This document shows positions 1 to 64,000 of a stretch of 64,000 bases of DNA, piece after piece; within the stretch, counting starts at the first letter, position 1, and the number at the start of each line of letters is the position of its first letter. The translations under genes were made by a program, and so were the position numbers. The notes beneath the pieces were generated by a model that did no database searches, was not told the DNA's origin, and was given only the letters and a program-made list of their open reading frames with translations. The DNA is from a virus. Where the stretch lies: IMG/VR virus record IMGVR_UViG_3300002494_000025, positions 71,375-135,374 of that record; one strand, written 5' to 3'.

Positions 1-747
1 TTCATTACGTTCAGAATAATTAATTAAAAAGTAATATTTATATTCATTTTCCTTTTTTAATTCCAATTCTTCGTACAATTCAAAAATATTTTTCTATACC
101 TTTGCAGGATACCAGTGTTCGTTATCGAACGTTACCCGCTAAGTTATTGTATCCGGTAATAGATACTAACCAGTTGGTATTGACTGTATGATTTTTTGTT
201 CCACATAGTTACTACCACTGAATTCGAAGTAATCAGTTATTTTTTGTATTTGACTAACTGTAACTGGAAATGTGATTGAGTAGTTATTATCAATAATTGT
301 TTGGGAGTCAACGGTGATATCCTATGTATCAATTTGGGTATATTCGATGTTTTGGTTTTTACTATATGACAACAACAAATTTGATAGTTTGATATTTACA
401 TATGAACCCGGGTTAAGGGTAAGTGATGATGTTATATCCCCACTGTTGTATAATTGTGGGTTCGGGAAATAAATTGTAACATAGATGTTTGATGTTGGTG
501 GAAACTACCACAATCTATCGTGTGGGTATAAATCTAGTATAGAATGAACATTTTCGGGATCAGTTGCACTATCGATAAATTGTTCGTTGAACTAAACATC
601 TATGGATTCGTTTAAGAATGTCTATAGATAAACGATCTATGATACCAATGAATTAATTGCAGATGATTTTGATGTATCTAAATTTGGGTATTGGTTTTTC
701 AATGATACTAAAAGTTCTTCTTTGATTTTATCTGGTGTTATATTCAT
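1..747 (-). CDS. Baseplate wedge protein, T4 gp6-like (runs off the window edge; TAG=Ala)
   Basis: RBS plus ATG at 747; INSLVS*IVYL*TFLNESIDV*FNEQFIDSA resembles the gp6 N-terminus; frame open to position 1 apart from TAG. Confidence 0.7.
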
Positions 748-766
748 TGTGTTCACCCCTTACATG

Positions 767-2026
767 TTATAGTAAATATAATTTTGAATTGGATTGGACA
801 GTAAGTTCATTTATTGTGTTTAATAATTGGGTTTTTATTTCATTAGATAAATTAGAATTATTAACCAGGGTTGTTAAAACCGATTTAAGATTGTTAACAA
901 ATTCATTCAAATCTTTTTTACGTACAATCTAATATTCATTCATTGCATCGTTTAACTTGTTAGTTGTTAACATGAATTTATAATTGTTGTCATTTGAGTA
1001 AACTGAAAATTTGTTAACTTTTAGAGAGTACTCATGTGTATCTATGTATATACAATGCTATTGTTGGTTATAGTTTTCGGATGACATGTTTATAGTGTCC
1101 TATGAAATACCAACGGAATTCGTCTATTTCATCTAAAAGGTATTTGTTGTAAAACTAACACTTTGAGTATTACTGTTGAGTGTGTTTGTATTGAGAGTAA
1201 TATTATTTTGCTATTTTATTTCCTATGTATTACCGTTTGTTGTTATTGTATTAGATATAAGGTTAATTGAGTTTGTTGATGATAAAGTTTTATCTGTATC
1301 GTTGACAATTTTTCTTAATGTTTCCGTGATATTTTTACTTTGGTCGAAAATAATATCACCTGTAACTTCTAAATTACCATACAACTTTAAGGTGGTATTG
1401 TTGGTTTCAATAGATACTTTATTTAATGTAAAAGATGCACTGTTGGTATTGACTACAAAAAGATTATTTGCGAACTTATACTTCATCAGTTCATTTTTAT
1501 CGTCAAATATCAAATTGTGTTTTTGTGTTCTTAAAGTTAAACCATTCAATTGTATGTTTGGATTGTCATAAATCTATAAATATCTTGTGAATGTAGGATT
1601 ACCAAAATAATATACACGATTAAAATTTTGTTCTACCACGTCTTTACCAAAATCCAAATTGTTGTGAATGTTGTTAATAGTTTTTCCATCAGAAATGAAT
1701 ATATTGAACGGTATGTAATAGAAATCGTTATCATAGGTAAGTCTCAGTACCACAACATAGTCATTGATTTGTGGAATGGTGATGAGATTACCCAACAATG
1801 GTTTAACAAGAATACCGTCGTTTGTGTTTGAACACAGTTTATGGATATAAACTGTGATACAACCGACACAGTACAATTGTTTGTCAAGGTTATTATTAAT
1901 AACTCTACCAATGTACACATTGTCGATTTTGTAGAATGTACTATCATTAAAAATATTTTTAACATCATCATTAAAGTTGTAGATTTGGTTTATGTAATAC
2001 TGGAAATCGAAATCCAGATTTGACAT
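767..2026 (-). CDS. Baseplate hub/spike protein, gp5/gpV-like OB fold plus beta-helix (419 aa, TAG=Ala)
   Basis: Joins ORFs 1574-2026 and 1223-1549 through TAG and ends at TAA; YIGRVINN...IPQINDYVVV OB-fold pattern followed by T/N-rich repeats. Confidence 0.65.
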
Positions 2027-2043
2027 TTATATCACCTTTTACA

Positions 2044-2865
2044 TTATAGTGATATCTTTTTAATATTAACGTTATTAACATTTGTAAACATTTTGGCCAT
2101 ATTGATTATGATATTGAACAACCTACTGATGTGTTTAAAGTCGAAGTTTAGTTGTGCGAGATATAAATCGTAGAATACACTGTTTTTCAACATTTTGTTG
2201 AGTTCATCTTCGTTTATATCAACGGGTTTTATATCTGACATATCTGAGTCTTCTTGGTTTAAATTAAAATTAAAATCTGTGTTTGTGTTATAAACATCGG
2301 GTGTATTTTGTATATTTTGTTGTGTATTTAACTAATCAGTGGATGAAGGATCAATAGAAATACCACCCGGAGTTTCTGTTAATTCCGGTTCATTGACGGT
2401 TACATTATCTTTGTTTTTTGTTTCATCATCTTCAATGATTATGTTGATTAAATTGTTCATTGCCATGTCAAATTTGATTCTTTCAAGAATGTATTTGTCT
2501 ATTTGTTTTGGTTTCTTTTTTTCAGTAGTTGTTTTAACAGTTTGTTTAATGCTTTGTTGAAACAATATTTGTTTATATGATTGATTTAAAATTTTTAAAT
2601 ATGAAATTATATAACCCAAATCATCAAAATATTTGTTTATTTGGGTTCTGTACAACGATAAAAAAAGAATAGATGATTTGTAACTTAGTAATACTCGTTG
2701 TAACATTTCCAAATCTATGATAATGGTATCAAGGTCATTTGTTAAAAAACACTTGATGAAATCGTACAGTAGTTGTGTTGTTTGTGTTTCATCATTTATG
2801 TCGATTTCTAATATTTGTTTAAAAAAATCCACTATTGTGTATGTTTGATTGTTTTTTGGTTTCAT
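2044..2865 (-). CDS. Hypothetical phage protein (273 aa, one TAG)
   Basis: GGGAG RBS plus ATG at 2865; ORFs 2332-2895 and 2044-2241 are in frame across one TAG; TAA stop. Confidence 0.7.
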
Positions 2866-2892
2866 CGATGTCACACTCCCATAAAAAGTTTT

Positions 2893-2931
2893 CAATATTA
2901 AGTTTGAAACAAAATCATAAACTTAAATATG
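2893..2931. promoter_or_regulatory. Back-to-back copies of the putative late promoter motif AAACTTAAWAWTG
   Basis: AAACTTAATATTG on minus (2893-2905) and AAACTTAAATATG on plus (2919-2931) between divergent genes; motif recurs more than 12 times in intergenic DNA. Confidence 0.6.
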
Positions 2932-2958
2932 AAAATAAATACTGATTGGGTGGTGTAA

Positions 2959-3384
2959 ATGGGGTTATTTAAATTTGTTGATCTTTTTGGTAATCAAATA
3001 GATGTATTTATGGATAAAATTGAAAATGGTATCGATAAATTTGGTAACTATCTGGACAATTTAATAGGTAAACAAATTTTTATAGGACAACAACAAATCT
3101 TATCTGAATTGACAACACAACGTTCAACAATAAGTAAACAATCAGAAACTGAACTTAAAGCATATATAACCAAAGAATCACAACCTGAAAATGTTACACA
3201 ATTCGTCGATTCGGAATTTGATAATGAATTAGAGGAATCATTGAATTATCTGGGTATTCAATTACCAACAACAAACATAAATACACATGATGTTGATGAT
3301 TATGTCATGCTGGGTGGGGATGAGTATGATGAAGATGAAGAAGATGAAAATCAAGACTTTCTTAACTTAATTTTAGGTGAATAA
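2959..3384 (+). CDS. Hypothetical acidic phage protein
   Basis: Intact 141-aa ORF with RBS and TAA stop. Confidence 0.75.
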   Translation: MGLFKFVDLFGNQIDVFMDKIENGIDKFGNYLDNLIGKQIFIGQQQILSELTTQRSTISKQSETELKAYITKESQPENVTQFVDSEFDNELEESLNYLGIQLPTTNINTHDVDDYVMLGGDEYDEDEEDENQDFLNLILGE

Positions 3385-3412
3385 ATTGAGTTATCAATAA
3401 GGGGGTTATATA

Positions 3413-4690
3413 ATGTAGAAAGTGTTAACAAACATAAATAGTATCCAAAATATTGAAAGAACGAATCAAAACGAAATTACCATTACAACAGAATCTTCAA
3501 AATCAATACGATACAAATTTAATGTGGATACAAATAAAATACCCAACGGTAAAACATAGGTTGGGTTGTATCGAGATATTATCGAAAATGTTGAGACGGG
3601 GGATGTGGATGTAATTCAGGATCATAACGATATTACAGATTTATTTGTAAAACACTTGATATATCGTCTATTTATAAATAACGGTATTACTGAAACTGTT
3701 GATTATGACAGATATTTCAACATACCATAGGATTCATAGTTTCTTAGTATGATAAAACCATACAAATAGACCTCCGAATCTGAATTTATATTACCACTTT
3801 CAAAATATCTTGGTATTCATTCCTGGGAAGTGGGTATTGGACATGAGAGTTGGGATTCTCCACAAAATTTGTATGGATTTACATATAACGAATATGGTTT
3901 TCCAATACGTGTCACAACTGGTTCGGGTGGTTCTAGTACATATGTACCACATTCCTCCCTTCAAATTTATAAGGATACAATTAAAAAATATCATAGTGTG
4001 AATGATTTGTAGTACAATGACACAAATATTACACACCATAACTCGTTAATTTGTAGAATTCCACCACAATTGTTACAATATGGAAATTTTTATCAAATTA
4101 GTAGTACTCAAAAAACATATTCGTTGTATTCGTACCGTAAACCAGTTCAGGTATTTTTTGTTTTACCTACACAGTATTTACTTGATGATAATACTGTTGT
4201 TACCGATCCAATTACAATTTTAAACAAACTGAAAACAGGAGAGTATGTTACTGAACGCGTAATTGAGTGGTTACCGTATACGGGAAATAATGTACTCTAT
4301 GGTATAAGTAATACGTTGATAAATCAGATGAAGGTCAGTTACATCATACCTGAATTCATAATGGTGCAATAGATTTTTGAACCATTTGAGGCAAACTTTA
4401 CATGGAGAGAATTTGGTGTATTGGCAGGATTTAACACATTTGTCAGTACAAGTGGTACTACAAATCTTAACACAATTGAAACGGAAGAAAATGAACCAAA
4501 TGCAAGTTTGATGGCATGGATGAAACATAACAATGTAAATACGACAATCTCTGAATTCCACCCACTTGTGTATCCAAGAGGTACTTTTATCGATTACAAA
4601 GTTCATAAAGCAATAAACAAAACAAGAAATATGCGAATTACAAGACAAATAATCTTTGGAATTCTCAATATATCGTCACAATTGTTATGA
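3413..4690 (+). CDS. Putative virion/baseplate structural protein (425 aa, starts ATG-TAG = Met-Ala)
   Basis: GGGGG RBS, then ATG TAG AAA; joins ORFs 3830-4012, 4070-4372 and 4421-4690 in one frame; EANFTWREFGV motif typical of tail/baseplate proteins; TGA stop. Confidence 0.7.
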
Positions 4691-4711
4691 TTAAAATGGG
4701 GGTGTATTAGG

Positions 4712-5503
4712 ATGATAAAGACATATTTAGTATCAATGCATGGACAAATTCAGACTCAAGGAGGTGTAAAATATCCTGGTTTGTACAATATAATTGGACA
4801 GTCAGGTAACGATGAGGTACTTACTTCGTTACTAAATGATAATAACCCGCAATCTTTTGTGTCAACACTAAAGTCAATAAATTCCACATTAACTACAAAT
4901 AGAGGTATATCACCAATAAGATTTAAGTTATAGGATAACGATGAATACGATTTAAGTTATCCTCTTGCCATACCATCATAGTAGAATGTTACATATTATT
5001 CGTTTCGGAAATAGTTGAAACTTTTATTTACTTCGGATGTTTAGTCTGAACCACAAACAATCACCATAAAGAATTTAAGATTTTATGTTGATACTGGTTA
5101 TACGGTAACAGATTCCAGTGGTAGACAGATTCAAACTATTGGAGAAGGTATTAAATTACAAGTACGTACGTCTGTAAAATATATTCCACCATCAGTGGAT
5201 GATGTTACAAACGGGTTAAATACTCAAGAAGACAACAATACATAGAATCAAACAAGTCCGTTAGAAGACTAGTTGACGTTTACTGTAAATAATCCACTGA
5301 TGTTAACTAGTAATAATGTTGTATGGACAAGTAACAACCTAAATTCACAAGTTACCGGTAACACTGAAAGTGAAAAATTGTAGAGTTTTACTCAGAAATG
5401 GTTTGGTACACAACCATATGTTTACTTAACTGTTGGATTATCGTCAAATGCAACACCAAAAAACTATTCATTTACTATTTACTTTGTATACGATGAAATC
5501 TAA
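4712..5503 (+). CDS. Putative virion structural protein (263 aa, TAG=Ala)
   Basis: ORF 4712-4933 continues through several TAGs to ...YFVYDEI TAA. Confidence 0.7.
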
Positions 5504-5523
5504 TCGATGGGGGGTATATGATT

Positions 5524-5916
5524 ATGTCCGATTTTGTAACTTTGTTGTTGACATTCTTAGGTGGGTTTCTATCGACATGGTTTGTCCAAGTCATAATGAT
5601 AAAATTTTATCCCAAAGCAACATCCTGGGTTGCAGAAAATGTTACAAATACTTTTGTGAAACAGTTTGGTGATAAAGGTTAGAACGAGATTGTTAATTAT
5701 ATGGGATTGTTCTTTATCAAGTCAGGTGTTAAACTCATATCCCAAATCCCAGATAGTGAACTTGTTAACTCGTATGTCAAACAGTTGACAGAAATATCTG
5801 ACAAACTCCAAGATAGTATGGTACAGAAACAATATATACCCGAATCAGATAAACAGTATCTGAATGAAATTAAAGTTAAAGAAACAGACACAACAAACAC
5901 ACCGTCGGATTTCTAA
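5524..5916 (+). CDS. Small membrane protein with N-terminal TM helix (holin candidate)
   Basis: MSDFVTLLLTFLGGFLSTWFVQVIMIKFY; one TAG joins it to ORF 5701-5916. Confidence 0.55.
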
Positions 5917-5971
5917 GATCCAAATTTAAAAGTAATAAAAACAACTATATTAATCTGGAGGTGTATTACGT

Positions 5972-6820
5972 ATGGAAAAAGTAGAAACCGGGGGTAAAAA
6001 TAGTGGTAAGAAGGTATTATATATAACTATACCCGCATATGATGGTAGTATCAACTCATTTTTGGCAATAGAGTTGGTAAAAGCCAAACAATTGATATAT
6101 ACGGATGATAAGTACAAAGATATTGATTTACAAATTGAAATCTTAAATTTTGAAAGTCTTGTAACCAGAGCCAGAAACACACTTTTACGTTCATTCTTGG
6201 ATCATACGGAAGGATATGATGATGCAGTATGGTTTAGTATCGACAATGATATTGTGTTATCGGCAAATGATATATTGGATATATATGACAAAGTACAGAA
6301 GTATAGAGTAATGACATATCCTTATCGTATTAAAACAAATGACATATTCAAGATAGTTGTGACTGGTTTCAAATACTTCCCGGAAAAATTCATGGATACA
6401 AATGAACCCGACTGGGATAAGACAAGAATCGGTATAGTAGAACATGCAGGAACTGGACTTATGGCACTTCACAAATCTGTCGTCTTGAGACTTGTAGAAT
6501 GGGCAAAACAAAATAATTTGTATTATTACGACGACAATGGAAAAGAATTTTATGACGTTTTTAAAACTGAAGTTGGTGTGATTGAAACACGTAATACAAG
6601 AACGTTGTTGTCTGAAGATTGGTATGTTTGTCATGTTCTTGATAAAATACTCAATCAACCAATATACCTGGATTTATATGTTACATCACACCACATCACT
6701 AAAAACTTCTTTTTTACATATACACCACAATTGTTGTATCAAGTTCTTTTAAATAAAACTGATGTAAATATGAATCAAGTTGTCAACAATGAACAGGAAA
6801 TGACGGGTGTGGTGAAATGA
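5972..6820 (+). CDS. Glycosyltransferase (GT-A/GT2-like)
   Basis: ITIPAY, SLVTRARN, FSIDNDI (DxD), AGTGLM and LSEDWY motifs; no internal TAG. Confidence 0.85.
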   Translation: MEKVETGGKNSGKKVLYITIPAYDGSINSFLAIELVKAKQLIYTDDKYKDIDLQIEILNFESLVTRARNTLLRSFLDHTEGYDDAVWFSIDNDIVLSANDILDIYDKVQKYRVMTYPYRIKTNDIFKIVVTGFKYFPEKFMDTNEPDWDKTRIGIVEHAGTGLMALHKSVVLRLVEWAKQNNLYYYDDNGKEFYDVFKTEVGVIETRNTRTLLSEDWYVCHVLDKILNQPIYLDLYVTSHHITKNFFFTYTPQLLYQVLLNKTDVNMNQVVNNEQEMTGVVK

Positions 6821-7323
6821 AAAATAGTTTACCATTCTATCTACCAACAATCCGATTAGATTACGATGAAGATAGTTTTGAAAAACTAATGAAAAATGTT
6901 GAAAAAATTTTTAGAAACTCCAAATATTACAATTTATGGGTATCAATGCAACGTGAAAAAAAATTGAAATGTATTGTTTCTGGTATCGGATTTGATGATG
7001 GTGGAGATATAGAATTACATCACTATCCATATACACTATTTAGTATTACAAGACGTATATAGATAGATTTAATCAACAAAGAACCAACTACAAGTTTGTT
7101 TGTAATTTAGCATTATCTGTAGTATATACATGTTATTGATGTTGTACTGTATGTCCCATTGTTGAAAAGTTATCATAGGTTATGGCATGAGAATCCGTGG
7201 GAGATTGAACATGAAAAAGTTATTAATCATGAATTGATTCCCGTGTGGAATACATTCATGATGAGGAAGTTGGATTTGGATGGATTTTTGTATGAGGTTA
7301 AACAAATCAAAAATTCTGAATAA
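6817..7323 (+). CDS. HNH-like/His-rich phage protein (168 aa, TAG=Ala)
   Basis: CIVSG...IELHHYP...VPLLKSYHRLWH; extends through 3 TAGs to TAA at 7321. Confidence 0.6.
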
Positions 7324-7333
7324 AAAAAAAAAT

Positions 7334-7372
7334 ATAAGGGTAGGTTCATTTTTAACCTACCCTTATTTTTTT
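7334..7372. terminator. Bidirectional intrinsic terminator
   Basis: TAAGGGTAGGTT...AACCTACCCTTA hairpin flanked by A and T tracts between convergent genes. Confidence 0.8.
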
Positions 7373-7379
7373 ATCTATT

Positions 7380-8369
7380 TTATTTATTTTGGTTGTCTAA
7401 ATTTATATCTAACTGATTTATAAATTGTTCATCCATTATTTCATCAATTATACCATCACTGTTTAAGTCCTCAAACTTTATGACTGTTTCGGCATTGGGG
7501 GTAAAGTATTTTCGGAAGTATATTCTACTGATGTTGTCTAAGTACTTTGTCAATTTTAAAACATCATTTATTGACATTACCTTTTTTGTGTATTTTCTTT
7601 TATATTTAAAAATATGTTTAAATGACAAAATTATAAATTTATTGATTGTTAACAGAGTGGTAATTACATATTCACTATCATGTTCAGTGACACTTGTAAG
7701 ATACCGTGAATATAGCGTTTTAATGAAATGTATAAAATTTTGTGAGTCGTTGATTTCAAACTGTTCTAAATCATTCATAAGTTGGAATAACGTTTTTCTA
7801 TCTTTATTTATATTATCAAATTTATATAACTGGAGGTAATTATGTTTTTCGTCATCTATTGTTATGTATGTAGAAGGAATACTTGTTACTTTATTGGTTG
7901 AATCGTTATGTGTCACAATGATATCTATGAGTTCGTCATGTTCGATATCATCGTTGTCTTTTTGTGTTTGTGATAATGAATAAAATGATACTACATAGTT
8001 TGTTTCTTTTACAAGATTCTATATTTTGTATTTAATTATATTTTCTGCAATCTATGTTAGGTATGAAAACAGGTTTTTATTTTTGTTGAATCTTGTTAGC
8101 TAACTTAGTTGATTTGTTAAAATATCACTTCTTAGTTCTTCTCTCAATTCATATTCGTAAGTTTTATCTACAACCAAATTATATTTGTTCATGTAGTATG
8201 GTAATTTTTTGTTTAGTACACCCTCATTCAATTGTTGTATATATTTCAACTACTTTTCTTTTTTGGATTTATCATTACTAAACCACAATGACACGATGTA
8301 CTATTCATTAAAGTAATAATTTTCTCTATAACTTTTTTTATCATTTTTGTTTTTGTTATCAATACTCAT
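7380..8369 (-). CDS. Putative phage late sigma factor (gp55-like/sigma region 2), 329 aa, 5 in-frame TAG
   Basis: RBS plus ATG at 8369; YYFNE* near the N-terminus and *LTRFNKNKNLFSYLT*IAENII resemble the FDPxKxxxFSYFxxIAxN signature of myophage late sigma factors; in frame with ORF 7380-7916. Confidence 0.6.
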
Positions 8370-8420
8370 CAATAAAACACCCCCATTTCGATTTTTTTTT
8401 ATATATATGTTACCTTCCTT

Positions 8421-8447
8421 TAATAATATGTTGAACTTTACAATTTT
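8421..8447 (-). promoter_or_regulatory. Conserved phage motif AAATTGYAAA-N3/4-AACATATTATTA (putative early/middle promoter)
   Basis: AAAATTGTAAAGTTCAACATATTATTA; near-identical copies at 9058-9084(-), 47062, 47313, 51281-51306(-), 51971 and 52858. Confidence 0.65.
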
Positions 8448-8490
8448 CATTAACGAAATGATACTAAATGTTGATGAGTGAATCGATATG

Positions 8491-8523
8491 AAAAAAGCCC
8501 ACCAGTATACACACTGGTGGGTT
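8491..8523 (-). terminator. Intrinsic terminator after the sHSP gene
   Basis: CCCACCAGT...ACTGGTGGG hairpin with a T tract on the minus strand. Confidence 0.7.
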
Positions 8524-8587
8524 GTGATATTAATGTTTATTCAATTATCAATTGGTAAATATCCCCCGAACCCCCACGGACTTATGC

Positions 8588-9040
8588 TTATTCAAGGATT
8601 ATTGTTTTCTGTCTTTTCGATTCCTTTTCATCTGGTTTTTCAAAGTATAATGTAAGTTCAACGTATCCATCCTTTTTTGTAGCTTCATGTTTGATAACTT
8701 TACCTGGGAGTATTACATATCTTTCCTCATCTACACTGATATCATTCCATTCTTTGTGATATACATATACATTTTCACTATCACTATCTTTTATATTTAT
8801 ATTGTGTTTAAATGTTAACTTTTGAATATCATTAACATCTTCCAGATAGATTTTTACATCCTGTGGTATTATTTTGAATTTCCAAGTATAATCATCGAGT
8901 TTGTAAATATTGAATTTAATATGTTTACTATTATCCAAGGACATTTCAACAAACTCTGTCATAGGTCTGTCATCAATCATAAAATCGATGATATCAGTGT
9001 AGTTTTTCAATAAATCGTGAATATGTTTTTTAATATACAT
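8588..9040 (-). CDS. Small heat-shock protein (Hsp20/alpha-crystallin-like)
   Basis: 150 aa; C-terminal ILPGKV..EATKKDGYVELTL...KTIILE pattern; no TAG. Confidence 0.6.
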   Translation of the reverse strand: MYIKKHIHDLLKNYTDIIDFMIDDRPMTEFVEMSLDNSKHIKFNIYKLDDYTWKFKIIPQDVKIYLEDVNDIQKLTFKHNINIKDSDSENVYVYHKEWNDISVDEERYVILPGKVIKHEATKKDGYVELTLYFEKPDEKESKRQKTIILE

Positions 9041-9057
9041 AACACACCACCTCCATA

Positions 9058-9084
9058 TAATAATATGTTTAGATTTGCAATTTT
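9058..9084 (-). promoter_or_regulatory. Putative early/middle promoter motif
   Basis: AAAATTGCAAATCTAAACATATTATTA directly upstream of the sHSP RBS. Confidence 0.65.
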
Positions 9085-9091
9085 ATTTGTA

Positions 9092-11203
9092 TCACAAGAT
9101 ATCAATATTATCATCGGTGAATTCTTCATCTAAAAACACACCATACTATACTTGTATTATGTAAATTGATTGGTTTGTTTGTTCATATTGTTGTATGTAT
9201 TTTTCGGATTTTTTAACTTTCTATAATATCTCTTTTAGTTCGAATTGTATACGTTCTTTTATCTATGACACATCAAATTTATATGTTTTGATACGTGTTG
9301 TAACATCGATAACATCGGGTATTTGTTTAACATTTTCAAGTTGATGTGACTAAGTATCGTACATATCTTTCAAAAATGAACGGATGATTGATAAATCAAA
9401 TTTATAATCCTTATATTGTTCCGAAAGTTTTTTAACTAAATTGATTCTATTATCTTTTGTGAATTTAATATCTATTGGTAGTTCTAATTGTTTTAACATT
9501 TCAATTCTTTCTTCACTAAATTCTTTTAATAGGTCTTTTACAATATTGTGCATGTTTTTGTTAATCAATGAAAATTTATCACGGTCGACAAGTTTTACCA
9601 ATTCATCTGAATTTCCTGTTAGTTTTCTTAGCACAACACCCTCGATTTCTTGTTGTTTTTCATCTGTGATGATATCGTTGACATACTATATTAAAATATC
9701 TTTGATATTCAACATATAGTTACTTCTAACATAGTTCTATAACATCTCCCGGAGTTCTTTTATTTGTTGTCTATATTCTTTTGGAACTCTGTTTAATTTT
9801 ATTGTTATCTATTCAAAAACTGTTAAATCCTTAAATTGGGTAGGAACTGATATATCAGGTATCTCACTTAGTTTTTTGTTCAAGAATTGTTTCAATTCAT
9901 TGAGGTGTTTTTCAATTTCAGTTTTAACTTTAGAGAGGTATTTGTTAATATCGAAATACTCCACAGTATCAACAGACCAAGTTTCAGAGATTTGTTTCTA
10001 TACAATATCATCATTTTCAAGATCTGGTACATACTATGTTACGTTCACTGTTATTGGTTCAGTTGATTTAAGTTCTTCATACAGTGATAATAAATCCTTA
10101 TCAAGTTCATTAATATCGATGTTACTATCTGTAAATCGTGGGAGTGGTCTTAAATAGATTGTTTTTGATGTTGAACTATTGTATTTTATTGTGTTTGTGT
10201 ATAACGTTGATACCAATTCACACTCCCATTCGATTTGTTTACCATAATATTTGTTAAGATATTTGTCAAAAATATTTTTATATTTTTGATACAATGTAGT
10301 AACAAACTATGTCTAACTTCTAATGGCGTTATACTGTGGGATTTTAGGTATTTCTTTCCAGTTATACCATGGTATCTATTTACCTCCGAACGATTTACGA
10401 CGGATTGTATATATTTGTCCATTTGTATCGATACCGAAGGAAAGGTTCTAAACACCATCGATTTTGATTGATGTTAATAATGGTTCAGTTTCATACAGTA
10501 TCTATTCAATATAGTCAATGAATTCATTTACTGGGATATCTTCAATATGTGAAATTTCAGTTAATAACTATTCTGACACATTCTATTTAGATACATTTCT
10601 TTTTGGTTTTGGTGTGAATATATCATCACCATATTCTTGTTTTAGGAAGTTAACATACTCTACAATGAGATCAAACAATTGAAGGACTGGTGTTGCAAGT
10701 AATTGTTTCTATGTTTCATAATCACCATTAAAGAGTGCATTTCTCAGTTTTGTCTAAGAGATTTCATCGTCTGATTCAACATTTCTTGGAAGTTCTTCAA
10801 CTTTAATTTTGTCACTAAGATTTACACGTTTTAATTGTCCTTCATATGTTTGTTTTCTATCAGTTCCACAGTAAACCTTTACGATTTCAATGTCATCATA
10901 TTTATTCTTTATGTATTCGCTAATATTTGGTATATATCCAACATTGAATACTTCAACGATCTAACTTTTATTGTATTTATGTTTTAAATCGTTTATGATA
11001 GCTTTAATAAATAGTGTTCTAAGTTCCTAGTCAAATGGATTTTTGTAGACATCTTGACTTGTTTTACTACCCTATATTATCTATACAATGACAACATCTA
11101 TATCATTATCTCGGAATGCAACTTCCAGTAATTTTTGATGCTATTTTGTAACACCTTGGAATCTACCAAGTATTAGTCCACCTCTAAATATTTTTTTATC
11201 CAT
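9092..11203 (-). CDS. Cytidyltransferase/NMNAT-like (HIGH) domain fused to a KxDG ligase-like nucleotidyltransferase domain (703 aa, TAG=Ala)
   Basis: GRFQGVTK*H, NPFD*ELR, CGTDR and IS*TKLRNAL, then HIEDI, IKIDGV*NL, IEGVVLR and VKLVDRDKFS; single frame closed by TGA at 9092. Confidence 0.8.
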
Positions 11204-11240
11204 TTATTGACACCACCTTGATATTAATTAATTGATTGTT

Positions 11241-12863
11241 TCAAATTTTCAAAATCCAATCATAGTCATTATTGGTTATGTTTTCAGTCTCATTATTTAC
11301 TTCTTGTTGTTTGTTTTTATTAATGATTTTTTTACTCTCTTTTAAGTTTATTCTGAGTATTGTGTTTTCAATATGTTCAAATGTCTATTTTAAATTAATC
11401 CGATTTTGTTCAATCAACTGATTTCTCTAATAATATGCAAATGACAACTACATTACAAGGTCGTCATTATATCCATGTTTTGCTTGTGGTTTACCACCAC
11501 GGTATACAAAGACTAGTAACTCACTTATAATTCTTTCACTTCTGATATTTTCTGGAAATTCAGTAACGTATTCCTTCATCTATTTCAATATTAATGGTCG
11601 GGTAATTGCAGTAGTAATGATACCGTATGTACGAGTTTGGGATCGTTTTTCGAGATCTTGTGTGTTGATTTTCTATTCTTCTTTTGTACTGGAGATGTAT
11701 TTGTCGATGAACAAATTTGAATAACCTTTTTCACGTAGACGTCTTGCAACCTATAATCCCCATCCACCGGTAACTTCTATCTATATCGACTATGTGTTGT
11801 AATATTTACCAATCTCTATTAATACATCCTAATATTCAACATCTGATATATGTTTACTTGTAAAATCCTATACAACTTTACCATCTTCGTCAATTACAAC
11901 GAACTAAGACTAGTCATTTGACATTCCAGAAGCAACGTCTACGCCTATGATATACTATTTATTTTCCTTCACTTCTTCATACATATAAACTTCCCAACCG
12001 TTAATTTCAAATGAACTTATTGGTTTTTGTTGTGACTTTTGTAATTTTTCTAGTGTTACAGAATCCAAGTATGTGTCATTAGATGAAATGAAATGTAACT
12101 CTAATTCTTGCATTATTGCAAGATGGTCATTACCAAGTATTTCACATTGTTGTTTGTACCATGTATCGTCATAATACGGAATATCTCTCCAGTGGAATCT
12201 GAACAATGTATATGGTGGGTTATCTGAATTTATCTACTATTCATAATATCTATAGTAATCATTATCCACACCATTGGGTGTTGAATTGAGGATAATACCC
12301 CATGGAATACCAGAATTCTATATCGTAGCAAGTGTTGGTGCTAACTATTTTAACTATTCTTCAAGATTTGGGACAAACTACTACTCATCTACAATAACAG
12401 TTGACAATCTAAAAGAACGAAACGGGTTATTCGTATTACCCTATCGGATTACACTACCGTTAGAAAAATGGAGAGACTTTTTAAGAGGTCTCTCCAACTT
12501 AGGTAACCATGAAATTTTTGATAATTCGGAAATCTCATACATTTCTTTTATGTCTTGTAAGAATTGGTTTGCTTTATCTTGTTCAATTGATAAGATACCG
12601 ATATAGTATCTACTATAAAACAACTACAACCACAGTGATAATGCTTGTAATGTAGTGGACATACCTGTTTGTCGTGATTTTAACACCAACATCTTATGTT
12701 TTTCCAACCATAGTCGAATAAATTCTTTTTGTTTTTCAAACATTTTAAATGGTACAACACCCATTCTTTGATTAAAAATTTTTATATAATTTTCAATAAA
12801 ATAAATGGGGTCTGTTTTACATTTTAAATATTCTTGTATGTTATCGAGTTTTGTATTTTCCAT
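11241..12863 (-). CDS. terL: Terminase large subunit (T4 gp17-like), 540 aa, about 22 in-frame TAG
   Basis: KSRQTGMST (Walker A), VIVDE**F (Walker B), ILNSTPNG, IGVDVASG, GYNDDLVM*L; TGA stop. Confidence 0.95.
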
Positions 12864-12875
12864 TCGACATACCCC

Positions 12876-13289
12876 TCAATCAAAACGTATAACTACAAAC
12901 ATCTCTTCCGGTTCTAAAATTATCTGTGAGGTAAATTCATATGTTTGATATTTAGTTGTTTCTTTTAACATGTTAATATTCTCTTTATCCCGATATATTG
13001 TTATCGTTGGTATATGTTTAGATAGATAGTTAAACAAATCAATTAGTGACTGTTCAACTTCACTTTCACTTATATTAGTTGATTTTAATATTCTATTGAG
13101 AAACTATTCAGATGTAAGAAACTTTCTAATTTTTAAAGGTAGAGTAATAGACCAAAATTGTGTTGTAAACAAAACTGATACTGATATAATGTGATAATGT
13201 AACAAAATTTTAATAAGTGTGGATAAAAAAATCTCATAATTTGGTAGGTTGTTCATTTGTATACTGATGTGGACGATTTTTTTCAACAT
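12876..13289 (-). CDS. Hypothetical phage protein (137 aa, one TAG)
   Basis: GAGGA RBS; ORF 13104-13289 continues through TAG to a TGA overlapping the terL RBS. Confidence 0.65.
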
Positions 13290-13323
13290 CTCAAAACCAT
13301 TCCTCTATTAGTATAATGTTTGA

Positions 13324-13686
13324 TTATTCAAATTGTATTTCAAGTCTATTTGTCTAATAATGTTTAAGACTAACTGTTTGATTGTTGTTTGAAACGTCAG
13401 GAAGTTTAATATTGTTATTCATAATCTGTTGAATAAATTCTTTTAATAATTGTTTCATATCTTTATCAATTACATTGTTTGATAGATCTACAAGTTTGTG
13501 AAAGTCAAATGTTCCCAAATCTCTTACTGTTGTGTATGTTGTTCTTTTACCGGTTCTTGGGTCCTCCATATATGAATAGAATTTTACTTCAAACAAAATA
13601 TTTGTTGTTGGCCGACCTATTGAATCGTACGTAATCTTTGGTTTTATTTTTATCTCTTTAACTTCAATAAGATTAATTTTGTCCAT
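13324..13686 (-). CDS. Hypothetical phage protein (120 aa)
   Basis: ORF 13354-13686 extended 9 codons past TAG to TAA. Confidence 0.65.
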
Positions 13687-13749
13687 TAATACTCACCACC
13701 TTGTTATAATGAACATAATTTAGATAAATTGTTATTTGCATGATTGCGA

Positions 13750-14223
13750 TTAATTGTTTGTATCTATTGTATCTACAGATTTTCTTTTTCTTTTGTTTGT
13801 AGTTTGTTGTTCAGATTGTTTTTCTTTAGTTGTTTCTGTTGTTTCTGTGGTGGGTATTGATTCAGATTGTATTTCAGTGTTGTTAACATTAGATTCAACT
13901 GATAGTTCAACGTTTTCTTTAACGGGTTCTTGTGATTCAGACTGAGGTTCTACTGTTTCAATCACTTCTGTAGTTGTTGGTTCATGATTTTCCTCTGTTT
14001 CCACTTTTTCAACCTCGGGTTCAGATGGTATTTCTGTAGTGGGTGTTGATTCTACAGATTGGACTGTTGTTGTAAGTAGTTCAAATGCTTCGGGTTTCAT
14101 TTTATATACGGTCTCATCGATTTCGTACTGTTGATTTGCAAAAAATACTAAAACTTTAAACAATCCTTCATCGTTGTAAAATATTTGTGTGTTTTTAGTA
14201 CACAACACCTTAACATTTGCCAT
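13750..14223 (-). CDS. Hypothetical protein with E/T-rich low-complexity tail
   Basis: Intact ORF with GGGGGG RBS and TAA stop. Confidence 0.75.
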   Translation of the reverse strand: MANVKVLCTKNTQIFYNDEGLFKVLVFFANQQYEIDETVYKMKPEAFELLTTTVQSVESTPTTEIPSEPEVEKVETEENHEPTTTEVIETVEPQSESQEPVKENVELSVESNVNNTEIQSESIPTTETTETTKEKQSEQQTTNKRKRKSVDTIDTNN

Positions 14224-14312
14224 ACTTGATTACCCCCCATCTTATGAATGTTTTAGTTTAGACATTGATATTTACATATTTTTAAGTTTGTTTTAAATTT
14301 GACATTGTGGGT

Positions 14313-14699
14313 TTAAAAAATTACTTTGTTGAAGTTATTACTTTTAGATACACGTTCGTTTTTGATATCATAATAAATAAACTTACTATCATTAGGATTG
14401 GGTTTTTCAACACCAAAAACATAGAAATATATATTATCAGAATAGTCGTTTATATTGACACGGTGACGCTTCTAATATTTAAAATTATCACCATGAATTA
14501 TAGTGAATGGAAAATCAACTGGTCGACGATTGTAATAGAAAAATCTCACAATTAAAGACAGACTGTCTCTTTGTGTTAACCAGTATTTTGACAGAAAGTC
14601 ATCAAGTTCATGAAAGTTTTTGAAAATGAATACAAGGTTCTCCTTATCATTTGTTAAATTTGTCTTTACGATAAATTCAACTTTTTCCATGTAAACCAC
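14313..14699 (-). CDS. Hypothetical phage protein (one TAG)
   Basis: ORF 14472-14699 continues through TAG to TAA at 14313. Confidence 0.6.
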
Positions 14700-14709
14700 A
14701 TACCCCCTA

Positions 14710-15339
14710 TCAATATTTTTGGTTACTATCCTGGTTATTGATTTTTTCTAAATATTCAAAAACATCCTCACTGTTAGAAAAATCATATGTTTTATTATAT
14801 ACTTCATTTTCGTCAATATATGTATTATTTTCAATTGTAGTCATAGTATTACCAACAAGACCAGTAGATTTGATTTGTTTGTAACCATTTATTAACATTC
14901 GTCTCAATAAAGTATCAAAGTCGGTCTCCAGATTTTCATTTTCGTTTAGAATATCATCTACGACTGTCTTATTTATCACAGTATCATTTGATTGTGTATT
15001 TGTAAGTATATATTCGAATAAAATTTTTAGGTATGTATCATTAAGAACATATAAAACCATAGATTCATTAACTCCATCGAATACAACCTTGGTAAAATGT
15101 GAGGAATCCTATTCATCAACACTGTCCTCACAGTAGTTGTATTTATTTAGTATACTAGTGTCAACCGTGTGTGATTGTATGAATGAATTAATTATGTTAA
15201 TTAAATTGGGATGTCCAATTATCTATTTGTATGTATCCAAAAATTTAAACACAGACTTTTTTAAATTTGTTACATTTTGTAAATACATTTGTTTAATTAT
15301 ATTACACATTGTCTGTATAAATGTATTATCTGGTGACAT
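14710..15339 (-). CDS. Hypothetical phage protein (209 aa, two TAG)
   Basis: ATG at 15339 in frame with ORF 14710-15060; TGA stop. Confidence 0.6.
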
Positions 15340-15452
15340 TCCTATATCCCACCTTTCGATTTTGTCAATAGTTTAAACACATTATTAAGTTTATTGTTTT
15401 TTAACTGATATTAACATTAACCAAACTTATAAACAGGTGGTGATGTATAATT

Positions 15453-15944
15453 ATGGCTTTAATTGAAAATATTATTAGTCGGTACAAAACACAGACACTT
15501 GAGAATGCAAATAAAAATGTATTATACGATTTTCAGGTGGAGATTGATCCCCCACCCTCAAATAAGGTATCTAAAGATATAACAAATTATGTCATATCGA
15601 TATCTTCCATACCGTCATATTCACTAAATATGGATAACATAAACATTGGTGGACTATTTGAATTTGTTTTTCCAAAATCTTTGACTGTTACAGGAACATT
15701 ATCACTTACGATTTTAGATTCACATAGTTACGATTTCTATAAAAATTATGTATACGATTGTTTCATCAACCAAAAAATTTTTACAATTACTCTTATGATA
15801 ACAAATTTGGGAAGATATGTGTTTTATGGATAGAAAATTTTGAAAATACCAGATCTGTCATTTGAATTGGTTGGTAACGGTCCAAGTCCTCTGCAATATA
15901 CACTTGATATAGATTACAACAGGTTTACCTTTTCGTTTGAATAA
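15453..15944 (+). CDS. Tail tube protein (gp19-like), 163 aa
   Basis: YDFQVEI, SIPS, FPKSLT..GTLSLT, RYVFYG*KI, LQYTLDIDY pattern; one TAG, TAA stop. Confidence 0.7.
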
Positions 15945-15974
15945 TAATTTAATACTGTCAACGAGGTGAGGTTG

Positions 15975-18971
15975 ATGTTAACTAAATATAGTATTGACGA
16001 TAAAGTTGATTTAAGTAAACTCAATGAGGTAACAACAAAAATAAAAAATACAAAAACACTGATATATAACTTGACCTTCAATAATGTAAAGAAAAATATT
16101 GTTATCGATTTTAGTGATGCAATGTTCGATTATTCAACAAATTGGTTAATTATAAATACAACCATAAAATAGGGTTATATGAAATATCATAACCAATATA
16201 TTTTTAATAAAGATGATATTGAACTCAGAATTCCGATTTTTTATCCATCACAGTATCAAATTGAATTATTACTTTTTAACTGGAATCATATAAATAAAAT
16301 ATTGTCCAATACACAATTTGAACAAAAAATAGACATATATCTATTAAATAAATTGATATTTTACAATGTTCAAAATGAATTAAATTTGTCTTTGAAGTTA
16401 ATTGACTCACTTTACATGAATAATCAGTTTGAAGTTATTGATAAACCTGTTCTTTTTGTTGGTGTATATGATCAAAATACTAACTACGGATATGTAGTAT
16501 TAAACGATAGTAACATATTGACACTCTACTATAAACGAGATGGTAATATTATACAATTTGACAAACCACTTGATATTTTGAATAGTTTGAAATAGAACAG
16601 TACTATTGAACTTTATAATGTTACATTTACAAATATGTACACTGATATGAACTTGGGGAATGTGTTCAAAAGCTTTTTTACTACATTAATACAAAAGAAA
16701 ACAACCAATATGATATTTGGTACCCAAGATTTTTATAATTAGTTCAGTTTCAAATATACAATTAATGAGTTTGAAGAAATGTTCAAGAACTTCTTTTTAG
16801 AAGATGTTATAGATTATTACAATATCATGAACTATAACAAACTATCCTTTAACATCTTTTCATTAAATCAACTTGATATATTACACGACATTACTTTTTT
16901 ACAAATATCTAAACTGTTACAATTATTTAGTGATACCCTTGATTCGAGATATTTGTTGGAGTTTTACAAGTTTTACATAAACAACAAGGACTTTATAAAC
17001 TTTTATATATTGTATCCACAATTTACTGAGTTATTTAAAATGTTTGACGATGTCTTTGTAAAATATGGATTTAACTACATCCAATAGCAAAATATCATTG
17101 ATAATTTGTTGATTAACGATGAATCATTTGTTGATGTTATTTCTACATGTGTTTTATATTTCACAAACATGTCCAATCTACGAATTAAATTTACAAGTAC
17201 TGATATATAGGAATTAACAAATGAAACTACATTAAAATCTTTGATTTATGTAAAAAATTTTTTTGGTGAAAATATTCTTGACAATATCAGTCCAGAATTG
17301 GCATAGTTACTAACATTGTTTGATATTACATACTTTATTAATAATTCAATTCTTTCATATAACGTATTATCTGAAATGGTACTAAAAGACAATGTTGTAT
17401 CTATAACAAAAAACCCACATGTTAGTGGTTCATTACATAATAATAATATTTTCAATATGTTGGGATACCCATCATCAATTTGTACTGTTGACATGAATTA
17501 TACGTCCAAACAATTAACTAGAAAAAAATTCATTACTAGTATTTTCATTGTAACAAACCCAGTAAACTTACCAACTCCTCTAACAGAAAACAATTTACCA
17601 AATCTTGCTTTGTTTTCACCGTATAATACTTTGGAAATTAAACCTGATACGTTTATGAAATCACTGGTTGTTGATTTGAATACTCAGATTGTTCAACAAT
17701 CAAAGAGTTATGTTCTTATTGATATGAAGTACGTCACAAAAGAAAGTAGACAGGTTTATATACCTGCCTATGAACCATTATCGTTATATAACCAATATAA
17801 TGTTACTGAAATTACACTTCAAAATATGTCAACATTACAGTCAATTCTAAACTTGTTTAAACAGTATAACATGTTGGAAATATTTAAAACATTCTATATG
17901 TTCTTTAACAACATGACTATTAAAGTCAGTCATGTGAGTGATAAAGATAATACTTTTAATAACGTACTACTTCAACTACATAATACAAAAACAAATGATG
18001 ACTTATATGTACACATTCATAATGACCAAGTTTTTGTAAACAATCACCCACTTTCAACGTACGAAAAATCAGATATTAAGTAGATATGTTCATAGATTAG
18101 AAGTAATTCACTTAAGTCAGTCTTTATACTTGATAATGTAATTGATCCTAATCGTGTTATTGTTGTTTCTATAAATTACAATCTATTATCAAAAGAGTTC
18201 AGTATTGAACTTTCAAATGTTGTCATATTCTACAATGAATTTTCAAATGAGGTCTATTATTATTACAAAACATACAAACGAAATGTTAACATAATTGTAA
18301 TGAATTATAATGTTAAAAACAATCCAATACCACATCCACCAGTATAGACATATAGTAATGGTGTATTGGCAACAAATGATGGACTTAATTTAATTGTTGA
18401 CAAAATATTTGAAAAACCACTTAATGAGACATCTTTTGGTGTACCGTCTAGAACAAATGAACTTGATATTGTCAGACTTGTAAACACATTGGAAAATATT
18501 CTACCAAATAGTGTTTTGAATACACTAATAACAAATTTCAACCAACTGAAGTACAAGATATTTGATGATTTTACAACTTATAAACAATTGTCCGACATTT
18601 TAAACATTTTCACAAGTACACAACGACAAACACTATTATAGATTGTAAAAGATATTATTAAAAATACAATTCCAAATTATTCATCTGGTATCGTAATAAA
18701 TGACAGTTTTGTGAAGGATGTCATTTTACCATAGGTTTTTAATAACCCAAACCTTGTAAATACACTTACAAGTAATGGGTTTAATGTAAACAACCCAGAT
18801 GTGATGAACACAATTGTGGAAACAATATTAGTTGAATAGAAAAATTTACAAGACGTAATAAAATAGGCAATTATTTTTAACCAACCCATTGATTCATCAC
18901 TTCTCAATAACTAGATGTTACTCAACATGTTACTAAATTATTGTGTTGCGTGTTCTGGTAATAACCATTGA
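15975..18971 (+). CDS. Large hypothetical (likely structural) protein, 998 aa, TAG=Ala
   Basis: ORFs at 15966, 16179, 16779, 17316 and 18366 share one frame separated only by TAG; TGA stop. Confidence 0.75.
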
Positions 18972-18982
18972 GGTGATACATA

Positions 18983-20545
18983 ATGTTTGGATTAGTCCTA
19001 TAGGTTGGAATATAGATTGGTGTCTAGAAATAGATCTTTGATAAAAAGGGACAACCAAAACCAGTAGTATCATCACAACCACCATCTTCACAACGACCAA
19101 AAACACCAAAACTTGATGTAATTAAAAACGTACGTGATGATGATAATAGACAACGGTATAAATATAGACCAAATCCAATATTTATTCCACGTCAAACCAT
19201 CAAAAAACCACAATTTTATAATGAACTTGATATAAAGGAAAAAATAAGGACGTAGTTCAAAAGAAATCACAGTGTAAATAAACCTATTTTTACATTACCC
19301 ACAAATAATAAACGTACTTATATTGTTCCAAAGTTTACACGTAAACCAATTATATCGGTTCGTAACGTTTCTATCAAAAGAACTACTACAGTACCAAAAA
19401 CTAGTCCAAATGATTACACATACTTTCTTTTTTCTAAACACCTCACTAACAATACCATTGATGTCAGAATTGAATTTATAGTAAATGACACCAAGTCTAT
19501 ATATGTTGATCCTTTACATATAAAATACTTTAGAGAATATTTGACATTTACAAAATATACAAACACATATATATTACGAATATTGTCACCATCAATGTTT
19601 TTGTACCGTGATTTGTTGGACAAGAATAACAAAATTAGAATCAAAGTAACAATCTATGATAATAACAATAAAATTTTTGAAAACACTTACATTCCACTCT
19701 CAATAGTTTCTAATATCGTAGATGTAAATAGTATTGATGGCGGGAATAATTCAAATGTCATTTTTGATATTACAATGGTATCTGAACTGTTTTTGAAAAT
19801 GTACAAAAACTATACATTTAGAAAGTATGTCGGTATGACACCGGAAGAAATTTTACACAACTTGTAGAAATCTTATAACTACACTGCCAAAACAACTAAT
19901 ACCACAATTACCACCAACAACATTATCTATAAATATTCGAATATGAATGATATTGATTTTTTAAAATACTTATCAAATATTGCAAAATCTGAATCTAACC
20001 CAACTGTTACTTCAATATTTGATATATATCACTTCTATGTCCATGATAATAGTCTTTTATCTGTTAACACTAATTATTTTAAAAATAATCCAATCATAAT
20101 CGATAGTTAGTATGTACCATATTTAAAAACAACAAACTACGTATATAATACAGTTCCCCAATTGAATGAACTGTTAGTATTGTCATATGATGTTGAAAAA
20201 ATTAATCTGTTAACAAACAACATAACCAATCAATCTGATATGTTTGATAATGGACATGTGTATAGAAATAGTTTCGTGATGTTTAATAATAATGATGTAC
20301 CAATTGAATTGGAAATGATCAAAAAGAATAGAAAAAAATTTAACATTTTACAAAATACCATGATTGTGGTTATCCCAATTAACATTCCAAATCTTACCGT
20401 GTTTAGTTACATTAAAGTGGTTAACGACATTTAGATACAAAAACTTGGGTTCCAAGAAGGTATTGTACTAGGTTACTTTGCTGATGTACATAATACAGAA
20501 AGTTTGCTTTTTACAACAGTACTGATTATACATAAATTGAAATGA
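18983..20545 (+). CDS. Putative baseplate hub/tail protein (gp27-like) with hydrophobic N-terminus, 520 aa
   Basis: MFGLVL*VGI*IGV*K*IF reads as a hydrophobic helix with Ala; joins ORFs at 19541 and 20162; TGA stop. Confidence 0.6.
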
Positions 20546-20673
20546 TTAAGATGACCAATTGGAGAACAAAGTGTATGTAAAACTATATATATGACTTAAC
20601 CGGGGATTTTACTTTTCAAACTTAAAAATGAATTACATCAAAATTAATAAAGTAAAATTGAGGTGATAATAAT

Positions 20674-23600
20674 ATGAAATTAAACAAAACATTGAGATTA
20701 AAAACTATTAATTTTATGATGGGTTTGTTAAAGAAAGACATTAACGAAGTTGATAATATAATTCGTATTGAACTTCAATCAGATGTATACAATCAAATAT
20801 TATCGGAATTAAGGGCAGGTAAAGTCATTAGAATTTTAATAGATCACGAACTGATGAACATTGTAAAGTTTCATCAACAAATTTACCATAATGGAACTAC
20901 AAATAATTATGTTGCAGAATTTTTTGTTATACGTGGTGTTGAAAATACACAACCGGTACCACACAAATCATCGAATAATACAGTAGTTAGACAAGTCTTA
21001 ACATCCGAACTGTTTGAAACATAGTACAATAGTACAGAGTTGGACAAAGTTTTATACAATGAATTAGAGTCTTTAAACTAGTTTGTGTAGGATATATCCG
21101 GTTCTGGATTTATTAATAATATGTTAACAAGCAATGTTCAGATAAATTAGAATGAATATCAAGGTAATTTACTTGTTGTGGATTTTGATGTATTAGAGGA
21201 GTATGCCAATACCGGATATAATCCCGGTTCTATAAATACAAGTGTTAATTCAGTTTTATTTTACCCACGTACAAATCCTTCTGAAAATGATAAACTGTCT
21301 CTAAATTCACTTGTCTTATACAAAGATACAAATAATATAGTTCATTATTATTACATAACAAATATTATAAAAGATAGTAACAATAAAATCGTTTGTCAAC
21401 TTTAGGAAATCCCATCAAATAGTGGTGTACTTCAAAATATTTCCTTTGTATATTCAAAATATCACAAAAGTTTGTTCATGACAAAGGATGGTACACCAAC
21501 ACGGTTATAGTTTGTCAAAGACATAATTGACGGTATAAATCGTAATACATAGTAGAATTTGAGTAGAACTCAAGATACCTACTATACTACAAATTAGGAA
21601 CTGTATAATGTTATCAATAGTAATGGACAAAATACAGCACCAGGAAAATATTTCGGATTTTTTAACAATATTGATAGATTGTTAACAGTAACTTACTATC
21701 CCAACTCAACCCTTTCATATTCAACAAACACCTTGAATCCGTATCCTAATAAAATTGTCTCGGATTCCCGTGTACTGTTCGATCTTACAAGAAACAATCT
21801 TTATATACACAATAAGGACATTATTGTTGATTAGGCGAACAATGTTTCATTCTATGGTAATATATCTTTTAAAACTGGGTTAACAATCGATGGTAAATCA
21901 GACAACCTGTTCCGGGTATCGTATTCTACAAATAACAAAACATATATAAATTTTGAAAATAATCCTAATGATGGTGAATAGGACTTAACAATTTCTACTG
22001 TCAATAATTTTGATATTCAAACACGTTATTTTCGAATATCTGACAGAAATACAACACCAAATCAGATTGTAAGTATTGATACTAATACATAGACTGATAG
22101 AAAGTTATCAATTTCAAATCTCAATAGTTTATCAATGAACAGTAACAATATTAGTATCATGTCACCAACGAAAACACAATTAACCGTTGGTGATAAATTA
22201 ACATTTGAAGCTTTAAAATCAACCAATAACCTTGTAGATGTAAATGTCGATTACATCAATACACTCACATTTAAGAATGTATATACGATTAGTATCAGAA
22301 ATGACGTAACCACAGAAAGTATAAATGTTTCATTGTCAAATTAGTTGAATAAAACAATAACACTATCAAACCTTAATAACTTCAGTGTTCTTACAAGTGT
22401 AAATAATGTGACTGTAAATCCATATAATAACATCCAGTTAACAGCACCAAATATTTCAATTAATAATGTTAATACATTCAATTTGTCATAGAAAATCAAT
22501 ACCAGTGAAAGAACAGTCCTTACGATTAAAAATACTGGTATTGATTTGAACGTTAGTGTTATTCTAACCAATGTAAATGTCCTTGATACAGATACAAGTC
22601 TTGTAAATATCAATACAAAATCAGTTACTATCAAAGATGGAACAAACGAATATATTAAACTTCAAACTGGTACTACAAATACATTAACAATTAACAATTT
22701 GTCAAATACAAGTATTATTAGTAATATATTTAGTCTAAAAACAGGAACAGTTCTATCACCAACTGAAAAAATAAGTGTCAATACTGATACTATTCTACTT
22801 AACAATAGTACACTATTGATAAATGGTAGTACACTTCAATTCAATACATAGTCAGTACTTACAATTAAAAATGGAACCACCGGGAATAATGTAATCGGAA
22901 TAAAGGTCAATGGAACAGATAATTACCTGGAGACAACTACTAAAAATGTTCGTATATATACAACAAATAATACTAAGATAAATTTAAATGTCTCCGGTAT
23001 TGAAAAAGAAATTCTCTCAATTGTCAACAATAACAACACCTCTGAATTTAATGTAACTGCTAATAAAATATATCTTGAAGGTAGTATAAATACTTCTGTA
23101 AATACTAACAAATTTACAATATCTACAAACACTACCGAATATCTCAATATTACAAATACCGGAACAGCATAGACACTTACAATATCCAATCTTAGTACAA
23201 TTGATGTTAATACACAATTGTCTCAAACATATAAAATCAATAATAACGAACGTTTGAAAATTGATGATTCCTCAATTACTACAAATGTTACAAATCTATC
23301 AATCAAATATAATACAACAACATTTGTTGATATTAACACGAATACAAATAGTATTAATACTACAGTTAAAAATATTTACACTAAAGTCTCCGATGTCTAT
23401 AAACTGGGTGTTATATACGATGGAATAAATACTACCAATGTCGTATCTGCAACAAATTCAGCATCATCTGTATTACTTACACTTAATGCAAATAATATTA
23501 CAACAGTCAGTAATACAACAAATATCAATTTTCATAACATATTTAACATAGGTCTTCCAACAAAAACATATTTAATATTGAAAAATGATGATACACTTAG

Positions 23601-26118
23601 TGTAAATAATCTGTCAACCACAACATTTGATACATCTACTTCACACCTATTTAAAATTAATGGCGGTAATAGATTATTAATTAATACCACCAATGTTGAT
23701 ATAACAGTTTCAAATCTCAAATAGTCTGTAACAGATTTCAATGTTGGTAGTGGTACTACATATTTAAATCTCAACACTACCAACAACTTAGTGAATGTTA
23801 CAACAAAAGACTTTAATGTAACAACAAGTAATATCACATCAAATGTTGATAATTCATTTATATAGAATGTAAAAAATCAATTCACCGTTAGTGTTAGTGT
23901 TAATAATGGTATATCACAAACAATTAAAAACGTGTTAAGTATTTCTAATTCAAGTAATACATCTAAAGTTTTACTAACTGTAGACAATATTGATACCGAT
24001 GTCACATCATCACTTATTGTACGTAAGGGTTCGTATAACTATGTAATAGTAGATACACCCAATAACACACTTACAACACAAGCAAATAATGTGTACGTCA
24101 ACTCTAATACATTCTATGTAACTACTTATATTAATAATGGCATACAACAAATAACCACTACTGTTGTAAATATTACAAATACAAATAATAAATAGTCCTT
24201 GTATATCACAACTAATAACTTTAATGTTATATCTGATAATCTAAATACAACAATCAGTAATGTAATAACTAAAGTATCTAATACTTGGACATTGATGAAA
24301 AATACGACAGAATATATCAATGTCAATTTATTAACTGATACAACAACGTCATTAACAGTCAACAACTTTAACACAATTTCTCTAACATCAAATAACCACT
24401 CAATCAAAACAGGTAGTGTTGAACGAGTTAAAGTAGATAACACCAATGTAACTATCAACACAAATACATTATCAATTATTAATAACGGTAATACATTTGT
24501 TACTACAAATATTACACTCGATAAAGGCACCTATACCTTTGATAGACTCAGTAATTTCATAGTCAAGAAAGTTGGTACAACAAACAATGAACTGTTCAAA
24601 TTGAGTGAAACAATATTGAGTGTATCTAACCTGACAACAGTTGATATTAACGTACCAGACATAAAACTTAGTGGTACTAATACCAACATTAACTCAACTA
24701 ACTTGTATGTTACAAGTGATATAAACTTTAAATCAGGTAAAGTAATGATAAACAATGATACACTAAAAGCTTCTGGTCTTATAAACATTGATACAGATGT
24801 AAGTAACTATTACTTCAAAGTTGGTGGTACAAATAGGATTACACTTAACGGTACAGACTTAACTGTGTCATCTCTTAACAATGTAACGTTTACAACAACT
24901 AACTTTACAACAAATGTTACTACATTTATCATCAAAAAAGATTCATTGGAGTATATTAAAGTTACAAATTCTAATACTACATAGTCAACTGCAACATTAA
25001 CAATTGGTAATGTGAACAACATATTAGTTAATTAGGTTACTAATACAGAATTGAGGATAAATGATATTACTAAATTGTCACTTACAGCATCCAATCTTGA
25101 CATTACACAGTCCAATGTTATATAGAAAACTAACAACTTCAGTGTTTAGACAACTGGTGGTAGTAATATATTCACTGTTGATACAACAGGTAACAACATC
25201 AGTGTTAATACATCTACTGTCAACATCAATACAAATACACTTACATTTAGAACATATGTTAATACAGGAACATCGACAGTTTAGTCCAATGTATTAACCA
25301 TACAGAATGTAAATAACACAACACAAGTAGCTATTAATGTTAGTAATACAAATGGATTTATAGTCAATGGTAATACAGTATTTAACACAAGTTCACTACT
25401 TGTAAAAAATAGTACTACAGAATATGTCAATCTTATCGCGACGGGTACAACCACTCGATTTATTGTAAATAACTTCAACACAACTGAATTCAATACATCC
25501 ACATCACATACGTTTAAAGTCAATGGTAATAACCGACTCGAATTGGATATTACCAATGTTAACGTTTATACAAGTGCTACACTCAGACTTGATACACCAA
25601 CAATGTTAATTACAAGTGGTGGTAATACATTCGTAAATACAACAGTCTCAACAAATACAGTAAGTATAAAAATTAATAAATTAAATACACTAACTATCAA
25701 TAAAGATACTACGTCAAACAATACTCTTGTATTACTCAATAGTTCAAAACTATAGATTAATAACTTAACAAATGTGTCCATATCTACGTCTTCTGATATT
25801 AACATCACAACACAAAATGTGAATACAGAATTTAACGGTTCATACATTGTCAGAAGTACTACTACACCATCTGTAGAGTTTGTTAATATAAATACAACAT
25901 CAAATAACATTACACTAAAAGGTAATACAATTTCGATACAAAAAACAGATGGTACACAAACTGTAAATATTAATACATAGAATACAGGGACAACAAATCC
26001 GACCACACCAACAGTTACTGTAAACGGCACTATCAAAACAAATGTAATAAATCTTAATGATAAGGTATATATCCAGTTCAATCCAACAACAAATGAATTG
26101 GAATTTGTGTTCGTATAA
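20674..26118 (+). CDS. Long tail fibre/adhesin with T/N-rich beta repeats, 1814 aa, TAG=Ala
   Basis: Nine listed + strand ORFs share one frame; C-terminal IQFNPTTNELEFVFV typical of fibre ends; TAA at 26116. Confidence 0.8.
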
Positions 26119-26283
26119 TTTATGTAACAATAACATGTATTAACAAATTTGTTAACGAGAATTTCACTATTTTACGTTGTCATAATTTTCAAATTAAAAC
26201 TTAATATTGAAATCCGTATATTGTAATATTCGATTTTATGGATGTAATAATAATTTTTCATAATTGAAGGGGGGAAATATACA

Positions 26284-28152
26284 ATGACTAAAAAATCATC
26301 ATGGATTTATTTTGAGACATTTGATAATTCCGTAGTACCAGAAGAACCATTTGTTACAACAACTACACAAAATGTAGTTCCGTTTGCAATGTATTTTTAT
26401 TCAAGAAGCGGAACATCCGGACAACCTGTTCTTGTAAATTTCAAAACGTTTAGTGAAATATTCAATAGAGTTGAACCATACGATCATATTACTAAGAAAT
26501 CGTTACAACTTCTTTTGAAAACTGGTAAACAAGCCTATGTAATCAACCTTAACAAAACTGGATATGGATAGTTCTATGTTACCTTAACATCAAATGTGAC
26601 TAAAATTTTAAATGTTAGTGGACAAGTACAGAGTATATCAAGAAAACTTATTGGTGGTGGTATTACCGTTTCGAATACATATACACCACAGTCTGTTGTT
26701 CAAACAAATCCTGAACAGATTATTAATTTAACAACAGGTACTGATCTCACAACACCAAGTCCCGACGGTCAACCCAACACAATAAACAGAACTGCAAATT
26801 TTATGTATGTCGAAGCTAAACAACCAGGTCAGTACTTAAGAGATCTGTAGTTTGAATTCAAATTGAGACGTGTTACCGGTGTGTCTAGTCAACCTGTTTA
26901 TCACATGTCTATGAATATCTATAAATTAGAACCAGTTGATACATATACAAATAGTGGAAATACATATACACACTTTAAACATGGATAGTTGTTAGAATCA
27001 ATTGGTGGTTTTATATCAAAAGATATTGTAGATCAAACTGGAGTTTCACAATATATTGTTGATATTGTAAACAAAAACAGTAAATACATAAATATCTTGA
27101 TACCAAATACGATTGTTGAACAACTAAATATTCTTGAAATGGAAGATCAAGAAATAGTTATTCGAACATGGGGGACAACAGATAATAAAGTTGTTTCATC
27201 TATTGCAAATACATTACCAGAGTATCTCAAATCTGACAACACACCAGAATATAGACATCCTGTATTTATAGAAAATTATAACTATGATGTTACAACTTAT
27301 GATCTCACATCACTTGTTGAAAACTTTGATGAAGTAACAATATTTAAATACTTTGTTGAAGGTGGGTTATCAAGTCTACTATCTTCATAGAAGTTTAACA
27401 ACTACATGTCGTATATAACAAAACTGGCAGAAGAGTTGTTCTTTGTGGTGTATAGAGATATTCCAAATCCATCAACATAGGTTACAAACTTGGAAAATTA
27501 TATACTTGGATTCACCAGTGATACAATTAGTTCATTTGTGTAGTTCTTCTTCCCATGGGTTGTTACAAATAAACCAACCAATTACGGTGACACCATAACA
27601 GTTCCACCATCTGTATATGCATAGATGATTTCAGACGATATAGATAATACACTTGGTGCACATGTTCCAGCATCTGGTACTACATAGAAAATTAATGATG
27701 CGATTGATCTTTCTTACAAAATGAAAAAAGAACAAAGAGACTTGATTTATGAACATAACGTCAACCCAATCTCAAAAATATTCGATAATGGTATATTTAT
27801 CTGGGGTAACAAAACTGCATACGATAAAAACTCCAAACTCAGAAGTCTCAATGTTCGTAGGATGATTAATTTTGATATTGTTCAACCACTTAGAAAGTTC
27901 TTAATCAATTATCTGTTTAAACCGTTCTCACCGGTTTATGTTGTTGAAATACAAAACTATCTTACAGATTTGATAAGAAATTTGAAAAATAGTGGTAAAG
28001 TTGAAGATATGATATTCGATGTTAAGGCAAACACTAATACAAATGAATTAATAGTTAACCTGTACATTAAACCGATTGGTGCAATCGAATATATCTCAAT
28101 TAACCTGAATATACTTCCAACAAGTGGTGAAATTACAACAACACAGTAGTGA
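26284..28152 (+). CDS. Tail sheath protein (gp18-like), 622 aa
   Basis: V*FFFPWV, VPPSVYA*M, RDLIYEHNVNPI, IWGNKT, LNVRR; ends TAG-TGA, so the true stop is TGA. Confidence 0.92.
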
Positions 28153-28204
28153 AACATCAAAATTCAAACTCTTTAGATAAATATATTACACATTAATTAT
28201 CTTT

Positions 28205-28233
28205 GAGGGTGGGTTATCCCATCCTCTTTTTTT
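28205..28233 (+). terminator. Intrinsic terminator
   Basis: GAGGGTGGG-TTAT-CCCATCCTC plus T tract. Confidence 0.75.
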
Positions 28234-28324
28234 GTATCCAGAAAACAATATTTAATAAACTTATATATGTGAAAATAAAGTATGAAAAAACTTCTTGATT
28301 ATACCAAGTAAAGGGGTGTCAACA

Positions 28325-29041
28325 ATGTATTCAAATGTTGATGAACTTAAAGAATAGATACTTTTTGAATTAGGTTATCCGGTTTTGAGAGTAGAACTTT
28401 TACCAGAACAAATTACCTATTGTATTAACAAATAGATGAAAACCTATGCGACTTATTTACCATTTAGAAAACATACTGTTATTAACCTCCCACAAGAAAC
28501 GTCCGTATTCGAAATTCATGATGATGAGAATAGAAACATACTTGGTATCGGGTTAGTCCTTACACAAACAATGATTTCAAATAATATCGTATTTCCACCA
28601 GTACTGGTAAATAGAAGTATGTATCATACAGGATTGATTGACGATTTAAAAATTAGGATTATTTCATATTAGACATACGAATTGGTAATAGAAGACTTTC
28701 TACGTAGAAGATATGAGTTCAGGTTTAATCAGTCTAATAATACCATCGAATAGAAACCAAGTATAAAAGGTTCGGTTTATATTGAATATTACACTGACTA
28801 TAAGGTTATAAATGAAATACCACGTTCTGGACAAGGGTGGGTTTTCAAATACTAGTTATAGTTATGTAAACAGATGATCGGTAGACTACGAAGTAAATAT
28901 TCTGGTCTAACGACTGCAATTGGAAATATTGAAACAGATGGACAGACACTTTTACAAGAATAGCAATCAACATTGGAATAGTTAGAACAGGAGATAAAAC
29001 TCTCAAGTGAATTGTTACGTGATATCGAAATCATTGGATAA
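28325..29041 (+). CDS. Neck protein (T4 gp13-like), 238 aa
   Basis: ELGYPVLRVELLPEQITYCINK*M and WVFKY*L*LCKQMIG...GQTLLQE* match gp13 motifs with *=Ala. Confidence 0.88.
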
Positions 29042-29065
29042 TGAACAATAACAGAGGTGTTGTGT

Positions 29066-29401
29066 ATGTAGAATATCATAAACTTATTAAATCTTACGGA
29101 GAACAATCGACATAAGAGTGTTTCAAAGTCACAATTTCCACAAAAAATTATTCGGTTAAATAGATATATTTTTATGAATAACGTTCTTAACAGTCCCACA
29201 CGTTTGAATATAATGGGTATTGTGAATGTACATAATGATAATAGACTTGATAAAATATAGTTTACTCTGAATGATATTGATTATTATTGGGTATTTTATC
29301 GGTTGAATTGGTACAAAATGGATTTTCTATCAATCCCAATCCAACCTTACAATATTGAGTACGATTATAATAAAATCATTCAGAGTGTAATTCAAAAATA
29401 A
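29066..29401 (+). CDS. Baseplate wedge/LysM-like protein (gp53-like), starts ATG-TAG
   Basis: GAGGTG RBS; RLDKI*F...YYWVF..LN; TAA stop; absent from the ORF track because codon 2 is TAG. Confidence 0.6.
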
Positions 29402-29422
29402 ATAAATTAAAAAAAAATATTA

Positions 29423-29450
29423 GGTGGTGACAGTCACCACCTTTTTTCTT
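29423..29450 (+). terminator. Intrinsic terminator
   Basis: GGTGGTGA-CAG-TCACCACC plus T tract. Confidence 0.8.
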
Positions 29451-29501
29451 GTTTTTATTTAACTTAAAAATGATACATACTTATGAGGAGTTGATAAACA
29501 C

Positions 29502-31334
29502 ATGAATAATGAATATTATCGAACATCAAGTTCAATAACTACAACATACGTCTCAAAATATATCTTTGATTTCAATGCGTTAAGACAATTTAACAATACA
29601 TATTGTGAATTTTTCCCAATTTACGAAGTAAATTATCCACTTTCTGTTGGTGGTATTAAACATTTTCGTGGTCTATATGAACAAATCTTTAACGTGGATT
29701 TTATACATAACGTCAATTCAGTAATACTAAAAGAAAAATCTATTATTTCATAGTTGTATCTAAACTACTTTAGCATATTGGGTTATATATCTTAGTATGA
29801 AATTACTAATTTGTTATCACGAAAAAAACCATTTATATTAAGTGATCAAGCAACATTATTTGAACGTGTTTATGAAACAGTCGAAATTTCTCCTAATAAT
29901 TCATTCAACCGGTTAAAAGAGATAAAGATACCTAAATTTCTGTTTTTTACAGATACATTTAATGTAACAATTGATGGTATAAAAATTGATTTACAAACTA
30001 TATATCAATACTTATTGTCACACAATTTTATTCAATTGTTAAATTCATATAGTCAAAATGTTAAATAGTATCTTAACATCTTTATATATATTACACCATC
30101 AATTACACATGAATGGACAAATGAATTATTGGTTACAAGAATACCAGATGTTCCAGATGTTACACTTGATGAAATATTACGTAAATCACATACAATTAAC
30201 TCATCATCAACCAACAGTGTTGATATTGAAAATTATACACTTACATATAATATTTTTAATAAGCTTAACCCACAAATCAGATTTTATTCAACAATGAATG
30301 TTGATATTATTGCATCAAATAGTACACAAATTATTAAACAGTATATTCGTGAACTTACATATGAATTAAAATATCTTTTTAACATATTCATCGATTAGGT
30401 TACAAATCCAAATATTGATGCATTATCATTAAATAAACAACTTAAATATGTTTATAACATTGTAAATCATTACTATGAGACAGTTTACATATCAATACAA
30501 AAAATGTATAGTGTATTAACAAATCCAAATATCAATGTAGTTGAAACATTTAATGATATTGAACATGTGTTATTAAATTGGAAACTCGATGGTAACAATA
30601 CACCATAGTTATCACAAACCGATATTGGAACCACATTTTGGCAAAAATACATAACACGTTCATTCAGTGATCCAAAATTAAATCAGTTCTTAAAATTAGT
30701 CGAAGATATCTTGTTTGTGTATTTGAAAACAAATGAACAATATTATAAACAATACTCAACGTCAATATTCTATTATTTAAAATCATATTTCAATCATTTG
30801 ATTTTACAGTACACAATATTTAAATCGGATCAGAATATTACAGAACAGATGTTATTAACAAACATGACCACTACACTACATAGTCTTAGCGATGAATATC
30901 AAAACATCTTCACATCGTATGTTAACAAAACACTTAATGTAATACTATTCTCAGATATAATACTGAGACAACTAATATTGAAGTTCAATTCAATTGTATA
31001 GTACGACACCGATACAAACACTATAATTCCAAAATCGTATATTCGGGTGACACCGATTCTTCTCTTTTTACCAAATTCTGATAAATCATAGAACAATTTC
31101 GACAACATAATACTCGACGAAATGACACTGACATCAAATGTTACAAGTTCTGGACAGTTGAATAATGAAGTAATATCTTTCAAAAAAGTTAATAATATTC
31201 CATAGATTTTTGAATCTACAACAACAACTAAATATACAAATAAAACATTCAACAACAAATCGTATTTGATTTTTATTGATGCAATACCAGTTTCTGACTT
31301 GATTAATATAATTACTTACACATTACAACAATAA
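29502..31334 (+). CDS. Hypothetical protein upstream of the tape measure (610 aa, TAG=Ala)
   Basis: ORFs at 29502, 29811, 30129 and 30711 in one frame; TAA stop. Confidence 0.7.
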
Positions 31335-31381
31335 AAAATAAAGATAATTAACCGTATTGCTGTTAAGAGAGGTGATAATAA

Positions 31382-34300
31382 ATGGCATTCAAATTTGTTC
31401 CAAAACAAAACATGACACCTGACGAAACCTTGAATAAAATAAGTGAAACACTCGATGATCTTAATCAGACAATTCATCAACATCAAACACAATCATTCAC
31501 ATCAACACAAATTGATTGGGATAAAATACAAAAATCGTTAGAAAATATAAGTAACAAATTGGACAAAATTGTTAACACAAGTTTACTAAATAAACAATTG
31601 AATAATAATAATAAAACCCCACAAAATGTATCTGAACAGATTGTTAAAGAAAGAAAGGATACAATGTTCAGAGATAAACTGATGAAGTCTCTCAATACAA
31701 TTGGAAATATACTTGGTAGTATATTGAAGTCTTTTAAACCAATACAGATAATCGTAAATTTATTTGGTAGTTTTTTTAAGGTGTTTAACAAATTATTTAA
31801 TTTCCTTGATAAATTTATATTCAAATCAAAATGGTTCACGTGGATGTTTAAAACAGGACATATTTTACTTGGATGGTTATACAAATACATTTTGTTAAGT
31901 ATTTTCAAGGGGTTTTTATCATTAGGTAAATTCATTGCAAAACCATTTACATGGTTAGGTAAATTAATTACACCATTACTTGGATGGTTGGTTAAACCAT
32001 TGGGATAGTTATTTACACCATTACTGGGTAAAGTTTTGATTAAACCATTAGAGTGGTTATTTAAACCGTTAGTCGGACTTTTAAAACCAGTATAGTCTTG
32101 GATTGTTAAACCATTTAAAAAAGCTGGTTCTACAATTGGTGGGTGGTTTGGTAACCTATTTAAACGTAAAAAGAAAACTGTTGTAGAAACAGTTGGTAAT
32201 ATGGTAGGTGGGCAATAGACTGGAAAAGCTTAGGTTGAAACATAGAAACAAGGTGGATTTGGACAAGGATTAGGAATGGTATTTCAAAGTTTATAGAGTG
32301 GTTTAACGATGTTGGGAACACCACAATAGTTGTTAGGATAGGCAACCGTTGTAGTTTTTTAGATTTAGCTAAGAATTTTACGTCCAATACTTGAAACACT
32401 AATTGGTAAAATTTCAGAAGTTGTGATTGAAATCGTTCGCTCAATAACCGAATTGACAAAATCAGGATACAATACACTTATCGAAACTTTAAAAATATAG
32501 TCAGATTTATAGAAAAAAGGTCCACAAACTGCGAATAATTTTAAAATCATTGCGGGCGGGATAACGCAACTGTAGACTTAGTTTTCTGAATTTTTTTTGT
32601 CTCTTGGTACTTCTAACGTATTAAACGCAATTAGTGGTTTTATGAATGTAATAAATCCTGCTTTCTGGTTTAAGGAAACTCGTAAAGTATTACAACAAAA
32701 TACACCATAGGTTTTGATCGGTAAATTCTTTAATGAAATAATATTCCCAATTGGTGATTTGTCAAAAACAATAACTGATTCACAATAGAAAAACTTCGAA
32801 GTTTTGTCTAAAAGTATTGAGACAATTATAAATAGTATGTCAACTCTGTCAACTACACTTTCAAAAGGACATTGGAAAAGTTTTGTAAACGGTATAAAAA
32901 GTTTCTTTACTACCATCTTTGGTGGTAACAAAAACAAAGAACCACAAGTCATATCACAATTTAGGACTATAGTCAATTTATTATTTGATAATATCTATTC
33001 AACAATTAAAAATAAAAATATACAAACAGTTGATATGATGAAAATAAATTGGTTTGTTTCAATTGTTAATAAAATGATAAACATGTTAGATACCTTATCA
33101 AAATTGACTATCACAGTACAAGATAAACTGATAAATAATCTTAAACCACTTAATAACAAAAACACTATCAGTAAACTAATCTCAAACTTGGTTAATTTCT
33201 ATGATCAGTTAAAACAACAGATTTACCCCTTAATCCAATAGTATAAAAGTTTTTACAATGAAGTTTATCAACAAATAATGGGTGACAAATCCATAACAAT
33301 ACCAGTTGATGCTAAACAAAATATTGTAAATAACCTAACACAAACATTGTCACAAATGTCTACAAACCTAATTGGATTTAAATATGGTGGTTATACTGGT
33401 AGTGGTCGAACTGATGAAATATAGGGTGTCGTCCATAAAGGTGAATATGTTATTCCATAGTAGTTGGTTCCAAAATTCAAAAATGAAATTGATAAAATAG
33501 AAAAAGAACGACTAAAACTACTTGGAACTAAAAAGTATGTTGAATCATTATTAACATTATTAAAAGCAAATTTGAAAACAACAAACATTATTGGATTTGA
33601 AGAAGGTGGTTTTACAGATTTTGGACTTGTTTTAACCACAGTACCACAAACACAATCACAAATAAATATCAATATTACACCAGATATTAAAATTTCAGGT
33701 AAGGGAATTGATACAAGTATTATTCAACAAATCATATTACAACTTTCTACAATGATCCTTAAAATACTGTCTTCCATTAGTGGTACAATTTCCAAAAAAT
33801 AGGATGTAATAATAAACGAAAACTTTATAGAAAAATCCACAACAGATAAATTACAAAGTGTATTTACAAATATAACTGAAAGTATCCTTAAATTACTCAC
33901 AGATAACTTACTTACAAAAACAATAGATAATATACTCCAACACATTACTGAAAAACAAAATTTAGATACCCCCATCCAAACATTACAACAAAATGTAATT
34001 ACAATCTTTTAGAACATGTTTACAGAAATATCATCAATGTTAACAAATATTCTACAAAATGTATATAATACAATTTTTAATGGATTAGTTGGGGGATCTA
34101 TTATATTTGTCATAACCACCTCACTAATTAACAAAATAACAGATATAATTACTAACAACATATCAAATGTTGTACAAAGACTTGTTGTAAGTGTTGTACA
34201 ATTTGTTGGAGATAATATCACCAATAGTATTGATACAATCATAAAACAAATGTCAAATTTACCAATTCTCCAACAACAACTTGATGAAATCAACAAATAG

Positions 34301-37300
34301 TTAACATCAGACAAAAATATTAACAAGGATGTTAAAACATAGTTAGAAAATCAAAAACTAACCCTTAAAGAACATGAAGAACAAATTGGTTCAACACCCA
34401 AGGATATTAAGTCTGTTGTAGAAAAAGTATCTACACTAAAGGGAACTCTCATTATAACTATTTCTTCAATGTAGAGTATAATCTTAGATTTCATAACATT
34501 CTCATTGACTAAACTGAATGAACACATATTCAGTAATAATCTAATCAAAACGTTGACTGGATCTGTAACATTAATAAACTTATTACCCACAATCACCAAT
34601 ATCATTATCAAAGATATACCAACTCTTTTAACATCTGTCATGTCAAGTATCACTTCAAATATTTCAAATATTCTCGATACACAAATAAAGGAACTTACTA
34701 ATTTACAATTTCAGGACTTAGTAAAAATTATACAAGATGTTTTTGGTACTAATGAAACAAAAAAAGAGACACAAGAAGAACAGAAACCACCTAAACAATT
34801 ATCAGAATAGGTTATCAAATTAAAAAACACTACTGTTGATTTAATCTCATCAACTTGGATAACCGTTATGGATATAATTGATTCTATCTTAGGAACATTT
34901 AATTTCCTTCTAAACAACTCTGTTACAAGAGGTTTATTAAATTTTGTTGGTAATTAGTAGGTAGTATTATCCACCATATATATGGGACTACTTACAACTG
35001 TGGTTATACCAAAAATAATCAAATTTTTTACATCAACTATCCCAAGTATACTTAATGATGCTATTAGTTATGTAACGGATGTCTTACCAAAACAATTCAA
35101 AAAGGTATTAATATCTCTTAAAAGTGGTAAAATCGAAACTAAATCCATTAACATACAAGAAATCATATCAACTATAGTAAATACTGTTTTGGATCTAACT
35201 GGTAAGATAATAAAAAACAATTAGCTTGATACAGATAAATATCAAACGATGATTATGAGTGACAATGACTTTCTTAAATCCATCGGATCCATAATGTTAT
35301 TTATGACACCGGCATTGTCATTCTTTGCAATGTCACTTATCAGTAATCTTATGACACCGATTACCGATATGTTAACAACTATATTCAAACCAGAAAACAT
35401 ACAAGGTATTGTGGAAAGTATGACAGTCTCAGATTTATCCAAGATCGTAACTACTGTAGTAACATCTGTTTTTAACATAATCACATCCGTAATTTCAGCA
35501 TAGTTCAATATGGTTACAAATATGAACATTATTACATCTGATCCCATAACAATGTATATCATGTTGGGATTACAAACAGTACTAATGGTTGAAATGATAG
35601 TTCTAATGGATTCTATAAAAGGACACGTTAATACAATCTTGTCTTCAATTGGTAGTTTGTTAAGTACAATGTTCAAACCAGAAATTGTAGAAGGCGTAAT
35701 ATTAGACACATCATCAGATAAATTGTACGATTTATTCCAAAGTATTGTTACAACAACTGTTACAATGGTTACAAGTTTAACTACTAAAGTGTTTAATTTG
35801 TTGTTTGATGATAAAACATCAAATGAACTTATAAATAGACTTAACCCATTGAATATGATTACAAATTTGGTTACAAGTCTTGGAAAACTCTTTATCGGTG
35901 GATGGTTTGTTATTAGTCTTACAGGTGTATTCCAAAATATACTATCACAAATCGGTTTGTTGCTAAATAAAATTACTACTGATATAGATGTATCAAGGTT
36001 TGATGTTAATAAACTCGATACGTTGATTAATACTGTTGTAACCACAACAGTTACAGTTGTGAGTAATATACTTACAATGTCTTTTAGTTATCTTACAGAT
36101 GAGAAAAGTATAGTTAAAATTCCAATAATTAGTGATATACAAAAGTAGATTGTTACATCATTTATATCATCTGTAATAAGTGGTTTATTAGAACCATTCA
36201 AATCAATAGTAACATCAATAGTCACATTGTTTGGTTGGATGTTTACAGAAAAAAATATTAATAATATGGTTAATAAAATGAGTACTACAACTGTTGATAC
36301 AATCATAACAGATATTATAAATACCACACTGACGATGTTAACCAATTTAATAACAAGTGCGACAAATATACTTACAACAACACTGTTCAATATATCATCG
36401 ACTGGTGGAATATTCGGATAGCTTATGGGTTTAATTATCGATACAATGATAGGTGGATTTATGACATCATTTATAAAAAATATAACAACAAATCTGTCAA
36501 CTATATTTAACAATATCACAACTCTAATAAATAGTCTTATGATTAAACTATCCAGTGATACGACATTATCACAACATGTTGAAGAGAATGGTACAACAGT
36601 AATTAATAATATACTTACAGAAGTAGTAAACACTGTATTTCCAACAATGCAAACAATTATAAGTATTGCATTACAAAGATATCAACAATCAAATAAAGGA
36701 ATGTTTGAAAGATTACTTAATAATTTTCTTGGATTTTTGTTCGGTTCTACAAGTGGTTCATGGGATCCAATGAGCGACCTTATCAACAATATAATTGTAA
36801 ATATACCAACATTGTTTACCCAAATGAGTACTTTTATAAATAATTTATTCACACAACTGTCAAATGTTGATATACTCAAAACTGTTTTGTCTGAAAATAT
36901 TGACCTTGTAAAAGATATTATAAAATCAATAGTTGACAACATTGTTAGTATTACATTAAAGACCACATTACCAGAAATTGTTAAAATGGGTATGGAAGGT
37001 AAAATAAGACGTAAGAAAAAAGATATATCACCAATTGAAGAGTTCTTTAACATCTTTGATAACACTATTGGTACTGAGGATATGTTTATGGAAGATATAT
37101 AGAAACCAATTTTATCAAACATACCAACCATCTTTGGTTATATACAAACATAGTTTAACAACATCTTAGACCCGAAAATTTTGAATTATTCACAAATACT
37201 ATAGGATAGTGATACTGGAAAAACTATTATAATCTCACTGTTTAATGCTGTAATTGATTCAATATTCAAGTCTTTCTTTAGTATGGTGTTTGATAAGGAT

Positions 37301-38896
37301 AATTTAGAGAAAAACATAGAACTTTTATCCGTTAAAAAGAAAACCACACAAACATGGTTCTTTATACCAATTAGTGAAACAATAGAGGAGATAAATCCAT
37401 TTGTAACATTGACAACAGATTTATTTAGTAAACTACCAATTCTATTTGATAAAGTCATTAATGGGTTTGATAGTTTAATTACACAACTAGTATCAAGTGA
37501 TACATTTAAGAATATTGCAACAGATAATAAAACGATTATAGAAATGACAAAAATATTATTTTCTTCTGTTCTAGATATGATACTAAAAACTGTAGTTGGT
37601 ACACTATTGACAAATGCAATTGAAGGAAAATTGAATGTAATTCAAAAAAGACTTGTTACAGAAACAGTTACTACAACCAATGAATCTGGTAATACTGTAG
37701 TACAAACTATACAGAAAGAAGTATCTGAAAAAATAAACCCATATATTGATACTGTGTTTACACCAATTCTAAGGAGACTACCACAAATATTTGAATTGAT
37801 TTTTGGTACAACAGATAAACCAGGTGCGTTTGACAAAATACTTAATAGTATTGATATTACAAAAATCGTAACAAACGACATTACACTACAGACAGAATTT
37901 ATTAAGAGTATTTTTAATTCAACACTTGACATGATTTTTAAAACATTATTACCCGGGTTAATTAAAGCAGGTATATCCAGGAAGTTTAGACAAACAACAA
38001 CAACGACAACCGGGTGGTGGCTCTGGTAGAAAACTGAAACTAAAACAATGGATAGTTTCGTAGAAAATGTGTAGAAACCAATCTTAGAAAAATTACCAAG
38101 TATATTCAATCGTATATCAGGTGTGTTTGGAACTATACTTGATAATCTGAATGTTAATGATATGTTTAAACAGGATACAGATTTACCTAAAACATTTGTA
38201 AAAAGTATTTTCGATAACACAATTGTTTTTATGTTCAATACTTTAGATAATTTACTCAACACCGAAAGTTCATGGAGTATTGATAGATCGTTATTAGATA
38301 CCATCAATGCTACAAAAACATCACTTTTGACAAGTTTTCAAAACATGAGTACTGCAATTGATACTATTATCTCATCAATTAGTACAACAATACAATCTAC
38401 ACAACTTGATACAATACATATTAACAATATCGTAAGTAATCTTGTACCAAGTATTTCAAATGTTTTCAATCACATGATTACAATTATTATGGATTCGGGG
38501 GTTTTGGATGCATAGATTAACGTAAATGTTGTAAACGGACTTTGGAATGTACTTGAATAGTTTGTAGATGAATTATCATCACATGCACCAGATATCGCAG
38601 GTTCTCTGTTTGGTTCTTTAACGTTTAATTTTGATTACGACGAAATGAAACGAAAGTTAACAATGACATTCACTAACATATCTGAAATTACAACGGAGTT
38701 CGAACGACAAAAACTCGAACTTATGACAGAATAGAATACATATTTATCCCAGATACAATCAGATGTATAGGAAATTAAAATATTACTTAGTCAAATTAAA
38801 GATAATATCCTTAACAATAATAACAATAATGGTCGACAACAAGTAGTATACCAAAGTAGAGATGTTGTTAACTATATAACATCCGGATTGAGATAA
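31382..38896 (+). CDS. Tail tape measure protein, 2504 aa, TAG=Ala
   Basis: Twelve listed ORFs in one frame; amphipathic W/F/P repeats; GGYTGSGRTDEI*GVVHKGEYVIP** motif; TAA at 38894. Confidence 0.85.
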
Positions 38897-39035
38897 TTAT
38901 AAATTATGTAAAATATATAAAAACGTTTAATAATATGTATATTTTATGTATCATAATAAAACTTAATAGTGTAAAATTGTTTTTCATTTCGTTAAAAATT
39001 ACAACAATACACTTATAAAGCGGGGTGATATATCA

Positions 39036-39449
39036 ATGATAATAAATGAAGAAGTTGATAAGGCAATAGAACTAACGTAGGAGATAAATGCAAGAGTTAT
39101 CGATAGTTATGAAACGAAGATAAGTGAATTACAAAACGCGTTAATGTTGTAGGTGGAAATTATTGATACATTGTTACAGAAAGTTGAACCAACAGAAACT
39201 GAGTTCATCGAGTACCTGAAAGGTAAGATATCTCAAATTAAATCGGTTCTTGAACCACAACCACTTATCTCTAAACCTACACAAAATGAAAATATTGTTG
39301 GTACATCAGTATTTTCAGATGATGTACAAACTTAGAAATAGGAAGAAGATAATGGAGATAAAGAGGAAGATGAAGAAGTTGATCACTTTGAAAATGTTAA
39401 AAATGAATTAGAAGAGAAGCTGTTAAAGTGGTTACTAGATAGTAAATAA
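39036..39449 (+). CDS. Prohead core/scaffold protein candidate (137 aa, 4 TAG)
   Basis: Acidic coiled-coil ORF immediately upstream of the capsid gene; RBS GGGGTG; TAA stop. Confidence 0.6.
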
Positions 39450-39491
39450 TCTACAAAATCAACTAATTTAGTTAAGAGGGGGTATATAGCA

Positions 39492-40931
39492 ATGACAAAA
39501 GATACAGTTGGTTTAATACTTGAAAGAAATTGGAATACTTACAAAAACGTTATTGTAGAGAGTGCATTCAAAAATTATTATGGTAAACAGACAAATAACG
39601 TCCAGAAAGAAGTATTAAAGATATTACTTGAAAATACAAAAAGGAACATGATTACTGAAGGTCTTACAACATCTACACAGGCATCTATTGCAGTTCCTGT
39701 TATTCTTGGTCTTACAAAGAAATTCTTCCCAAAACTTATTGCGAACGAGATCGTTTCTGTTCAACCACTTACAAGACCAACTGGTATTGTGAAGTTCAAG
39801 AAAATTAGATTCCAGGATGGTCGTGAGCTTGCAAGTGATAAAACAGATGGTCTTCTCTCAACTGATACATCATTTGGTACTGAACAGTATCAATCACTTA
39901 CACAACGTGTTTCTGTATCAATTGCAGGTGGTGCATCAACAACTGTTACATTGAATGGTGTACAACCACCATTTAAGGGTGTACAGATTGGTTCATTTAT
40001 GGTTAAATTACCAAATGGTATAACAATACCTGAAGTAAATGGTACCATAGTTGTAGATGAGTTTAAGATTACAATTAATTACTACACTGGTGTAATTACT
40101 GTTCAAAATACGGGTAATAGTACCACCCCAGTTAGTAAAACGTTTGATGTTATTTACAACACCGTTGCATTTGAAACGAATTCCCCAGACACAATCGGTA
40201 GAGTATTCTTTGACTTTGAAAACATTCCAGTTAATGCAATAACAAGAAAACTCAAGGCCAGCTGGACATATGAATTCTTAGAAGATATTCAGGCCGAACT
40301 TGGTGATCTTATCAATTTTGAGCAGGAAGCATTTGAAGATGTTTCTGCAATAATTGCTGCTGAAATCAACAGAGAAATAATTATGGATATAATCAGTGGT
40401 GTTCTTTCGTATGGTAGTAATATTGTTGAATGGCACTATAATCCAGCAACATTGAGTGGTAACAACTGGTTAACAGCAGAAGCATACTTCAGAACGCTTA
40501 TACACAAAATTAATGAGGTTGCTGGTAAGATCACAAGAGCAACAAAGAGATTTGAACCAAACTTTATAGTCGTTTCACCATACACAAAACAGTTCATAAT
40601 TAATGGTCTTACACAATATGAATGGAGACCATCCGAGAATGTTACTGATGCACTTGACTATGCAAAGATTGGATTTGCACTCAGTGGAACAATTTCTGGT
40701 AAATGGAATATGTACGTAACACCAAGTATTCCTGATGGTTATATTATTGTTGGTTATAAGGGTTCTGGTGTTGCAGACAGTGGTTATGTCTATGCACCGT
40801 ACATTCCATTGAAGGCAGTACCAATCACATACGAATCAATTCCTGGTCTCTACTTCTACACAAGGTATGGTAAAACTATGTACTCCCCATGGTACTACGG
40901 TCTTGTAAAGATTCCTGAACTTCTTTCATAA
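39492..40931 (+). CDS. Major capsid protein (T4 gp23-like)
   Basis: PKLIANEIVSVQPL..PTG, RKLKASWT, EINREI, VGYKG...YAPYIPL; no internal TAG. Confidence 0.95.
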   Translation: MTKDTVGLILERNWNTYKNVIVESAFKNYYGKQTNNVQKEVLKILLENTKRNMITEGLTTSTQASIAVPVILGLTKKFFPKLIANEIVSVQPLTRPTGIVKFKKIRFQDGRELASDKTDGLLSTDTSFGTEQYQSLTQRVSVSIAGGASTTVTLNGVQPPFKGVQIGSFMVKLPNGITIPEVNGTIVVDEFKITINYYTGVITVQNTGNSTTPVSKTFDVIYNTVAFETNSPDTIGRVFFDFENIPVNAITRKLKASWTYEFLEDIQAELGDLINFEQEAFEDVSAIIAAEINREIIMDIISGVLSYGSNIVEWHYNPATLSGNNWLTAEAYFRTLIHKINEVAGKITRATKRFEPNFIVVSPYTKQFIINGLTQYEWRPSENVTDALDYAKIGFALSGTISGKWNMYVTPSIPDGYIIVGYKGSGVADSGYVYAPYIPLKAVPITYESIPGLYFYTRYGKTMYSPWYYGLVKIPELLS

Positions 40932-40949
40932 TAATTGACACGATTAAAT

Positions 40950-40990
40950 AAAAAAGTCCCCCAGGGTCGGTATCCTGGGGGTTTCTTTTT
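40950..40990 (+). terminator. Intrinsic terminator after the capsid gene
   Basis: CCCCCAGG...CCTGGGGG plus T tract. Confidence 0.8.
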
Positions 40991-41083
40991 ATCAAAATTA
41001 AGGATATCGATGAACTTTAAATAAAACTTAACAATGTGTGAAAGAAAGACTAATCATTACTTTGTTATGGGGGTGTCATTCTA

Positions 41084-44000
41084 ATGAATTTTGATGTAAA
41101 TAAGTATCTGAAAATACTATTTGACAATGAAACAACAATAATCGATGAATTAAATGAATCCGGTGATAAAACAGATATTATTACTGAGGATGACGATACA
41201 AGTGATGATACATTAACTAATGATTGGATGAAATATGTTGAGAGTATTGAACTGACAACTAAACCATTTGATGAATTCAAAGATATAGTATAGTGGATAT
41301 TGGTTAAAACAGCAAATAATAATGTTACTGCAATACCAATTGATAAAAGTGAAAAAACATTCGAGTCTGTTTTACAAAAACATTCTAAAGTTTTAAGATC
41401 ATCAAGTAGTAGTGTAACAGGTGCTATAAACACTTTAAAAACACAATTAAATGTCATAGGTTTCATATTACCAACTTACATCAAGATACATTTTAAGGAT
41501 AAGTTTCTAAAAACTACAAATATAACAAAAATACCATTTGATGAATTTAAAACCTTCTACGTGTTTGTCTTGTACAATATAACCGGTATTTCAGTTAAAC
41601 AAATTAAAGAGTTAATCAAAACTGAGATTGATCCAGATGGTAAAATTTTGAATGATAAAAACAATCAAAGAATGTTACATCAATATCACGAATTTCTACT
41701 CACATACGGTAATAAAAACAAACCTTCAATGTTCAACTTCAGTAAATTTGAAATTCCATTTAACTAGGAACTAACACAAGAAGCTGAAAAAACTAGTGAC
41801 AAAGATGTTGTAACTACAAGTAAACCCAAAAAATTCACACTTTATCAAAAAACAAAACATTCAATTGTTCCGGATGAAGAGTTTGTAGGTAGTGGTTAGT
41901 TATTTGATGATACAAACAAAATTCTATAGTACATATTCGAAATGAATTCTAATAACATGTCCCAGGATAGTGTTCAACTCAAAATGTTTAAATAGATATT
42001 TAACAGACTGTACAAAATTCAGATTGTCGATACAAAGGACCAGGAATAGATTGTTTAGTTACTATTCACAATTTTACTTTACATAAGTCGAAAAGATATT
42101 GGGATTGAAAATAATACAATTGAACTATACAACGTGTTGTCAAATGAAAGAATGGTTATAGATAATATTGGGGGGTTAACTAAATTATCAGATTTACTCA
42201 AAGGATTACAGTTCGATTTACTTGTTCAAGATATAGAAGTATATACAAAAACTAAGAAAGTTGAAAATACAATACTTCTTAGTTTATTATATGAAAATTT
42301 CAAAGATAGTAGTTTCTACAACATATTACGAAAAGTTTCAAAGTACGTGGACGGTAATGCACCAATTTATGTGATCCAAAATGAAGAGATTATGAAATAG
42401 CTTTAGAACGGTAAAATGGATTAGGATACATTCTTGAGTAAATACCCAGACGAACAACAAAAGTATTTTATCAGATTGGTACTGGCAAAAAGTGGTGAAA
42501 CTAAATTTACACCCGATGTGGTTGTTATAGTACCATTTAAACAAAATGTAATTAAAACTCAATCAGTAACACCAATTGGTAACTATAATTACTATGTTGT
42601 TACTGATGAAATTCAAGACCATGAACATGGAACATTAAAAAATCAATACATTAATAGTTACAACATTAAGTATTCAAACAACACGTCAATAAAACCAGTT
42701 GAACTATAGTTCGTTTCTGATAACAACACATTATTGTCTAATTCATAGTATGTTGTTAAATTTGAACACGATCTTAATAATGTTGATGATGTTGATGATA
42801 TGATTGTGGATACAGTTGATAATCCATTATTAATTACCGACCTTGATAGAGAAGAAATCGGATTTGGTGGTATATTTGGGTTCTCAATTAAAACAGTTGG
42901 TGATGGCGGTGCAAGACTTGGTAGATTGTTACATACCGTTGTTGATGAAGATATCCCAACTTTTAATGAAAATCGAAATTATATGACTGACATACTACAG
43001 ACAATTATCAAAGATAACAGGGATATAACTCATAACATACTCCACGAAAATGATAAGAGTATTTTGAAATATATATCATCCAAATAGCTTGATATTATTA
43101 CTCAGAAATATGGTATTACCGGTGTGTATAACATTTTTAAAACACTGAGTGAAAGTCTATTTAGAAATAAACAGTATACAAATATATTCTTGGAGACCAT
43201 GTTACGATAGGTATTAGATGATGATGTACTCTCAAAAATGATTATTGAGAGTTACAACAACAGTGATATCGATGAGGATATATTCAGTCATTTATTCATT
43301 CAAATACTATCAGAACTGTTATTCGAAAAATGGGTTAAACATGTTATTACAGAAAGTGAAGAGAATATAGTACATGGTGAGATATCTAAAGAGGAGAAAC
43401 AAACAATTATTAGTAGGGTAAACTCATTGTGGAATACATACATATATAAGAGTGTTACAGAGAAAAATTCAAAATATAAATTTTCCTTCTCCGACTTATA
43501 TAACCCAGATACCATTAAACAACTATAGTCTATATTTGTTGAACAATTCCAACAGTTAAATAATCAAAATGAAACCGAAATTGTTAAATCTATAAACTCT
43601 ATATATGTAGACCTATACAAAGAGTTGGTCTTACCAGTTTATAACAATACAGGACAGTTCATAAATATGTTTACAGAATTTGTAAAGAAATATGTAGATA
43701 ATATTAATATCGATGATGTTGACGAGTTAAACAGACAAATAAAACTGGATATTATTAGTTAGATTAAGTCCATGATTAACAAACATGGTTCAGATTCACA
43801 AGTCATAAGGTTACCACAAATTACAGATGTTATCTTCAATGATTGTAACCTAACAGAAAATACAGAACTGTACAGTATTATCAAAGGGTTAGTTGGTAAA
43901 AACAGTTTGAACATCAAAGAGTTTTCCACATTTATTTACAATAAAATTCTAAAGAAAATTACATATTTGTTGTTCATAATTAAATTGTACACATGGTACG

Positions 44001-45349
44001 TCACAAATGTATTGTTACTTCTAACAGTCCAAGATTATAATGTGTTTATCAAATCGATATTCATTTAGGGCGCGAAACAATTTAACACAATAAAAGTATT
44101 TAATAATGACAATATGAAAACCAGTTTGGATTACAAATAGTTAATACAACATTAGAAATCATCAAAAGACAAAATATCGTTACATTTTGTCAAACACATA
44201 AGAGTTAACATACCACTCTTTACGTTAAGTATTCAAAGTTCAGAAAAACTGATAAGTTCAATAGAAAAGAACGTTAAACAATTGTAGAAAAAAATAAATA
44301 TTACAAATCCAGAAACAATTCGACAACTTCTGATATCACTTACAAAAAATATGATTAGTGTGGAAATTAAGAAAGTTGGTAGGGGTACTGAAACAGTTGA
44401 ACACAATACTGACAAAGTTGAGAATACAATGAACAAACTATTAAACAAACTTTCTAATAGCCAAGACATATTAAAACTGAGCCAATTGACATCCACCGAT
44501 ATAATTACTATTTTAAACACAGATGAAAATATTTTTAATAAATATCTGTTATAGAACTTATATACCAATACTGATGTCATTCAAAAACTTACAAACTCTA
44601 TAGAAAATGCATTGTATGATAAATTGTCAAATGTAGACCCCAATAAAGTATATATTGTCAAAACATATATGAATGTGAAATATCGTGGACAAGAGGATAA
44701 TTCATTACCACTTCAGATCAAAGATACAAATATTACAATCTTGCAATAGGAAAATGCAAAGTCGATAATAAATGACTTAATATGGGAGTATTATGAACAA
44801 CTAATTAATGGTAATGCATGTCAATTACTATTGTGGTAGAATTTCAATCATATATTTGATATTACATCAGTATCAAGTAAAAGTAATCAAACTGATGATA
44901 GAATTACGGTGTCGGTGGTTTATAATCAAGCAATACAATTACTGATACAGGCAGAGTCTGATATGTATATAGATTTGAAGTTTGTTGTATATCCACTTGA
45001 TACAACAAATAGTAGTTTAGAAAATACTGATACAATTCAGAAACCATTAGTTATTACATCAAAAAACATACCACAATTGAAAAGTATAAAAATTTCTAAG
45101 ACACTCATAAATTTTGGAATTGCATTAACATTAAAATCTGAGATAAGATCGGGTACTTTCGGTTAGGATGAAAATATCAGGGTAGTTGTGAGTAAAATAT
45201 TTACTGATATGGATTCCGGATTTGAACTTGTAATGCCGTTGTACACATCAAAAGTAAAAGTTGATAATTCAGTAACAAAAAATCTTGATAGTAGTATACA
45301 TGATATACTTGATACAGTTGTAGACTATATAACAAGTTATAATATATAA
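41084..45349 (+). CDS. Large hypothetical protein, possibly a head-packaged protein (1421 aa, TAG=Ala)
   Basis: Nine listed ORFs share one frame; TAA at 45347; acidic N-terminus. Confidence 0.75.
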
Positions 45350-45367
45350 CAGTTGATATATAATAAC

Positions 45368-45410
45368 AAAAAGACCACCCCGAGATATTTCAGGGTGGTC
45401 TACTTTTTTT
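45368..45410. terminator. Bidirectional intrinsic terminator
   Basis: AGACCACCC...GGGTGGTCT hairpin with A and T tracts between convergent genes. Confidence 0.8.
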
Positions 45411-45425
45411 ATTAACTAAATATAA

Positions 45426-45818
45426 CTATTCATCTTTTTTGTTCTTTCTTCTTTTACGACTATTACGTTTTTCTACTTTTGTTTCTATTTCTACATCATC
45501 ATTTTCTTTTTTCTTTCTTTGTCTTTGTTGTTTCGTTCTTTTGGTTTTAATATTGATTTTAAACCCTTTCAAGTTCTTTTTCAATTCGTCATATAATATA
45601 TTATATACATCGTCTGTTGTATTTAGTGATGGTTCAGTATCTATGTCAACTGCAACTGTTTTTTTATACACGTTTGTATAAATAGTCAGAATCCGGTCGT
45701 CGACTTCAGTTTTTGTACATATGTACATCCCATGTTTAAACTTGGAACCCAAAACAATATTTTCAATTATATCCTTGATTTTCCACATAATACCATCCTC
45801 CTTTCTTTTAATATTCAC
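45426..45818 (-). CDS. Hypothetical basic protein
   Basis: Intact ORF with K/R-rich C-terminus; likely start at MWKIK after GGAGG. Confidence 0.65.
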   Translation of the reverse strand: MNIKRKEDGIMWKIKDIIENIVLGSKFKHGMYICTKTEVDDRILTIYTNVYKKTVAVDIDTEPSLNTTDDVYNILYDELKKNLKGFKINIKTKRTKQQRQRKKKENDDVEIETKVEKRNSRKRRKNKKDE

Positions 45819-46498
45819 TAAATTAGTGTTGATAATAGTTGTAAGTTTTTCTCAAGTCTATATTTTTTACTGGCTGATAACATATTTTTATACTCAATTG
45901 TATGTATATTATTCAACCCGTATTTTAACAATATATATAAATACTCTTTAATTATCTTCTTGTTTACAATGAGTTTGCTGTCTTCATAATTATTTGTTTT
46001 CTTCTTATATTCTTCTAATCTTGTCATTAATATATCAACAATTTTCAATATTTGGAAATCGTCAAGTTCCTCATGGTTCCTACTGGGTCCAGTTTCTTCA
46101 TCATCTTCATTATCACTATTGTTGTTGGTATAATAATAAACAAAGTCAAGGTATTCTATCATATCATCATCAAATGAGATGAGTGGGATTTCATAATACT
46201 TGTATTTTATGTACGAAAATACGAACATTGTGATTAATTTATCCGATATAAATGGGATACGGATTGAAACATAGTTTGATTTTGTTGATTTTGTATTTTT
46301 AGAAACTTTTTCAAGTGCCCATGTTAGTATTTCGCTTACTATGTCTTCGATATCTTCTTTAGGTAGGTTAATATTAATATTATACTTTTTTATTTTTCTA
46401 TAAATTTTACCATACAATATTTGTCTAATTTTTTCAACTCCCTCAATTTCTCTTGTTGAGAGATTACTTTCCATAATTTCCATAATAACACCTCCCAT
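45818..46498 (-). CDS. Sigma-factor-like protein (region 2-like), TAG-free
   Basis: KIYRKIKKY...EDIEDIVSEILTWALEK...YVSIRI resembles sigma region 2; likely start MEIMES after GGAGGTG. Confidence 0.45.
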   Translation of the reverse strand: MGGVIMEIMESNLSTREIEGVEKIRQILYGKIYRKIKKYNININLPKEDIEDIVSEILTWALEKVSKNTKSTKSNYVSIRIPFISDKLITMFVFSYIKYKYYEIPLISFDDDMIEYLDFVYYYTNNNSDNEDDEETGPSRNHEELDDFQILKIVDILMTRLEEYKKKTNNYEDSKLIVNKKIIKEYLYILLKYGLNNIHTIEYKNMLSASKKYRLEKNLQLLSTLI

Positions 46499-46659
46499 GT
46501 TTTAATATTTTTTATTTTCTTCTGATGTACCACGGTAATGTCGTAGATGTACCACGGTATCTTTGTAAATACTTCTAAATTTTTCCATCATAAATACTAT
46601 ACTATACTACAATAGTATGGTATATACTATACTACTATCTATCTCACCTGATTTCTTCA

Positions 46660-46837
46660 GGTGAAACTTACACCCTCGTTCTTTTTGATTTTCCTGGTAT
46701 AAACTAACCAGGTTATATCAATTTGTAGAGAATTTTGTTGGGGATTTGTTGGGGATTTGTTAGGATTGTTGGGGATTTGTTGGTGAAACTTACACCCTCG
46801 TTCTTTTTGATTTTCCTGGTATAAACTAACCAGGTTA
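46660..46837. repeat. 56-bp direct repeat (46660-46715, 46782-46837) flanking TTGTTGGGGAT tandem units
   Basis: GGTGAAACTTACACCCTCGTTCTTTTTGATTTTCCTGGTATAAACTAACCAGGTTA occurs twice; 4-5 copies of TTGTTGGGGAT lie between them. Confidence 0.9.
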
Positions 46838-47108
46838 CGTCAATTTATTATAACACTTTTTGTTTTCTTTGTCAAGACAAGACAATAAGCAATAACAATA
46901 AGTATAAAATTGTAATAAAATAAAAATACAAATTTCAACATTATAGAATGTGTACAATGACAATGTAAAACAATTATGTAACTTAATTGAGATAGTACTA
47001 TCTTACTGTGGAAAGAAAAACAATGGAACAACATATTTGTCAAGATCAAAATTAAATAAAGATTGCAAATCTCAACATATTATTATATGAAACGTGTGAT
47101 ATAGATGT

Positions 47109-47184
47109 GGGGCCGTAGCTCAGTTGGGAGAGCACTACCCTTGCAAGGTAGAGGCCGTGGGTTCAAATCCCATCGGCTCCACCA
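47109..47184 (+). tRNA. tRNA-Ala(UGC)
   Basis: 76-nt cloverleaf GGGGCCG...CGGCTCC ACCA, anticodon loop CTTGCAA, G3:U70. Confidence 0.95.
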
Positions 47185-47356
47185 GATTGAACAACATATT
47201 GATACAATGGATATGAACCTTGAGAAATAAGGGCTTTTTTGTTTTAAAAAAGAGGTTCTACAAGAGGAAAAAACAATGGAACAATATATTTGTCAAGATC
47301 AAAATTGAAATAAAAATTGCAAATCTCAACATATTAATTATGGAGTGTGTGATATC

Positions 47357-47432
47357 GGGGGTGTAGCTCAACTGGGAGAGCAGCGGTCTCTAAAACCGTC
47401 GGTTGCGGGTTCGAACCCCGTCACCTCCACCA
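47357..47432 (+). tRNA. Amber-decoding tRNA (anticodon CUA) with alanine identity, tRNA-Ala(CUA)
   Basis: GGGGGTG...CACCTCC-A-CCA gives G3:U70 and A73; anticodon arm GCGGT-CTCTAAA-ACCGT with CTA at 47390-47392; normal D and T arms. Confidence 0.93.
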
Positions 47433-47438
47433 GATTTT

Positions 47439-47798
47439 GGGGACGAATGGTTTCGACGGAGGTAAGTCCTCTTCGGAAGCGGGTCGAGGTTACCTACCGT
47501 CCTCGTAAAAAAACGGTAGGAAAAAAATAAGTGCCAACGAATACATTCCTCTTGCTGCCTAATTAACAGGTAGCCATCCACTACAAGGTTGGACCAGTAC
47601 CTTGTAGTTGGGTGTGACTCAACTGGTCCGGTAACTCAGACGCGTCTCACGTCTGATGTTACTTTACTCAATGAGACTGGTCAATCAGTAGTTTGTCTGT
47701 GGACGACTGATTGATGAGATTTAAATCACAGACTGTACCCGGAGATGCCGAGGTGGACTTACTTTCGGACGTGGGTTCGATTCCCACCGTCTCCACCA
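47439..47798 (+). ncRNA. ssrA: tmRNA (SsrA), tag (A)ANEYIPLAA
   Basis: 5' GGGGACG, 3' GGGTTCGATTCCCACCGTCTCCACCA, 360 nt; tag frame GCC AAC GAA TAC ATT CCT CTT GCT GCC TAA at 47533-47562. Confidence 0.93.
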
Positions 47799-47891
47799 GA
47801 AAGACAGAAATTATATATGAATTATATAGAAATTACATAACTTAAATATGTAATTTTTTAAATGAATTTCAAATGAAACGGGGGTGTTATA

Positions 47892-48383
47892 ATGGTAAAA
47901 ACAATAAGAGGAAACATTATTTTTAAAATGGATGTTAATTTTAGTGAATTGCATGATGTGGCTGAATTTTTAGAATTTGAATTCACTCGAGGATTCTAGA
48001 AACATGTTGAGATATCAGTTGTATCACCAAAGATAGATAGTGTTCTGATGAAGAAATTGGCAAAAACATTAGCACCGTTGAAATCAAAAATAAACATAAA
48101 GTGGAATGGAGATACGTTGTTGATCACATTTGATGTGAAGCCAATGTACGGATCGTATCCCAAAACATCGATTGATTATCTATATCCATTATTTGATGTA
48201 ATTGAAGAATTGAAAAATATTGATCCTGACATTCGTTTTTCTGCTACTGTATCAACATCAAAAAATATGGACATAATAAGTCCTGATATTATAATTGGCT
48301 ATGCAGAAGATTTACAAAAATATGCAAAACGTTGGATAGAAAATTGGGAAGTGGTATATCATAAACCATACGGAGCTATCTAA
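47892..48383 (+). CDS. Hypothetical protein, paralog 1 (163 aa, one TAG)
   Basis: RBS plus ATG at 47892 in frame with ORF 48048-48383 across F*KHVEI. Confidence 0.75.
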
Positions 48384-48449
48384 TGATTCCAAAACAGTAT
48401 TACGTTTGAACATAAAAAAGGTGGGATTCATTCCCACCTTTATATTTTA

Positions 48450-48535
48450 GATGAGATTTAAATCACAGACTGTACCTGGAAATGTCGAAGAGGACTTACT
48501 TTCGGACGTGGGTTCAATTCTCACTGTCTCCACCA
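48450..48535 (+). repeat. Degenerate duplicate of the tmRNA 3' end
   Basis: GATGAGATTTAAATCACAGACTGTACC...CTCCACCA copies 47713-47798 with substitutions. Confidence 0.85.
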
Positions 48536-48615
48536 GAAAGACAAAAATTATATATGAATTATACGGAAGTTATATAACTTAAATATGTAATTTAGATGAA
48601 AACGGAGGTGTTATA

Positions 48616-49086
48616 ATGGCAAACACAGTAAGAGGAAAATCTAATTTTAAAGTTGATGTCATTTTTAATGAACTACGTGATGTGATTAATTTTCTATACT
48701 TCAGACCTGAATTTTAGAAACATGTCGAAATAACAATTGTATCACCAAAGATAGATAGTGTTCTGATGAAGAAATTGGCAAAAACATTGGCACCGTTGAA
48801 ATCAAAAATAAACATAAAGTGGGATGGAGATACGTTGTTGATCACATTTGATGTGAAAGAAACGTACGGATCGTATCTCAAAACATCGTTTGATTATCTA
48901 TATCCATTATTTGATGCAATTGAAGAATTGAAAAATATTGATCCTGACATTCGTATTTTTGCTACTGCATCAGCATCAAAAAATTCGGATATAGTATATC
49001 CTGAAGACATAATTTCGTATGCAGAAGACTTACGAAGCTATGCAAAACGTTGGTCGAAAAATTGGAAAATAGTATATCATATATAA
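48616..49086 (+). CDS. Hypothetical protein, paralog 2 (156 aa, one TAG)
   Basis: Highly similar to 47892-48383; TAG at the aligned position. Confidence 0.75.
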
Positions 49087-49146
49087 ACCATACTCATACT
49101 AAACTATCTAATGAAATGTTAATTATAATAAGGGGGGGTATCTATT

Positions 49147-49614
49147 ATGGAATATACAAGTAAAGGCAAAATGATAATGTATTTTGATGATGATTCCAAA
49201 ACAATATTACATGGTGAACTTGTATTCAATGGATGGGGTACACTTGAACAATTTATTACAGATGATAATATTATATTTACAGTAGTTGAATCAACAGAAT
49301 TGTTCGAAAATATCCATTATAGTAAGATAGTATTTGATGAAGATTCTGTAACTAAAATACGAAGAAAAAATCCTACACTGTACAAAAAGATTGAGGAATA
49401 TGTGGATAAAGAGTTTTATCTTGCACTCATCGATAAAGCATTGAAATATGTGAGAAAAGAACACCCAGAATTTGAAACAGAAGAATTTGAAGAGGCGGCT
49501 GATGAAGTATTGGAAGAGTTAAAGGAAGAATACAAAGAGTTTGATGTGGTTGATAAAATAAATTATGTCCCAATGGATGTCAAAATAATTGAACTTGAGG
49601 ATGAAAATAAATAA
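49147..49614 (+). CDS. Hypothetical acidic protein
   Basis: Intact 155-aa ORF with strong RBS, followed by a terminator at about 49645-49675. Confidence 0.75.
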   Translation: MEYTSKGKMIMYFDDDSKTILHGELVFNGWGTLEQFITDDNIIFTVVESTELFENIHYSKIVFDEDSVTKIRRKNPTLYKKIEEYVDKEFYLALIDKALKYVRKEHPEFETEEFEEAADEVLEELKEEYKEFDVVDKINYVPMDVKIIELEDENK

Positions 49615-49843
49615 AACACACATATGAATATTTTGAACATAACAAAAGGTGGGGTTTATTCCCACCTTTATATTTTATATGTACAATATGTTAAAAAAAC
49701 TAAAAAACTTAAAATCAAACTTGATATTGGGGTGAATTTCAATTGAATGGTTGGGTTGGATATGATATTTCCAAATGGTTCGAAGAATGTGGTGGTATGT
49801 GATATTATAAAACATTTTATATGTATTGATAGGGTGAGAATGT

Positions 49844-50032
49844 ATGGAATATATAAATTTAGTATATCATGATGAGAATGTTTATCTCTACAATAATAAT
49901 TTTTTAACTATAGACATGAATGATTGGATAGGAAGGATTAATCTAATAGTCACATCACCACCATACAATATCAAAAAATCCCCTTGTTATTGTTGTGTAT
50001 ATCTGATAGATCTTATCTGTTATATACATTAA
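49844..50032 (+). pseudogene. Truncated N4/N6 DNA methyltransferase fragment
   Basis: INLIVTSPPYNI (motif IV) followed by unrelated sequence and TAA after 62 codons. Confidence 0.65.
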
Positions 50033-50282
50033 CGGAACTTTATATGTGTATTCAGAACTTATGTTTATTAATACAACCAAATCTATTTTTCCATTTTTAT
50101 TACTTGATAAACGTACGTCACTTTTGAGTGTCAATTTTTGTAAAACTTAATAATGGGAAGACATATATGATATGGATGTGGAAGTGTTTGTATGAGTATG
50201 AAGATTGTACATGGTAGTGAGGTAAGAAAAACTTTAAAAATATAAAATCATTAATAGAGAATGGATAAGGAGGTGTGTATAT

Positions 50283-50549
50283 ATGAAACCATTGGGTGAG
50301 AGACTGTTGATAAAACCAATTAATGAAGAGAAAAAAACATCGGGTGGACTAATATTACCTTCAAATGATTCTGAGAACTTTATTAAAGGTATTATAGTTG
50401 GTGTGGGTGTTATACCGGAAGGATACGAATCGGACAATTATACGTTGGGAGATGTTGTAGTATTTAATAAATATAGTGGTGTTGAAATTGTATTGGATGG
50501 GGAAACATATTACGTAGTAAATATAAGAGATGTGTTATTGAGGGTGTAA
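50283..50549 (+). CDS. groES: Co-chaperonin GroES (Cpn10)
   Basis: MKPLGERLLIK...TSGGLILP...GDVVVFNKYSGVEIVLDGETY. Confidence 0.93.
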   Translation: MKPLGERLLIKPINEEKKTSGGLILPSNDSENFIKGIIVGVGVIPEGYESDNYTLGDVVVFNKYSGVEIVLDGETYYVVNIRDVLLRV

Positions 50550-50662
50550 ATTATGTAAATTAACTTGTTAAAATAATATAACTAATAACATAACAAATAT
50601 TCAAATATTGGTGGGTGACAATAACACCCACCTTTCTTTTTAAAAAATTGTTACACTTTGTT

Positions 50663-51223
50663 TTATCCAATTATAACTTTGTTTGAAAATTTGATCACGT
50701 TTTTGTCAGATATTAATTCAATTGGTTTGTTGTTGTAATACGGATAATCAATTGACATTTTTCCTATTAACCAATATGTCTTTGTACCAACTGAACCAGT
50801 GACTTTGTATACGTTATATCCAAAAAATATTAATACTGGATTTAGATAGTACAACTCTGCTATTGTGAACGTAATGGTTAACAGTAATAACGTTATGATA
50901 CCTGATGTTACATCGAATATTGTTGATATTAGTATTAACATAACATTTACTATTACTGAAAATATCATAGTTTTGTTACTCCATAAATGAACAGTTGTTC
51001 CTTTTGGTAGAGAGATTTTGTGGTACCACTTATGACATTGAGACAATTTCTTTAATACAATACTTAGTGACAATAATAAAACGACAGATGTTAAAACAAA
51101 CCAAATCCCGATGACATGTTGAAATAATAACAACTGTGTCAATCCAAATGCTAAAAAATAAACTGTAAACATATTTAAACTGAATAAAATTTTTATAAAC
51201 ACATTTACAAGTGTCATTAACAT
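50663..51223 (-). CDS. Multi-TM membrane protein, KwaA-like
   Basis: About 4 TM segments followed by YYLNPVLIFFGYNVYKV; GGAGGTG RBS before ATG at 51223; TAG-free. Confidence 0.5.
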   Translation of the reverse strand: MLMTLVNVFIKILFSLNMFTVYFLAFGLTQLLLFQHVIGIWFVLTSVVLLLSLSIVLKKLSQCHKWYHKISLPKGTTVHLWSNKTMIFSVIVNVMLILISTIFDVTSGIITLLLLTITFTIAELYYLNPVLIFFGYNVYKVTGSVGTKTYWLIGKMSIDYPYYNNKPIELISDKNVIKFSNKVIIG

Positions 51224-51519
51224 AACCCCACCTCCTTCATACTTCCTATGTAAACACATATTATTTTTCGTGTCGTACAATAATAATATGTTTGATTTTG
51301 CAATATTGGAAGTGTAAATTTTATATAGTCTATATGGTTATGAACAATGTAAACATCACATGTTTCGACGAGTGGCCGGCCCACCGACAGACACAAATGT
51401 TGAGGTGTAAATAAAAATTAATATAATTTTTATTTATAGTTGGCAGGATAAAAACTATAAAAAACTTTTATATTCAATCATGTTACTATTGTTAATAATA
51501 TGCCATTATTCAAAGAAAA

Positions 51520-51850
51520 ATTAACTGTCTCCTAGATAATAATATAATATATATTATATATATAACTGGTCTAGTAACTGACAATTGTCATATCACAGTA
51601 TATGTACTAGTACTAGATATTATATATATATAACTAGTCTAGTAACTGATAAACTGTTATATTACAATGTATATACTTAGCACTAGTATTAATAACTTGG
51701 TAAATTGTTATATTACAGATATATATAACTAGTACTAGTATCAGTAACTGATAAATTGCCATGTTACATGTTACAGATACATAATTAGTACTATTAACTA
51801 TTATAGAATAGATAAAATCTATTATATATATCAGTTACAGTTATAATCAT
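51520..51850. repeat. Degenerate AT-rich tandem repeats (candidate replication origin)
   Basis: About 4 units with core TAACTGAYAAAYTGYYATRTYACA, CTAGTACTAG palindromes and (AT)n runs in a 0.7-kb gene-free gap. Confidence 0.6.
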
Positions 51851-52046
51851 GATCATGATATGTTTGTTTTTGACGTAGTTAATTAATTATATTAATTAAT
51901 TGTCAATTGTGTTGTTTATATATATTACCAGTTAATATAAATAACATATTATCATTTTAGTTGTTTGTTAAAATTGTAAAGTTGAACATATTATTTATGT
52001 GGTGTGTGAAAAAACTTAAATCAATGGTAGAAAGGAGTGGGTTTTT

Positions 52047-52853
52047 ATGATAATTAGGTATGGGATATTTGAAATTATGGTGTCTGAACTAGTAAGTTTA
52101 CTTTCCAAAACTTTATTGGATGAGATTTTAAATAAGATTTCTGATACTAAAACAGTCACATATGAATTAATTCTTGATATCTTGAATGACGTAAACATAG
52201 ATAACTATGATGAAATTATAAAAAAAGACATTGAACGTTTAATTAACATTCATCTTGTCATTGATAATAAAGATAGTAGTTATATAGCAATAGATTTTCC
52301 ACTCATAAAAATGTTGTATGTGACAGAACCAACCACTTGTGTTCTTGACAAAATAAAAATTGACTTTCCAAATATAAACAATCTCATAAATAATTTCAGG
52401 TATATAATTCAACCATTACATTCAATTATTAACGACAAATCTCATACTAATGAAGTTAACAAAAAAATTTTAAATCATCCAAATACACAAGAATACTTAC
52501 TAATTGAGGAACATATGATGAATATCCTATCTAGGTATCTTTTTAAATATATTAATTATCTGGAGTATCAAATATTGTTGTTAGTGTTGTTTAAATTATC
52601 AAAGATAATGATTAATAGTAGTAATAGTAAGATGTTGGGTATAGTTACTGTTGATGAAGATATTACATGTGACGAAAACAATTCACATATGTGTAAATGG
52701 GTCTATGGAATATTTGATGTTTCCAAACCAGATCTTGAAAAGGTTATGAAATTACACATTAATTTTTTGTTAAAAAAATACAACAACCACAATACAAAGA
52801 TACAGTACGAATATATATCCGTTCTTCCAACTATAACGAAGATGTCAACATGA
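52047..52853 (+). CDS. Hypothetical protein (TAG-free, early-type promoter upstream)
   Basis: Intact 268-aa ORF, RBS AAGGAG, TGA stop. Confidence 0.8.
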   Translation: MIIRYGIFEIMVSELVSLLSKTLLDEILNKISDTKTVTYELILDILNDVNIDNYDEIIKKDIERLINIHLVIDNKDSSYIAIDFPLIKMLYVTEPTTCVLDKIKIDFPNINNLINNFRYIIQPLHSIINDKSHTNEVNKKILNHPNTQEYLLIEEHMMNILSRYLFKYINYLEYQILLLVLFKLSKIMINSSNSKMLGIVTVDEDITCDENNSHMCKWVYGIFDVSKPDLEKVMKLHINFLLKKYNNHNTKIQYEYISVLPTITKMST

Positions 52854-52956
52854 AACTAAAAATTGTAAATTCTAACATATTATTATTGGGTGGTTGGGTA
52901 AACGGTCTGTCGGTACGGTATCAATAAAATAAATCCACAACATGAGAGGAGGTTGA

Positions 52957-53313
52957 TTGGTTATGATAATTATATCGAACAGTTTTTCACCGAATATGTT
53001 ACCATCAATGGTAGCGGCTAAAGTTAATATTGTAGAGGTAACAAGGGAAGAATTTGTGGAACAGGTCAAAAAACTCACTAGTGAGTTGTCCTATCAATCA
53101 ATCGTCGGTCACAAAGCAACAGCAGATGTACTTTCTCAGATACTTGGTTTTCGAGTTGTTGAAAACAGAGTGAATTACACAGTACAAGACGGAGATATTG
53201 TTGTGGTTTTCACCCCGGGTATAAGATTGGAAGAGGGGAAGGTTTTGTCTGAGGATGAACTTAAAAAATTACCCGGGAGGTACTTCATTGTAACAGTTCG
53301 AATTCAGGAATGA
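52957..53313 (+). CDS. acrIII-1: AcrIII-1-like viral ring nuclease (DUF1874/STIV B116 family)
   Basis: ISNSFSPNML, SIVGHKATADVLS (catalytic GH), ENRVNY and RLEEGKVLSEDEL follow the family pattern NxFSxNML..GH..NR..RLxEGxxL. Confidence 0.85.
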   Translation: MVMIIISNSFSPNMLPSMVAAKVNIVEVTREEFVEQVKKLTSELSYQSIVGHKATADVLSQILGFRVVENRVNYTVQDGDIVVVFTPGIRLEEGKVLSEDELKKLPGRYFIVTVRIQE

Positions 53314-53587
53314 GGAGGTATTTGTTGTATGAACAGACTTAGTAAATCGAAGAATAGTGAGAAATTAAATGTTAGCAAACAAATTGATCAAAAAGATTAA
53401 AACAATGTTAAATAGTACACAAAAAATGATAATACTCAAAATGAATAATAGAAAATTTTTGTTTTTGTTATAACGTCCCTGGTCTACGTACGATACATAT
53501 GTGTATGTATGAAAATCGTACGTAGATTTTTATTTTATTCTAATCCAAACTTAAAAATTGTCAGGTCTTCATTATAGAGGTGTTGAT

Positions 53588-54289
53588 ATGGTCGATAAAA
53601 AAACAAATCTTATAGTTGTTAATCCAACATTAAACAATCTAATTAATGTTGATAATATGAATGTGTTTGTATATGATGTCAATGGTATATTATCATTACT
53701 TGACAATAGTAACATTTTTGATTTCACAACAATGTACGTTAATGATTATTATATTTAGAGAAAAAATTTACTAATAGATATACTAATAGATAAAGATAAA
53801 CATAAAATGGATTATGTTAATGTTTTGTTTATGGAATGGTTGAATATATATGTATATGATAAAAAACATAATAAGACTGTTATTACATTGGATGAGTTTG
53901 TCAACAATAATGATATACATTATTTACGAAGTATGTTTGGACGATTTGTGACCACCCTAAAAAATATATTCAGAAAATCAGTCTATCTGGTGAGATTACC
54001 TGAAAATCTTTTGGATTTACTTGATTTACTTGAACAACTAAATATGGCCAATAATAATTCTATAGTTTTAGTTAACATAGATAGATATTTTCAACAAATG
54101 GCATTTGATATTGTTGATATTGTAAGGAAATTGATAGAACTGTTTAACAACAATGGATATGATGTACATACAATATACAATATCATTGATGATACGATAA
54201 AACTAACTAATCTTGATTTATCAACTATGAAAAACAGTTGTATAATAACAAGGGATGGACGAATTTATTATTATTATTATTTTAAATGA
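53588..54289 (+). CDS. Hypothetical protein (233 aa, one TAG)
   Basis: GAGGTG RBS plus ATG at 53588; joins ORF 53807-54289 through TAG. Confidence 0.65.
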
Positions 54290-54295
54290 AAATGA

Positions 54296-54669
54296 AGGAT
54301 AGGGTTTGATGTATATGCGTCCGACTTAAACCCCATAGTAACATTTGGAGGAGTTCTTAGAGAAGATATACAACTTAACCGATGTGTAAATAACAGAGTG
54401 GGGAATAGAACACAACGAACAAGGAGATAGAGCAGATACGTATATATACTGTAACGAAGTTGTTTGTTCTGAATGTCGATACAAAAACAGTCCTCCTTTT
54501 ACACGAAAATCAAGATGAAAAAGCTTTTAACATAGAGGTAAAGTCAAACGCTTCCAAAGACGTGATAGAACAAGTTGAAAAATTAGTGACTATAAAAGAC
54601 GGTGAAATGTGGTGTCCTCGTAAAGAGTGTCTGGTTATTAGATTTTTCGAACAAAAAACCACAAGTTAA
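54296..54669 (+). pseudogene. Frameshifted fragment of a DUF1156-type adenine DNA methylase
   Basis: Different frames read RIGFDVYASDLNPIV, EWGIEHNEQGDRADTYIYCNEVVCSEC and AFNIEVKSNAS..KDGEMWCP; no intact ORF. Confidence 0.5.
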
Positions 54670-54714
54670 GTAAAGTAACTTATTTTCGGACTTGTTGAAA
54701 GATTCTCCAAAACA

Positions 54715-55839
54715 ATGATGAAAGGAGTGGGACATATGGAAAATATTACAACAAAACTACAACAACTGACATTTTATGTTAAACAAACATCGGATAAGAA
54801 TGAAATGATATTCAGATGTCCGTTACATGAAGATAGACACGGACATCTGTATGTTTCTTCAAATTTAGAATATATCTGTTTCAAATGTGGAGTAAAGGGG
54901 AATAATTTCTTAAAATTTTTGTTAAAACACAATAGTTATCTGGATAATAATGATAAACAAATACTTATTGATATATTATCAAATTTAATGTTATCAGAAA
55001 CCCATGAACATGAAGATACGGTTCGTAATGATGAAAAAGAACAAGAAATTGACGAACAGAAAGTTCGTCTGTTCCATGAATTGAAAATATTGTTAAAAAA
55101 TTATACCAAACGAAATAAACAAATAATTTACAAATATTTATCTGATACAAGAAATATAACAGATAGGGATTATATAGATGATTTAATTGAACAAGGGTAC
55201 ATTCTATTTTATAGTAAAAAGTTATACCGGACTGTAAATAATTATACGAAATCAATTTTTGGTAAGAAGATGATCTATGTAAACCAGGCAATTGGATTGA
55301 CAGTACCAAATAGTGGAATGTTACAGTTTCGTGTAATAGATAAAGACACCAATATACGGTATTATATTCTAAAATCGAAAGAAATTAGTCCAAACACATC
55401 TTTCTATATTGGAAACACACGAAACCCACAAACATGTATAATCGTAGAGGGGATTTTTGATGCAATCAAACTTGATTATTTACTTAGAGAACATATGGAT
55501 AATTACATCGTCGTCGCATTAACGGGAAAAACTAACGTCAACACAATAATCGAACTACAAAACCTTTTACGTTACAATGTATCTGTATATATAATAGCAT
55601 TGGATATGGATGTTGATATGTACGACATAAAAAGGGTGTATAACAAAATTAACGAGAATAACCAGAACATGACACCACATGTGTATGTTTTAACCAAGAA
55701 AAACAACGATGTAACAGATAAAGATTTTGATAATATACACAACTTTGATGAGTTTAAAAAGAAGTTTGTGCTTGTAAATTACGTAAAATACATAACCAAT
55801 ATATGGAAACTATCAAATCTATTTGATGTTGAGGAATAA
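54715..55839 (+). CDS. DNA primase (Zn finger plus TOPRIM)
   Basis: CPLHED..CFKC zinc finger, IVEGIFDA and ALDMD TOPRIM motifs; TAG-free; likely start 54736. Confidence 0.9.
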   Translation: MMKGVGHMENITTKLQQLTFYVKQTSDKNEMIFRCPLHEDRHGHLYVSSNLEYICFKCGVKGNNFLKFLLKHNSYLDNNDKQILIDILSNLMLSETHEHEDTVRNDEKEQEIDEQKVRLFHELKILLKNYTKRNKQIIYKYLSDTRNITDRDYIDDLIEQGYILFYSKKLYRTVNNYTKSIFGKKMIYVNQAIGLTVPNSGMLQFRVIDKDTNIRYYILKSKEISPNTSFYIGNTRNPQTCIIVEGIFDAIKLDYLLREHMDNYIVVALTGKTNVNTIIELQNLLRYNVSVYIIALDMDVDMYDIKRVYNKINENNQNMTPHVYVLTKKNNDVTDKDFDNIHNFDEFKKKFVLVNYVKYITNIWKLSNLFDVEE

Positions 55840-56536
55840 TAAAATAAAAGGAAAGGAAGGTGAGTATATGATAATCGTGTTTGAGGGATTGGATTTTTCA
55901 GGTAAAACAACTCAGATTAAACTATTCAAACAATATCTCGAATCAAAAGGTTCAAATGTTGTCACACTAAAAGAACCAGATGACAATATATTTCCAGAGT
56001 TAAAATTTGTAATTAGTAAAAAGAAACTACAACCACAAACTGAACTATTCTTATTCCTGGCAATGCATGTTGAGTTAACAAGAAAAATATATGAATTGTT
56101 CCATGAAAGTGATATAAACAATATACCAGACGTGATAATTATTGATAGATTTGTATATTCTACATTAACATATCAGGGTGTGGGACGTGGGATTGGATGT
56201 AAACTCATTAAAATGTTAACAGATCACTTTGTTAAAATTAACGTAGGTGATAAAACATTTAAAATAGAACCAGATTTAGTGTTTTATATCGACATCCCAC
56301 CAGAAGAAGTATTGAAAAGAAGAAATGAACTCAAGAAAGAAAAATCAAATTTCGATATGGAGTCTATTGAGTTTTTCACAAAAGTAAGAGACACCTATTT
56401 GAAACTGGTCAAACAACATAATTTCGTAGTATTAGATGGGTTACAAGACATAGAAACAATCCACCAACAAATTGTTGAACATTACAAACGTATGTCTAAC
56501 ATATTATATCCAAATAGTGGTATTGTTGAGTGTTGA
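55823..56536 (+). CDS. tmk: Thymidylate kinase
   Basis: FEGLDFSGKTTQ P-loop, IIDRF, YQG and PDLVFYID motifs; likely start 55868. Confidence 0.93.
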   Translation: MMLRNNKIKGKEGEYMIIVFEGLDFSGKTTQIKLFKQYLESKGSNVVTLKEPDDNIFPELKFVISKKKLQPQTELFLFLAMHVELTRKIYELFHESDINNIPDVIIIDRFVYSTLTYQGVGRGIGCKLIKMLTDHFVKINVGDKTFKIEPDLVFYIDIPPEEVLKRRNELKKEKSNFDMESIEFFTKVRDTYLKLVKQHNFVVLDGLQDIETIHQQIVEHYKRMSNILYPNSGIVEC

Positions 56537-56548
56537 TAGTGTCAGACT

Positions 56549-56588
56549 AAAAAACGAGGGTGGGTATTTAGTACCCACCTCTTTGTTT
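56549..56588. terminator. Bidirectional intrinsic terminator
   Basis: GGTGGGTA...TACCCACC hairpin between convergent tmk and endolysin genes. Confidence 0.75.
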
Positions 56589-56594
56589 GTTTAA

Positions 56595-57317
56595 TCAAAT
56601 CCAATCGATTGGTGTATTCGGTCGACGTCCTTTGTATGGTGGTTTATATGGTGTGGGGGGATATTCCTCAAGAATTAGTTTTTTAAACTTTTCAACATTT
56701 TTTGTATCGTTAGTTCTATACTATACCTATATGGTATATGCATATTGGTGGTCATAGTGAATTCTGTCGTCGTATGATTGAAAGTCCAATCCAGAACGTA
56801 ATCCCAAATTGTTCTATTCTTCTGCCAATACTCTCCAAACTGCATGGTTTTTTATTCTTGAATTAACCTACAATTCTTTACCATCCTTGTATACTACAAT
56901 TGGTGTTATATCTATCTATATACCGAAATTATGTGGTGATATCTTTGGTGACTTTCCTTTTATGACATTTAAATTTGAATTATTTACTGCCAATTCTTCT
57001 TCAACAGATCTTACAGTATCATTGACTTTAATCTTCACATTGTACTTTTCCCACATAATATCAAAGAACTTTAAAAATGTTTCAAGAGTCTTAGGAACCA
57101 TCATATCAACATATGGAAATATCAATGTATATTTTTTACCACGTAAATTTTGGAACTCATATACACCAATCTAATCGTTCACTGGTAATCCGAATACAGT
57201 ATGTGTAAGATAAGTGTGTTTAGATTTTATACCATAATTTGTCCAAAATCTGTCTTTTAACAAATTCTGGTATATTTGATCTTTTTTATCTGTTACTGTT
57301 CTTATTAACCGATACAT
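56595..57317 (-). CDS. Endolysin, M15 (L-Ala-D-Glu peptidase-like) family, 240 aa, 6 TAG
   Basis: TVRSVEEE, SPHNFGI*IDI (SxHxxGxAxD), *NNLGLRSGLDFQSYDDRIHYD; TGA stop. Confidence 0.85.
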
Positions 57318-57336
57318 ATTATATACCCCCAAAGTT

Positions 57337-57741
57337 TTATTGTTTTACAAATAGTACCCATACTTTGTTATTTCTACTATCGACGTCAATTTCAGTTGGT
57401 TTATGTGTGTTGATAAATACTAAAGTTTGTTGTGGATTTTTACTATAAATTATAAACACCGTATTGTTTATTTTATATACAAGTTTTTCTGAATCAGTAC
57501 TGATAAGTTGTTTTTTATCGTACTGTTGGAAAAACACCTATATATTCTCTAGAGGTGTATCATTTAATGGTGTAACGATTACAACATATGAATCCACATT
57601 CTGTTGGACGTCGTCCCATACTAACGTCGTTTGTGGTTGATAATTTATATACGATAGTGTCATACCAAAAACAACTAAACCAACCAACTACAAATATACG
57701 TATGTTAACCAATTGGAAAAATCAAGATGGAAGTTAAACAT
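57337..57741 (-). CDS. Membrane-anchored protein upstream of the endolysin (lysis accessory candidate)
   Basis: N-terminal WLTYVYL*LVGLVVFGMTLSYI helix; two TAG; TAA stop. Confidence 0.6.
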
Positions 57742-57761
57742 GGATTATCACCCCCGTAATA

Positions 57762-58715
57762 TTATGTACGTAATTGTTGTCTATCAAGTACGATTGTTTG
57801 CTTCTAAGAGCATTTTATAATACTATTGTTTAATTTTGTATTGAGTACAACATATGGTTGGGCATATACAGCTTCATCGGGTACTTGGTATATATCCAAA
57901 TATGTTATTTGTGTAATAGGATTATCTTTTGTAATTGTAACTTTATCTAAACTCCACACATTTGCATTGTACATATCATTTATAATCTTGGAGTTGTTGG
58001 TATTAAAAAGTTTAAAAAACACGTACTATTCCTATGTATATTCATTTGATAGAGGATCTATATGAAAATTTGTATTAACTGATATACCGTCAATATTATT
58101 CTTTATTTGTTGAAGTGGTGTTGGTATTTGTTCATAATGTTCTTCTTTTACAATTTGTGGATATGCAATCCAGAATTCTTGACCGTCTGGGACATTTGTA
58201 AATCGAACACCATATTGTACATTGGAAGACGTGTTGGGTGTAAGTGACATTTCAACTTTTGTCCATTCGTTTGCTCTGAGACTGTATGTTCGTGTAGCGG
58301 TTGCAACAACAGTGTTACCGTAATCTGGGGTAAGGTAAGCTAAAAACGATAGTGTAAGGTCCGTACTTGTTTTGATATAAAAACTGAGAATGTATGTTAC
58401 TCCCACATTAACGGGTATGTATGGTGAATAGTTATAAATATATGTGTTACCTTCTACATCACGTTTAGCTCTACCATAAAAAACTTTCCCCCAGACAGGA
58501 TCATCATACTGAGTGGTGGAATACCAGTATGTTGCACTATTCCAATGTGTCCATTTACTCCAATCCTGACTTGCTCCAGGTTCGTATTGGTCTATTATGT
58601 TTGTTAATTGATATCTGGGGTTTAGTTTGAGGTTGGTTATATTTATCTTTTTTAACTACATTACAAACTATTTTAATGGTTGGTTTTGGAAATTAACAAC
58701 TTTAGTAACACCCAT
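57762..58715 (-). CDS. Virion protein with carbohydrate-binding-like domain (317 aa)
   Basis: RBS plus ATG at 58715; joins ORFs 58032-58406 and 57804-58022; IPVNVGVTYILSFYIK...WTKVEMSLT pattern. Confidence 0.6.
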
Positions 58716-58941
58716 TAATAATTCACCCCCTGATTAAGTTTCATTCAACATCAAATAATAAATAATGATTAGATTTTTTATTTAACATTTAACAACAAAA
58801 GTGTTAACTCTTGTACTAATGTAAAAGTACATCAGAAAAAGTTTTTTTGATAATGGAAACTTAAACTTACACATGTTTTTTTTATCAGTTGAGTTGTTCA
58901 TCTTTGTCAAAACTTAATTTCCCACCCAACAACATCTTTAT

Positions 58942-58957
58942 ACACAAAATATTGTTG
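58942..58957. promoter_or_regulatory. Possible NrdR box
   Basis: ACACAAAATATTGTTG resembles the acaCwAtATaTwGtg consensus and lies upstream of nrdG-nrdD. Confidence 0.45.
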
Positions 58958-59021
58958 TTTATCCCACCCACCATTTTCTTGACACAACTTTTTAATTTGG
59001 TGATTGTTGGAGGTGTGAGAC

Positions 59022-59588
59022 ATGTTAGAAGTTCTTTCTTTTAAAGATAAACCTTTACTTCGGGTAGTAAGAATGCTTCATGGAGACCACCCCTCTCTCC
59101 CCTCAATAAGTGTGTATTTTCAAGGTTGTGATGCTTATCCAAAATGTTTGAGATGTCACAATCCAGAAACGTGGGAATTCAGTGAAGAGTATGCTGTTGA
59201 TTTTGAAAGACTTTTAAATTATGTTTTGACAAAGTTAGAGACGTTGTTAATGAGTTATCCTAAAGTAAGTCTTGTTCTTTTGGGTGGTGAACCACTTTCA
59301 CAAAGGAACAGAAAATTTTCATATCTTCTTGCTAAAAATGTTAAAGAACACTTTGGAGATAGAGTAATCACACTTGTTTATTCATGGCGTACTCCAAAAG
59401 ATCTTTTAGATATCGATATTCCAATTGGATATTTTGATGAATTTGTATTGGGAAGGTATCTACATAAGTATCATACAGAAGGTTTTCCTGCTTCTAAGAA
59501 TCAGATATACATAACAAAAGAGAAGTTATACGATATACTTCAGAATTTAGCAAGAAAGAGGGGGTACGAATATGTCACGAATTTCTGA
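59022..59588 (+). CDS. nrdG: Anaerobic ribonucleotide reductase activase (radical SAM)
   Basis: FQGC...CLRCHNPETW, LGGEPL, ASKNQ; overlaps nrdD. Confidence 0.9.
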   Translation: MLEVLSFKDKPLLRVVRMLHGDHPSLPSISVYFQGCDAYPKCLRCHNPETWEFSEEYAVDFERLLNYVLTKLETLLMSYPKVSLVLLGGEPLSQRNRKFSYLLAKNVKEHFGDRVITLVYSWRTPKDLLDIDIPIGYFDEFVLGRYLHKYHTEGFPASKNQIYITKEKLYDILQNLARKRGYEYVTNF

Positions 59589-61497
59589 TATTTTAAGAGC
59601 TTTTGATTTTTCAGAAGATTTTGTAGAGCAAATCTCTTCTGTACCAGAGGAACTTTTAGAATTGGAAGGTATTGATTGGCAACTCAATGTGTTGAAGTTT
59701 ACTGAACATTTCTTTAATAATGGTATTTTGAATTCTACAATAGATGTAAACGCGAATATGAGAAGTACGAATGTGTATACATACTTCAACGAGGTTGTGA
59801 AGCCATGGTCAAAGTTGTATTCCATTTACTACATCTACGATCGTATGAAATCGTTCTTCGGACAAGAGGATGCAAAAAAATTTCTTAGATACCAGATGTA
59901 TGGAGACATATATTTACATGATGCGCATCATGCTGCATTTGAACCGTATTGTTATGCTTATTCACTAAGATCAATTGTGGAAAAAGGATTGTTTTTTATT
60001 GATAGTATAAAATCAGTTCCTGCCAAACATCTTTCTTCATTTATTCAACATGTGATTCAATTTGTCATGTTTGCATCCAACCAACAATCTGGTGCAGTTG
60101 GTTTACCTGATTTCTTTGTTTGGCTTGCTTATTTTTACAAAAAAGATTTAGAAAGCGGTGTAATACCAAAAGATAAAGCTCAAGAATACTTGTACCAGCA
60201 CTTTCAAATATTCACATATTCCATTAACCAGCCTATTAGAGGTACTCAATCACCTTACACGAATTTTACATACCTTGATAGGAATTACATTAAAACGATA
60301 TTTGAGGGCGAGACATATCCTGACGGTTCAGCTATTACAGACTATGTAGAAGATATAATCTCACTACAAAAAGAATATTGGTTGTGGATATCTAAAGAAA
60401 GGGAAAAACAGATGTTTACTTTCCCAGTTTTAACAGCATCTTTACTCTACAAAGACGGAAAGTTTGTTGATGAAGATAGTGCACGATTCATAAACAAAGT
60501 CAATATGAAATGGCAAGATACGAACTGGTATGTTTCTGATAGTATCGATGCAGTTGCTTCGTGTTGTAGGTTAACAAGTTCAACAAGGGAGTTAAAGTTC
60601 AAACTTGGACCTGATAAATTGGTGGGAATGGTCAATTCTATTGGTGGTTCTGATTTGAACATAGGTTCGTTCAAGGTGGTTACAATAAACCTTCCAAGGA
60701 TTGCACTGGAGACTAAATCCAAAGAGGAGTTCATACAAAAACTCCAAGAAAAAGTTATATTAGTTCAGAAAGTATTGGCAACAATAAGAAATATCATCCA
60801 GGAAAGAATTCAACAAGGTGTTCTTCCACTTTACAATTTGGGTTTAATGGATTTGAACAGGCAATACGGAACAGTTGGTATAAACGGATTGTTTGAAGCC
60901 TTGGAGATAATGGGGTTAACAACAGTTGATATAGATGGTGTGAAATACTCTCAAGAAGGTGAACTGTTTGCAAATCAATTGCTTGACGAAATCAGAAGGC
61001 TTAACGACGAAGCTTTTGAAAAGTATGGCTTTACGTTCAACATAGAACAGGTTCCAGCCGAAAAAGCAGCAGTTACGTTCGCACAAAAGGATAGACTACT
61101 TTACAACACAAATTATGTCCTTTATTCAAACCAATGGTTGCCTCTGACAACTGATACAGACATGCTCAACAGGATAAAGTATTCAGGTATGCTTGATAAA
61201 AAAGTCTCTGGTGGGGCTATATTGCATATCAACATAGACTCAATGTTCAGAACAGAAGAAGAAGCATGGAACACGGTGAACTTGGTTGCAAAGATGGGTG
61301 TGGTGTACTTTGCGTTTAATCAAAAGATAAGCGTATGTGAGGAAGGACATGCGTTCTATGGAACCAAATGCCCAACATGTGGAAAGGACAAAGCAGACGA
61401 ATACATGAGAATAGTTGGTTACCTTGTGCCAGTAAGTTCGTTTAACAGTGTGAGGAAAAAAGAAGAATACCCAAAGCGGGTATTCTATAAAGCATAA
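59572..61497 (+). CDS. nrdD: Class III anaerobic ribonucleoside-triphosphate reductase
   Basis: YLHD, YCYAY, QSGA, FTFPV, SCCRL, INLPR, PAE, C-terminal Zn site and RIVGY glycyl-radical motif. Confidence 0.95.
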   Translation: MSRISDILRAFDFSEDFVEQISSVPEELLELEGIDWQLNVLKFTEHFFNNGILNSTIDVNANMRSTNVYTYFNEVVKPWSKLYSIYYIYDRMKSFFGQEDAKKFLRYQMYGDIYLHDAHHAAFEPYCYAYSLRSIVEKGLFFIDSIKSVPAKHLSSFIQHVIQFVMFASNQQSGAVGLPDFFVWLAYFYKKDLESGVIPKDKAQEYLYQHFQIFTYSINQPIRGTQSPYTNFTYLDRNYIKTIFEGETYPDGSAITDYVEDIISLQKEYWLWISKEREKQMFTFPVLTASLLYKDGKFVDEDSARFINKVNMKWQDTNWYVSDSIDAVASCCRLTSSTRELKFKLGPDKLVGMVNSIGGSDLNIGSFKVVTINLPRIALETKSKEEFIQKLQEKVILVQKVLATIRNIIQERIQQGVLPLYNLGLMDLNRQYGTVGINGLFEALEIMGLTTVDIDGVKYSQEGELFANQLLDEIRRLNDEAFEKYGFTFNIEQVPAEKAAVTFAQKDRLLYNTNYVLYSNQWLPLTTDTDMLNRIKYSGMLDKKVSGGAILHINIDSMFRTEEEAWNTVNLVAKMGVVYFAFNQKISVCEEGHAFYGTKCPTCGKDKADEYMRIVGYLVPVSSFNSVRKKEEYPKRVFYKA

Positions 61498-61534
61498 AGT
61501 ACTAATCCCCATCCCCCTTTGTTCCGCAAATTAA

Positions 61535-64000
61535 TTAAAACATTCTTATCTGTCCCTCCGGGACAGATTTTTTTGTTGCTTTAATCTTTTTCATCTGTCC
61601 TTCCTTCAAGATTCCCACTTTCTTTTCGATATCGCTTTTTTCGATAATTATATTAAGTATTTCCTTTGCTCTATCGACAATGCTCTGTGGTAATCCAGCT
61701 ATTGCGGCAACTTCTATACCATAGCTTCTATCAGCTACCCCTTCAACAACTTTATGGAGGAAGATAACCCCGTCAGCAGTTTCTTTAACATCTACGGTAA
61801 GATTTTTAATACCAGGATATATATGTGCTAATTCTGTGAGTTCTGTGAAGTGTGTTGCAAAGACCGTTTTGCATTTCACTTCGTTGTAAATATATTCACT
61901 CATTGACCAAGCGATACTAATTCCATCGAATGTACTTGTTCCTCTTCCAACTTCATCGAGTAATACCAAACTCTTTTCTGTTGCTTTGTTTAATATAAGC
62001 GCGACTTCGCTCATCTCCGTCAAAAACGTGCTCTTGCCAGTTGAGATGTCGTCCCTTGCACCCATGCGGGTGAATATTCTATCGAAAACAGGGATTTTGG
62101 CATAGTTTGCGGGAACAAACGAGCCAATTTGCGCCATCAATGCTATGAGTCCAATCTGCCTTATGTAGGTACTCTTCCCACTCATATTCGGTCCCGTGAG
62201 AATGTACATTCTTAAGTTCACGTCCATATAGGTGTCGTTGGGGATAAATTCATCAACAAAACGTTCAACGACAGGATGCCTGCCTTGAATAATTTCAAAA
62301 CCTCCATTTGAAATAATAGGTCTGACATACCCAAATTGCCTTGCTACGTAAGCAAAAGATGTGTATATATCTATCCATGCCAAAGTTTCCGATGTCTTTT
62401 GCAAAGCTTCTGCATAGGTTTTTAATTCGTCGCAAAGATTTTTGAATATAATCTTTTCGAGAGCTTCGACGCGTTCTTTCGCTGCGAGAATCTTTTGTTC
62501 AAATTCTTTTAGTTTTGGATTCGTGTATCTTTCCGCATTAACGAGTGTTTGAAGTCTTGTGTACTCTTCTGGTGCGTTCTTTGTCTGCCCCTTTGGGATT
62601 TCTATATAATATCCAAAGACATTGTTGAATCCAACCTTCAGTTTTTGTATGCCAGTTCTTATTCTCTCACTCTCTTCGAATTCCTTAAGCTTCTCATTAG
62701 AATGGTATAGAAGCTCTCTGTACTCATCGAGCTCTTTTGAAACTCCATTGCGGACTATCTTCCCCTCACCAAGTTCACCGTCTATTCCGTCAAATAATGT
62801 CGACTGAATCTTTTCTTTAACGATACTCAAGTCAGGTAGATTATTTGTCAAATCCGCAAGGTTGTCGTTACTTTTGAGCGCTTCTCGAAGCGGTTCAATT
62901 ATTTCCAATGTTGCTCTAAGACTTATTATATCCTTTGGTTTTGCACTATCGTACTGCAATCTGTTAAGAATTCTTTCGAGGTCGTAAACGCCGTCTAAGT
63001 ATTCTCGAATTTCGTTTGTCAATAACGTATCTTCAAAGAATGCACTTACCATCTCGTGCCGTCTTTCAATTTCTCTTTTATTCTTCAATGGATGGAGTAA
63101 GACCCACTTCAAAAATCTTGCCCCCATGGGGGTTTTTGTTTTGTTCAAAACATCGAATAGATTTTTCCCCCTCTCACCTGGGAGAAGCGAGAGGTTGTCT
63201 ACTGTTGTAGAATCGAGGGTCATATATAGCGATTCATCAAGTATTCTTGGGACCTTCAACTGCGCCTGTTTGTTTAGAGTATAATTAAGGTATTTTATCG
63301 TTGCTCCAAGCGGATAACGTGCATCTCCAAGTTCGAAATGTTCAATTGAAGCTAATCCATAGGCTTCTTTAATTGTCTCATCTGGGTTTGAATAGTACCA
63401 ATCATCGAGCTTATCTATGAAGATTTTAACCTTCTCTCGCAATTTGGAATACATGCTTTCTGGGCAGATGATTTGGGAGATTTCGTGTGTGTCAACAAAA
63501 TCAAACAATTCTTCGTATGTCTCGAAGTTCTTCACAACAACATGACCAGTCGAAGAGTCCGTTAGGACAGAGGTTATAATCCCAGATCTTGATTCGTAGA
63601 GCGATACCATATAGTTATTATTTGTTGTGAGTAATTCATCTTCAATTAGAGTTCCGGGGGTAATTACACGTGTTACCTCCCTTTTTACTATGCCCTTCGC
63701 GGTAGCTGGGTCTTCCATCTGCTCGCAAATTGCTACCTTGTAGCCGCCATCTACGAGCTTTTTCAGATAATTGTCCAGCGCATGGTAGGGTATGCCTGCC
63801 ATTGGTGCATCCTGACGTTTCGTCAAGACTATACTTAGTACCTTTGAGACTGTAAGTGCATCGTCAAAAAATGCTTCGTAGAAATCCCCGAGTCGAAATA
63901 GAAGTATCGAATCTTGATACTTCTTCTTTATATCAAGATACTGTTTCATCATTGGCGTCAACCTCGTATCTTTTATTTCTTTGAATATATTTTCAGACAT
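61535..64000 (-). CDS. mutS: DNA mismatch repair protein MutS
   Basis: TPMMKQY, FRLGDFYE, TGPNMSGKSTY, DEVGRGTST, FATHF, SYGIEVA; higher GC and standard code; Thermotogota-like by my recognition. Confidence 0.97.
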   Translation of the reverse strand: MSENIFKEIKDTRLTPMMKQYLDIKKKYQDSILLFRLGDFYEAFFDDALTVSKVLSIVLTKRQDAPMAGIPYHALDNYLKKLVDGGYKVAICEQMEDPATAKGIVKREVTRVITPGTLIEDELLTTNNNYMVSLYESRSGIITSVLTDSSTGHVVVKNFETYEELFDFVDTHEISQIICPESMYSKLREKVKIFIDKLDDWYYSNPDETIKEAYGLASIEHFELGDARYPLGATIKYLNYTLNKQAQLKVPRILDESLYMTLDSTTVDNLSLLPGERGKNLFDVLNKTKTPMGARFLKWVLLHPLKNKREIERRHEMVSAFFEDTLLTNEIREYLDGVYDLERILNRLQYDSAKPKDIISLRATLEIIEPLREALKSNDNLADLTNNLPDLSIVKEKIQSTLFDGIDGELGEGKIVRNGVSKELDEYRELLYHSNEKLKEFEESERIRTGIQKLKVGFNNVFGYYIEIPKGQTKNAPEEYTRLQTLVNAERYTNPKLKEFEQKILAAKERVEALEKIIFKNLCDELKTYAEALQKTSETLAWIDIYTSFAYVARQFGYVRPIISNGGFEIIQGRHPVVERFVDEFIPNDTYMDVNLRMYILTGPNMSGKSTYIRQIGLIALMAQIGSFVPANYAKIPVFDRIFTRMGARDDISTGKSTFLTEMSEVALILNKATEKSLVLLDEVGRGTSTFDGISIAWSMSEYIYNEVKCKTVFATHFTELTELAHIYPGIKNLTVDVKETADGVIFLHKVVEGVADRSYGIEVAAIAGLPQSIVDRAKEILNIIIEKSDIEKKVGILKEGQMKKIKATKKSVPEGQIRMF

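What the first reader, a model, noticed from the sequence alone, without database searches (positions are those of the whole stretch)
1..58715. Phage genetic code with TAG reassigned to alanine
Seen: dozens of ORF fragments join in frame only across TAG, and the joined genes end at TAA or TGA (sheath ends TAG-TGA). TAG sits where family motifs require Ala: terminase VDE**F (12378-12383, DEAAF), D*S*FVVID and DDLVM*L (11448); NMNAT-like NPFD*ELR and IS*TKLR (10754); gp13 CINK*M and KY*L*L (28853-28861); tape measure DEI*GVVHKGEYVIP** (33422-33463); M15 endolysin HNFGI*ID (56916); ATG-TAG starts at 3413 and 29066. Known: recoded phages use TAG=Gln (code 15) or TGA=Trp/Gly; I know UAG=Ala only from some green-algal mitochondria. 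Inference: an undescribed viral code.
Basis: partly seen in the sequence, partly recalled or inferred. Interest (0 to 1): 0.98.

Follow-up and report, generated by a model that had tools for sequence, protein, structure and literature searches.

The report
Phage that reads TAG as alanine
This hot-spring phage very probably reads the stop codon TAG as alanine through its own alanine-type suppressor tRNA, a code I found in no paper and that public databases appear to translate as glutamine.

Summary
Observation confirmed, interpretation supported. In window 767-58715, 33 of 46 ORFs carry 253 in-frame TAGs. Reading TAG as sense lifts cover by ORFs >=300 aa from 0.11 to 0.655. The contig's only tRNA(CUA), 47357-47432, has G1-C72, G2-C71, G3:U70 and A73, the alanine identity set. 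A Codetta-style decode over 38 usable TAG columns in four families gives Ala +24.0 nats, Ser -22.3, Gln -48.8. Nineteen ordinary amino acids decode correctly; Cys had too few columns. Where this phage has GCN-Ala, close relatives show 'Q' in 51 of 139 cells, apparently TAG translated as Gln.

The code recurs: in cultured Aeromonas phage AhSzw-1 (179 columns, Ala best by 63.5 nats) and in 4 of 5 metagenomic PhoH lineages next to the same tRNA type. Five related contigs appear to read TAA as Ala too.

This scan already reported TAG=Ala on other DNA (T5-like Aeromonas phages) and on other windows of this genome. I found no publication: Borges et al. report only TAG-to-Gln and TGA-to-Trp. No proteomics exists. 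The mutS end of the window looks like host DNA joined by assembly.

The parts
1..58715 (.). TAG-recoded part of the phage genome inside the window. GC is about 0.27-0.32 and GpC o/e about 0.14-0.50.
   Evidence: ORF lists under code 11 and under TAG=A. Cover by long ORFs. Composition profile. 253 in-frame TAG in 33 of 46 ORFs.
47357..47432 (+). Amber suppressor tRNA(CUA) with alanine identity elements: G1-C72, G2-C71, G3:U70, A73 and an encoded CCA.
   Evidence: ARAGORN. Rfam tRNA model, 67 bits, with the acceptor stem read from the alignment. It is 86% identical to the AhSzw-1 tRNA(CUA) and 70% to this phage's own tRNA-Ala(UGC). Best host matches are tRNA-Gly(UCC) 0.78 and tRNA-Trp(CCA) 0.76; host tRNA-Ala 0.70-0.72.
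47109..47184 (+). tRNA-Ala(UGC), host-like.
   Evidence: It is 93-95% identical to Fervidobacterium tRNA-Ala genes and 0.91-0.93 identical to two that I fetched.
47439..47798 (+). Phage-borne tmRNA with tag peptide ANEYIPLAA. It starts 6 nt after the CCA of the suppressor tRNA.
   Evidence: ARAGORN. Rfam RF00023, 204 bits. It is 82% and 79% identical to the tmRNA genes of two Fervidobacterium genomes.
47016..47108 (+). Leader upstream of tRNA-Ala(UGC), duplicated in front of tRNA(CUA) at 47269-47356.
   Evidence: Self-BLAST: contig 118390-118508 against 118643-118756, 85% over 120 nt. Sequence read. The scan called no consensus sigma-70 site here.
11241..12863 (-). Large terminase, 540 aa, 22 TAG and 10 GCN.
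   Evidence: Pfam Terminase_6C. 111 standard-code homologues; Ala is the top residue at 9 of the 22 TAG columns and Gln at none.
9092..11203 (-). Cytidylyltransferase/NMNAT-like N-terminal domain fused to a further domain, 703 aa, 23 TAG.
   Evidence: Pfam CTP_transf_like. Representative search gave 333 hits. 7 of its 23 TAG columns were usable.
26284..28152 (+). Tail sheath, 622 aa, 9 TAG. It ends TAG-TGA.
   Evidence: Pfam sheath domains. Only 6 standard-code homologues.
28295..29041 (+).
   Evidence: PHROG phrog_211, E 5.4e-16.
31382..38896 (+). Tape-measure protein, 2504 aa, 41 TAG.
   Evidence: PHROG tape-measure families.
39492..40931 (+). Major capsid protein (Gp23 type), 479 aa, with no TAG and 26 GCN. 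It is the exception among the late genes.
   Evidence: Pfam Gp23, E 9.4e-50. Codon counts.
56595..57332 (-). M15-family peptidase (endolysin), 245 aa, 6 TAG.
   Evidence: Pfam Peptidase_M15_4. Contigs from the DNA and the RNA library span it with no listed difference inside the gene.
57762..58715 (-). Fibre-like protein with a CBM-like domain, 317 aa, 5 TAG. The domain is 85% identical at DNA level, and inverted, to repeats in the gene at the contig's left composition boundary.
   Evidence: Translation. Self-BLAST: 129518-129978 against 24880-24420.
54715..56536 (+). Primase (54715-55839) and thymidylate kinase (55823-56536), both TAG-free.
   Evidence: Pfam. Codon counts.
59022..61497 (+). 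nrdG and nrdD: TAG-free, normal Ala content, about 80% nucleotide identity to Fervidobacterium. They lie at phage-level depth up to about 61270.
   Evidence: Pfam. Match to genome G003. Depth about 330, and 26 differences from the 330-depth contig within 60981-61215.
61535..64000 (-). mutS, host (Fervidobacterium-type) DNA at about one-fifteenth of the depth. Probably not part of the phage.
   Evidence: Pfam MutS domains I-V. 84-85% protein identity to Fervidobacterium. Depth 22 on a 13738-nt contig with no differences.

Best explanation
The window holds most of the late region of a myovirus-like phage of about 105 kb, from a hot spring and associated with Fervidobacterium. In this phage UAG is a sense codon for alanine.

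The phage carries a tRNA with anticodon CUA whose acceptor stem has the universal AlaRS identity pair G3:U70 together with A73. AlaRS does not read the anticodon, so the host enzyme can charge this tRNA, and no phage synthetase is needed (none was found). Once the tRNA is made, ribosomes insert Ala at the 253 in-frame TAGs of the window's structural, packaging, lysis and some metabolic genes. Genes end at TAA or TGA.

The replication and recombination genes (PolB, DnaN, SNF2, RecA-like, Mre11-like, primase, Tmk) hold no TAG, so they can be read under the host's standard code before the suppressor accumulates. This matches the early/late split described for TAG=Gln phages.

The genome has lost about three quarters of its GpC dinucleotides. 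With them went nearly all GCN codons: GCN is 1.24% of core codons. TAG supplies half of the little alanine that remains.

Shown: the in-frame TAGs, the features of the tRNA, the Ala signal at TAG columns, and the gene-class split. Inferred: charging by host AlaRS, the timing of expression, how release factor 1 is out-competed, and any causal link between GpC loss and the code.
For: TAG is sense:
- Cover by ORFs of at least 300 aa rises from 0.11 to 0.655 in the window, and from 0.27 to 0.62 on the whole contig. TGA-as-sense gives 0.178 and TAA-as-sense 0.230 in the window.
- TAG is as frequent in frame 0 as in the other frames (386/449/459) and is spread evenly along genes.

The tRNA:
- It is the only CUA tRNA on the contig, scores 67 bits on the Rfam tRNA model, and has G1-C72, G2-C71, G3:U70 and A73.
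- Passages read in Mukai et al. 2017 (PMC5389517): natural G3:U70 allo-tRNAs, given a CUA anticodon by the authors, 'efficiently translated the amber codon' in E. coli, and the abstract states that such tRNAs inserted alanine.

Decoding:
- 38 usable TAG columns of 64 (TerL 22/22, PhoH 6/10, NMNAT-like 7/23, sheath 3/9), scored against homologues with at least 3% Ala (111 of 120, 103 of 120, 114 of 150 and 6 of 8 listed hits).
- Ala +24.0 nats, Ser -22.3, Gly -23.4, Gln -48.8. Ala is the top residue at 14 of 38 columns, against 0.48 for true GCN-Ala columns.
- Nineteen amino acids each decode to themselves in at least 199 of 200 subsamples. Cys had too few columns.
- Motif level: both X of the terminase VDE-X-X-F are Ala in 107 of 111 homologues. 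X of PhoH GKTLL-X-L is Ala in 97 of 103.

Close relatives: 28 low-Ala relatives show 'Q' at 210 of 373 cells under this phage's TAG and at 51 of 139 cells under its GCN-Ala. The figure is 1.3-7.4% under every other residue except true Gln (45%).

Recurrence:
- AhSzw-1: 179 TAG columns against a standard-code T5-like genome give A57 K25 S18 E14 Q5; Ala is best, Lys -63.5, Gln -113.6 nats.
- Metagenomic PhoH lineages next to the same tRNA type: Ala +11.4, +12.7, +9.8 and +2.6.

No AlaRS and no release factor gene were found on the contig; the controls rang in 14 of 14 and 10 of 14 genomes.

Gene-class split: Pfam with the codon counts.

Read level: contigs from a DNA library and an RNA library of the hot-spring sample cover 45000-61270 with no listed difference inside the tRNA genes or the endolysin gene.
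Against: - There is no peptide evidence and no aminoacylation assay. The amino acid is inferred from homology and from the tRNA's features.
- Ala is the top residue at only 14 of 38 usable columns. 26 of the 64 TAG columns could not be scored.
- In PhoH, one TAG sits on an invariant Gly (column 152, 103 of 103) and one on a near-invariant Asp (column 306, 102 of 103). The first fits the [G/A] start of Walker A as I recall that motif. The second may be an alignment slip.
- The homologues within a family are not independent. Column counts matter, pooled residue counts do not.
- The anticodon arm resembles host tRNA-Trp, and the whole tRNA is closer to host tRNA-Gly and tRNA-Trp (0.78, 0.76) than to host tRNA-Ala (0.70-0.72). 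Partial mischarging, or competition with release factor 1, cannot be excluded.
- In AhSzw-1, Lys (25), Ser (18) and Glu (14) are common at TAG columns. I read them as one-step mutational neighbours of TAG, but they could hide some ambiguity.
- I could not run a contrast control on a phage with proven TAG=Gln (one search found none usable).
- That 'Q' in the relatives stands for TAG is inferred. Their DNA could not be fetched.
- DNA run X1 is probably the sample the window was assembled from, so it is not independent sequence.
- The major capsid gene avoids TAG altogether (0 TAG, 26 GCN), which this model does not explain.
Confidence: 0.92

Rival explanations
1. TAG is read as glutamine (genetic code 15), as in crAss-like and Lak phages and as the public translations of this phage's relatives imply.
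For: Database proteins of the closest relatives carry Q at the TAG columns: P0001 at 22 of 22 and P0129 at 10 of 10. Amber suppressors keep U35, which I recall as a GlnRS identity element. TAG-to-Gln is the only TAG reassignment reported for phages in the passages I read in Borges et al. and the Peters et al. abstract.
Against: Gln scores -48.8 nats here, and it is the top residue at none of the 38 usable TAG columns, while true CAA/CAG columns decode as Gln in 200 of 200 subsamples. Gln also scores -113.6 in AhSzw-1 and -8.9 to -23.0 in four PhoH lineages. The relatives have 0-2.7% Ala, and their 'Q' pairs with this phage's GCN-Ala in 51 of 139 cells. That fits a gene caller writing TAG as Q. 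The tRNA has G1-C72, G3:U70 and A73, not the GlnRS acceptor set as I recall it.
Confidence: 0.02
2. TAG is decoded ambiguously or incompletely. Ala is inserted most of the time, but another small residue, near-cognate read-through or termination by release factor 1 takes a substantial share, so that each TAG gene yields a mixture of products.
For: Ser and Gly are the next best fits. Ser trails Ala by only about 12.5 nats in the L128 PhoH group and about 13 in L158. The contig holds no release factor or visible anti-RF1 function. The most abundant virion protein, the major capsid protein, avoids TAG entirely, as if TAG decoding were costly. The phage carries its own tmRNA, which could rescue stalled ribosomes.
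Against: Single genes carry 22-41 TAGs (terminase, tape measure). Even modest termination per codon would abolish the full-length product. The tRNA lacks the long variable arm of tRNA-Ser and, as I recall them, the identity elements for Gly. The margin of Ala over Ser is 46 nats here.
Confidence: 0.05
3. TAG is still a stop, and the genes are decayed fragments of a dead prophage or artefacts of sequencing and assembly.
For: IMG/VR classes the record as a provirus that is 76% complete. The contig ends look chimeric.
Against: Only TAG interrupts the frames. TAG-as-sense alone lifts cover by ORFs of at least 300 aa to 0.655; TGA-as-sense and TAA-as-sense give 0.178 and 0.230. The TAG positions are kept in a relative that is 87% identical. 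The phage region sits at about 15 times the depth of the host fragment, and an independent assembly reproduces 45000-61270 with few differences, none listed in the tRNA genes or the endolysin gene. A dedicated suppressor tRNA is present.
Confidence: 0.01

Closest known systems
TAG-to-Gln ('genetic code 15') recoded phages: crAss-like, Lak and other gut phages. Sources: Borges et al. preprint 10.1101/2021.08.26.457843 (passages read); Peters et al. 2022, PMC9523058 (abstract in a search listing).
   Same: In-frame TAG in late, structural and lysis genes. Early and replication genes are free of TAG. The phage encodes a suppressor tRNA(CUA). The host very probably uses the standard code. Charging relies on a host synthetase.
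   Different: The amino acid is Ala, not Gln. The synthetase hijacked would be AlaRS, through acceptor-stem identity (G3:U70), not GlnRS through the anticodon. [quoted passage not shown]
Aeromonas T5-like phages of the genus Shenzhenvirus: AhSzw-1 (MG676225.1), AhSzq-1, AhP_Mru1, Akh-2, vB_AdhS_TS3.
   Same: tRNA(CUA) with G3:U70 and A73, 86% identical to the window's, lying directly beside a tRNA-Ala(UGC). For AhSzw-1, TAG decodes as Ala over 179 columns.
   Different: An unrelated virus: T5-like siphovirus, no TerL match. The host is a gammaproteobacterium. GC (43.8%), GpC (o/e 1.06) and GCN-Ala content are normal, and it has 32 tRNAs. It is cultured. GenBank annotates it under the standard code as fragments. 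Cook et al. 2024 mention recoding in Demerecviridae under table 15. For the four other phages I saw only fragmented annotation under the pb4 match and did not decode them.
   Same: A codon is captured for alanine. This is easy in principle because AlaRS ignores the anticodon.
   Different: Those are organellar or nuclear genomes in which the whole system changed code. Here a virus would impose the code on a standard-code cell by bringing the tRNA with it.
Laboratory amber suppressors with alanine identity: G3:U70 tRNAs given a CUA anticodon (Mukai et al. 2017, PMC5389517, passages read).
   Same: The same logic: G3:U70 with anticodon CUA. [quoted passage not shown]
   Different: Those are engineered variants of unusual 8/4 or 9/3 allo-tRNAs. 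This one is a natural 7/5 cloverleaf used genome-wide by a virus.

Membership tests
Stop-codon-recoded phage (TAG as sense) with its own suppressor tRNA | Frames are interrupted by one stop codon only, and coding density is restored when that codon is read as sense | tested here: met
   Cover by ORFs of at least 300 aa is 0.11 under code 11 and 0.655 with TAG as sense. TGA-as-sense gives 0.178 and TAA-as-sense 0.230.
Stop-codon-recoded phage (TAG as sense) with its own suppressor tRNA | A phage-encoded tRNA with the matching anticodon (CUA) | tested here: met
   tRNA at 47357-47432: ARAGORN and Rfam tRNA model, 67 bits.
Stop-codon-recoded phage (TAG as sense) with its own suppressor tRNA | The recoded codon is concentrated in late, structural and lysis genes and absent from early and replication genes | tested here: met
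   PolB, DnaN, SNF2, RecA-like, Mre11-like, primase and Tmk have 0 TAG. Terminase has 22, tape measure 41, sheath 9 and endolysin 6. Exceptions: the major capsid protein has 0 TAG; PhoH and a radical SAM enzyme have TAG. Expression timing was not measured.
Genetic code 15 (TAG = Gln) | TAG columns align with Gln in standard-code homologues | tested here: not met
   Gln scores -48.8 nats and is the top residue at none of 38 usable columns, while true Gln codons decode as Gln.
Substrate of alanyl-tRNA synthetase (tRNA-Ala identity, as established by Hou and Schimmel and by McClain and Foss, 1988; recalled) | G3:U70 wobble pair in the acceptor stem | tested here: met
   Acceptor strands GGGGGUG and CACCUCC, read from the covariance-model alignment.
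Substrate of alanyl-tRNA synthetase (tRNA-Ala identity, as established by Hou and Schimmel and by McClain and Foss, 1988; recalled) | Discriminator A73 and pair G2-C71 | tested here: met
   The same ends occur in the tRNA-Ala(UGC) and the tmRNA beside it.
Substrate of alanyl-tRNA synthetase (tRNA-Ala identity, as established by Hou and Schimmel and by McClain and Foss, 1988; recalled) | Actual charging with alanine | not testable with these tools
   Needs an aminoacylation assay or peptide mass spectrometry.
Pyrrolysine decoding of UAG (the ARAGORN label) | TAG columns behave like Lys or Pyl positions, and pyl genes are present | tested here: inconclusive
   Lys scores -50.6 nats and the tRNA fits the ordinary tRNA model end to end. 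I did not search the contig for pylS, pylB, pylC or pylD.
Integrated prophage (IMG/VR class 'provirus') | Phage and flanking host DNA are continuous at the same depth | tested here: not met
   Depth is about 330 up to about 61270 and 22 over mutS. The 330-depth contig differs from the window at 26 places within 60981-61215. Only the right junction was tested, and only with contigs from one sample.

The most novel reading that the evidence does not exclude
Alanine-type stop-codon suppressor tRNAs form one mobile family that has repeatedly given phages of unrelated hosts a 'stop = alanine' code.

The window's phage belongs to a hot-spring lineage that has purged GpC from its DNA, and with it the GCN alanine codons, and now writes half of its remaining alanine as UAG. 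A sister clade has gone further. It carries Ala-type tRNAs for both UAG and UAA and its own divergent release factor, has 0-2 GCN codons in its terminase frame, reads both UAA and UAG as alanine, and keeps UGA as its only stop.

If so, an unknown share of the phage genomes now labelled 'code 15' is mistranslated with Gln where Ala belongs.
Probability: 0.6. Interest if true: 0.95.

Novelty: new variant of a known kind. Interest (0 to 1): 0.9.

Why it matters
Stop-codon recoding in phages is known, but in the papers I read only as TAG-to-Gln and TGA-to-Trp (TGA-to-Gly where the host shares that code). A TAG-to-Ala code would be a new entry in the list of natural genetic codes, and it rests on a different principle. 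AlaRS recognises the acceptor stem and not the anticodon, so any G3:U70 tRNA can be pointed at any codon, and a virus can impose the change with a single small gene.

Practical consequences:
- Gene callers that offer only tables 4, 11 and 15 either fragment these genomes (the GenBank record of AhSzw-1) or appear to write Gln where Ala belongs (relatives P0001-P0009 and P0129-P0145). That would corrupt protein databases, structure predictions and motif searches.
- The same tRNA type occurs in 51 metagenomic loci. Of the 31 loci of at least 5 kb, 23 show a TAG-specific gain in ORF cover, so the code is probably not rare.
- Part of the system is directly testable. The Aeromonas phages are in culture, so virion mass spectrometry could settle the amino acid.

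The hot-spring lineage adds a second question of general interest. Its DNA has lost about three quarters of its GpC and nearly all standard alanine codons. Some proteins, such as its DnaN clamp (422 aa), have no alanine codon at all. Its relatives seem to encode alanine only through former stop codons. That links dinucleotide avoidance, proteome composition and the evolution of the genetic code in one natural system.

Tried and rejected
- Trade-off of GCN against TAG across genes: uninformative, because GCN is low in TAG-rich and TAG-free genes alike (1.09% against 1.44%).
- Sheath family: only 8 hits, of which 6 use the standard code, and 3 usable TAG columns.
- Contrast control on tRNA(CUA) loci without Ala identity: the 11 IMG/VR loci showed no TAG-specific gain, and none matched my reference families. 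No phage with proven TAG=Gln was decoded with my method.
- Promoter scan around the tRNA module: 7 sites against 6.0 expected, none in front of the tRNAs on the plus strand.
- TAG-TGA tandem endings as a dual-code safeguard: not enriched, 2 of 95 against 1.17 expected.
- Assembler mis-join at the CBM-like repeat: the copies are only 85% identical and inverted. The composition does switch inside one repeat, near contig position 24.7 kb.
- ORF cover as evidence for TAA-as-sense in the sister clade: rejected. With TGA as the only stop, a contig of about 24% GC fills with spurious overlapping ORFs. Nine further L157 ORFs had no Pfam match, so the TAA=Ala claim rests on the terminase alone.
- CRISPR link to the host: the repeat that flanks phage-matching pieces in the read contigs occurs only twice, with 3 mismatches each, in 1 of 5 Fervidobacterium genomes. 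This is weak.
- A joint at 47089 to 51970 in one DNA contig would remove the tRNA-tmRNA module, but only 26 letters lie on its shorter side, too few to count.
- Parts of the window without RNA-library cover (for example 51340-51973) say nothing. The RNA library may also hold DNA, so transcription is not shown.
- The genome search 'relatives' is not available for a virus record.
- Supplementary tables were closed. Table S1 of Cook et al. 2024, which may list the recoded Demerecviridae, could bear on the novelty claim.

Full report
What is there. The window is the last 64 kb of a single 135,374-bp contig, which IMG/VR classes as a provirus with CheckV completeness 76%. Under the standard code the window breaks into short ORFs. 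When TAG is read through, the pieces join into long frames: a 2504-aa tape-measure protein with 41 TAGs, an 1814-aa protein with 26, a 1421-aa protein with 24, a terminase with 22 and a 703-aa NMNAT-like protein with 23. Cover of the window by ORFs of at least 300 aa is 0.11 under code 11 and 0.655 with TAG as sense. TGA-as-sense gives 0.178 and TAA-as-sense 0.230. Under TAG-as-sense, 46 ORFs of at least 80 codons lie wholly inside 767-58715. Of these, 33 carry in-frame TAG, 253 in all, against 223 GCN codons. TAG is as common in frame 0 as in the other two frames (386/449/459 in 95 core ORFs) and is spread evenly along genes. These are therefore not leaky terminators near gene ends. The TAG-TGA ending of the sheath gene is not a pattern: 2 of 95 ORFs end so, against 1.17 expected.

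The decoder. The whole contig has three RNA genes, and they lie side by side: tRNA-Ala(UGC) at 47109-47184, a tRNA with anticodon CUA at 47357-47432, and a tmRNA at 47439-47798. In the covariance-model alignment the acceptor stem of the CUA tRNA reads GGGGGUG and CACCUCC. That gives G1-C72, G2-C71, G3:U70 and G4-C69, with discriminator A73 and an encoded CCA. G3:U70 is the major identity element for alanyl-tRNA synthetase, and that enzyme does not read the anticodon; both statements are established knowledge that I recall. Passages of Mukai et al. 2017 (PMC5389517) report that natural G3:U70 allo-tRNAs, given a CUA anticodon by the authors, 'efficiently translated the amber codon' in E. coli, and the abstract states that such tRNAs inserted alanine. 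All three RNAs of this phage are thus expected substrates of AlaRS. The contig holds no AlaRS and no release factor gene; the controls rang in 14 of 14 and 10 of 14 genomes. The two tRNA genes share a duplicated upstream leader (85% over 120 nt), but the scan called no consensus sigma-70 site there. The suppressor is not a recent copy of a host tRNA-Ala (0.70-0.72 identity). Its best matches in Fervidobacterium are tRNA-Gly(UCC) at 0.78 and tRNA-Trp(CCA) at 0.76.

Which amino acid. I translated four genes with X at TAG and collected homologues: terminase, sheath, PhoH of the same phage just outside the window and the NMNAT-like protein. I dropped homologues with less than 3% Ala as suspected recoded relatives, which left 111 of 120, 6 of 8, 103 of 120 and 114 of 150 listed hits. 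I aligned the rest to the query with phmmer, weighted them, and scored each amino acid against the column profiles in the manner of Codetta. Of the 64 TAG columns, 38 were usable. Ala scores +24.0 nats, Ser -22.3, Gly -23.4, Val -30.3 and Gln -48.8. Ala is the top residue at 14 of the 38 columns (0.37), close to the 0.48 seen for true GCN-Ala columns. As a control, 19 amino acids each decoded to themselves in at least 199 of 200 subsamples; Cys had too few columns. At motif level, both X of the terminase VDE-X-X-F are Ala in 107 of 111 homologues, and Ala is the top residue at 9 of the terminase's 22 TAG columns. In PhoH, the X of GKTLL-X-L is Ala in 97 of 103 homologues and the X of NN-X-IVIVDE in 69 of 103. 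Results against the reading: one PhoH TAG lies on an invariant Gly, the first residue of Walker A, where A is an accepted alternative as I recall the motif. Another lies on a near-invariant Asp and may be an alignment slip.

Close relatives and the databases. The nearest terminase, PhoH and sheath relatives (87% down to about 37% identity, from ENA and Logan assemblies) contain 0-2.7% Ala and show Q at most of this phage's TAG columns. Over 28 such relatives, Q stands under this phage's TAG in 210 of 373 cells. It also stands under this phage's GCN-Ala in 51 of 139 cells, against 1.3-7.4% under every other residue except true Gln. That is what one expects if their Q is TAG written out under table 15 and TAG is synonymous with GCN.

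The same code elsewhere. A pattern built on the suppressor found 28 IMG/VR loci and 12 tRNA(CUA) genes. Only one of the 12, in L015, has G3:U70 and A73, and a stricter pattern again found only L015. Its record, G001, is identical over a 14.1-kb stretch to Aeromonas phage AhSzw-1 (MG676225.1) and has the same length. AhSzw-1 is a cultured T5-like phage with normal GC (43.8%), normal GpC (o/e 1.06) and 32 tRNAs, and its CUA tRNA lies directly beside a tRNA-Ala(UGC). TAG-as-sense lifts its cover by ORFs of at least 300 aa from 0.159 to 0.429, and it has 674 in-frame TAGs. GenBank annotates it under the standard code as fragments. Against the solved T5 pb4 protein, by my reading of the printed alignment, its 25 TAG columns are A7 S4 T4 G4 N3 P2 F1 Q0. 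Against a whole standard-code T5-like genome, 179 TAG columns are A57 K25 S18 E14 D8 and so on, with Q5. A likelihood built from the same alignments ranks Ala first, Lys at -63.5 and Gln at -113.6 nats. The two suppressors are 86% identical, more than either is to its neighbouring tRNA-Ala.

The one metagenome scan returned 51 loci with such tRNAs, 63-87% identical to the window's. Of the 31 loci of at least 5 kb, 23 show a TAG-specific gain in ORF cover. Fourteen loci encode a TAG-bearing PhoH, falling into five lineages that share at most 49% identity. Four lineages decode TAG as Ala (+11.4, +12.7, +9.8 and +2.6 nats; Gln -8.9 to -23.0). The fifth has only two TAG columns.

A sister clade. 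Nine of the metagenomic loci have GC of 0.24-0.28 and GpC o/e of 0.08-0.55. Each carries one tRNA(CUA) and one to three tRNA(UUA) genes, all with the same acceptor ends as the window's suppressor. Five of them (L143, L154, L157, L168, L171) encode a terminase 42-43% identical to the window's, with E about 1e-89. I decoded three of the five, L143, L171 and L154. Their terminase frames, bounded only by TGA, hold 64-66 TAA, 12-13 TAG and 0-2 GCN codons. Over 45 usable TAA columns Ala is the only residue with a positive score (+13.0, +4.6 and +3.0; Ser about -29). The 7 usable TAG columns also favour Ala. One of these contigs encodes a divergent class-I release factor with an intact GGQ motif. Its presumed codon-reading loop holds SPT, where as I recall RF2 has SPF and RF1 has P-x-T. 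ORF cover is no evidence here, and no second gene family could be scored, so this extension rests on one protein family.

Composition and gene classes. The 105-kb core of the contig (about 26.7-130.1 kb) has GC of 0.27-0.32. GpC is the only strongly deviant dinucleotide (o/e 0.26; all others 0.74-1.28), and it is depleted in every NGCN context (0.11-0.63). All GpC-containing codons are rare. GCN-Ala makes up 1.24% of core codons, against 7.14% in the flanks, and TAG makes up another 1.24%, so the proteome would have only about 2.5% Ala. PolB, an Mre11-like phosphoesterase, DnaN (422 aa with neither GCN nor TAG), an SNF2 helicase, a RecA-like protein, primase and Tmk contain no TAG. Structural, packaging and lysis genes do contain it. 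The major capsid gene is the exception, with 0 TAG and 26 GCN. AhSzw-1 and most of the metagenomic lineages have normal GpC, so GpC loss is not needed for the code to arise. In this lineage the code may have made the loss affordable; that is inference.

Host and contig structure. The phage's tRNA-Ala is 93-95% identical, and its tmRNA 79-82% identical, to Fervidobacterium genes. The mutS at the window's end is 84-85% identical in protein to Fervidobacterium, and nrdG-nrdD-mutS match a Fervidobacterium genome continuously at 80% DNA identity. Contigs from a hot-spring DNA run and from an RNA library of the same sample show depth of about 330 from 45000 to about 61270, and 22 over mutS. The 330-depth contig differs from the window at 26 places within 60981-61215. 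I therefore read nrdG and nrdD as phage-borne copies taken from the host, and the mutS end as a probable assembly join inside nrdD, not as an integration site. At the other end, outside the window, the first 25 kb of the contig have GC of about 0.43 and normal GpC, and encode a second complete head and tail set under the standard code: TerL, an SPP1-type portal, an SU10-type capsid protein and a tail tube. The composition switches inside a CBM-like repeat that both parts share. Whether that junction is real was not tested. Short phage matches flanked by a CRISPR-like repeat in the same sample suggest spacers against this phage, but the link of that repeat to Fervidobacterium is weak.

Literature. 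Six searches and passages of Borges et al., Shulgina and Eddy, Mukai et al., the gTranslate paper and Cook et al. 2024 gave no report of TAG read as Ala in a phage. Borges et al. state that they see only TAG-to-Gln and TGA-to-Trp in phages whose code differs from that of the host. Of the eight papers that mention AhSzw-1 (listing) I searched one, and it does not mention stop codons. The original description of AhSzw-1 (Yuan et al. 2018) is not in the library, and I did not see it.

Earlier notes of this scan. AI notes had already reported TAG=Ala, the GpC loss and the gene-class split on other windows of this genome, the cluster of three alanine-accepting RNAs on this window, and TAG=Ala in T5-like Aeromonas phages on other DNA. 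I reached the same conclusions with my own tests. I found no note of a genome-wide TAA-plus-TAG=Ala code.

Verdict. Relative to print this is a new variant of a known kind, stop-codon recoding in phages. It is not confined to this phage, and part of the system can be tested at the bench.

Noticed in passing
L143, L154, L157, L168, L171 (terminase at, for example, L143:9064-10545 minus strand); also L123, L127, L132, L162: A sister clade of the window's phage (TerL 42-43% identical) has GC of about 0.24 and GpC o/e of 0.14-0.55 in these five loci (0.08-0.44 in the four shorter ones). Each locus carries an Ala-type tRNA(CUA) and one to three Ala-type tRNA(UUA) genes. Of the five terminase frames I decoded three (L143, L171, L154). 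They hold 64-66 TAA, 12-13 TAG and 0-2 GCN codons, and TAA decodes as Ala. UGA would be the only stop.
   Followed up: partly
L157:13076-14143 (minus strand): The sister-clade contig encodes a divergent class-I release factor: Pfam RF-1 domain at E 1.3e-29, best NCBIfam match prfB at 115 bits, far below the cut-off. GGQ is intact. The presumed codon-reading loop reads SPT rather than SPF (RF2) or P-x-T (RF1); those motif names are recalled.
   Followed up: partly
window 39492-40931: The Gp23-type major capsid gene has no TAG and 26 GCN codons, in a genome that otherwise avoids GCN. Its 31 GpC make up 5% of all GpC in the 103-kb core.
   Followed up: no
window 60981-61271 and 61242-64000: Depth steps from about 330 to 22, and the 330-depth contig differs from the window at 26 places inside nrdD. 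The window probably crosses from a phage-borne nrdD into the host nrdD-mutS region, so the 'provirus' label is doubtful.
   Followed up: partly
contig 1-25000 (L029, L030); junction gene at contig 22485-26717: The left 25 kb of the contig is a second, standard-code, siphovirus-like module of about 43% GC (YqaJ, TerL, SPP1-type portal, SU10-type capsid, tail tube). A 1410-aa fibre-like frame with three CBM_4_9-like repeats runs from it into the GpC-poor, TAG-bearing DNA. Whether this is a chimera or a recombinant is not resolved.
   Followed up: partly
window about 50433-50468, 53878-53907, 56169-56205, 58303-58335: Contigs of the same sample carry short phage matches flanked by a 30-nt repeat, as in CRISPR arrays with spacers against this phage. 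Two copies with 3 mismatches each occur in the closest Fervidobacterium MAG (G003:C17).
   Followed up: partly
window 47892-48383 and 48616-49086: Two paralogous genes just downstream of the tmRNA: contig 119087-119745 against 119824-120467, 84% identical over 663 nt. Each has a single TAG and several GCN codons. Function unknown.
   Followed up: no
contig 57840-59108 (L031:17840-19108, minus strand): A DnaN sliding clamp of 422 aa with no GCN and no TAG codon, so no alanine at all under either code.
   Followed up: partly
window 47089-51970: One DNA contig joins 47089 to 51970, skipping the tRNA-tmRNA module, and long loose ends lie at 47062, 51958 and 51995. This may be a variant without the module, but only 26 letters lie on the joint's shorter side.
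   Followed up: no
MG676225.1 (L119) and the other Shenzhenvirus records listed: The GenBank records of the cultured Aeromonas phages are annotated under the standard code. In AhSzw-1, pb4 is not called and pb3 appears as a 465-nt fragment.
   Followed up: partly

Follow-up and report, generated by a model that had tools for sequence, protein, structure and literature searches.

Three alanine-identity RNA genes, an amber suppressor tRNA, a tRNA-Ala and a tmRNA, in a Fervidobacterium prophage that appears to read TAG as alanine

We describe a cluster of three RNA genes, a tRNA-Ala(UGC), an amber suppressor tRNA(CUA) and a tmRNA, which we read, with somewhat more confidence than doubt, as the translation cassette of a Fervidobacterium prophage that uses TAG for alanine, in which an ancestral suppressor has been joined by two RNA genes captured from the host. 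The element is a ~105-kb prophage of 29% GC in the genome of Fervidobacterium (Thermotogota), a hot-spring bacterium, with a host flank seen beside it. It is contained in IMG/VR record IMGVR_UViG_3300002494_000025 (135,374 bp); positions 71,375-135,374 of that record constitute the window, i.e. the whole stretch of 64,000 nt that was analysed, in whose numbering coordinates are given here. ARAGORN found exactly three RNA genes, the same in the window and in the whole 135,374-bp record. As read from the sequence, all three share G1-C72, G2-C71, G3-U70, G4-C69, A73 and an encoded CCA, with the acceptor stems GGGGCCG/CGGCUCC in the tRNA-Ala(UGC), GGGGGUG/CACCUCC in the tRNA(CUA) and GGGGACG/CGUCUCC in the tmRNA. 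An earlier note, made from the letters of this DNA, had called these the only RNA genes in the window, all with G3:U70 and A73, and ARAGORN and Rfam agree with it.

The genome carries in-frame TAG codons whose reading as sense restores long ORFs, together with a tRNA of matching anticodon (CUA, 47357-47432), as expected of a stop-codon-recoded phage. In a comparison of ORFs, taking TAG as sense raised ORF cover from 62% to 93% and the longest ORF from 822 to 2505 aa. There are 22 in-frame TAG codons in the terminase TerL and 41 in a 2504-aa ORF. Altogether 58 ORFs contain TAG, among them those for the terminase, the tape measure and further large proteins of virion type, and in these ORFs TAG occurs 386 times and GCN 251 times, so that TAG would make up ~60% of the alanine codons; 41 of the 107 ORFs in the record are free of TAG. 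No gene for SmpB, a release factor or AlaRS was found in the record.

Alignments of TerL and PhoH, and the interchange of GCN and TAG among relatives, indicate that the TAG codons of the prophage encode alanine and not glutamine. When TerL was compared with 111 distant homologs, alanine was the commonest residue at nine of the 22 TAG columns and occupied 900 of the 2442 cells in these columns (37%, background 6.6%), with glutamine in only 33 of 2442; the glutamine that NCBI table 15 assigns to TAG was thus not what the TerL positions called for. Eleven TAG columns had one residue in at least 80% of the homologs, and in six of the eleven this residue was alanine. As counter-evidence, 13 of the 22 columns are not dominated by alanine in these distant homologs, and at five of the non-alanine columns the homologs strongly agree on M, I, G, V or K. 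For PhoH, aligned to PDB 3b85, alanine stands opposite TAG at four of six positions. The converse comparison was made at the ten columns where the phage TerL has a GCN alanine: in nine close relatives, 46 of the 90 cells contain 'Q', which we read as TAG translated by table 15. Pipelines based on that table would therefore mistranslate such phages, and database proteins closely related to this TerL indeed show Q at conserved alanine columns. A sister contig (L158) has TAA or TAG at seven of the same ten columns; in its lineage both codons seem to stand for alanine, and GCN seems to have been abandoned entirely. From the presence of the two codons at alanine positions in such contigs, one may picture former stop codons replacing a sense codon family step by step.

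To our knowledge, phage stop-codon recoding has so far been described as either TAG to glutamine or TGA to tryptophan. TAG or TAA as alanine is in no NCBI table of Biopython, and a literature search returned nothing on recoded Fervidobacterium phages. Nor did the literature searched contain a stop-to-alanine code in phages, although the supplementary tRNA tables of Borges et al. might list suppressors other than those for glutamine.

The tRNA(CUA) (47357-47432, plus strand; ARAGORN, Rfam tRNA 67.0 bits) folds into a canonical cloverleaf with G3:U70 and A73. The G3:U70 wobble pair and A73 are the identity elements of AlaRS, and this is, as far as we know, the one synthetase that ignores the anticodon. 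The tRNA(CUA) is probably charged with alanine. Because it is a suppressor of alanine identity and the TAG codons of the genome line up with alanine, it would form the core of the code switch, and for this RNA the earlier note's code-switch reading is right. ARAGORN labels it 'Pyl', owing to the anticodon alone. Its acceptor stem is identical to those of CUA and UUA tRNAs on TerL-related sister contigs, pointing to a suppressor that is ancestral to a phage clade. We also considered a recent copying of the adjoining tRNA-Ala and rejected it, the two bodies being just 70% identical. The host lacks the GlnRS-type domain (PF03950, matched in none of five genomes), and one may speculate, from this count only, that the assignment of TAG to alanine originated in the lack of GlnRS in the host.

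The second tRNA, tRNA-Ala(UGC) (47109-47184, plus strand; ARAGORN, Rfam 73.4 bits), likewise forms a canonical cloverleaf with G3:U70, A73 and an encoded CCA, and is probably charged with alanine. It is 93-95% identical to the Ala(CGC) tRNAs of Fervidobacterium and 91% identical to Ala(GGC); its body is of the host tRNA-Ala(CGC) type, with the anticodon changed to one that fits the dominant GCN codon of the phage. Since GCA accounts for 271 of the 380 GCN codons (71%), a role in codon supply is the better reading of this gene.

The tmRNA (47439-47798, plus strand) was called by ARAGORN and matches the Rfam model over positions 1-374 with 204.3 bits, far above the gathering score of 47 bits. 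It has the features of a one-piece tmRNA (RF00023): a tRNA-like domain with a G3:U70 acceptor stem, a GGGUUCGAUUCCC T-arm and a 3' CCA, an mRNA-like frame that runs from the alanine resume codon GCC to GCC TAA and encodes ANEYIPLAA (47533-47562, plus strand, positions 95-124 of the gene in the ARAGORN coding part), and a full-length fit to the covariance model with the helices flanking the frame and the pairings conserved. The note's remark that the tag frame ends in TAA is thus correct. The comparison with host ssrA that it had called for gave 73-82% identity to four Fervidobacterium genes, with a length of 360 nt against 361-362 nt, a score inside the host range of 202-211 bits, and a single change in the tag (ANEYVPLAA in the host, V to I). 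The tag is nearly that of the host and gives no hint of a new function. Of 109 consensus pairs 106 are kept, as counted by RNAalifold, whose model leaves out pseudoknots, so that pseudoknot pairings are not counted separately; 19 of the 22 pair types unique to the phage still pair, and in seven of the 19 both partners have changed. G>A or C>U make up 26 of the 40 phage-specific changes, and G+C is 49% against 56-61% in host ssrA, which could mean a weaker tmRNA in hosts that live hot. Taken together, these features show the gene to be a diverged copy of Fervidobacterium ssrA.

Two other identities for this gene were tried and rejected. A match to the permuted tmRNA model (RF04321, 63.8 bits, 47370-47562) is composed of the 3' half of the complete tRNA(CUA) and the 5' part of the complete one-piece tmRNA. 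The gene is also not the host ssrA at a prophage border or att site, as it lies ~11 kb inside the prophage with TAG-containing genes and the phage motif on both sides. Beyond it, a fourth, partial tRNA-like piece that the earlier note had overlooked occupies 48450-48535 (plus strand); this copy of the tmRNA 3' end (~86 nt, with the T-arm, the 3' strand of the acceptor and CCA) was recognised from the sequence and by blastn, and its tmRNA match is weak (19.5 bits). It belongs to a tandem duplication with a repeat unit of ~660 nt, in which copy 1 (47713-48371, plus strand), comprising the tmRNA 3' end and a 163-aa gene at 47892-48383, matches copy 2 (48450-49093), with a paralogous gene at 48616-49086, at 83.9% over 663 nt in blastn. 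As the extra fragment is part of this duplication with its paralogous gene, it is not att-related.

How might these genes be expressed? Repeat search, alignment and motif search placed a copy of a ~90-nt leader in front of each tRNA on the plus strand, at 47016-47108 before the tRNA-Ala(UGC) (repeats D2, D4 and D12), with the promoter-like motif TTGCAAATCTCAACATATTA at 47063-47082, and at 47269-47356 before the tRNA(CUA), with the same motif at 47317-47336. The duplication, already described by the earlier note, consists of direct repeats of 95% identity over 41 nt (47016-47056 and 47269-47309), 91% over 35 nt (47048-47082 and 47302-47336) and 82% over 17 nt (47086-47102 and 47339-47355). The motif has 20 matches in the record; 14 are followed by an ORF, which is TAG-free in 12 of the 14 as against 41 of 107 ORFs overall, and two others are those before the tRNAs. 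The tRNA(CUA) and the tmRNA adjoin behind a single copy, and the distance of 6 nt that the note had measured between the CCA of the one and the 5' end of the other is exact (spacer 47433-47438, plus strand). Promoter activity and its timing we can only infer, since the motif does not match sigma-70 spacing and a consensus promoter scan gave 7 sigma-70-like sites with 6.0 expected, i.e. chance level. A consensus terminator scan found none after either tRNA or the tmRNA; two hairpins come from folding only, namely, between the first tRNA and the second leader, an A/U-rich one that carries a U-run (47230-47259, plus strand; fold of 47185-47268, -15.2 kcal/mol, z -2.46), possibly a weak terminator, and a terminator-like 11-bp A/U hairpin followed by a U-run past the tmRNA (47829-47857, plus strand; centroid hairpin in the fold of 47799-47880, z -2.25).

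All 30 bins of 39001-59000, the trio included, are covered by contigs of an RNA library whose sample also gave the DNA run, but as contigs they show no ends, strand or level, their depth cannot rank genes and DNA is possibly present. Their depth across the bins spans 0.7-161, compared with 220-555 in the DNA run, a hint against pure DNA carry-over, and we regard the coverage as weak evidence for expression. A joint in the DNA run (47089>51970) falls at two motif copies and has only 26 nt on one side; we attribute it to the way the motif repeat was assembled.

These elements can be combined into a mechanism. Host AlaRS would charge the tRNA(CUA) through G3:U70 and A73 independently of the anticodon, so that alanine would be inserted at TAG and suppression would open the 58 TAG-containing ORFs. 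The tRNA-Ala(UGC), a host gene with an altered anticodon behind a copy of the suppressor leader, would read GCA. Since only 6 nt separate the two, the tmRNA is most likely on the transcript of the suppressor, from which RNase P and 3' trimming could release it; having drifted towards A+T with its pairings and tag retained, it would most likely add capacity for trans-translation together with host SmpB (assumed) and host proteases. Read-through created by a nonsense suppressor tRNA produces tmRNA substrates (Ueda et al. 2002, as quoted in PMC3985003). With amber suppression, read-through of host and early phage genes ending in TAG would carry ribosomes towards mRNA 3' ends and raise the demand for rescue; in the Fervidobacterium loci examined, 8 of 86 long ORFs end in TAG and are thus targets for read-through. 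Rescue by tmRNA of ribosomes that have passed TAG stops is therefore mechanistically reasonable, whereas the note's further suggestion of rescue at stalled 'TAG runs' found no support. Of this scheme, the analysis shows the genes with their identity elements, TAG as alanine, the host source of two of the RNAs, the conserved structure of the tmRNA and the common promoter-like motif; the inferred parts are that AlaRS charges the RNAs, that they are co-transcribed, when this happens and, most of all, why the tmRNA is kept. In its strongest form, the host ribosome-rescue RNA was captured as an adaptation to the stop-to-alanine switch, with one leader driving tRNA-Ala(CUA) and tmRNA, the read-through ribosomes being released and their products destroyed, and tRNA-Ala(UGC) serving GCA. 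We hold this form only tentatively; if true, a ribosome-rescue gene would here, for the first time, have been drawn into a change of the genetic code.

A possibility to be taken seriously, though we would not bet on it, is that the tmRNA, and perhaps the tRNA-Ala(UGC), are general auxiliary genes at a spot that accumulates tRNAs, useful for instance after phage-induced mRNA decay and with no tie to TAG. In favour of this, 105 of 120 IMG/VR loci, from phages with no signs of recoding, carry a tmRNA; these loci were chosen by a loose pattern that joined the end of a tRNA to the start of a tmRNA, and most contain permuted tmRNAs with the acceptor piece first. In one of them (L061) a tRNA-Ala(UGC) lies 6 nt upstream of the tmRNA, with no CUA tRNA in its 1.3 kb. 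Huge phages carry tmRNAs and SmpB, as described in Al-Shayeb 2020 (PMC7162821), and cultured Aeromonas phages hold an alanine-type CUA tRNA within an ordinary tRNA array. Moreover, among 52 metagenomic loci with an alanine-type amber suppressor, a tmRNA is present in only two, and a tRNA-Ala(UGC) is adjacent in none. On the other hand, the tmRNA of the prophage lies 6 nt past the suppressor, behind the suppressor's own leader, and the trio is not a large tRNA array, the record having no other tRNAs. The two loci with both genes (L141 and L146) also pair the alanine suppressor with a tmRNA, within 0.8-2.5 kb, two cases that may or may not amount to enrichment.

The same survey bears on the earlier note's proposal of a dedicated code-switch module, for which it had looked to the same trio in related phages. 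The tmRNA is absent from all five TerL-related loci and from 50 of the 52 alanine-suppressor loci, which leans against a conserved module; as the loci are short (1-14 kb), absence from relatives is weak evidence. The closest TerL relatives, P0001-P0009 from ENA/Logan, have 87% (P0001), 65% (P0002) and 37-56% (P0003-P0009) identity. Further relatives were sought with little return: neither the TerL relative P0001 as a protein query against viral contigs nor the TAG-free major capsid protein against viral and genome contigs gave a confirmed relative, all tblastn matches of the capsid protein among GenBank phages were of the gp23 type and below 30% identity, and a 25-nt pattern of the tag region had no match in IMG/VR. 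We conclude that the trio is probably not a general module, and that the tmRNA and tRNA-Ala(UGC) are lineage-specific captures from Fervidobacterium. What stands of the proposal is the suppressor with TAG as alanine, the 6-nt link and the shared motif; for the tmRNA, the code-switch reading is plausible but unproven.

It is improbable that the phage uses its tmRNA to control lysogeny or as a sensor instead of for bulk rescue. The element is a prophage, and Mu and lambda-P22 hybrids are temperate phages whose induction or growth needs host tmRNA. Phage tmRNAs may also sense the state of the host, according to a passage of Al-Shayeb 2020 (PMC7162821). However, neither a repressor nor a target came to light, tag and structure both resemble those of the host, and the leader is common to the tmRNA and a suppressor that is needed for virion genes. 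We give still less credence to the view that the tmRNA and tRNA-Ala(UGC) are non-functional passengers: both are host-derived, a broken additional tmRNA 3' fragment lies nearby and the G+C of the tmRNA has decayed, yet the pairs kept (106/109), the phage-unique pair types that still pair (19/22, seven two-sided), a score of 204 bits within the host's 202-211, the intact tag frame, the move of the tRNA anticodon to the phage-preferred codon on a body still 95% identical, and the duplicated leader in front all speak against decay. Least probable of all is the earlier note's idea that the extra tRNA-Ala offsets competition for AlaRS from the suppressor and the tmRNA, for although the identity elements make all three RNAs substrates of AlaRS, an additional substrate adds load to the enzyme and cannot relieve competition, the record has no AlaRS gene, and the UGC anticodon with GCA at 71% of GCN points to codon supply.

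The cassette reading, which we prefer, extends phage code switching to thermophilic Thermotogota. The locus would be a compact natural system of suppressor, tmRNA and retargeted tRNA in which to study how a virus handles collateral read-through, and it supplies thermostable parts for AlaRS-dependent suppression.

As in the table-15 phages with TAG as glutamine (crAss-like, Lak, Garnet and Topaz phages, described in the preprint text of Borges et al., 10.1101/2021.08.26.457843, and the phAss-1 group, in the text of PMC10607447), in-frame TAG codons are found in structural and late genes together with a phage tRNA(CUA), and the accounts of those phages and prophages likewise include a TAG-free gene block, a standard-code host and a jump in G+C at the prophage border. 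In contrast to them, TAG here aligns with alanine and the tRNA has alanine identity; the host, a thermophile of the Thermotogota, has no GlnRS-type domain in five of five genomes, and a tmRNA lies directly 3' of the suppressor; the words 'tmRNA' and 'alanine' do not occur in the available text of the two sources. The reassigned codon is thus alanine, by way of a synthetase that ignores the anticodon.

In E. coli, engineered allo-tRNAs of alanine identity with a CUA anticodon insert both Ala and Ser (PMC5389517), and these, like the tRNA(CUA) of Aeromonas Demerecviridae, annotated as 'suppressor tRNA', combine G3:U70 with CUA as in the prophage. In the Aeromonas phages the tRNA(CUA) is followed after 6 nt by a tRNA-Ala(UGC), and over 89-93 nt it shares 85% identity with that of the prophage. 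In Aeromonas phage AhP_Mru1, ORF cover starts at 0.60 and reaches 0.87 when TAG counts as sense, but also 0.86 when TAA does, a signal that is not TAG-specific, whereas in the prophage the suppressor appears to serve a genome-wide reassignment.

The phage tmRNA and Fervidobacterium ssrA have the same architecture and nearly the same length and tag. The ssrA gene sits downstream of a Lys-Leu-Gly-Leu tRNA cluster, whereas the phage gene follows a phage leader and the suppressor tRNA, and the two loci have no flank in common. Like other phage tmRNAs, those of huge phages (in the text of PMC7162821) and of IMG/VR contigs, which are mostly permuted and in two pieces, the gene provides a phage with a ribosome-rescue RNA of its own. 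Unlike them, it is in one piece, came recently from the host genus, is accompanied by no phage SmpB, and is coupled to a tRNA that changes the genetic code.

Recoding of TAG in this phage shows in the reading frames, and four lines of evidence then bear on the residue that TAG encodes. With TAG read as sense, ORF cover (counting ORFs of 100 aa or more) rose from 62% to 93%, and the longest ORF, 822 aa before, reached 2505 aa; treating TGA as sense had a small effect on ORF cover, and TAA as sense merely opened all frames, as expected for A+T-rich DNA. We then aligned the large terminase (TerL) with 111 distant homologs (29-33% identity). Alanine was the commonest residue in nine of its 22 TAG columns and filled 900 of the 2442 cells (37%; background 6.6%), with glutamine in 33 cells. 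Where at least 80% of homologs have one residue (11 columns), it is Ala in six, the others being M, I, G, V and K; the DE-AA-F stretch past Walker B exemplifies such conserved alanine columns. At the six TAG positions of PhoH, PDB 3b85 has Ala four times, Gly once and His once. In the protein database, the nine TerL sequences closest to ours (P0001-P0009) have 'Q' at our TAG columns, and 'Q' also fills 46 of their 90 cells at the ten GCN-Ala columns of our TerL. We infer that this 'Q' is TAG translated by table 15 and, if this is right, TAG and GCN would swap like synonymous codons. As they stand in protein databases, these relatives are thus seemingly table 15 translations with Q at conserved Ala columns.

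TAG occurs in 58 prophage ORFs, in which it is used 386 times against 251 GCN, such that about 60% of alanines are written TAG; the prophage stop codons are TAA or TGA. Another 32 ORFs are TAG-free; among them are the capsid gene and a run of genes at 44.9-69.7 kb of the record. Alanine (GCN plus TAG) makes up 1.4-2.9% of phage codons, compared to 7.3% in the host flank. The major capsid gene (39492-40931) has zero TAG and its neighbours 4-41; its contig has the top depth figure (161) in the RNA library, a kind of depth that cannot rank genes.

The window is the right-hand 64 kb of a record that IMG/VR classes as a provirus (CheckV completeness 76%). Record G+C is 41-44% in the first 25 kb, 27-31% at 25-130 kb, and goes up again at the end. 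The low-G+C part encodes the large terminase, a gp23-type major capsid protein (below 30% identity to anything in GenBank phages), PhoH, radical-SAM proteins, cytidylyltransferase-like and primase-like proteins and thymidylate kinase. The right flank encodes NrdG and NrdD and, starting near 59076, matches genomes of Fervidobacterium and of other Thermotogota (61-93% protein and 68-80% DNA identity), and the left flank has a match in one of five such genomes (64-75%). Given these phage genes and this flank, the record therefore holds a tailed prophage of about 105 kb in a Fervidobacterium-like host. SmpB, release factor and AlaRS genes were not found in the record. The prophage (record 26.7-130.1 kb) has 29% G+C, though the host genus is high-temperature. 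In contigs from both runs of a hot-spring sample, several phage matches (40582-40615, 50468, 53871-53907, 56169, 58335) span just 30-36 nt or so and are flanked left and right by one and the same repeat of about 30 nt, as CRISPR arrays with spacers against the prophage would look.

ARAGORN found three RNA genes in the window, and no others in the whole 135,374-bp record: tRNA-Ala(UGC) at 47109-47184 (Rfam 73.4 bits), tRNA(CUA) at 47357-47432 (67.0 bits) and a tmRNA with tag ANEYIPLAA* at 47439-47798 (204.3 bits across the whole model, from position 1 to 374, against a gathering score of 47). Common to all three, as read from the sequence, are G1-C72, G2-C71, G3-U70, G4-C69, A73 and an encoded CCA. 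The CCA of tRNA(CUA) lies 6 nt before the tmRNA 5' start, the tag frame stops at TAA, and a duplicated leader of about 90 nt (82-95% identity in three successive blocks) precedes each tRNA. ARAGORN, Rfam and the sequence thus bear out what the earlier note had described: three RNA genes, the only ones in the window, that all carry G3:U70/A73, the 6-nt spacing and TAA tag stop, and duplicated leaders that each hold a promoter-like motif. An Rfam 'permuted tmRNA' match (47370-47562) is not a separate gene and arises from the tRNA 3' half directly before the tmRNA 5' part. A tandem duplication (47713-48371 and 48450-49093; 83.9% identity, 663 nt) has doubled the tmRNA 3' end, with the partial copy at 48450-48535, and a 163-aa gene; the paralogous genes (47892-48383 and 48616-49086) have one TAG apiece at the same position. 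Left of the RNA genes lies a repeat-rich intergenic region (46500-46860) with a direct repeat of 65 nt in two copies (46660-46724 and 46782-46846, 97% identity), three TTGTTGGGGAT-type repeats at 46735-46786 and more repeats of 16-22 nt, which could be a regulatory region or origin. A perfect minus-strand TTGACA-17-TATAAT with TG (46875 to 46847) is directed at the gene at 45815-46498.

The leader motif, TTGYAAA-N-AAYATATTA then TTAT, has 20 matches in the record at up to two mismatches: two precede the tRNAs, 14 have a same-strand ORF within 200 nt and four have neither. Of those 14 ORFs, 12 are TAG-free, compared to 41 of 107 ORFs overall. Its spacing is not that of sigma-70 and a promoter consensus scan gave sites at chance level only; therefore we term it promoter-like, with no claim as to timing. 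It can be said that the suppressor and tmRNA have an upstream signal in common with genes translatable by standard decoding. Downstream of the first tRNA, and again of the tmRNA, lies an A/U-rich hairpin with a U-run. In one hot-spring sample, the DNA run contained 95% and the metatranscriptome library 73% of sampled words of 45000-50000, and their contigs covered 30 of 30 bins of 39001-59000, which shows presence in an RNA library and is not evidence of processed RNAs.

Host ssrA was found in four of five Fervidobacterium-type genomes (361-362 nt, tag ANEYVPLAA). The comparison with the phage tmRNA that the earlier note had called for gave 73-82% identity, the F. islandicum genome being closest, with I for V in the tag. 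The phage gene has 49% G+C against 56-61% in hosts, and G>A or C>U changes account for 26 of its 40 specific substitutions. In a consensus fold of the five sequences it keeps 106 of 109 pairs (hosts 106-109); of 22 pairs of a phage-unique type, 19 are still paired, seven with both sides changed. This is the pattern that a captured gene would leave on drifting with phage base composition while its structure is under selection. No flanking sequence common to the phage tmRNA and the host ssrA locus was found. In one host ssrA (L196:1364-1725, minus strand) the tag frame stops at TAG, not TAA; an Ala amber suppressor expressed in the cell would cause read-through on such a tmRNA too. Along its whole length the phage tRNA-Ala(UGC) has 93-95% identity to host tRNA-Ala(CGC), and it has 91% to Ala(GGC), with differences clustered in the anticodon arm; it resembles a tRNA of the host that was retargeted to phage codon use.

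Against each of these Ala tRNAs, the tRNA(CUA) reaches just 70-72% identity. Its acceptor stem, GGGGGUG/CACCUCC, recurs in the CUA and UUA tRNAs, all G3:U70/A73, of five metagenomic contigs with 24% GC, in which TerL shares 42-43% identity with ours (minus strand; L158:9064-10545, L183:9049-10530, L186:1777-3258, L169:8244-9725, L172:6553-8034). Since that stem is identical in TerL-related contigs and the tRNA is that far from these Ala tRNAs, the suppressor is the old part, beside which tmRNA and tRNA-Ala(UGC) were added. Each sister contig has a single CUA suppressor plus one to three of UUA type, with textbook TTGACA-17-TATAAT promoters ahead of them. Their TerL frames contain 46-47 in-frame TAA and 8-9 in-frame TAG; no Ala was seen by eye in the five translations, and a script count, run on L158 only, gave 0 in 494 codons. 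Sister TAA plus TAG codons fall on 12 + 1 of our 22 TAG columns and 6 + 1 of our ten GCN-Ala columns. In this lineage TAA and TAG both look to be alanine codons, leaving TGA as the sole stop.

We regard the suppressor tRNA(CUA) as very probably the agent of TAG = Ala, and the earlier interpretation is supported in this part. The anticodon is not used by AlaRS in recognition. A GlnRS-type domain was absent from all five host-genus genomes, with controls behaving as expected; speculatively, these two traits may be why alanine was chosen over glutamine. For tRNA-Ala(UGC), codon supply for GCA (271 of 380 GCN codons in the phage) has an even chance of being right. That the tmRNA is retained because suppression creates more demand for ribosome rescue is put forward tentatively, as somewhat less likely than not: a passage of PMC3985003 citing Ueda 2002 gives suppressor-tRNA read-through as a known source of tmRNA substrates, and 8 of 86 long ORFs in the fetched host loci (about 9%) end in TAG. 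The main rival, only slightly less likely in our judgement, is a generic auxiliary tmRNA whose place at a hot spot for tRNA genes is incidental; in general, viral contigs often carry a tmRNA. One IMG/VR locus (L061:886-1303) has tRNA-Ala(UGC), 6 nt, then a tmRNA in one piece (129 bits, tag AKTQKAKIP*), spaced as in the trio, with no CUA tRNA within its 1.3 kb.

A dedicated three-part module, as the earlier note had proposed, fares worse among related phages. In JGI metagenomes, 52 loci (L137-L188) match an Ala amber-suppressor pattern (acceptor GGGG, D-arm, CUA loop, U70-C71-C72-A73), and 28 of them gain at least 0.25 in ORF cover with TAG as sense (hand count from a table). A tmRNA above the Rfam threshold occurs in two of the 52, 0.8 kb (L141) and 2.5 kb (L146) from the suppressor, and in none of the five TerL-related loci; tRNA-Ala(UGC) occurs in none of the 52, these being weak absences in short loci. 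By the refuting condition that the earlier note had set, they nonetheless lean against conservation of all three parts together. Such suppressors are, as an observation in itself, not rare in JGI metagenomes. We reject the idea that the extra tRNA-Ala offsets AlaRS competition, both for logical reasons and in view of codon use.

A similar pattern lacking the U70-C71-C72-A73 part found eight IMG/VR loci, of which only one, in an Aeromonas T5-like phage, has G3:U70; its CUA tRNA belongs to a large tRNA array and is separated by 6 nt from the tRNA-Ala(UGC) that follows. A G3:U70 tRNA(CUA) placed 6 nt ahead of tRNA-Ala(UGC) is found in cultured Demerecviridae phages of Aeromonas (AhSzw-1-like, AhP_Mru1; L134:6910-7065 and L221:20007-20162), with annotations that range over suppressor, TERM, Pyl and OTHER. 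No specific TAG-recoding signal was found in 40 kb of phage sequence there. Neither TAG nor TAA is alanine in any of Biopython's NCBI tables, and no stop-to-alanine code in phages was found in the literature searched. To conclude, phage stop-codon recoding by suppressor tRNA is already known; as far as our searches reach, what is new is the alanine meaning of TAG, the thermophilic Thermotogota host, and a suppressor physically coupled with a tmRNA of host origin and with a retargeted tRNA-Ala.

What the first reader, a model, noticed from the sequence alone, without database searches (positions are those of the whole stretch)
47357..47432. Amber suppressor tRNA with an Ala acceptor stem on a tRNA-Trp-like anticodon arm
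Seen: CUA anticodon with G1-C72, G2-C71, G3:U70 and A73. Known: AlaRS reads G3:U70 and ignores the anticodon, so the host enzyme could charge this tRNA and no phage synthetase is needed. The arm GCGGTCTCTAAAACCGT is one base from the typical bacterial tRNA-Trp loop (GGTCTCCAAAACC) and unlike the neighbouring tRNA-Ala(UGC) arm. Inference: it arose from tRNA-Trp (CCA->CUA) plus an acceptor identity switch, not from duplication of tRNA-Ala. It independently supports the Ala assignment made from proteins.
Basis: partly seen in the sequence, partly recalled or inferred. Interest (0 to 1): 0.92.

Follow-up and report, generated by a model that had tools for sequence, protein, structure and literature searches.

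The report
Alanine-type amber suppressor tRNA in phage
A prophage of a hot-spring bacterium carries a tRNA that reads the stop codon UAG but has the marks of an alanine tRNA, and the phage's own proteins show that its many in-frame TAG codons stand for alanine, a phage code I found in no paper.

Summary
The tRNA at 47357-47432 is real (Rfam 67 bits). It has anticodon CUA, G1-C72, G2-C71, G3:U70, A73, G20 and an encoded CCA. In a Fervidobacterium genome G3:U70 occurs only in the 3 tRNA-Ala of 46 tRNAs.

It lies in a ~105 kb, 28% GC, TAG-recoded prophage. TAG=Ala holds on my own test. In terminase, Ala is the commonest residue at 12 of 20 TAG columns (P=2e-10). Combined with PhoH, log-likelihood is Ala -56, Ser -107, Gln -140, Trp -172. 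The record holds no AlaRS.

The origin claim is only partly supported. The anticodon arm is tRNA-Trp-like (13-15 of 17). The rest is no closer to Trp (75-77%) than to Ala (77%) or Gly (82-84%). AU tests reject none. The same arm sits on many unrelated suppressor bodies.

Its nearest relative (85.5%) is the Sup-CTA tRNA of cultured T5-like Aeromonas phages. There TAG also aligns with Ala.

Both tRNAs sit behind a promoter-like motif shared with TAG-free genes.

This scan had already noted TAG=Ala on this genome and Ala-type suppressors on other DNA (Aeromonas phages).

The parts
47357..47432 (+). tRNA(CUA) with the alanine identity set: G3 at 47359, U70 at 47426, A73 at 47429, encoded CCA at 47430-47432
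   Evidence: ARAGORN; Rfam 67 bits; sequence; all pairs standard
47390..47392 (+). anticodon CTA (positions 34-36) in the loop CUCUAAA
47269..47356 (+). leader of the suppressor. It matches the leader of tRNA-Ala(UGC) at 80 of 88 positions and holds the promoter-like core at 47313-47339
47016..47108 (+). leader of tRNA-Ala(UGC), with the promoter-like core at 47059-47085
47109..47184 (+). tRNA-Ala(UGC). It matches Fervidobacterium tRNA-Ala(CGC) at 68 of 73 positions
47439..47798 (+). tmRNA (tag ANEYIPLAA). It starts 6 nt after the suppressor's CCA and is 82% identical to the F. islandicum tmRNA. It is also an AlaRS substrate type
11241..12863 (-). terminase large subunit with 22 in-frame TAG codons. 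It is an example client gene and was used for the codon-meaning test

Best explanation
This is a working amber suppressor tRNA that the host's alanyl-tRNA synthetase charges with alanine. It lets the prophage read TAG as alanine.

The steps, each marked as shown or inferred:
1. The gene sits behind a conserved promoter-like leader. The phage also places this leader before its TAG-free genes, so the tRNA is probably made before or with the genes that do not need it. Shown: the motif and its association. Inferred: promoter function and timing.
2. It is probably co-transcribed with the tmRNA 6 nt downstream and cut out by host RNases. Inferred.
3. Host AlaRS recognises G3:U70, with G2-C71, A73 and G20, and ignores the anticodon. 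Shown: the identity set is in the sequence, the record has no AlaRS, and a host relative has one. Inferred: the charging itself.
4. The CUA anticodon sits in a loop and stem like that of tRNA-Trp, which reads the neighbouring codon UGG. It pairs with UAG at the 385 TAG codons of 57 ORFs. Inferred: the decoding.
5. Alanine is inserted. Shown by computation: TAG columns are alanine columns in homologues.

The tRNA belongs to a small set of phage-borne alanine-type amber suppressors. Its nearest relative is in T5-like Aeromonas phages. Its ultimate ancestor (Trp, Gly or Ala tRNA) cannot be resolved.
For: Structure and identity set.

G3:U70 is exclusive to tRNA-Ala in F. islandicum (3 of 46 distinct tRNAs).

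TAG recoding: under TAG read-through, frames of 2504, 1814 and 1421 aa open with 41, 26 and 24 TAG. Reading TGA through opens nothing comparable.

Codon meaning:
- Terminase against 114 distant homologues: Ala is commonest at 12 of 20 covered TAG columns, against 6.1% of 474 columns overall (P=2e-10). Log-likelihood is Ala -28.6 and Ser -70.0.
- PhoH against 103 homologues: Ala -27.7 and Ser -36.5.
- Combined: Ala -56.3, Ser -106.5, Gly -110.1, Gln -139.7, Lys -159.4, Trp -172.4.
- In capsid relatives P0124-P0127 the database 'Q' aligns with this phage's Ala 6-9 times each, as often as or more often than with Q itself. This fits TAG translated by table 15.

Synthetase and release factor: no AlaRS or PCRF domain on the record. 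AlaRS is present in F. islandicum.

Host link: MutS beside the prophage is 84-85% identical to Fervidobacterium. The phage tmRNA is 82% identical to the host's.

Same pairing of tRNA type and codon meaning elsewhere:
- Akh-2 terminase: Ala in 33 of 56 homologue cells at 14 TAG sites.
- L241 PhoH: Ala -75.4 and Ser -102.0.

Leader motif: 13 copies against 0.1 expected. Nine of the 11 non-tRNA copies lie before TAG-free ORFs (P=0.0034).
Against: No aminoacylation or peptide data exist, so charging and insertion are inferred.

U35 in a CUA anticodon is a known handle for GlnRS and LysRS in E. coli (recalled), so some mischarging is possible.

Eight of 20 terminase TAG columns and 7 of 9 PhoH TAG columns are not Ala-dominated.

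CheckV puts the record at 76% complete, so a phage synthetase or release-factor gene off the record cannot be excluded.

How release factor 1 is outcompeted is unknown.
Confidence: 0.85

Rival explanations
1. Origin. A tRNA-Trp gene mutated CCA to CUA and then had its acceptor end rebuilt into an alanine identity: A1-U72 to G1-C72, C70 to U, G73 to A, C20 to G.
For: The anticodon arm matches tRNA-Trp at 13-15 of 17 positions, against 7-9 for the tRNA-Ala genes compared and 5-10 for Gly. In the phage collection 47 of 60 evenly spread BLAST rows are tRNA-Trp and none is tRNA-Ala. Of the best 30 Thermotogota loci, 22 are tRNA-Trp. The same BLAST method returns tRNA-Ala for the neighbouring tRNA-Ala(UGC) and for another Ala-type suppressor, L285, so this tRNA really differs from plainly Ala-derived suppressors.
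Against: Outside the arm, Trp scores 42-43 of 56, the same as Ala (43) and below Gly (46-47). Holding the suppressors with Trp costs 8.2 log-likelihood units, more than holding them with all Ala (2.2); neither is rejected. The BLAST tally is dominated by one redundant group (666 of 879 records are Mycobacterium phages). The arm itself occurs on many non-Trp bodies.
Confidence: 0.35
2. Origin by another route. The body is a Gly- or Ala-type tRNA, or a ready-made suppressor passed between phages. The Trp-like anticodon arm was then reached by convergence, because that arm decodes U-starting codons well.
For: - The same 15-nt arm is found on 62 distinct CUA tRNAs in viral contigs, 29 long-armed and 33 short, with many acceptor types. 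It is also on the Sinorhizobium phage Phosso CUA tRNA, whose acceptor stem is different and lacks the alanine marks.
- The T arm and acceptor pairs 4-7 match host tRNA-Gly (V+T 19-20 of 22; 23 of 25 against tRNA-Gly(GCC), which lies upstream of the host tmRNA).
- The nearest relative of all is another phage's Ala-type suppressor (62 of 73), while the two phages' tRNA-Ala(UGC) genes share only 48 of 73.
- That suppressor arms tend towards the tRNA-Trp arm is Yarus's 'extended anticodon' idea (recalled, not read here).
Against: The viral sample was picked by the arm itself, so it shows that the arm sits on many bodies, not how often. The differences of 3-5 positions between Gly, Ala and Trp outside the arm are within noise for 56 positions. 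AU tests reject nothing.
Confidence: 0.4
3. The tRNA is charged with another amino acid (Gln, Lys or Trp), so TAG is read as in table 15 or otherwise.
For: Public pipelines translated the relatives' TAG as Q. U35 favours GlnRS and LysRS in E. coli, and a tRNA-Trp CUA mutant (Su7) is charged with Gln there (recalled).
Against: Log-likelihoods at TAG columns are Gln -139.7, Lys -159.4 and Trp -172.4, against Ala -56.3. The tRNA has G1-C72 and A73, whereas host tRNA-Gln has U1-A72 with G73 and host tRNA-Trp has A1-U72 with G73.
Confidence: 0.05
4. The gene is a decaying or non-translational tRNA-like element, and TAG read-through rests on something else.
For: Nothing direct. No listed RNA contig covers the tRNA itself; that is reported under Tried and rejected.
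Against: It has a perfect cloverleaf with an encoded CCA. It is the only CUA tRNA on a record with 385 in-frame TAG codons. It has a conserved leader. Four Ala-type suppressors show 7 of 21 pairs with compensatory change and 100% pairing.
Confidence: 0.03

Closest known systems
Sup-CTA tRNA of T5-like Aeromonas phages (Akh-2, AhSzq-1, AhSzw-1, vB_AdhS_TS3, AhP_Mru1). GenBank labels it tRNA-Sup-CTA, tRNA-Pyl or tRNA-OTHER, or leaves it unannotated
   Same: 85.5% identical over all 76 nt, or 62 of 73 without CCA. It has the same G1-C72, G2-C71, G3:U70, A73, D arm and variable loop. It lies near a tRNA-Ala(UGC) gene. TAG aligns with Ala in that phage's terminase (33 of 56 cells).
   Different: The phage is unrelated: a siphovirus of a gammaproteobacterium, 44% GC around the tRNA. 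Its D loop is one base shorter. Its anticodon stem is GCGGA/UUCGC rather than the Trp-like GCGGU/ACCGU. It sits inside a cluster of about 30 tRNA genes. I found no paper that discusses its identity (listing only).
Suppressor tRNA(CUA) of TAG-recoded phages read as glutamine (table 15; crAss-like, Lak and others)
   Same: A phage-encoded CUA tRNA, in-frame TAG concentrated in structural and late genes, and a host on the standard code. Sources: Borges et al. preprint 10.1101/2021.08.26.457843 and Cook et al. PMC11210395, passages seen.
   Different: There TAG is assigned to Gln; here it is Ala. Neither text contains the word alanine (0 occurrences each). Here the acceptor end carries the AlaRS marks, which none of 62 distinct viral CUA tRNAs with the same arm has together with A73.
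Mitochondrial tRNA-Ala(CUA) of Hydrodictyaceae and Neochloris green algae (UAG read as alanine)
   Same: UAG is reassigned from stop to alanine by an alanine-type tRNA(CUA) (Zihala and Elias 2019, PMC6821328, passages seen).
   Different: It is an organelle system. There the tRNA clusters with canonical tRNA-Ala(UGC) or tRNA-Ala(CCU), and the change is tied to an altered release factor. Here it is a phage on a standard-code host, and the body does not cluster with tRNA-Ala.
Allo-tRNAs with G3:U70 (Acidobacteria; Mukai et al., PMC5389517)
   Same: These are natural tRNAs in which G3:U70 is joined to a non-alanine anticodon. When given CUA they translated amber codons efficiently in E. coli, and the abstract names alanine among the residues such tRNAs inserted (passages seen).
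   Different: They have 8/4 or 9/3 acceptor/T-stem shapes, their CUA anticodon was engineered, and no recoded genome goes with them. Here the cloverleaf is an ordinary 7/5 one, the CUA anticodon is natural, and 385 TAG codons go with it.

Membership tests
canonical class I tRNA (Rfam RF00005) | score above the family's gathering cut-off; 7/4/5/5 cloverleaf | tested here: met
   67.0 bits against 29. All 21 pairs are standard.
AlaRS substrates (tRNA-Ala identity; the element list is recalled from E. coli work) | G3:U70 wobble pair | tested here: met
   G at 47359 and T at 47426. In F. islandicum this pair occurs only in the 3 tRNA-Ala of 46 distinct tRNAs.
AlaRS substrates (tRNA-Ala identity; the element list is recalled from E. 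coli work) | A73, G2-C71 and G20 | tested here: met
   Read from the sequence. All three host tRNA-Ala show A73 and G2-C71 and G20.
AlaRS substrates (tRNA-Ala identity; the element list is recalled from E. coli work) | is charged with alanine by AlaRS | not testable with these tools
   Needs an aminoacylation assay. Indirect support: TAG columns are Ala columns.
amber suppressor tRNA of a recoded phage | CUA anticodon, plus many in-frame TAG codons in the same genome that open long frames | tested here: met
   There are 385 TAG in 57 of 91 ORFs.
tRNA-Trp lineage | body closest to tRNA-Trp once the anticodon arm is set aside; Trp marks G73 and A1-U72 (as in host tRNA-Trp) | tested here: not met
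   Outside the arm Trp scores 42-43 of 56, Ala 43 and Gly 46-47. The tRNA has A73 and G1-C72, while host tRNA-Trp has G73 and A1-U72.
tRNA-Trp lineage | forms a clade with tRNA-Trp in a tree | tested here: inconclusive
   The tree is unresolved. AU p is 0.35 for Trp, 0.23 for Gly and 0.35-0.47 for the Ala groupings.
recent duplicate of the neighbouring tRNA-Ala(UGC) | body at least as similar as the duplicated flank | tested here: not met
   Bodies share 53 of 76 positions; leaders share 80 of 88.
tRNA-Pyl (ARAGORN's label) | 3-nt variable loop, 6-bp anticodon stem, small D loop without G18G19 (features recalled) | tested here: not met
   It has a 5-nt variable loop, a 5-bp anticodon stem and an 8-nt D loop with GG. 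The label follows the anticodon only.

The most novel reading that the evidence does not exclude
This tRNA and the Aeromonas-phage suppressor are members of one portable 'TAG=alanine' module that moves between unrelated phages of distant hosts (Thermotogota and Gammaproteobacteria).

It works anywhere because every AlaRS reads G3:U70 and ignores the anticodon. That makes it the most host-independent way for a phage to switch code.

In this phage the module is wired to the promoter type of the TAG-free gene set, so it acts as a timer for TAG-bearing late genes. It has also been co-opted to supply alanine codons free of the GpC dinucleotide that the genome purges.
Probability: 0.3. Interest if true: 0.88.

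Novelty: new variant of a known kind. Interest (0 to 1): 0.78.

Why it matters
Phage stop-codon recoding is currently annotated as TAG=Gln or TGA=Trp. Here the adaptor itself says alanine and the proteins agree. Public translations of this clade therefore carry Q where alanine belongs.

It also shows a simple rule for predicting the meaning of a recoded stop from the tRNA alone.

The nearest relative of the tRNA sits in Aeromonas phages that are in culture. That makes the claim directly testable by mass spectrometry and by a U70C mutant.

Tried and rejected
Looking for relatives:
- Kin genomes could not be drawn for a virus record.
- Close relatives of the phage were sought through the capsid protein in viral contigs. 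A single protein found none and an alignment found only 25-27% matches.
Their tRNA clusters, and the assumption that their 'Q' is TAG, therefore stay unchecked.

tRNA tree: 58 rows, 32 of 55 inner branches open. It gave no placement.

RNA evidence: an RNA-library run of the same sample (X2) has contigs on the capsid gene and on the tmRNA. No listed contig covers the tRNA. The library may hold DNA and 43 pieces were not shown, so this says nothing either way. Runs X3 and X4 matched only the tRNA-Ala and tmRNA parts at 90-95%; these are other organisms' genes.

CRISPR-repeat-like 30-mer seen at loose ends: no match in F. islandicum H-21. There were 3-mismatch matches in 2 of 151 Thermotogota genomes. 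This is too weak to name a host.

My recollection that the L285 suppressor's D arm looked Trp-like was not borne out. Eight of its 10 phage BLAST records are tRNA-Ala.

Literature:
- No paper held all of 'stop codon recoding', 'phage', 'suppressor tRNA' and 'alanine'.
- No paper held 'Hydrodictyon', 'UAG', 'alanine' and 'mitochondria' together.
- The searches listed nothing on TAG=Ala in phages.
- Supplements were closed, so tRNA tables in supplements of Borges et al. or Cook et al. may bear on this.

Not used: structure prediction, complex prediction and the protein atlas.

Full report
WHAT IS THERE. ARAGORN finds three RNA genes in the window, and the same three are the only ones on the whole 135,374-nt record. 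They are tRNA-Ala(UGC) at 47109-47184, a tRNA with anticodon CTA at 47357-47432, and a tmRNA at 47439-47798. Rfam scores the CTA tRNA at 67.0 bits (gathering score 29, E=1e-13), the neighbour at 73.4 bits and the tmRNA at 204.3 bits. Read, the tRNA has G1-C72, G2-C71, G3:U70, G4-C69, G5-C68, U6-A67, G7-C66, A73 and an encoded CCA. Its D loop is AACUGGGA (G20), its anticodon loop is CUCUAAA, and its variable loop has 5 nt. ARAGORN's 'tRNA-Pyl' is only a label for the anticodon.

SETTING. Under table 11 the window is a field of short frames. Reading TAG through opens frames of 2504, 1814, 1421 and 1001 aa with 41, 26, 24 and 14 TAG. Reading TGA through opens nothing comparable.

The record has three parts:
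- 1 to about 25.6 kb: 42% GC, standard code, phage structural genes.
- About 26-130 kb: 28% GC, TAG-recoded.
- The right end: NrdD and MutS at 36-40% GC.

MutS is 84-85% identical to Fervidobacterium. IMG/VR classes the record as a provirus, 76% complete. Two RNA genes tie the phage to that host. Its tmRNA is 82% identical to the F. islandicum tmRNA, with tag ANEYIPLAA against ANEYVPLAA. Its tRNA-Ala(UGC) matches the host tRNA-Ala(CGC) at 68 of 73 positions and groups with it in a tree.

In the recoded part, 57 of 91 ORFs hold 385 TAG codons, and 34 ORFs, mostly replication genes, hold none.

WHICH AMINO ACID. I tested this independently of the tRNA.
- Terminase (22 TAG) was aligned with 114 homologues of 28-35% identity. 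These were kept, by length 440-700 aa, from the 150 that the representative search listed, less the two closest, P0241 and P0242. Twenty TAG columns are well covered. Ala is the commonest residue at 12 of them, against 6.1% of all 474 columns (binomial P=2e-10). The other eight have K, K, V, V, I, G, D and Y.
- Where homologues are at least 50% Ala, the phage has TAG 8 times, GCN 4 times and another residue 3 times.
- PhoH (10 TAG, 9 covered, 103 homologues after dropping the 17 closest) is weaker. Ala is commonest at 2, G at 2, and five others at 1 each.
- The summed log-likelihoods are clear: Ala -56.3, Ser -106.5, Gly -110.1, Thr -128.0, Gln -139.7, Lys -159.4 and Trp -172.4, which is last of 20.
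- The capsid gene has no TAG and 26 Ala. In its relatives P0124-P0127 (55-58% identical) the database 'Q' falls on this phage's Ala 6, 7, 7 and 9 times, as often as or more often than on Q. That is what one expects if those Q are TAG codons translated by table 15. I could not check their DNA.

WHO CHARGES IT. In F. islandicum G3:U70 occurs in the three tRNA-Ala and in none of the other 43 distinct tRNAs. All three have A73. Host tRNA-Trp has A1-U72 and G73, and host tRNA-Gln has U1-A72 and G73. The suppressor has neither set. The record encodes no AlaRS and no PCRF-domain release factor. F. islandicum has one AlaRS. That AlaRS reads G3:U70 and not the anticodon is textbook knowledge (recalled: Hou and Schimmel; McClain and Foss). 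Mukai et al. report amber-anticodon versions of natural G3:U70 tRNAs that translated amber codons efficiently in E. coli, and their abstract names alanine among the residues such tRNAs inserted (PMC5389517, passages). Charging of this tRNA by host AlaRS is therefore a well-founded inference, not an observation.

WHERE IT CAME FROM. The neighbour is not its recent parent. The two tRNA bodies share 53 of 76 positions, while the 88-nt leaders in front of them share 80 of 88.

Evidence for a Trp-like body:
- BLAST against 50,697 phage records finds 879 records. In an even spread of 60 rows, 47 are annotated tRNA-Trp. The rest are Gln 2, Arg 1, Met 1, Asn 1 and Pyl (CUA) 1, with 7 unannotated and no tRNA-Ala. 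One unannotated row, H54, is a tRNA-Trp by ARAGORN.
- In 81 Thermotogota genomes the best 30 loci are 22 tRNA-Trp (87-89% over positions 6-58) and 7 tRNA-Gly(UCC) (81-82% over 3-69). One locus gave a tRNA-Leu as an artefact of my re-alignment.
- The same BLAST returns tRNA-Ala for the neighbouring tRNA-Ala(UGC) at full length and for another Ala-type suppressor, L285 (8 of 10 records). In the tree the metagenomic suppressors L240 and L241 group with tRNA-Ala(UGC) (80/95). This tRNA is therefore unlike the plainly Ala-derived suppressors.

Evidence against reading that as descent:
- The Trp likeness is local. The anticodon arm scores 13-15 of 17 for Trp, 7-9 for the tRNA-Ala genes compared and 5-10 for Gly.
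- Everything else scores 42-43 of 56 for Trp, 43 for Ala and 46-47 for Gly.
- AU tests reject none of the groupings: Trp p=0.35, Gly 0.23, and the Ala groupings 0.35-0.47.
- The very same 15-nt arm sits on 62 distinct CUA tRNAs in viral contigs, 29 with long and 33 with short variable regions. None has G3:U70 with A73. That sample was chosen by the arm, so it shows that the arm goes with many bodies, not how common that is.
- The arm may thus be a functional optimum for reading U-starting codons rather than a mark of descent. The ancestor is unresolved.

ITS NEAREST RELATIVE. The best match anywhere is the Sup-CTA tRNA of T5-like Aeromonas phages, at 85.5% over all 76 nt, or 62 of 73. The tRNA-Ala(UGC) genes of the two phages share only 48 of 73. 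That tRNA also has G3:U70 and A73. I checked the code of Akh-2 on one gene. Its terminase has 14 in-frame TAG. Four standard-code homologues (T5, KIT04, 234P1, ValS_X1) have Ala in 33 of the 56 cells, and Ala in all four at 5 of the 14 sites.

HOW COMMON ALA-TYPE SUPPRESSORS ARE. They are rare.
- A strict pattern (Ala acceptor, Ala-type D arm, CUA) found none in 2.9 million viral contigs and 2 in the metagenome collection.
- With a free D-loop length it found 1, the Aeromonas phage.
- With no D-arm constraint it found 8 stretches, of which 4 are CUA tRNAs by ARAGORN, giving 3 distinct sequences.
- One metagenomic carrier, L241, is itself TAG-recoded. Its PhoH gives Ala -75.4 and Ser -102.0. 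It has 43% GC and normal GpC, rho 1.09.
- Across the four suppressors aligned, all 84 stem cells pair and 7 of 21 pairs change on both sides. Pairs 1:72 to 4:69 never vary. For L240 and L241 pairs 1:72 to 3:70 were fixed by the search pattern. For the Aeromonas tRNA nothing was.

EXPRESSION LOGIC. The core of the shared leader recurs 13 times on the record (up to 6 mismatches in 27 nt), against 0.1 expected in shuffles. All copies lie in the recoded phage. Two are the tRNA leaders. Of the other 11, nine lie 1-72 nt upstream of TAG-free ORFs, although only 34 of 91 ORFs are TAG-free (P=0.0034). The suppressor thus seems to belong to the gene set that can be translated without it. This fits a switch in which TAG-bearing structural genes wait for the tRNA. 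Promoter function and timing are inferred.

CONTEXT NOTED BUT NOT MINE TO JUDGE HERE. The recoded region is extremely poor in the GpC dinucleotide: rho 0.26, against 1.33 and 0.89 in the flanks. It is also poor in alanine: 1.45% in TAG-free genes and 1.06% plus 1.99% TAG in TAG-rich genes. I computed both before reading the scan's earlier notes, which say the same. L241 shows that TAG=Ala also exists without this purge.

NOVELTY. UAG=Ala through an alanine-type tRNA(CUA) is established for Hydrodictyaceae and Neochloris mitochondria (PMC6821328, passages). For phages I found no report. The texts of Borges et al. (preprint) and Cook et al. do not contain the word alanine, and my searches listed nothing. 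Supplements were closed. Within this scan the same code was noted before on this genome, and Ala-type suppressors were noted on other DNA, the Aeromonas phages. I file it as a new variant of a known kind.

VERDICT. The functional reading (Ala-charged amber suppressor, TAG=Ala, no phage synthetase needed) is well supported. The evolutionary reading (from tRNA-Trp) is one of at least two live options.

Noticed in passing
window 47059-47085 and 47313-47339; 11 further sites on the record (contig 36239, 41005, 49982, 60319, 64315, 64896, 79795, 80432, 122655, 123344, 124233): A 27-nt promoter-like motif (TTGCAA/TTGTAA ... AACATATTATTA) occurs 13 times, only in the recoded phage. Nine of the 11 non-tRNA copies lie just upstream of TAG-free ORFs.
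   Followed up: partly
contig 27000-130000 (window 1 to about 58700): GpC dinucleotide odds ratio is 0.26, against 1.33 in the left flank. AGC and GGC codons are almost absent and alanine is 1.0-1.45% of residues. Earlier notes of this scan cover this.
   Followed up: partly
window 47439-47798: The phage carries its own tmRNA, 82% identical to the F. islandicum tmRNA, with one tag residue changed (I for V). Most differences from the host copy are A or T in the phage.
   Followed up: partly
window 47109-47184: The phage tRNA-Ala(UGC) is a host tRNA-Ala(CGC)-type body (68 of 73) with the anticodon changed to UGC. GCA is by far the commonest remaining alanine codon: 97 of 129 GCN in TAG-free genes.
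   Followed up: partly
contig 1-25600 (left of the window) and contig 25017-26717; window 57762-58715: The left 25 kb is a second, standard-code, 42% GC set of phage structural genes. A CBM_4_9-domain protein at the junction has a paralogue at the right end of the recoded region. The cause could be tandem prophages, recombination or an assembly join through the shared segment.
   Followed up: no
window 40582-40615 and 48301-48336: Contigs of the DNA run X1 match these about 34-nt stretches and run on into a CRISPR-repeat-like 30-mer on both sides. Some organism in the sample seems to carry spacers against this phage. The repeat has only 3-mismatch matches in 2 of 151 Thermotogota genomes.
   Followed up: partly
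L241 1-8360: A metagenomic contig with an Ala-type CUA tRNA is itself TAG-recoded: 58 TAG in an 1851-aa frame and 28 in PhoH. It is alanine-rich and has normal GpC.
   Followed up: partly
L285 9155-9230, L286 2777-2852, L291 4697-4771: Further viral contigs carry CUA tRNAs with G1-G4, U70, C71, C72 and A73. The L285/L286 tRNA is nearest to phage tRNA-Ala genes.
   Followed up: partly
window 46660-46724 and 46782-46846; 46735-46786: A 65-nt direct repeat (97% identical) flanks short TTGTTGGGGA-type tandem repeats just upstream of the RNA gene cluster. DNA contigs of run X1 break there.
   Followed up: no
window 38585-40940 and 48918-49593: An RNA-library run of the same sample holds contigs on the capsid gene and on a downstream gene at higher contig depth than on neighbouring genes, while the DNA run is flat. 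This hints that the phage was active in the sample. Contig depths cannot rank genes.
   Followed up: no
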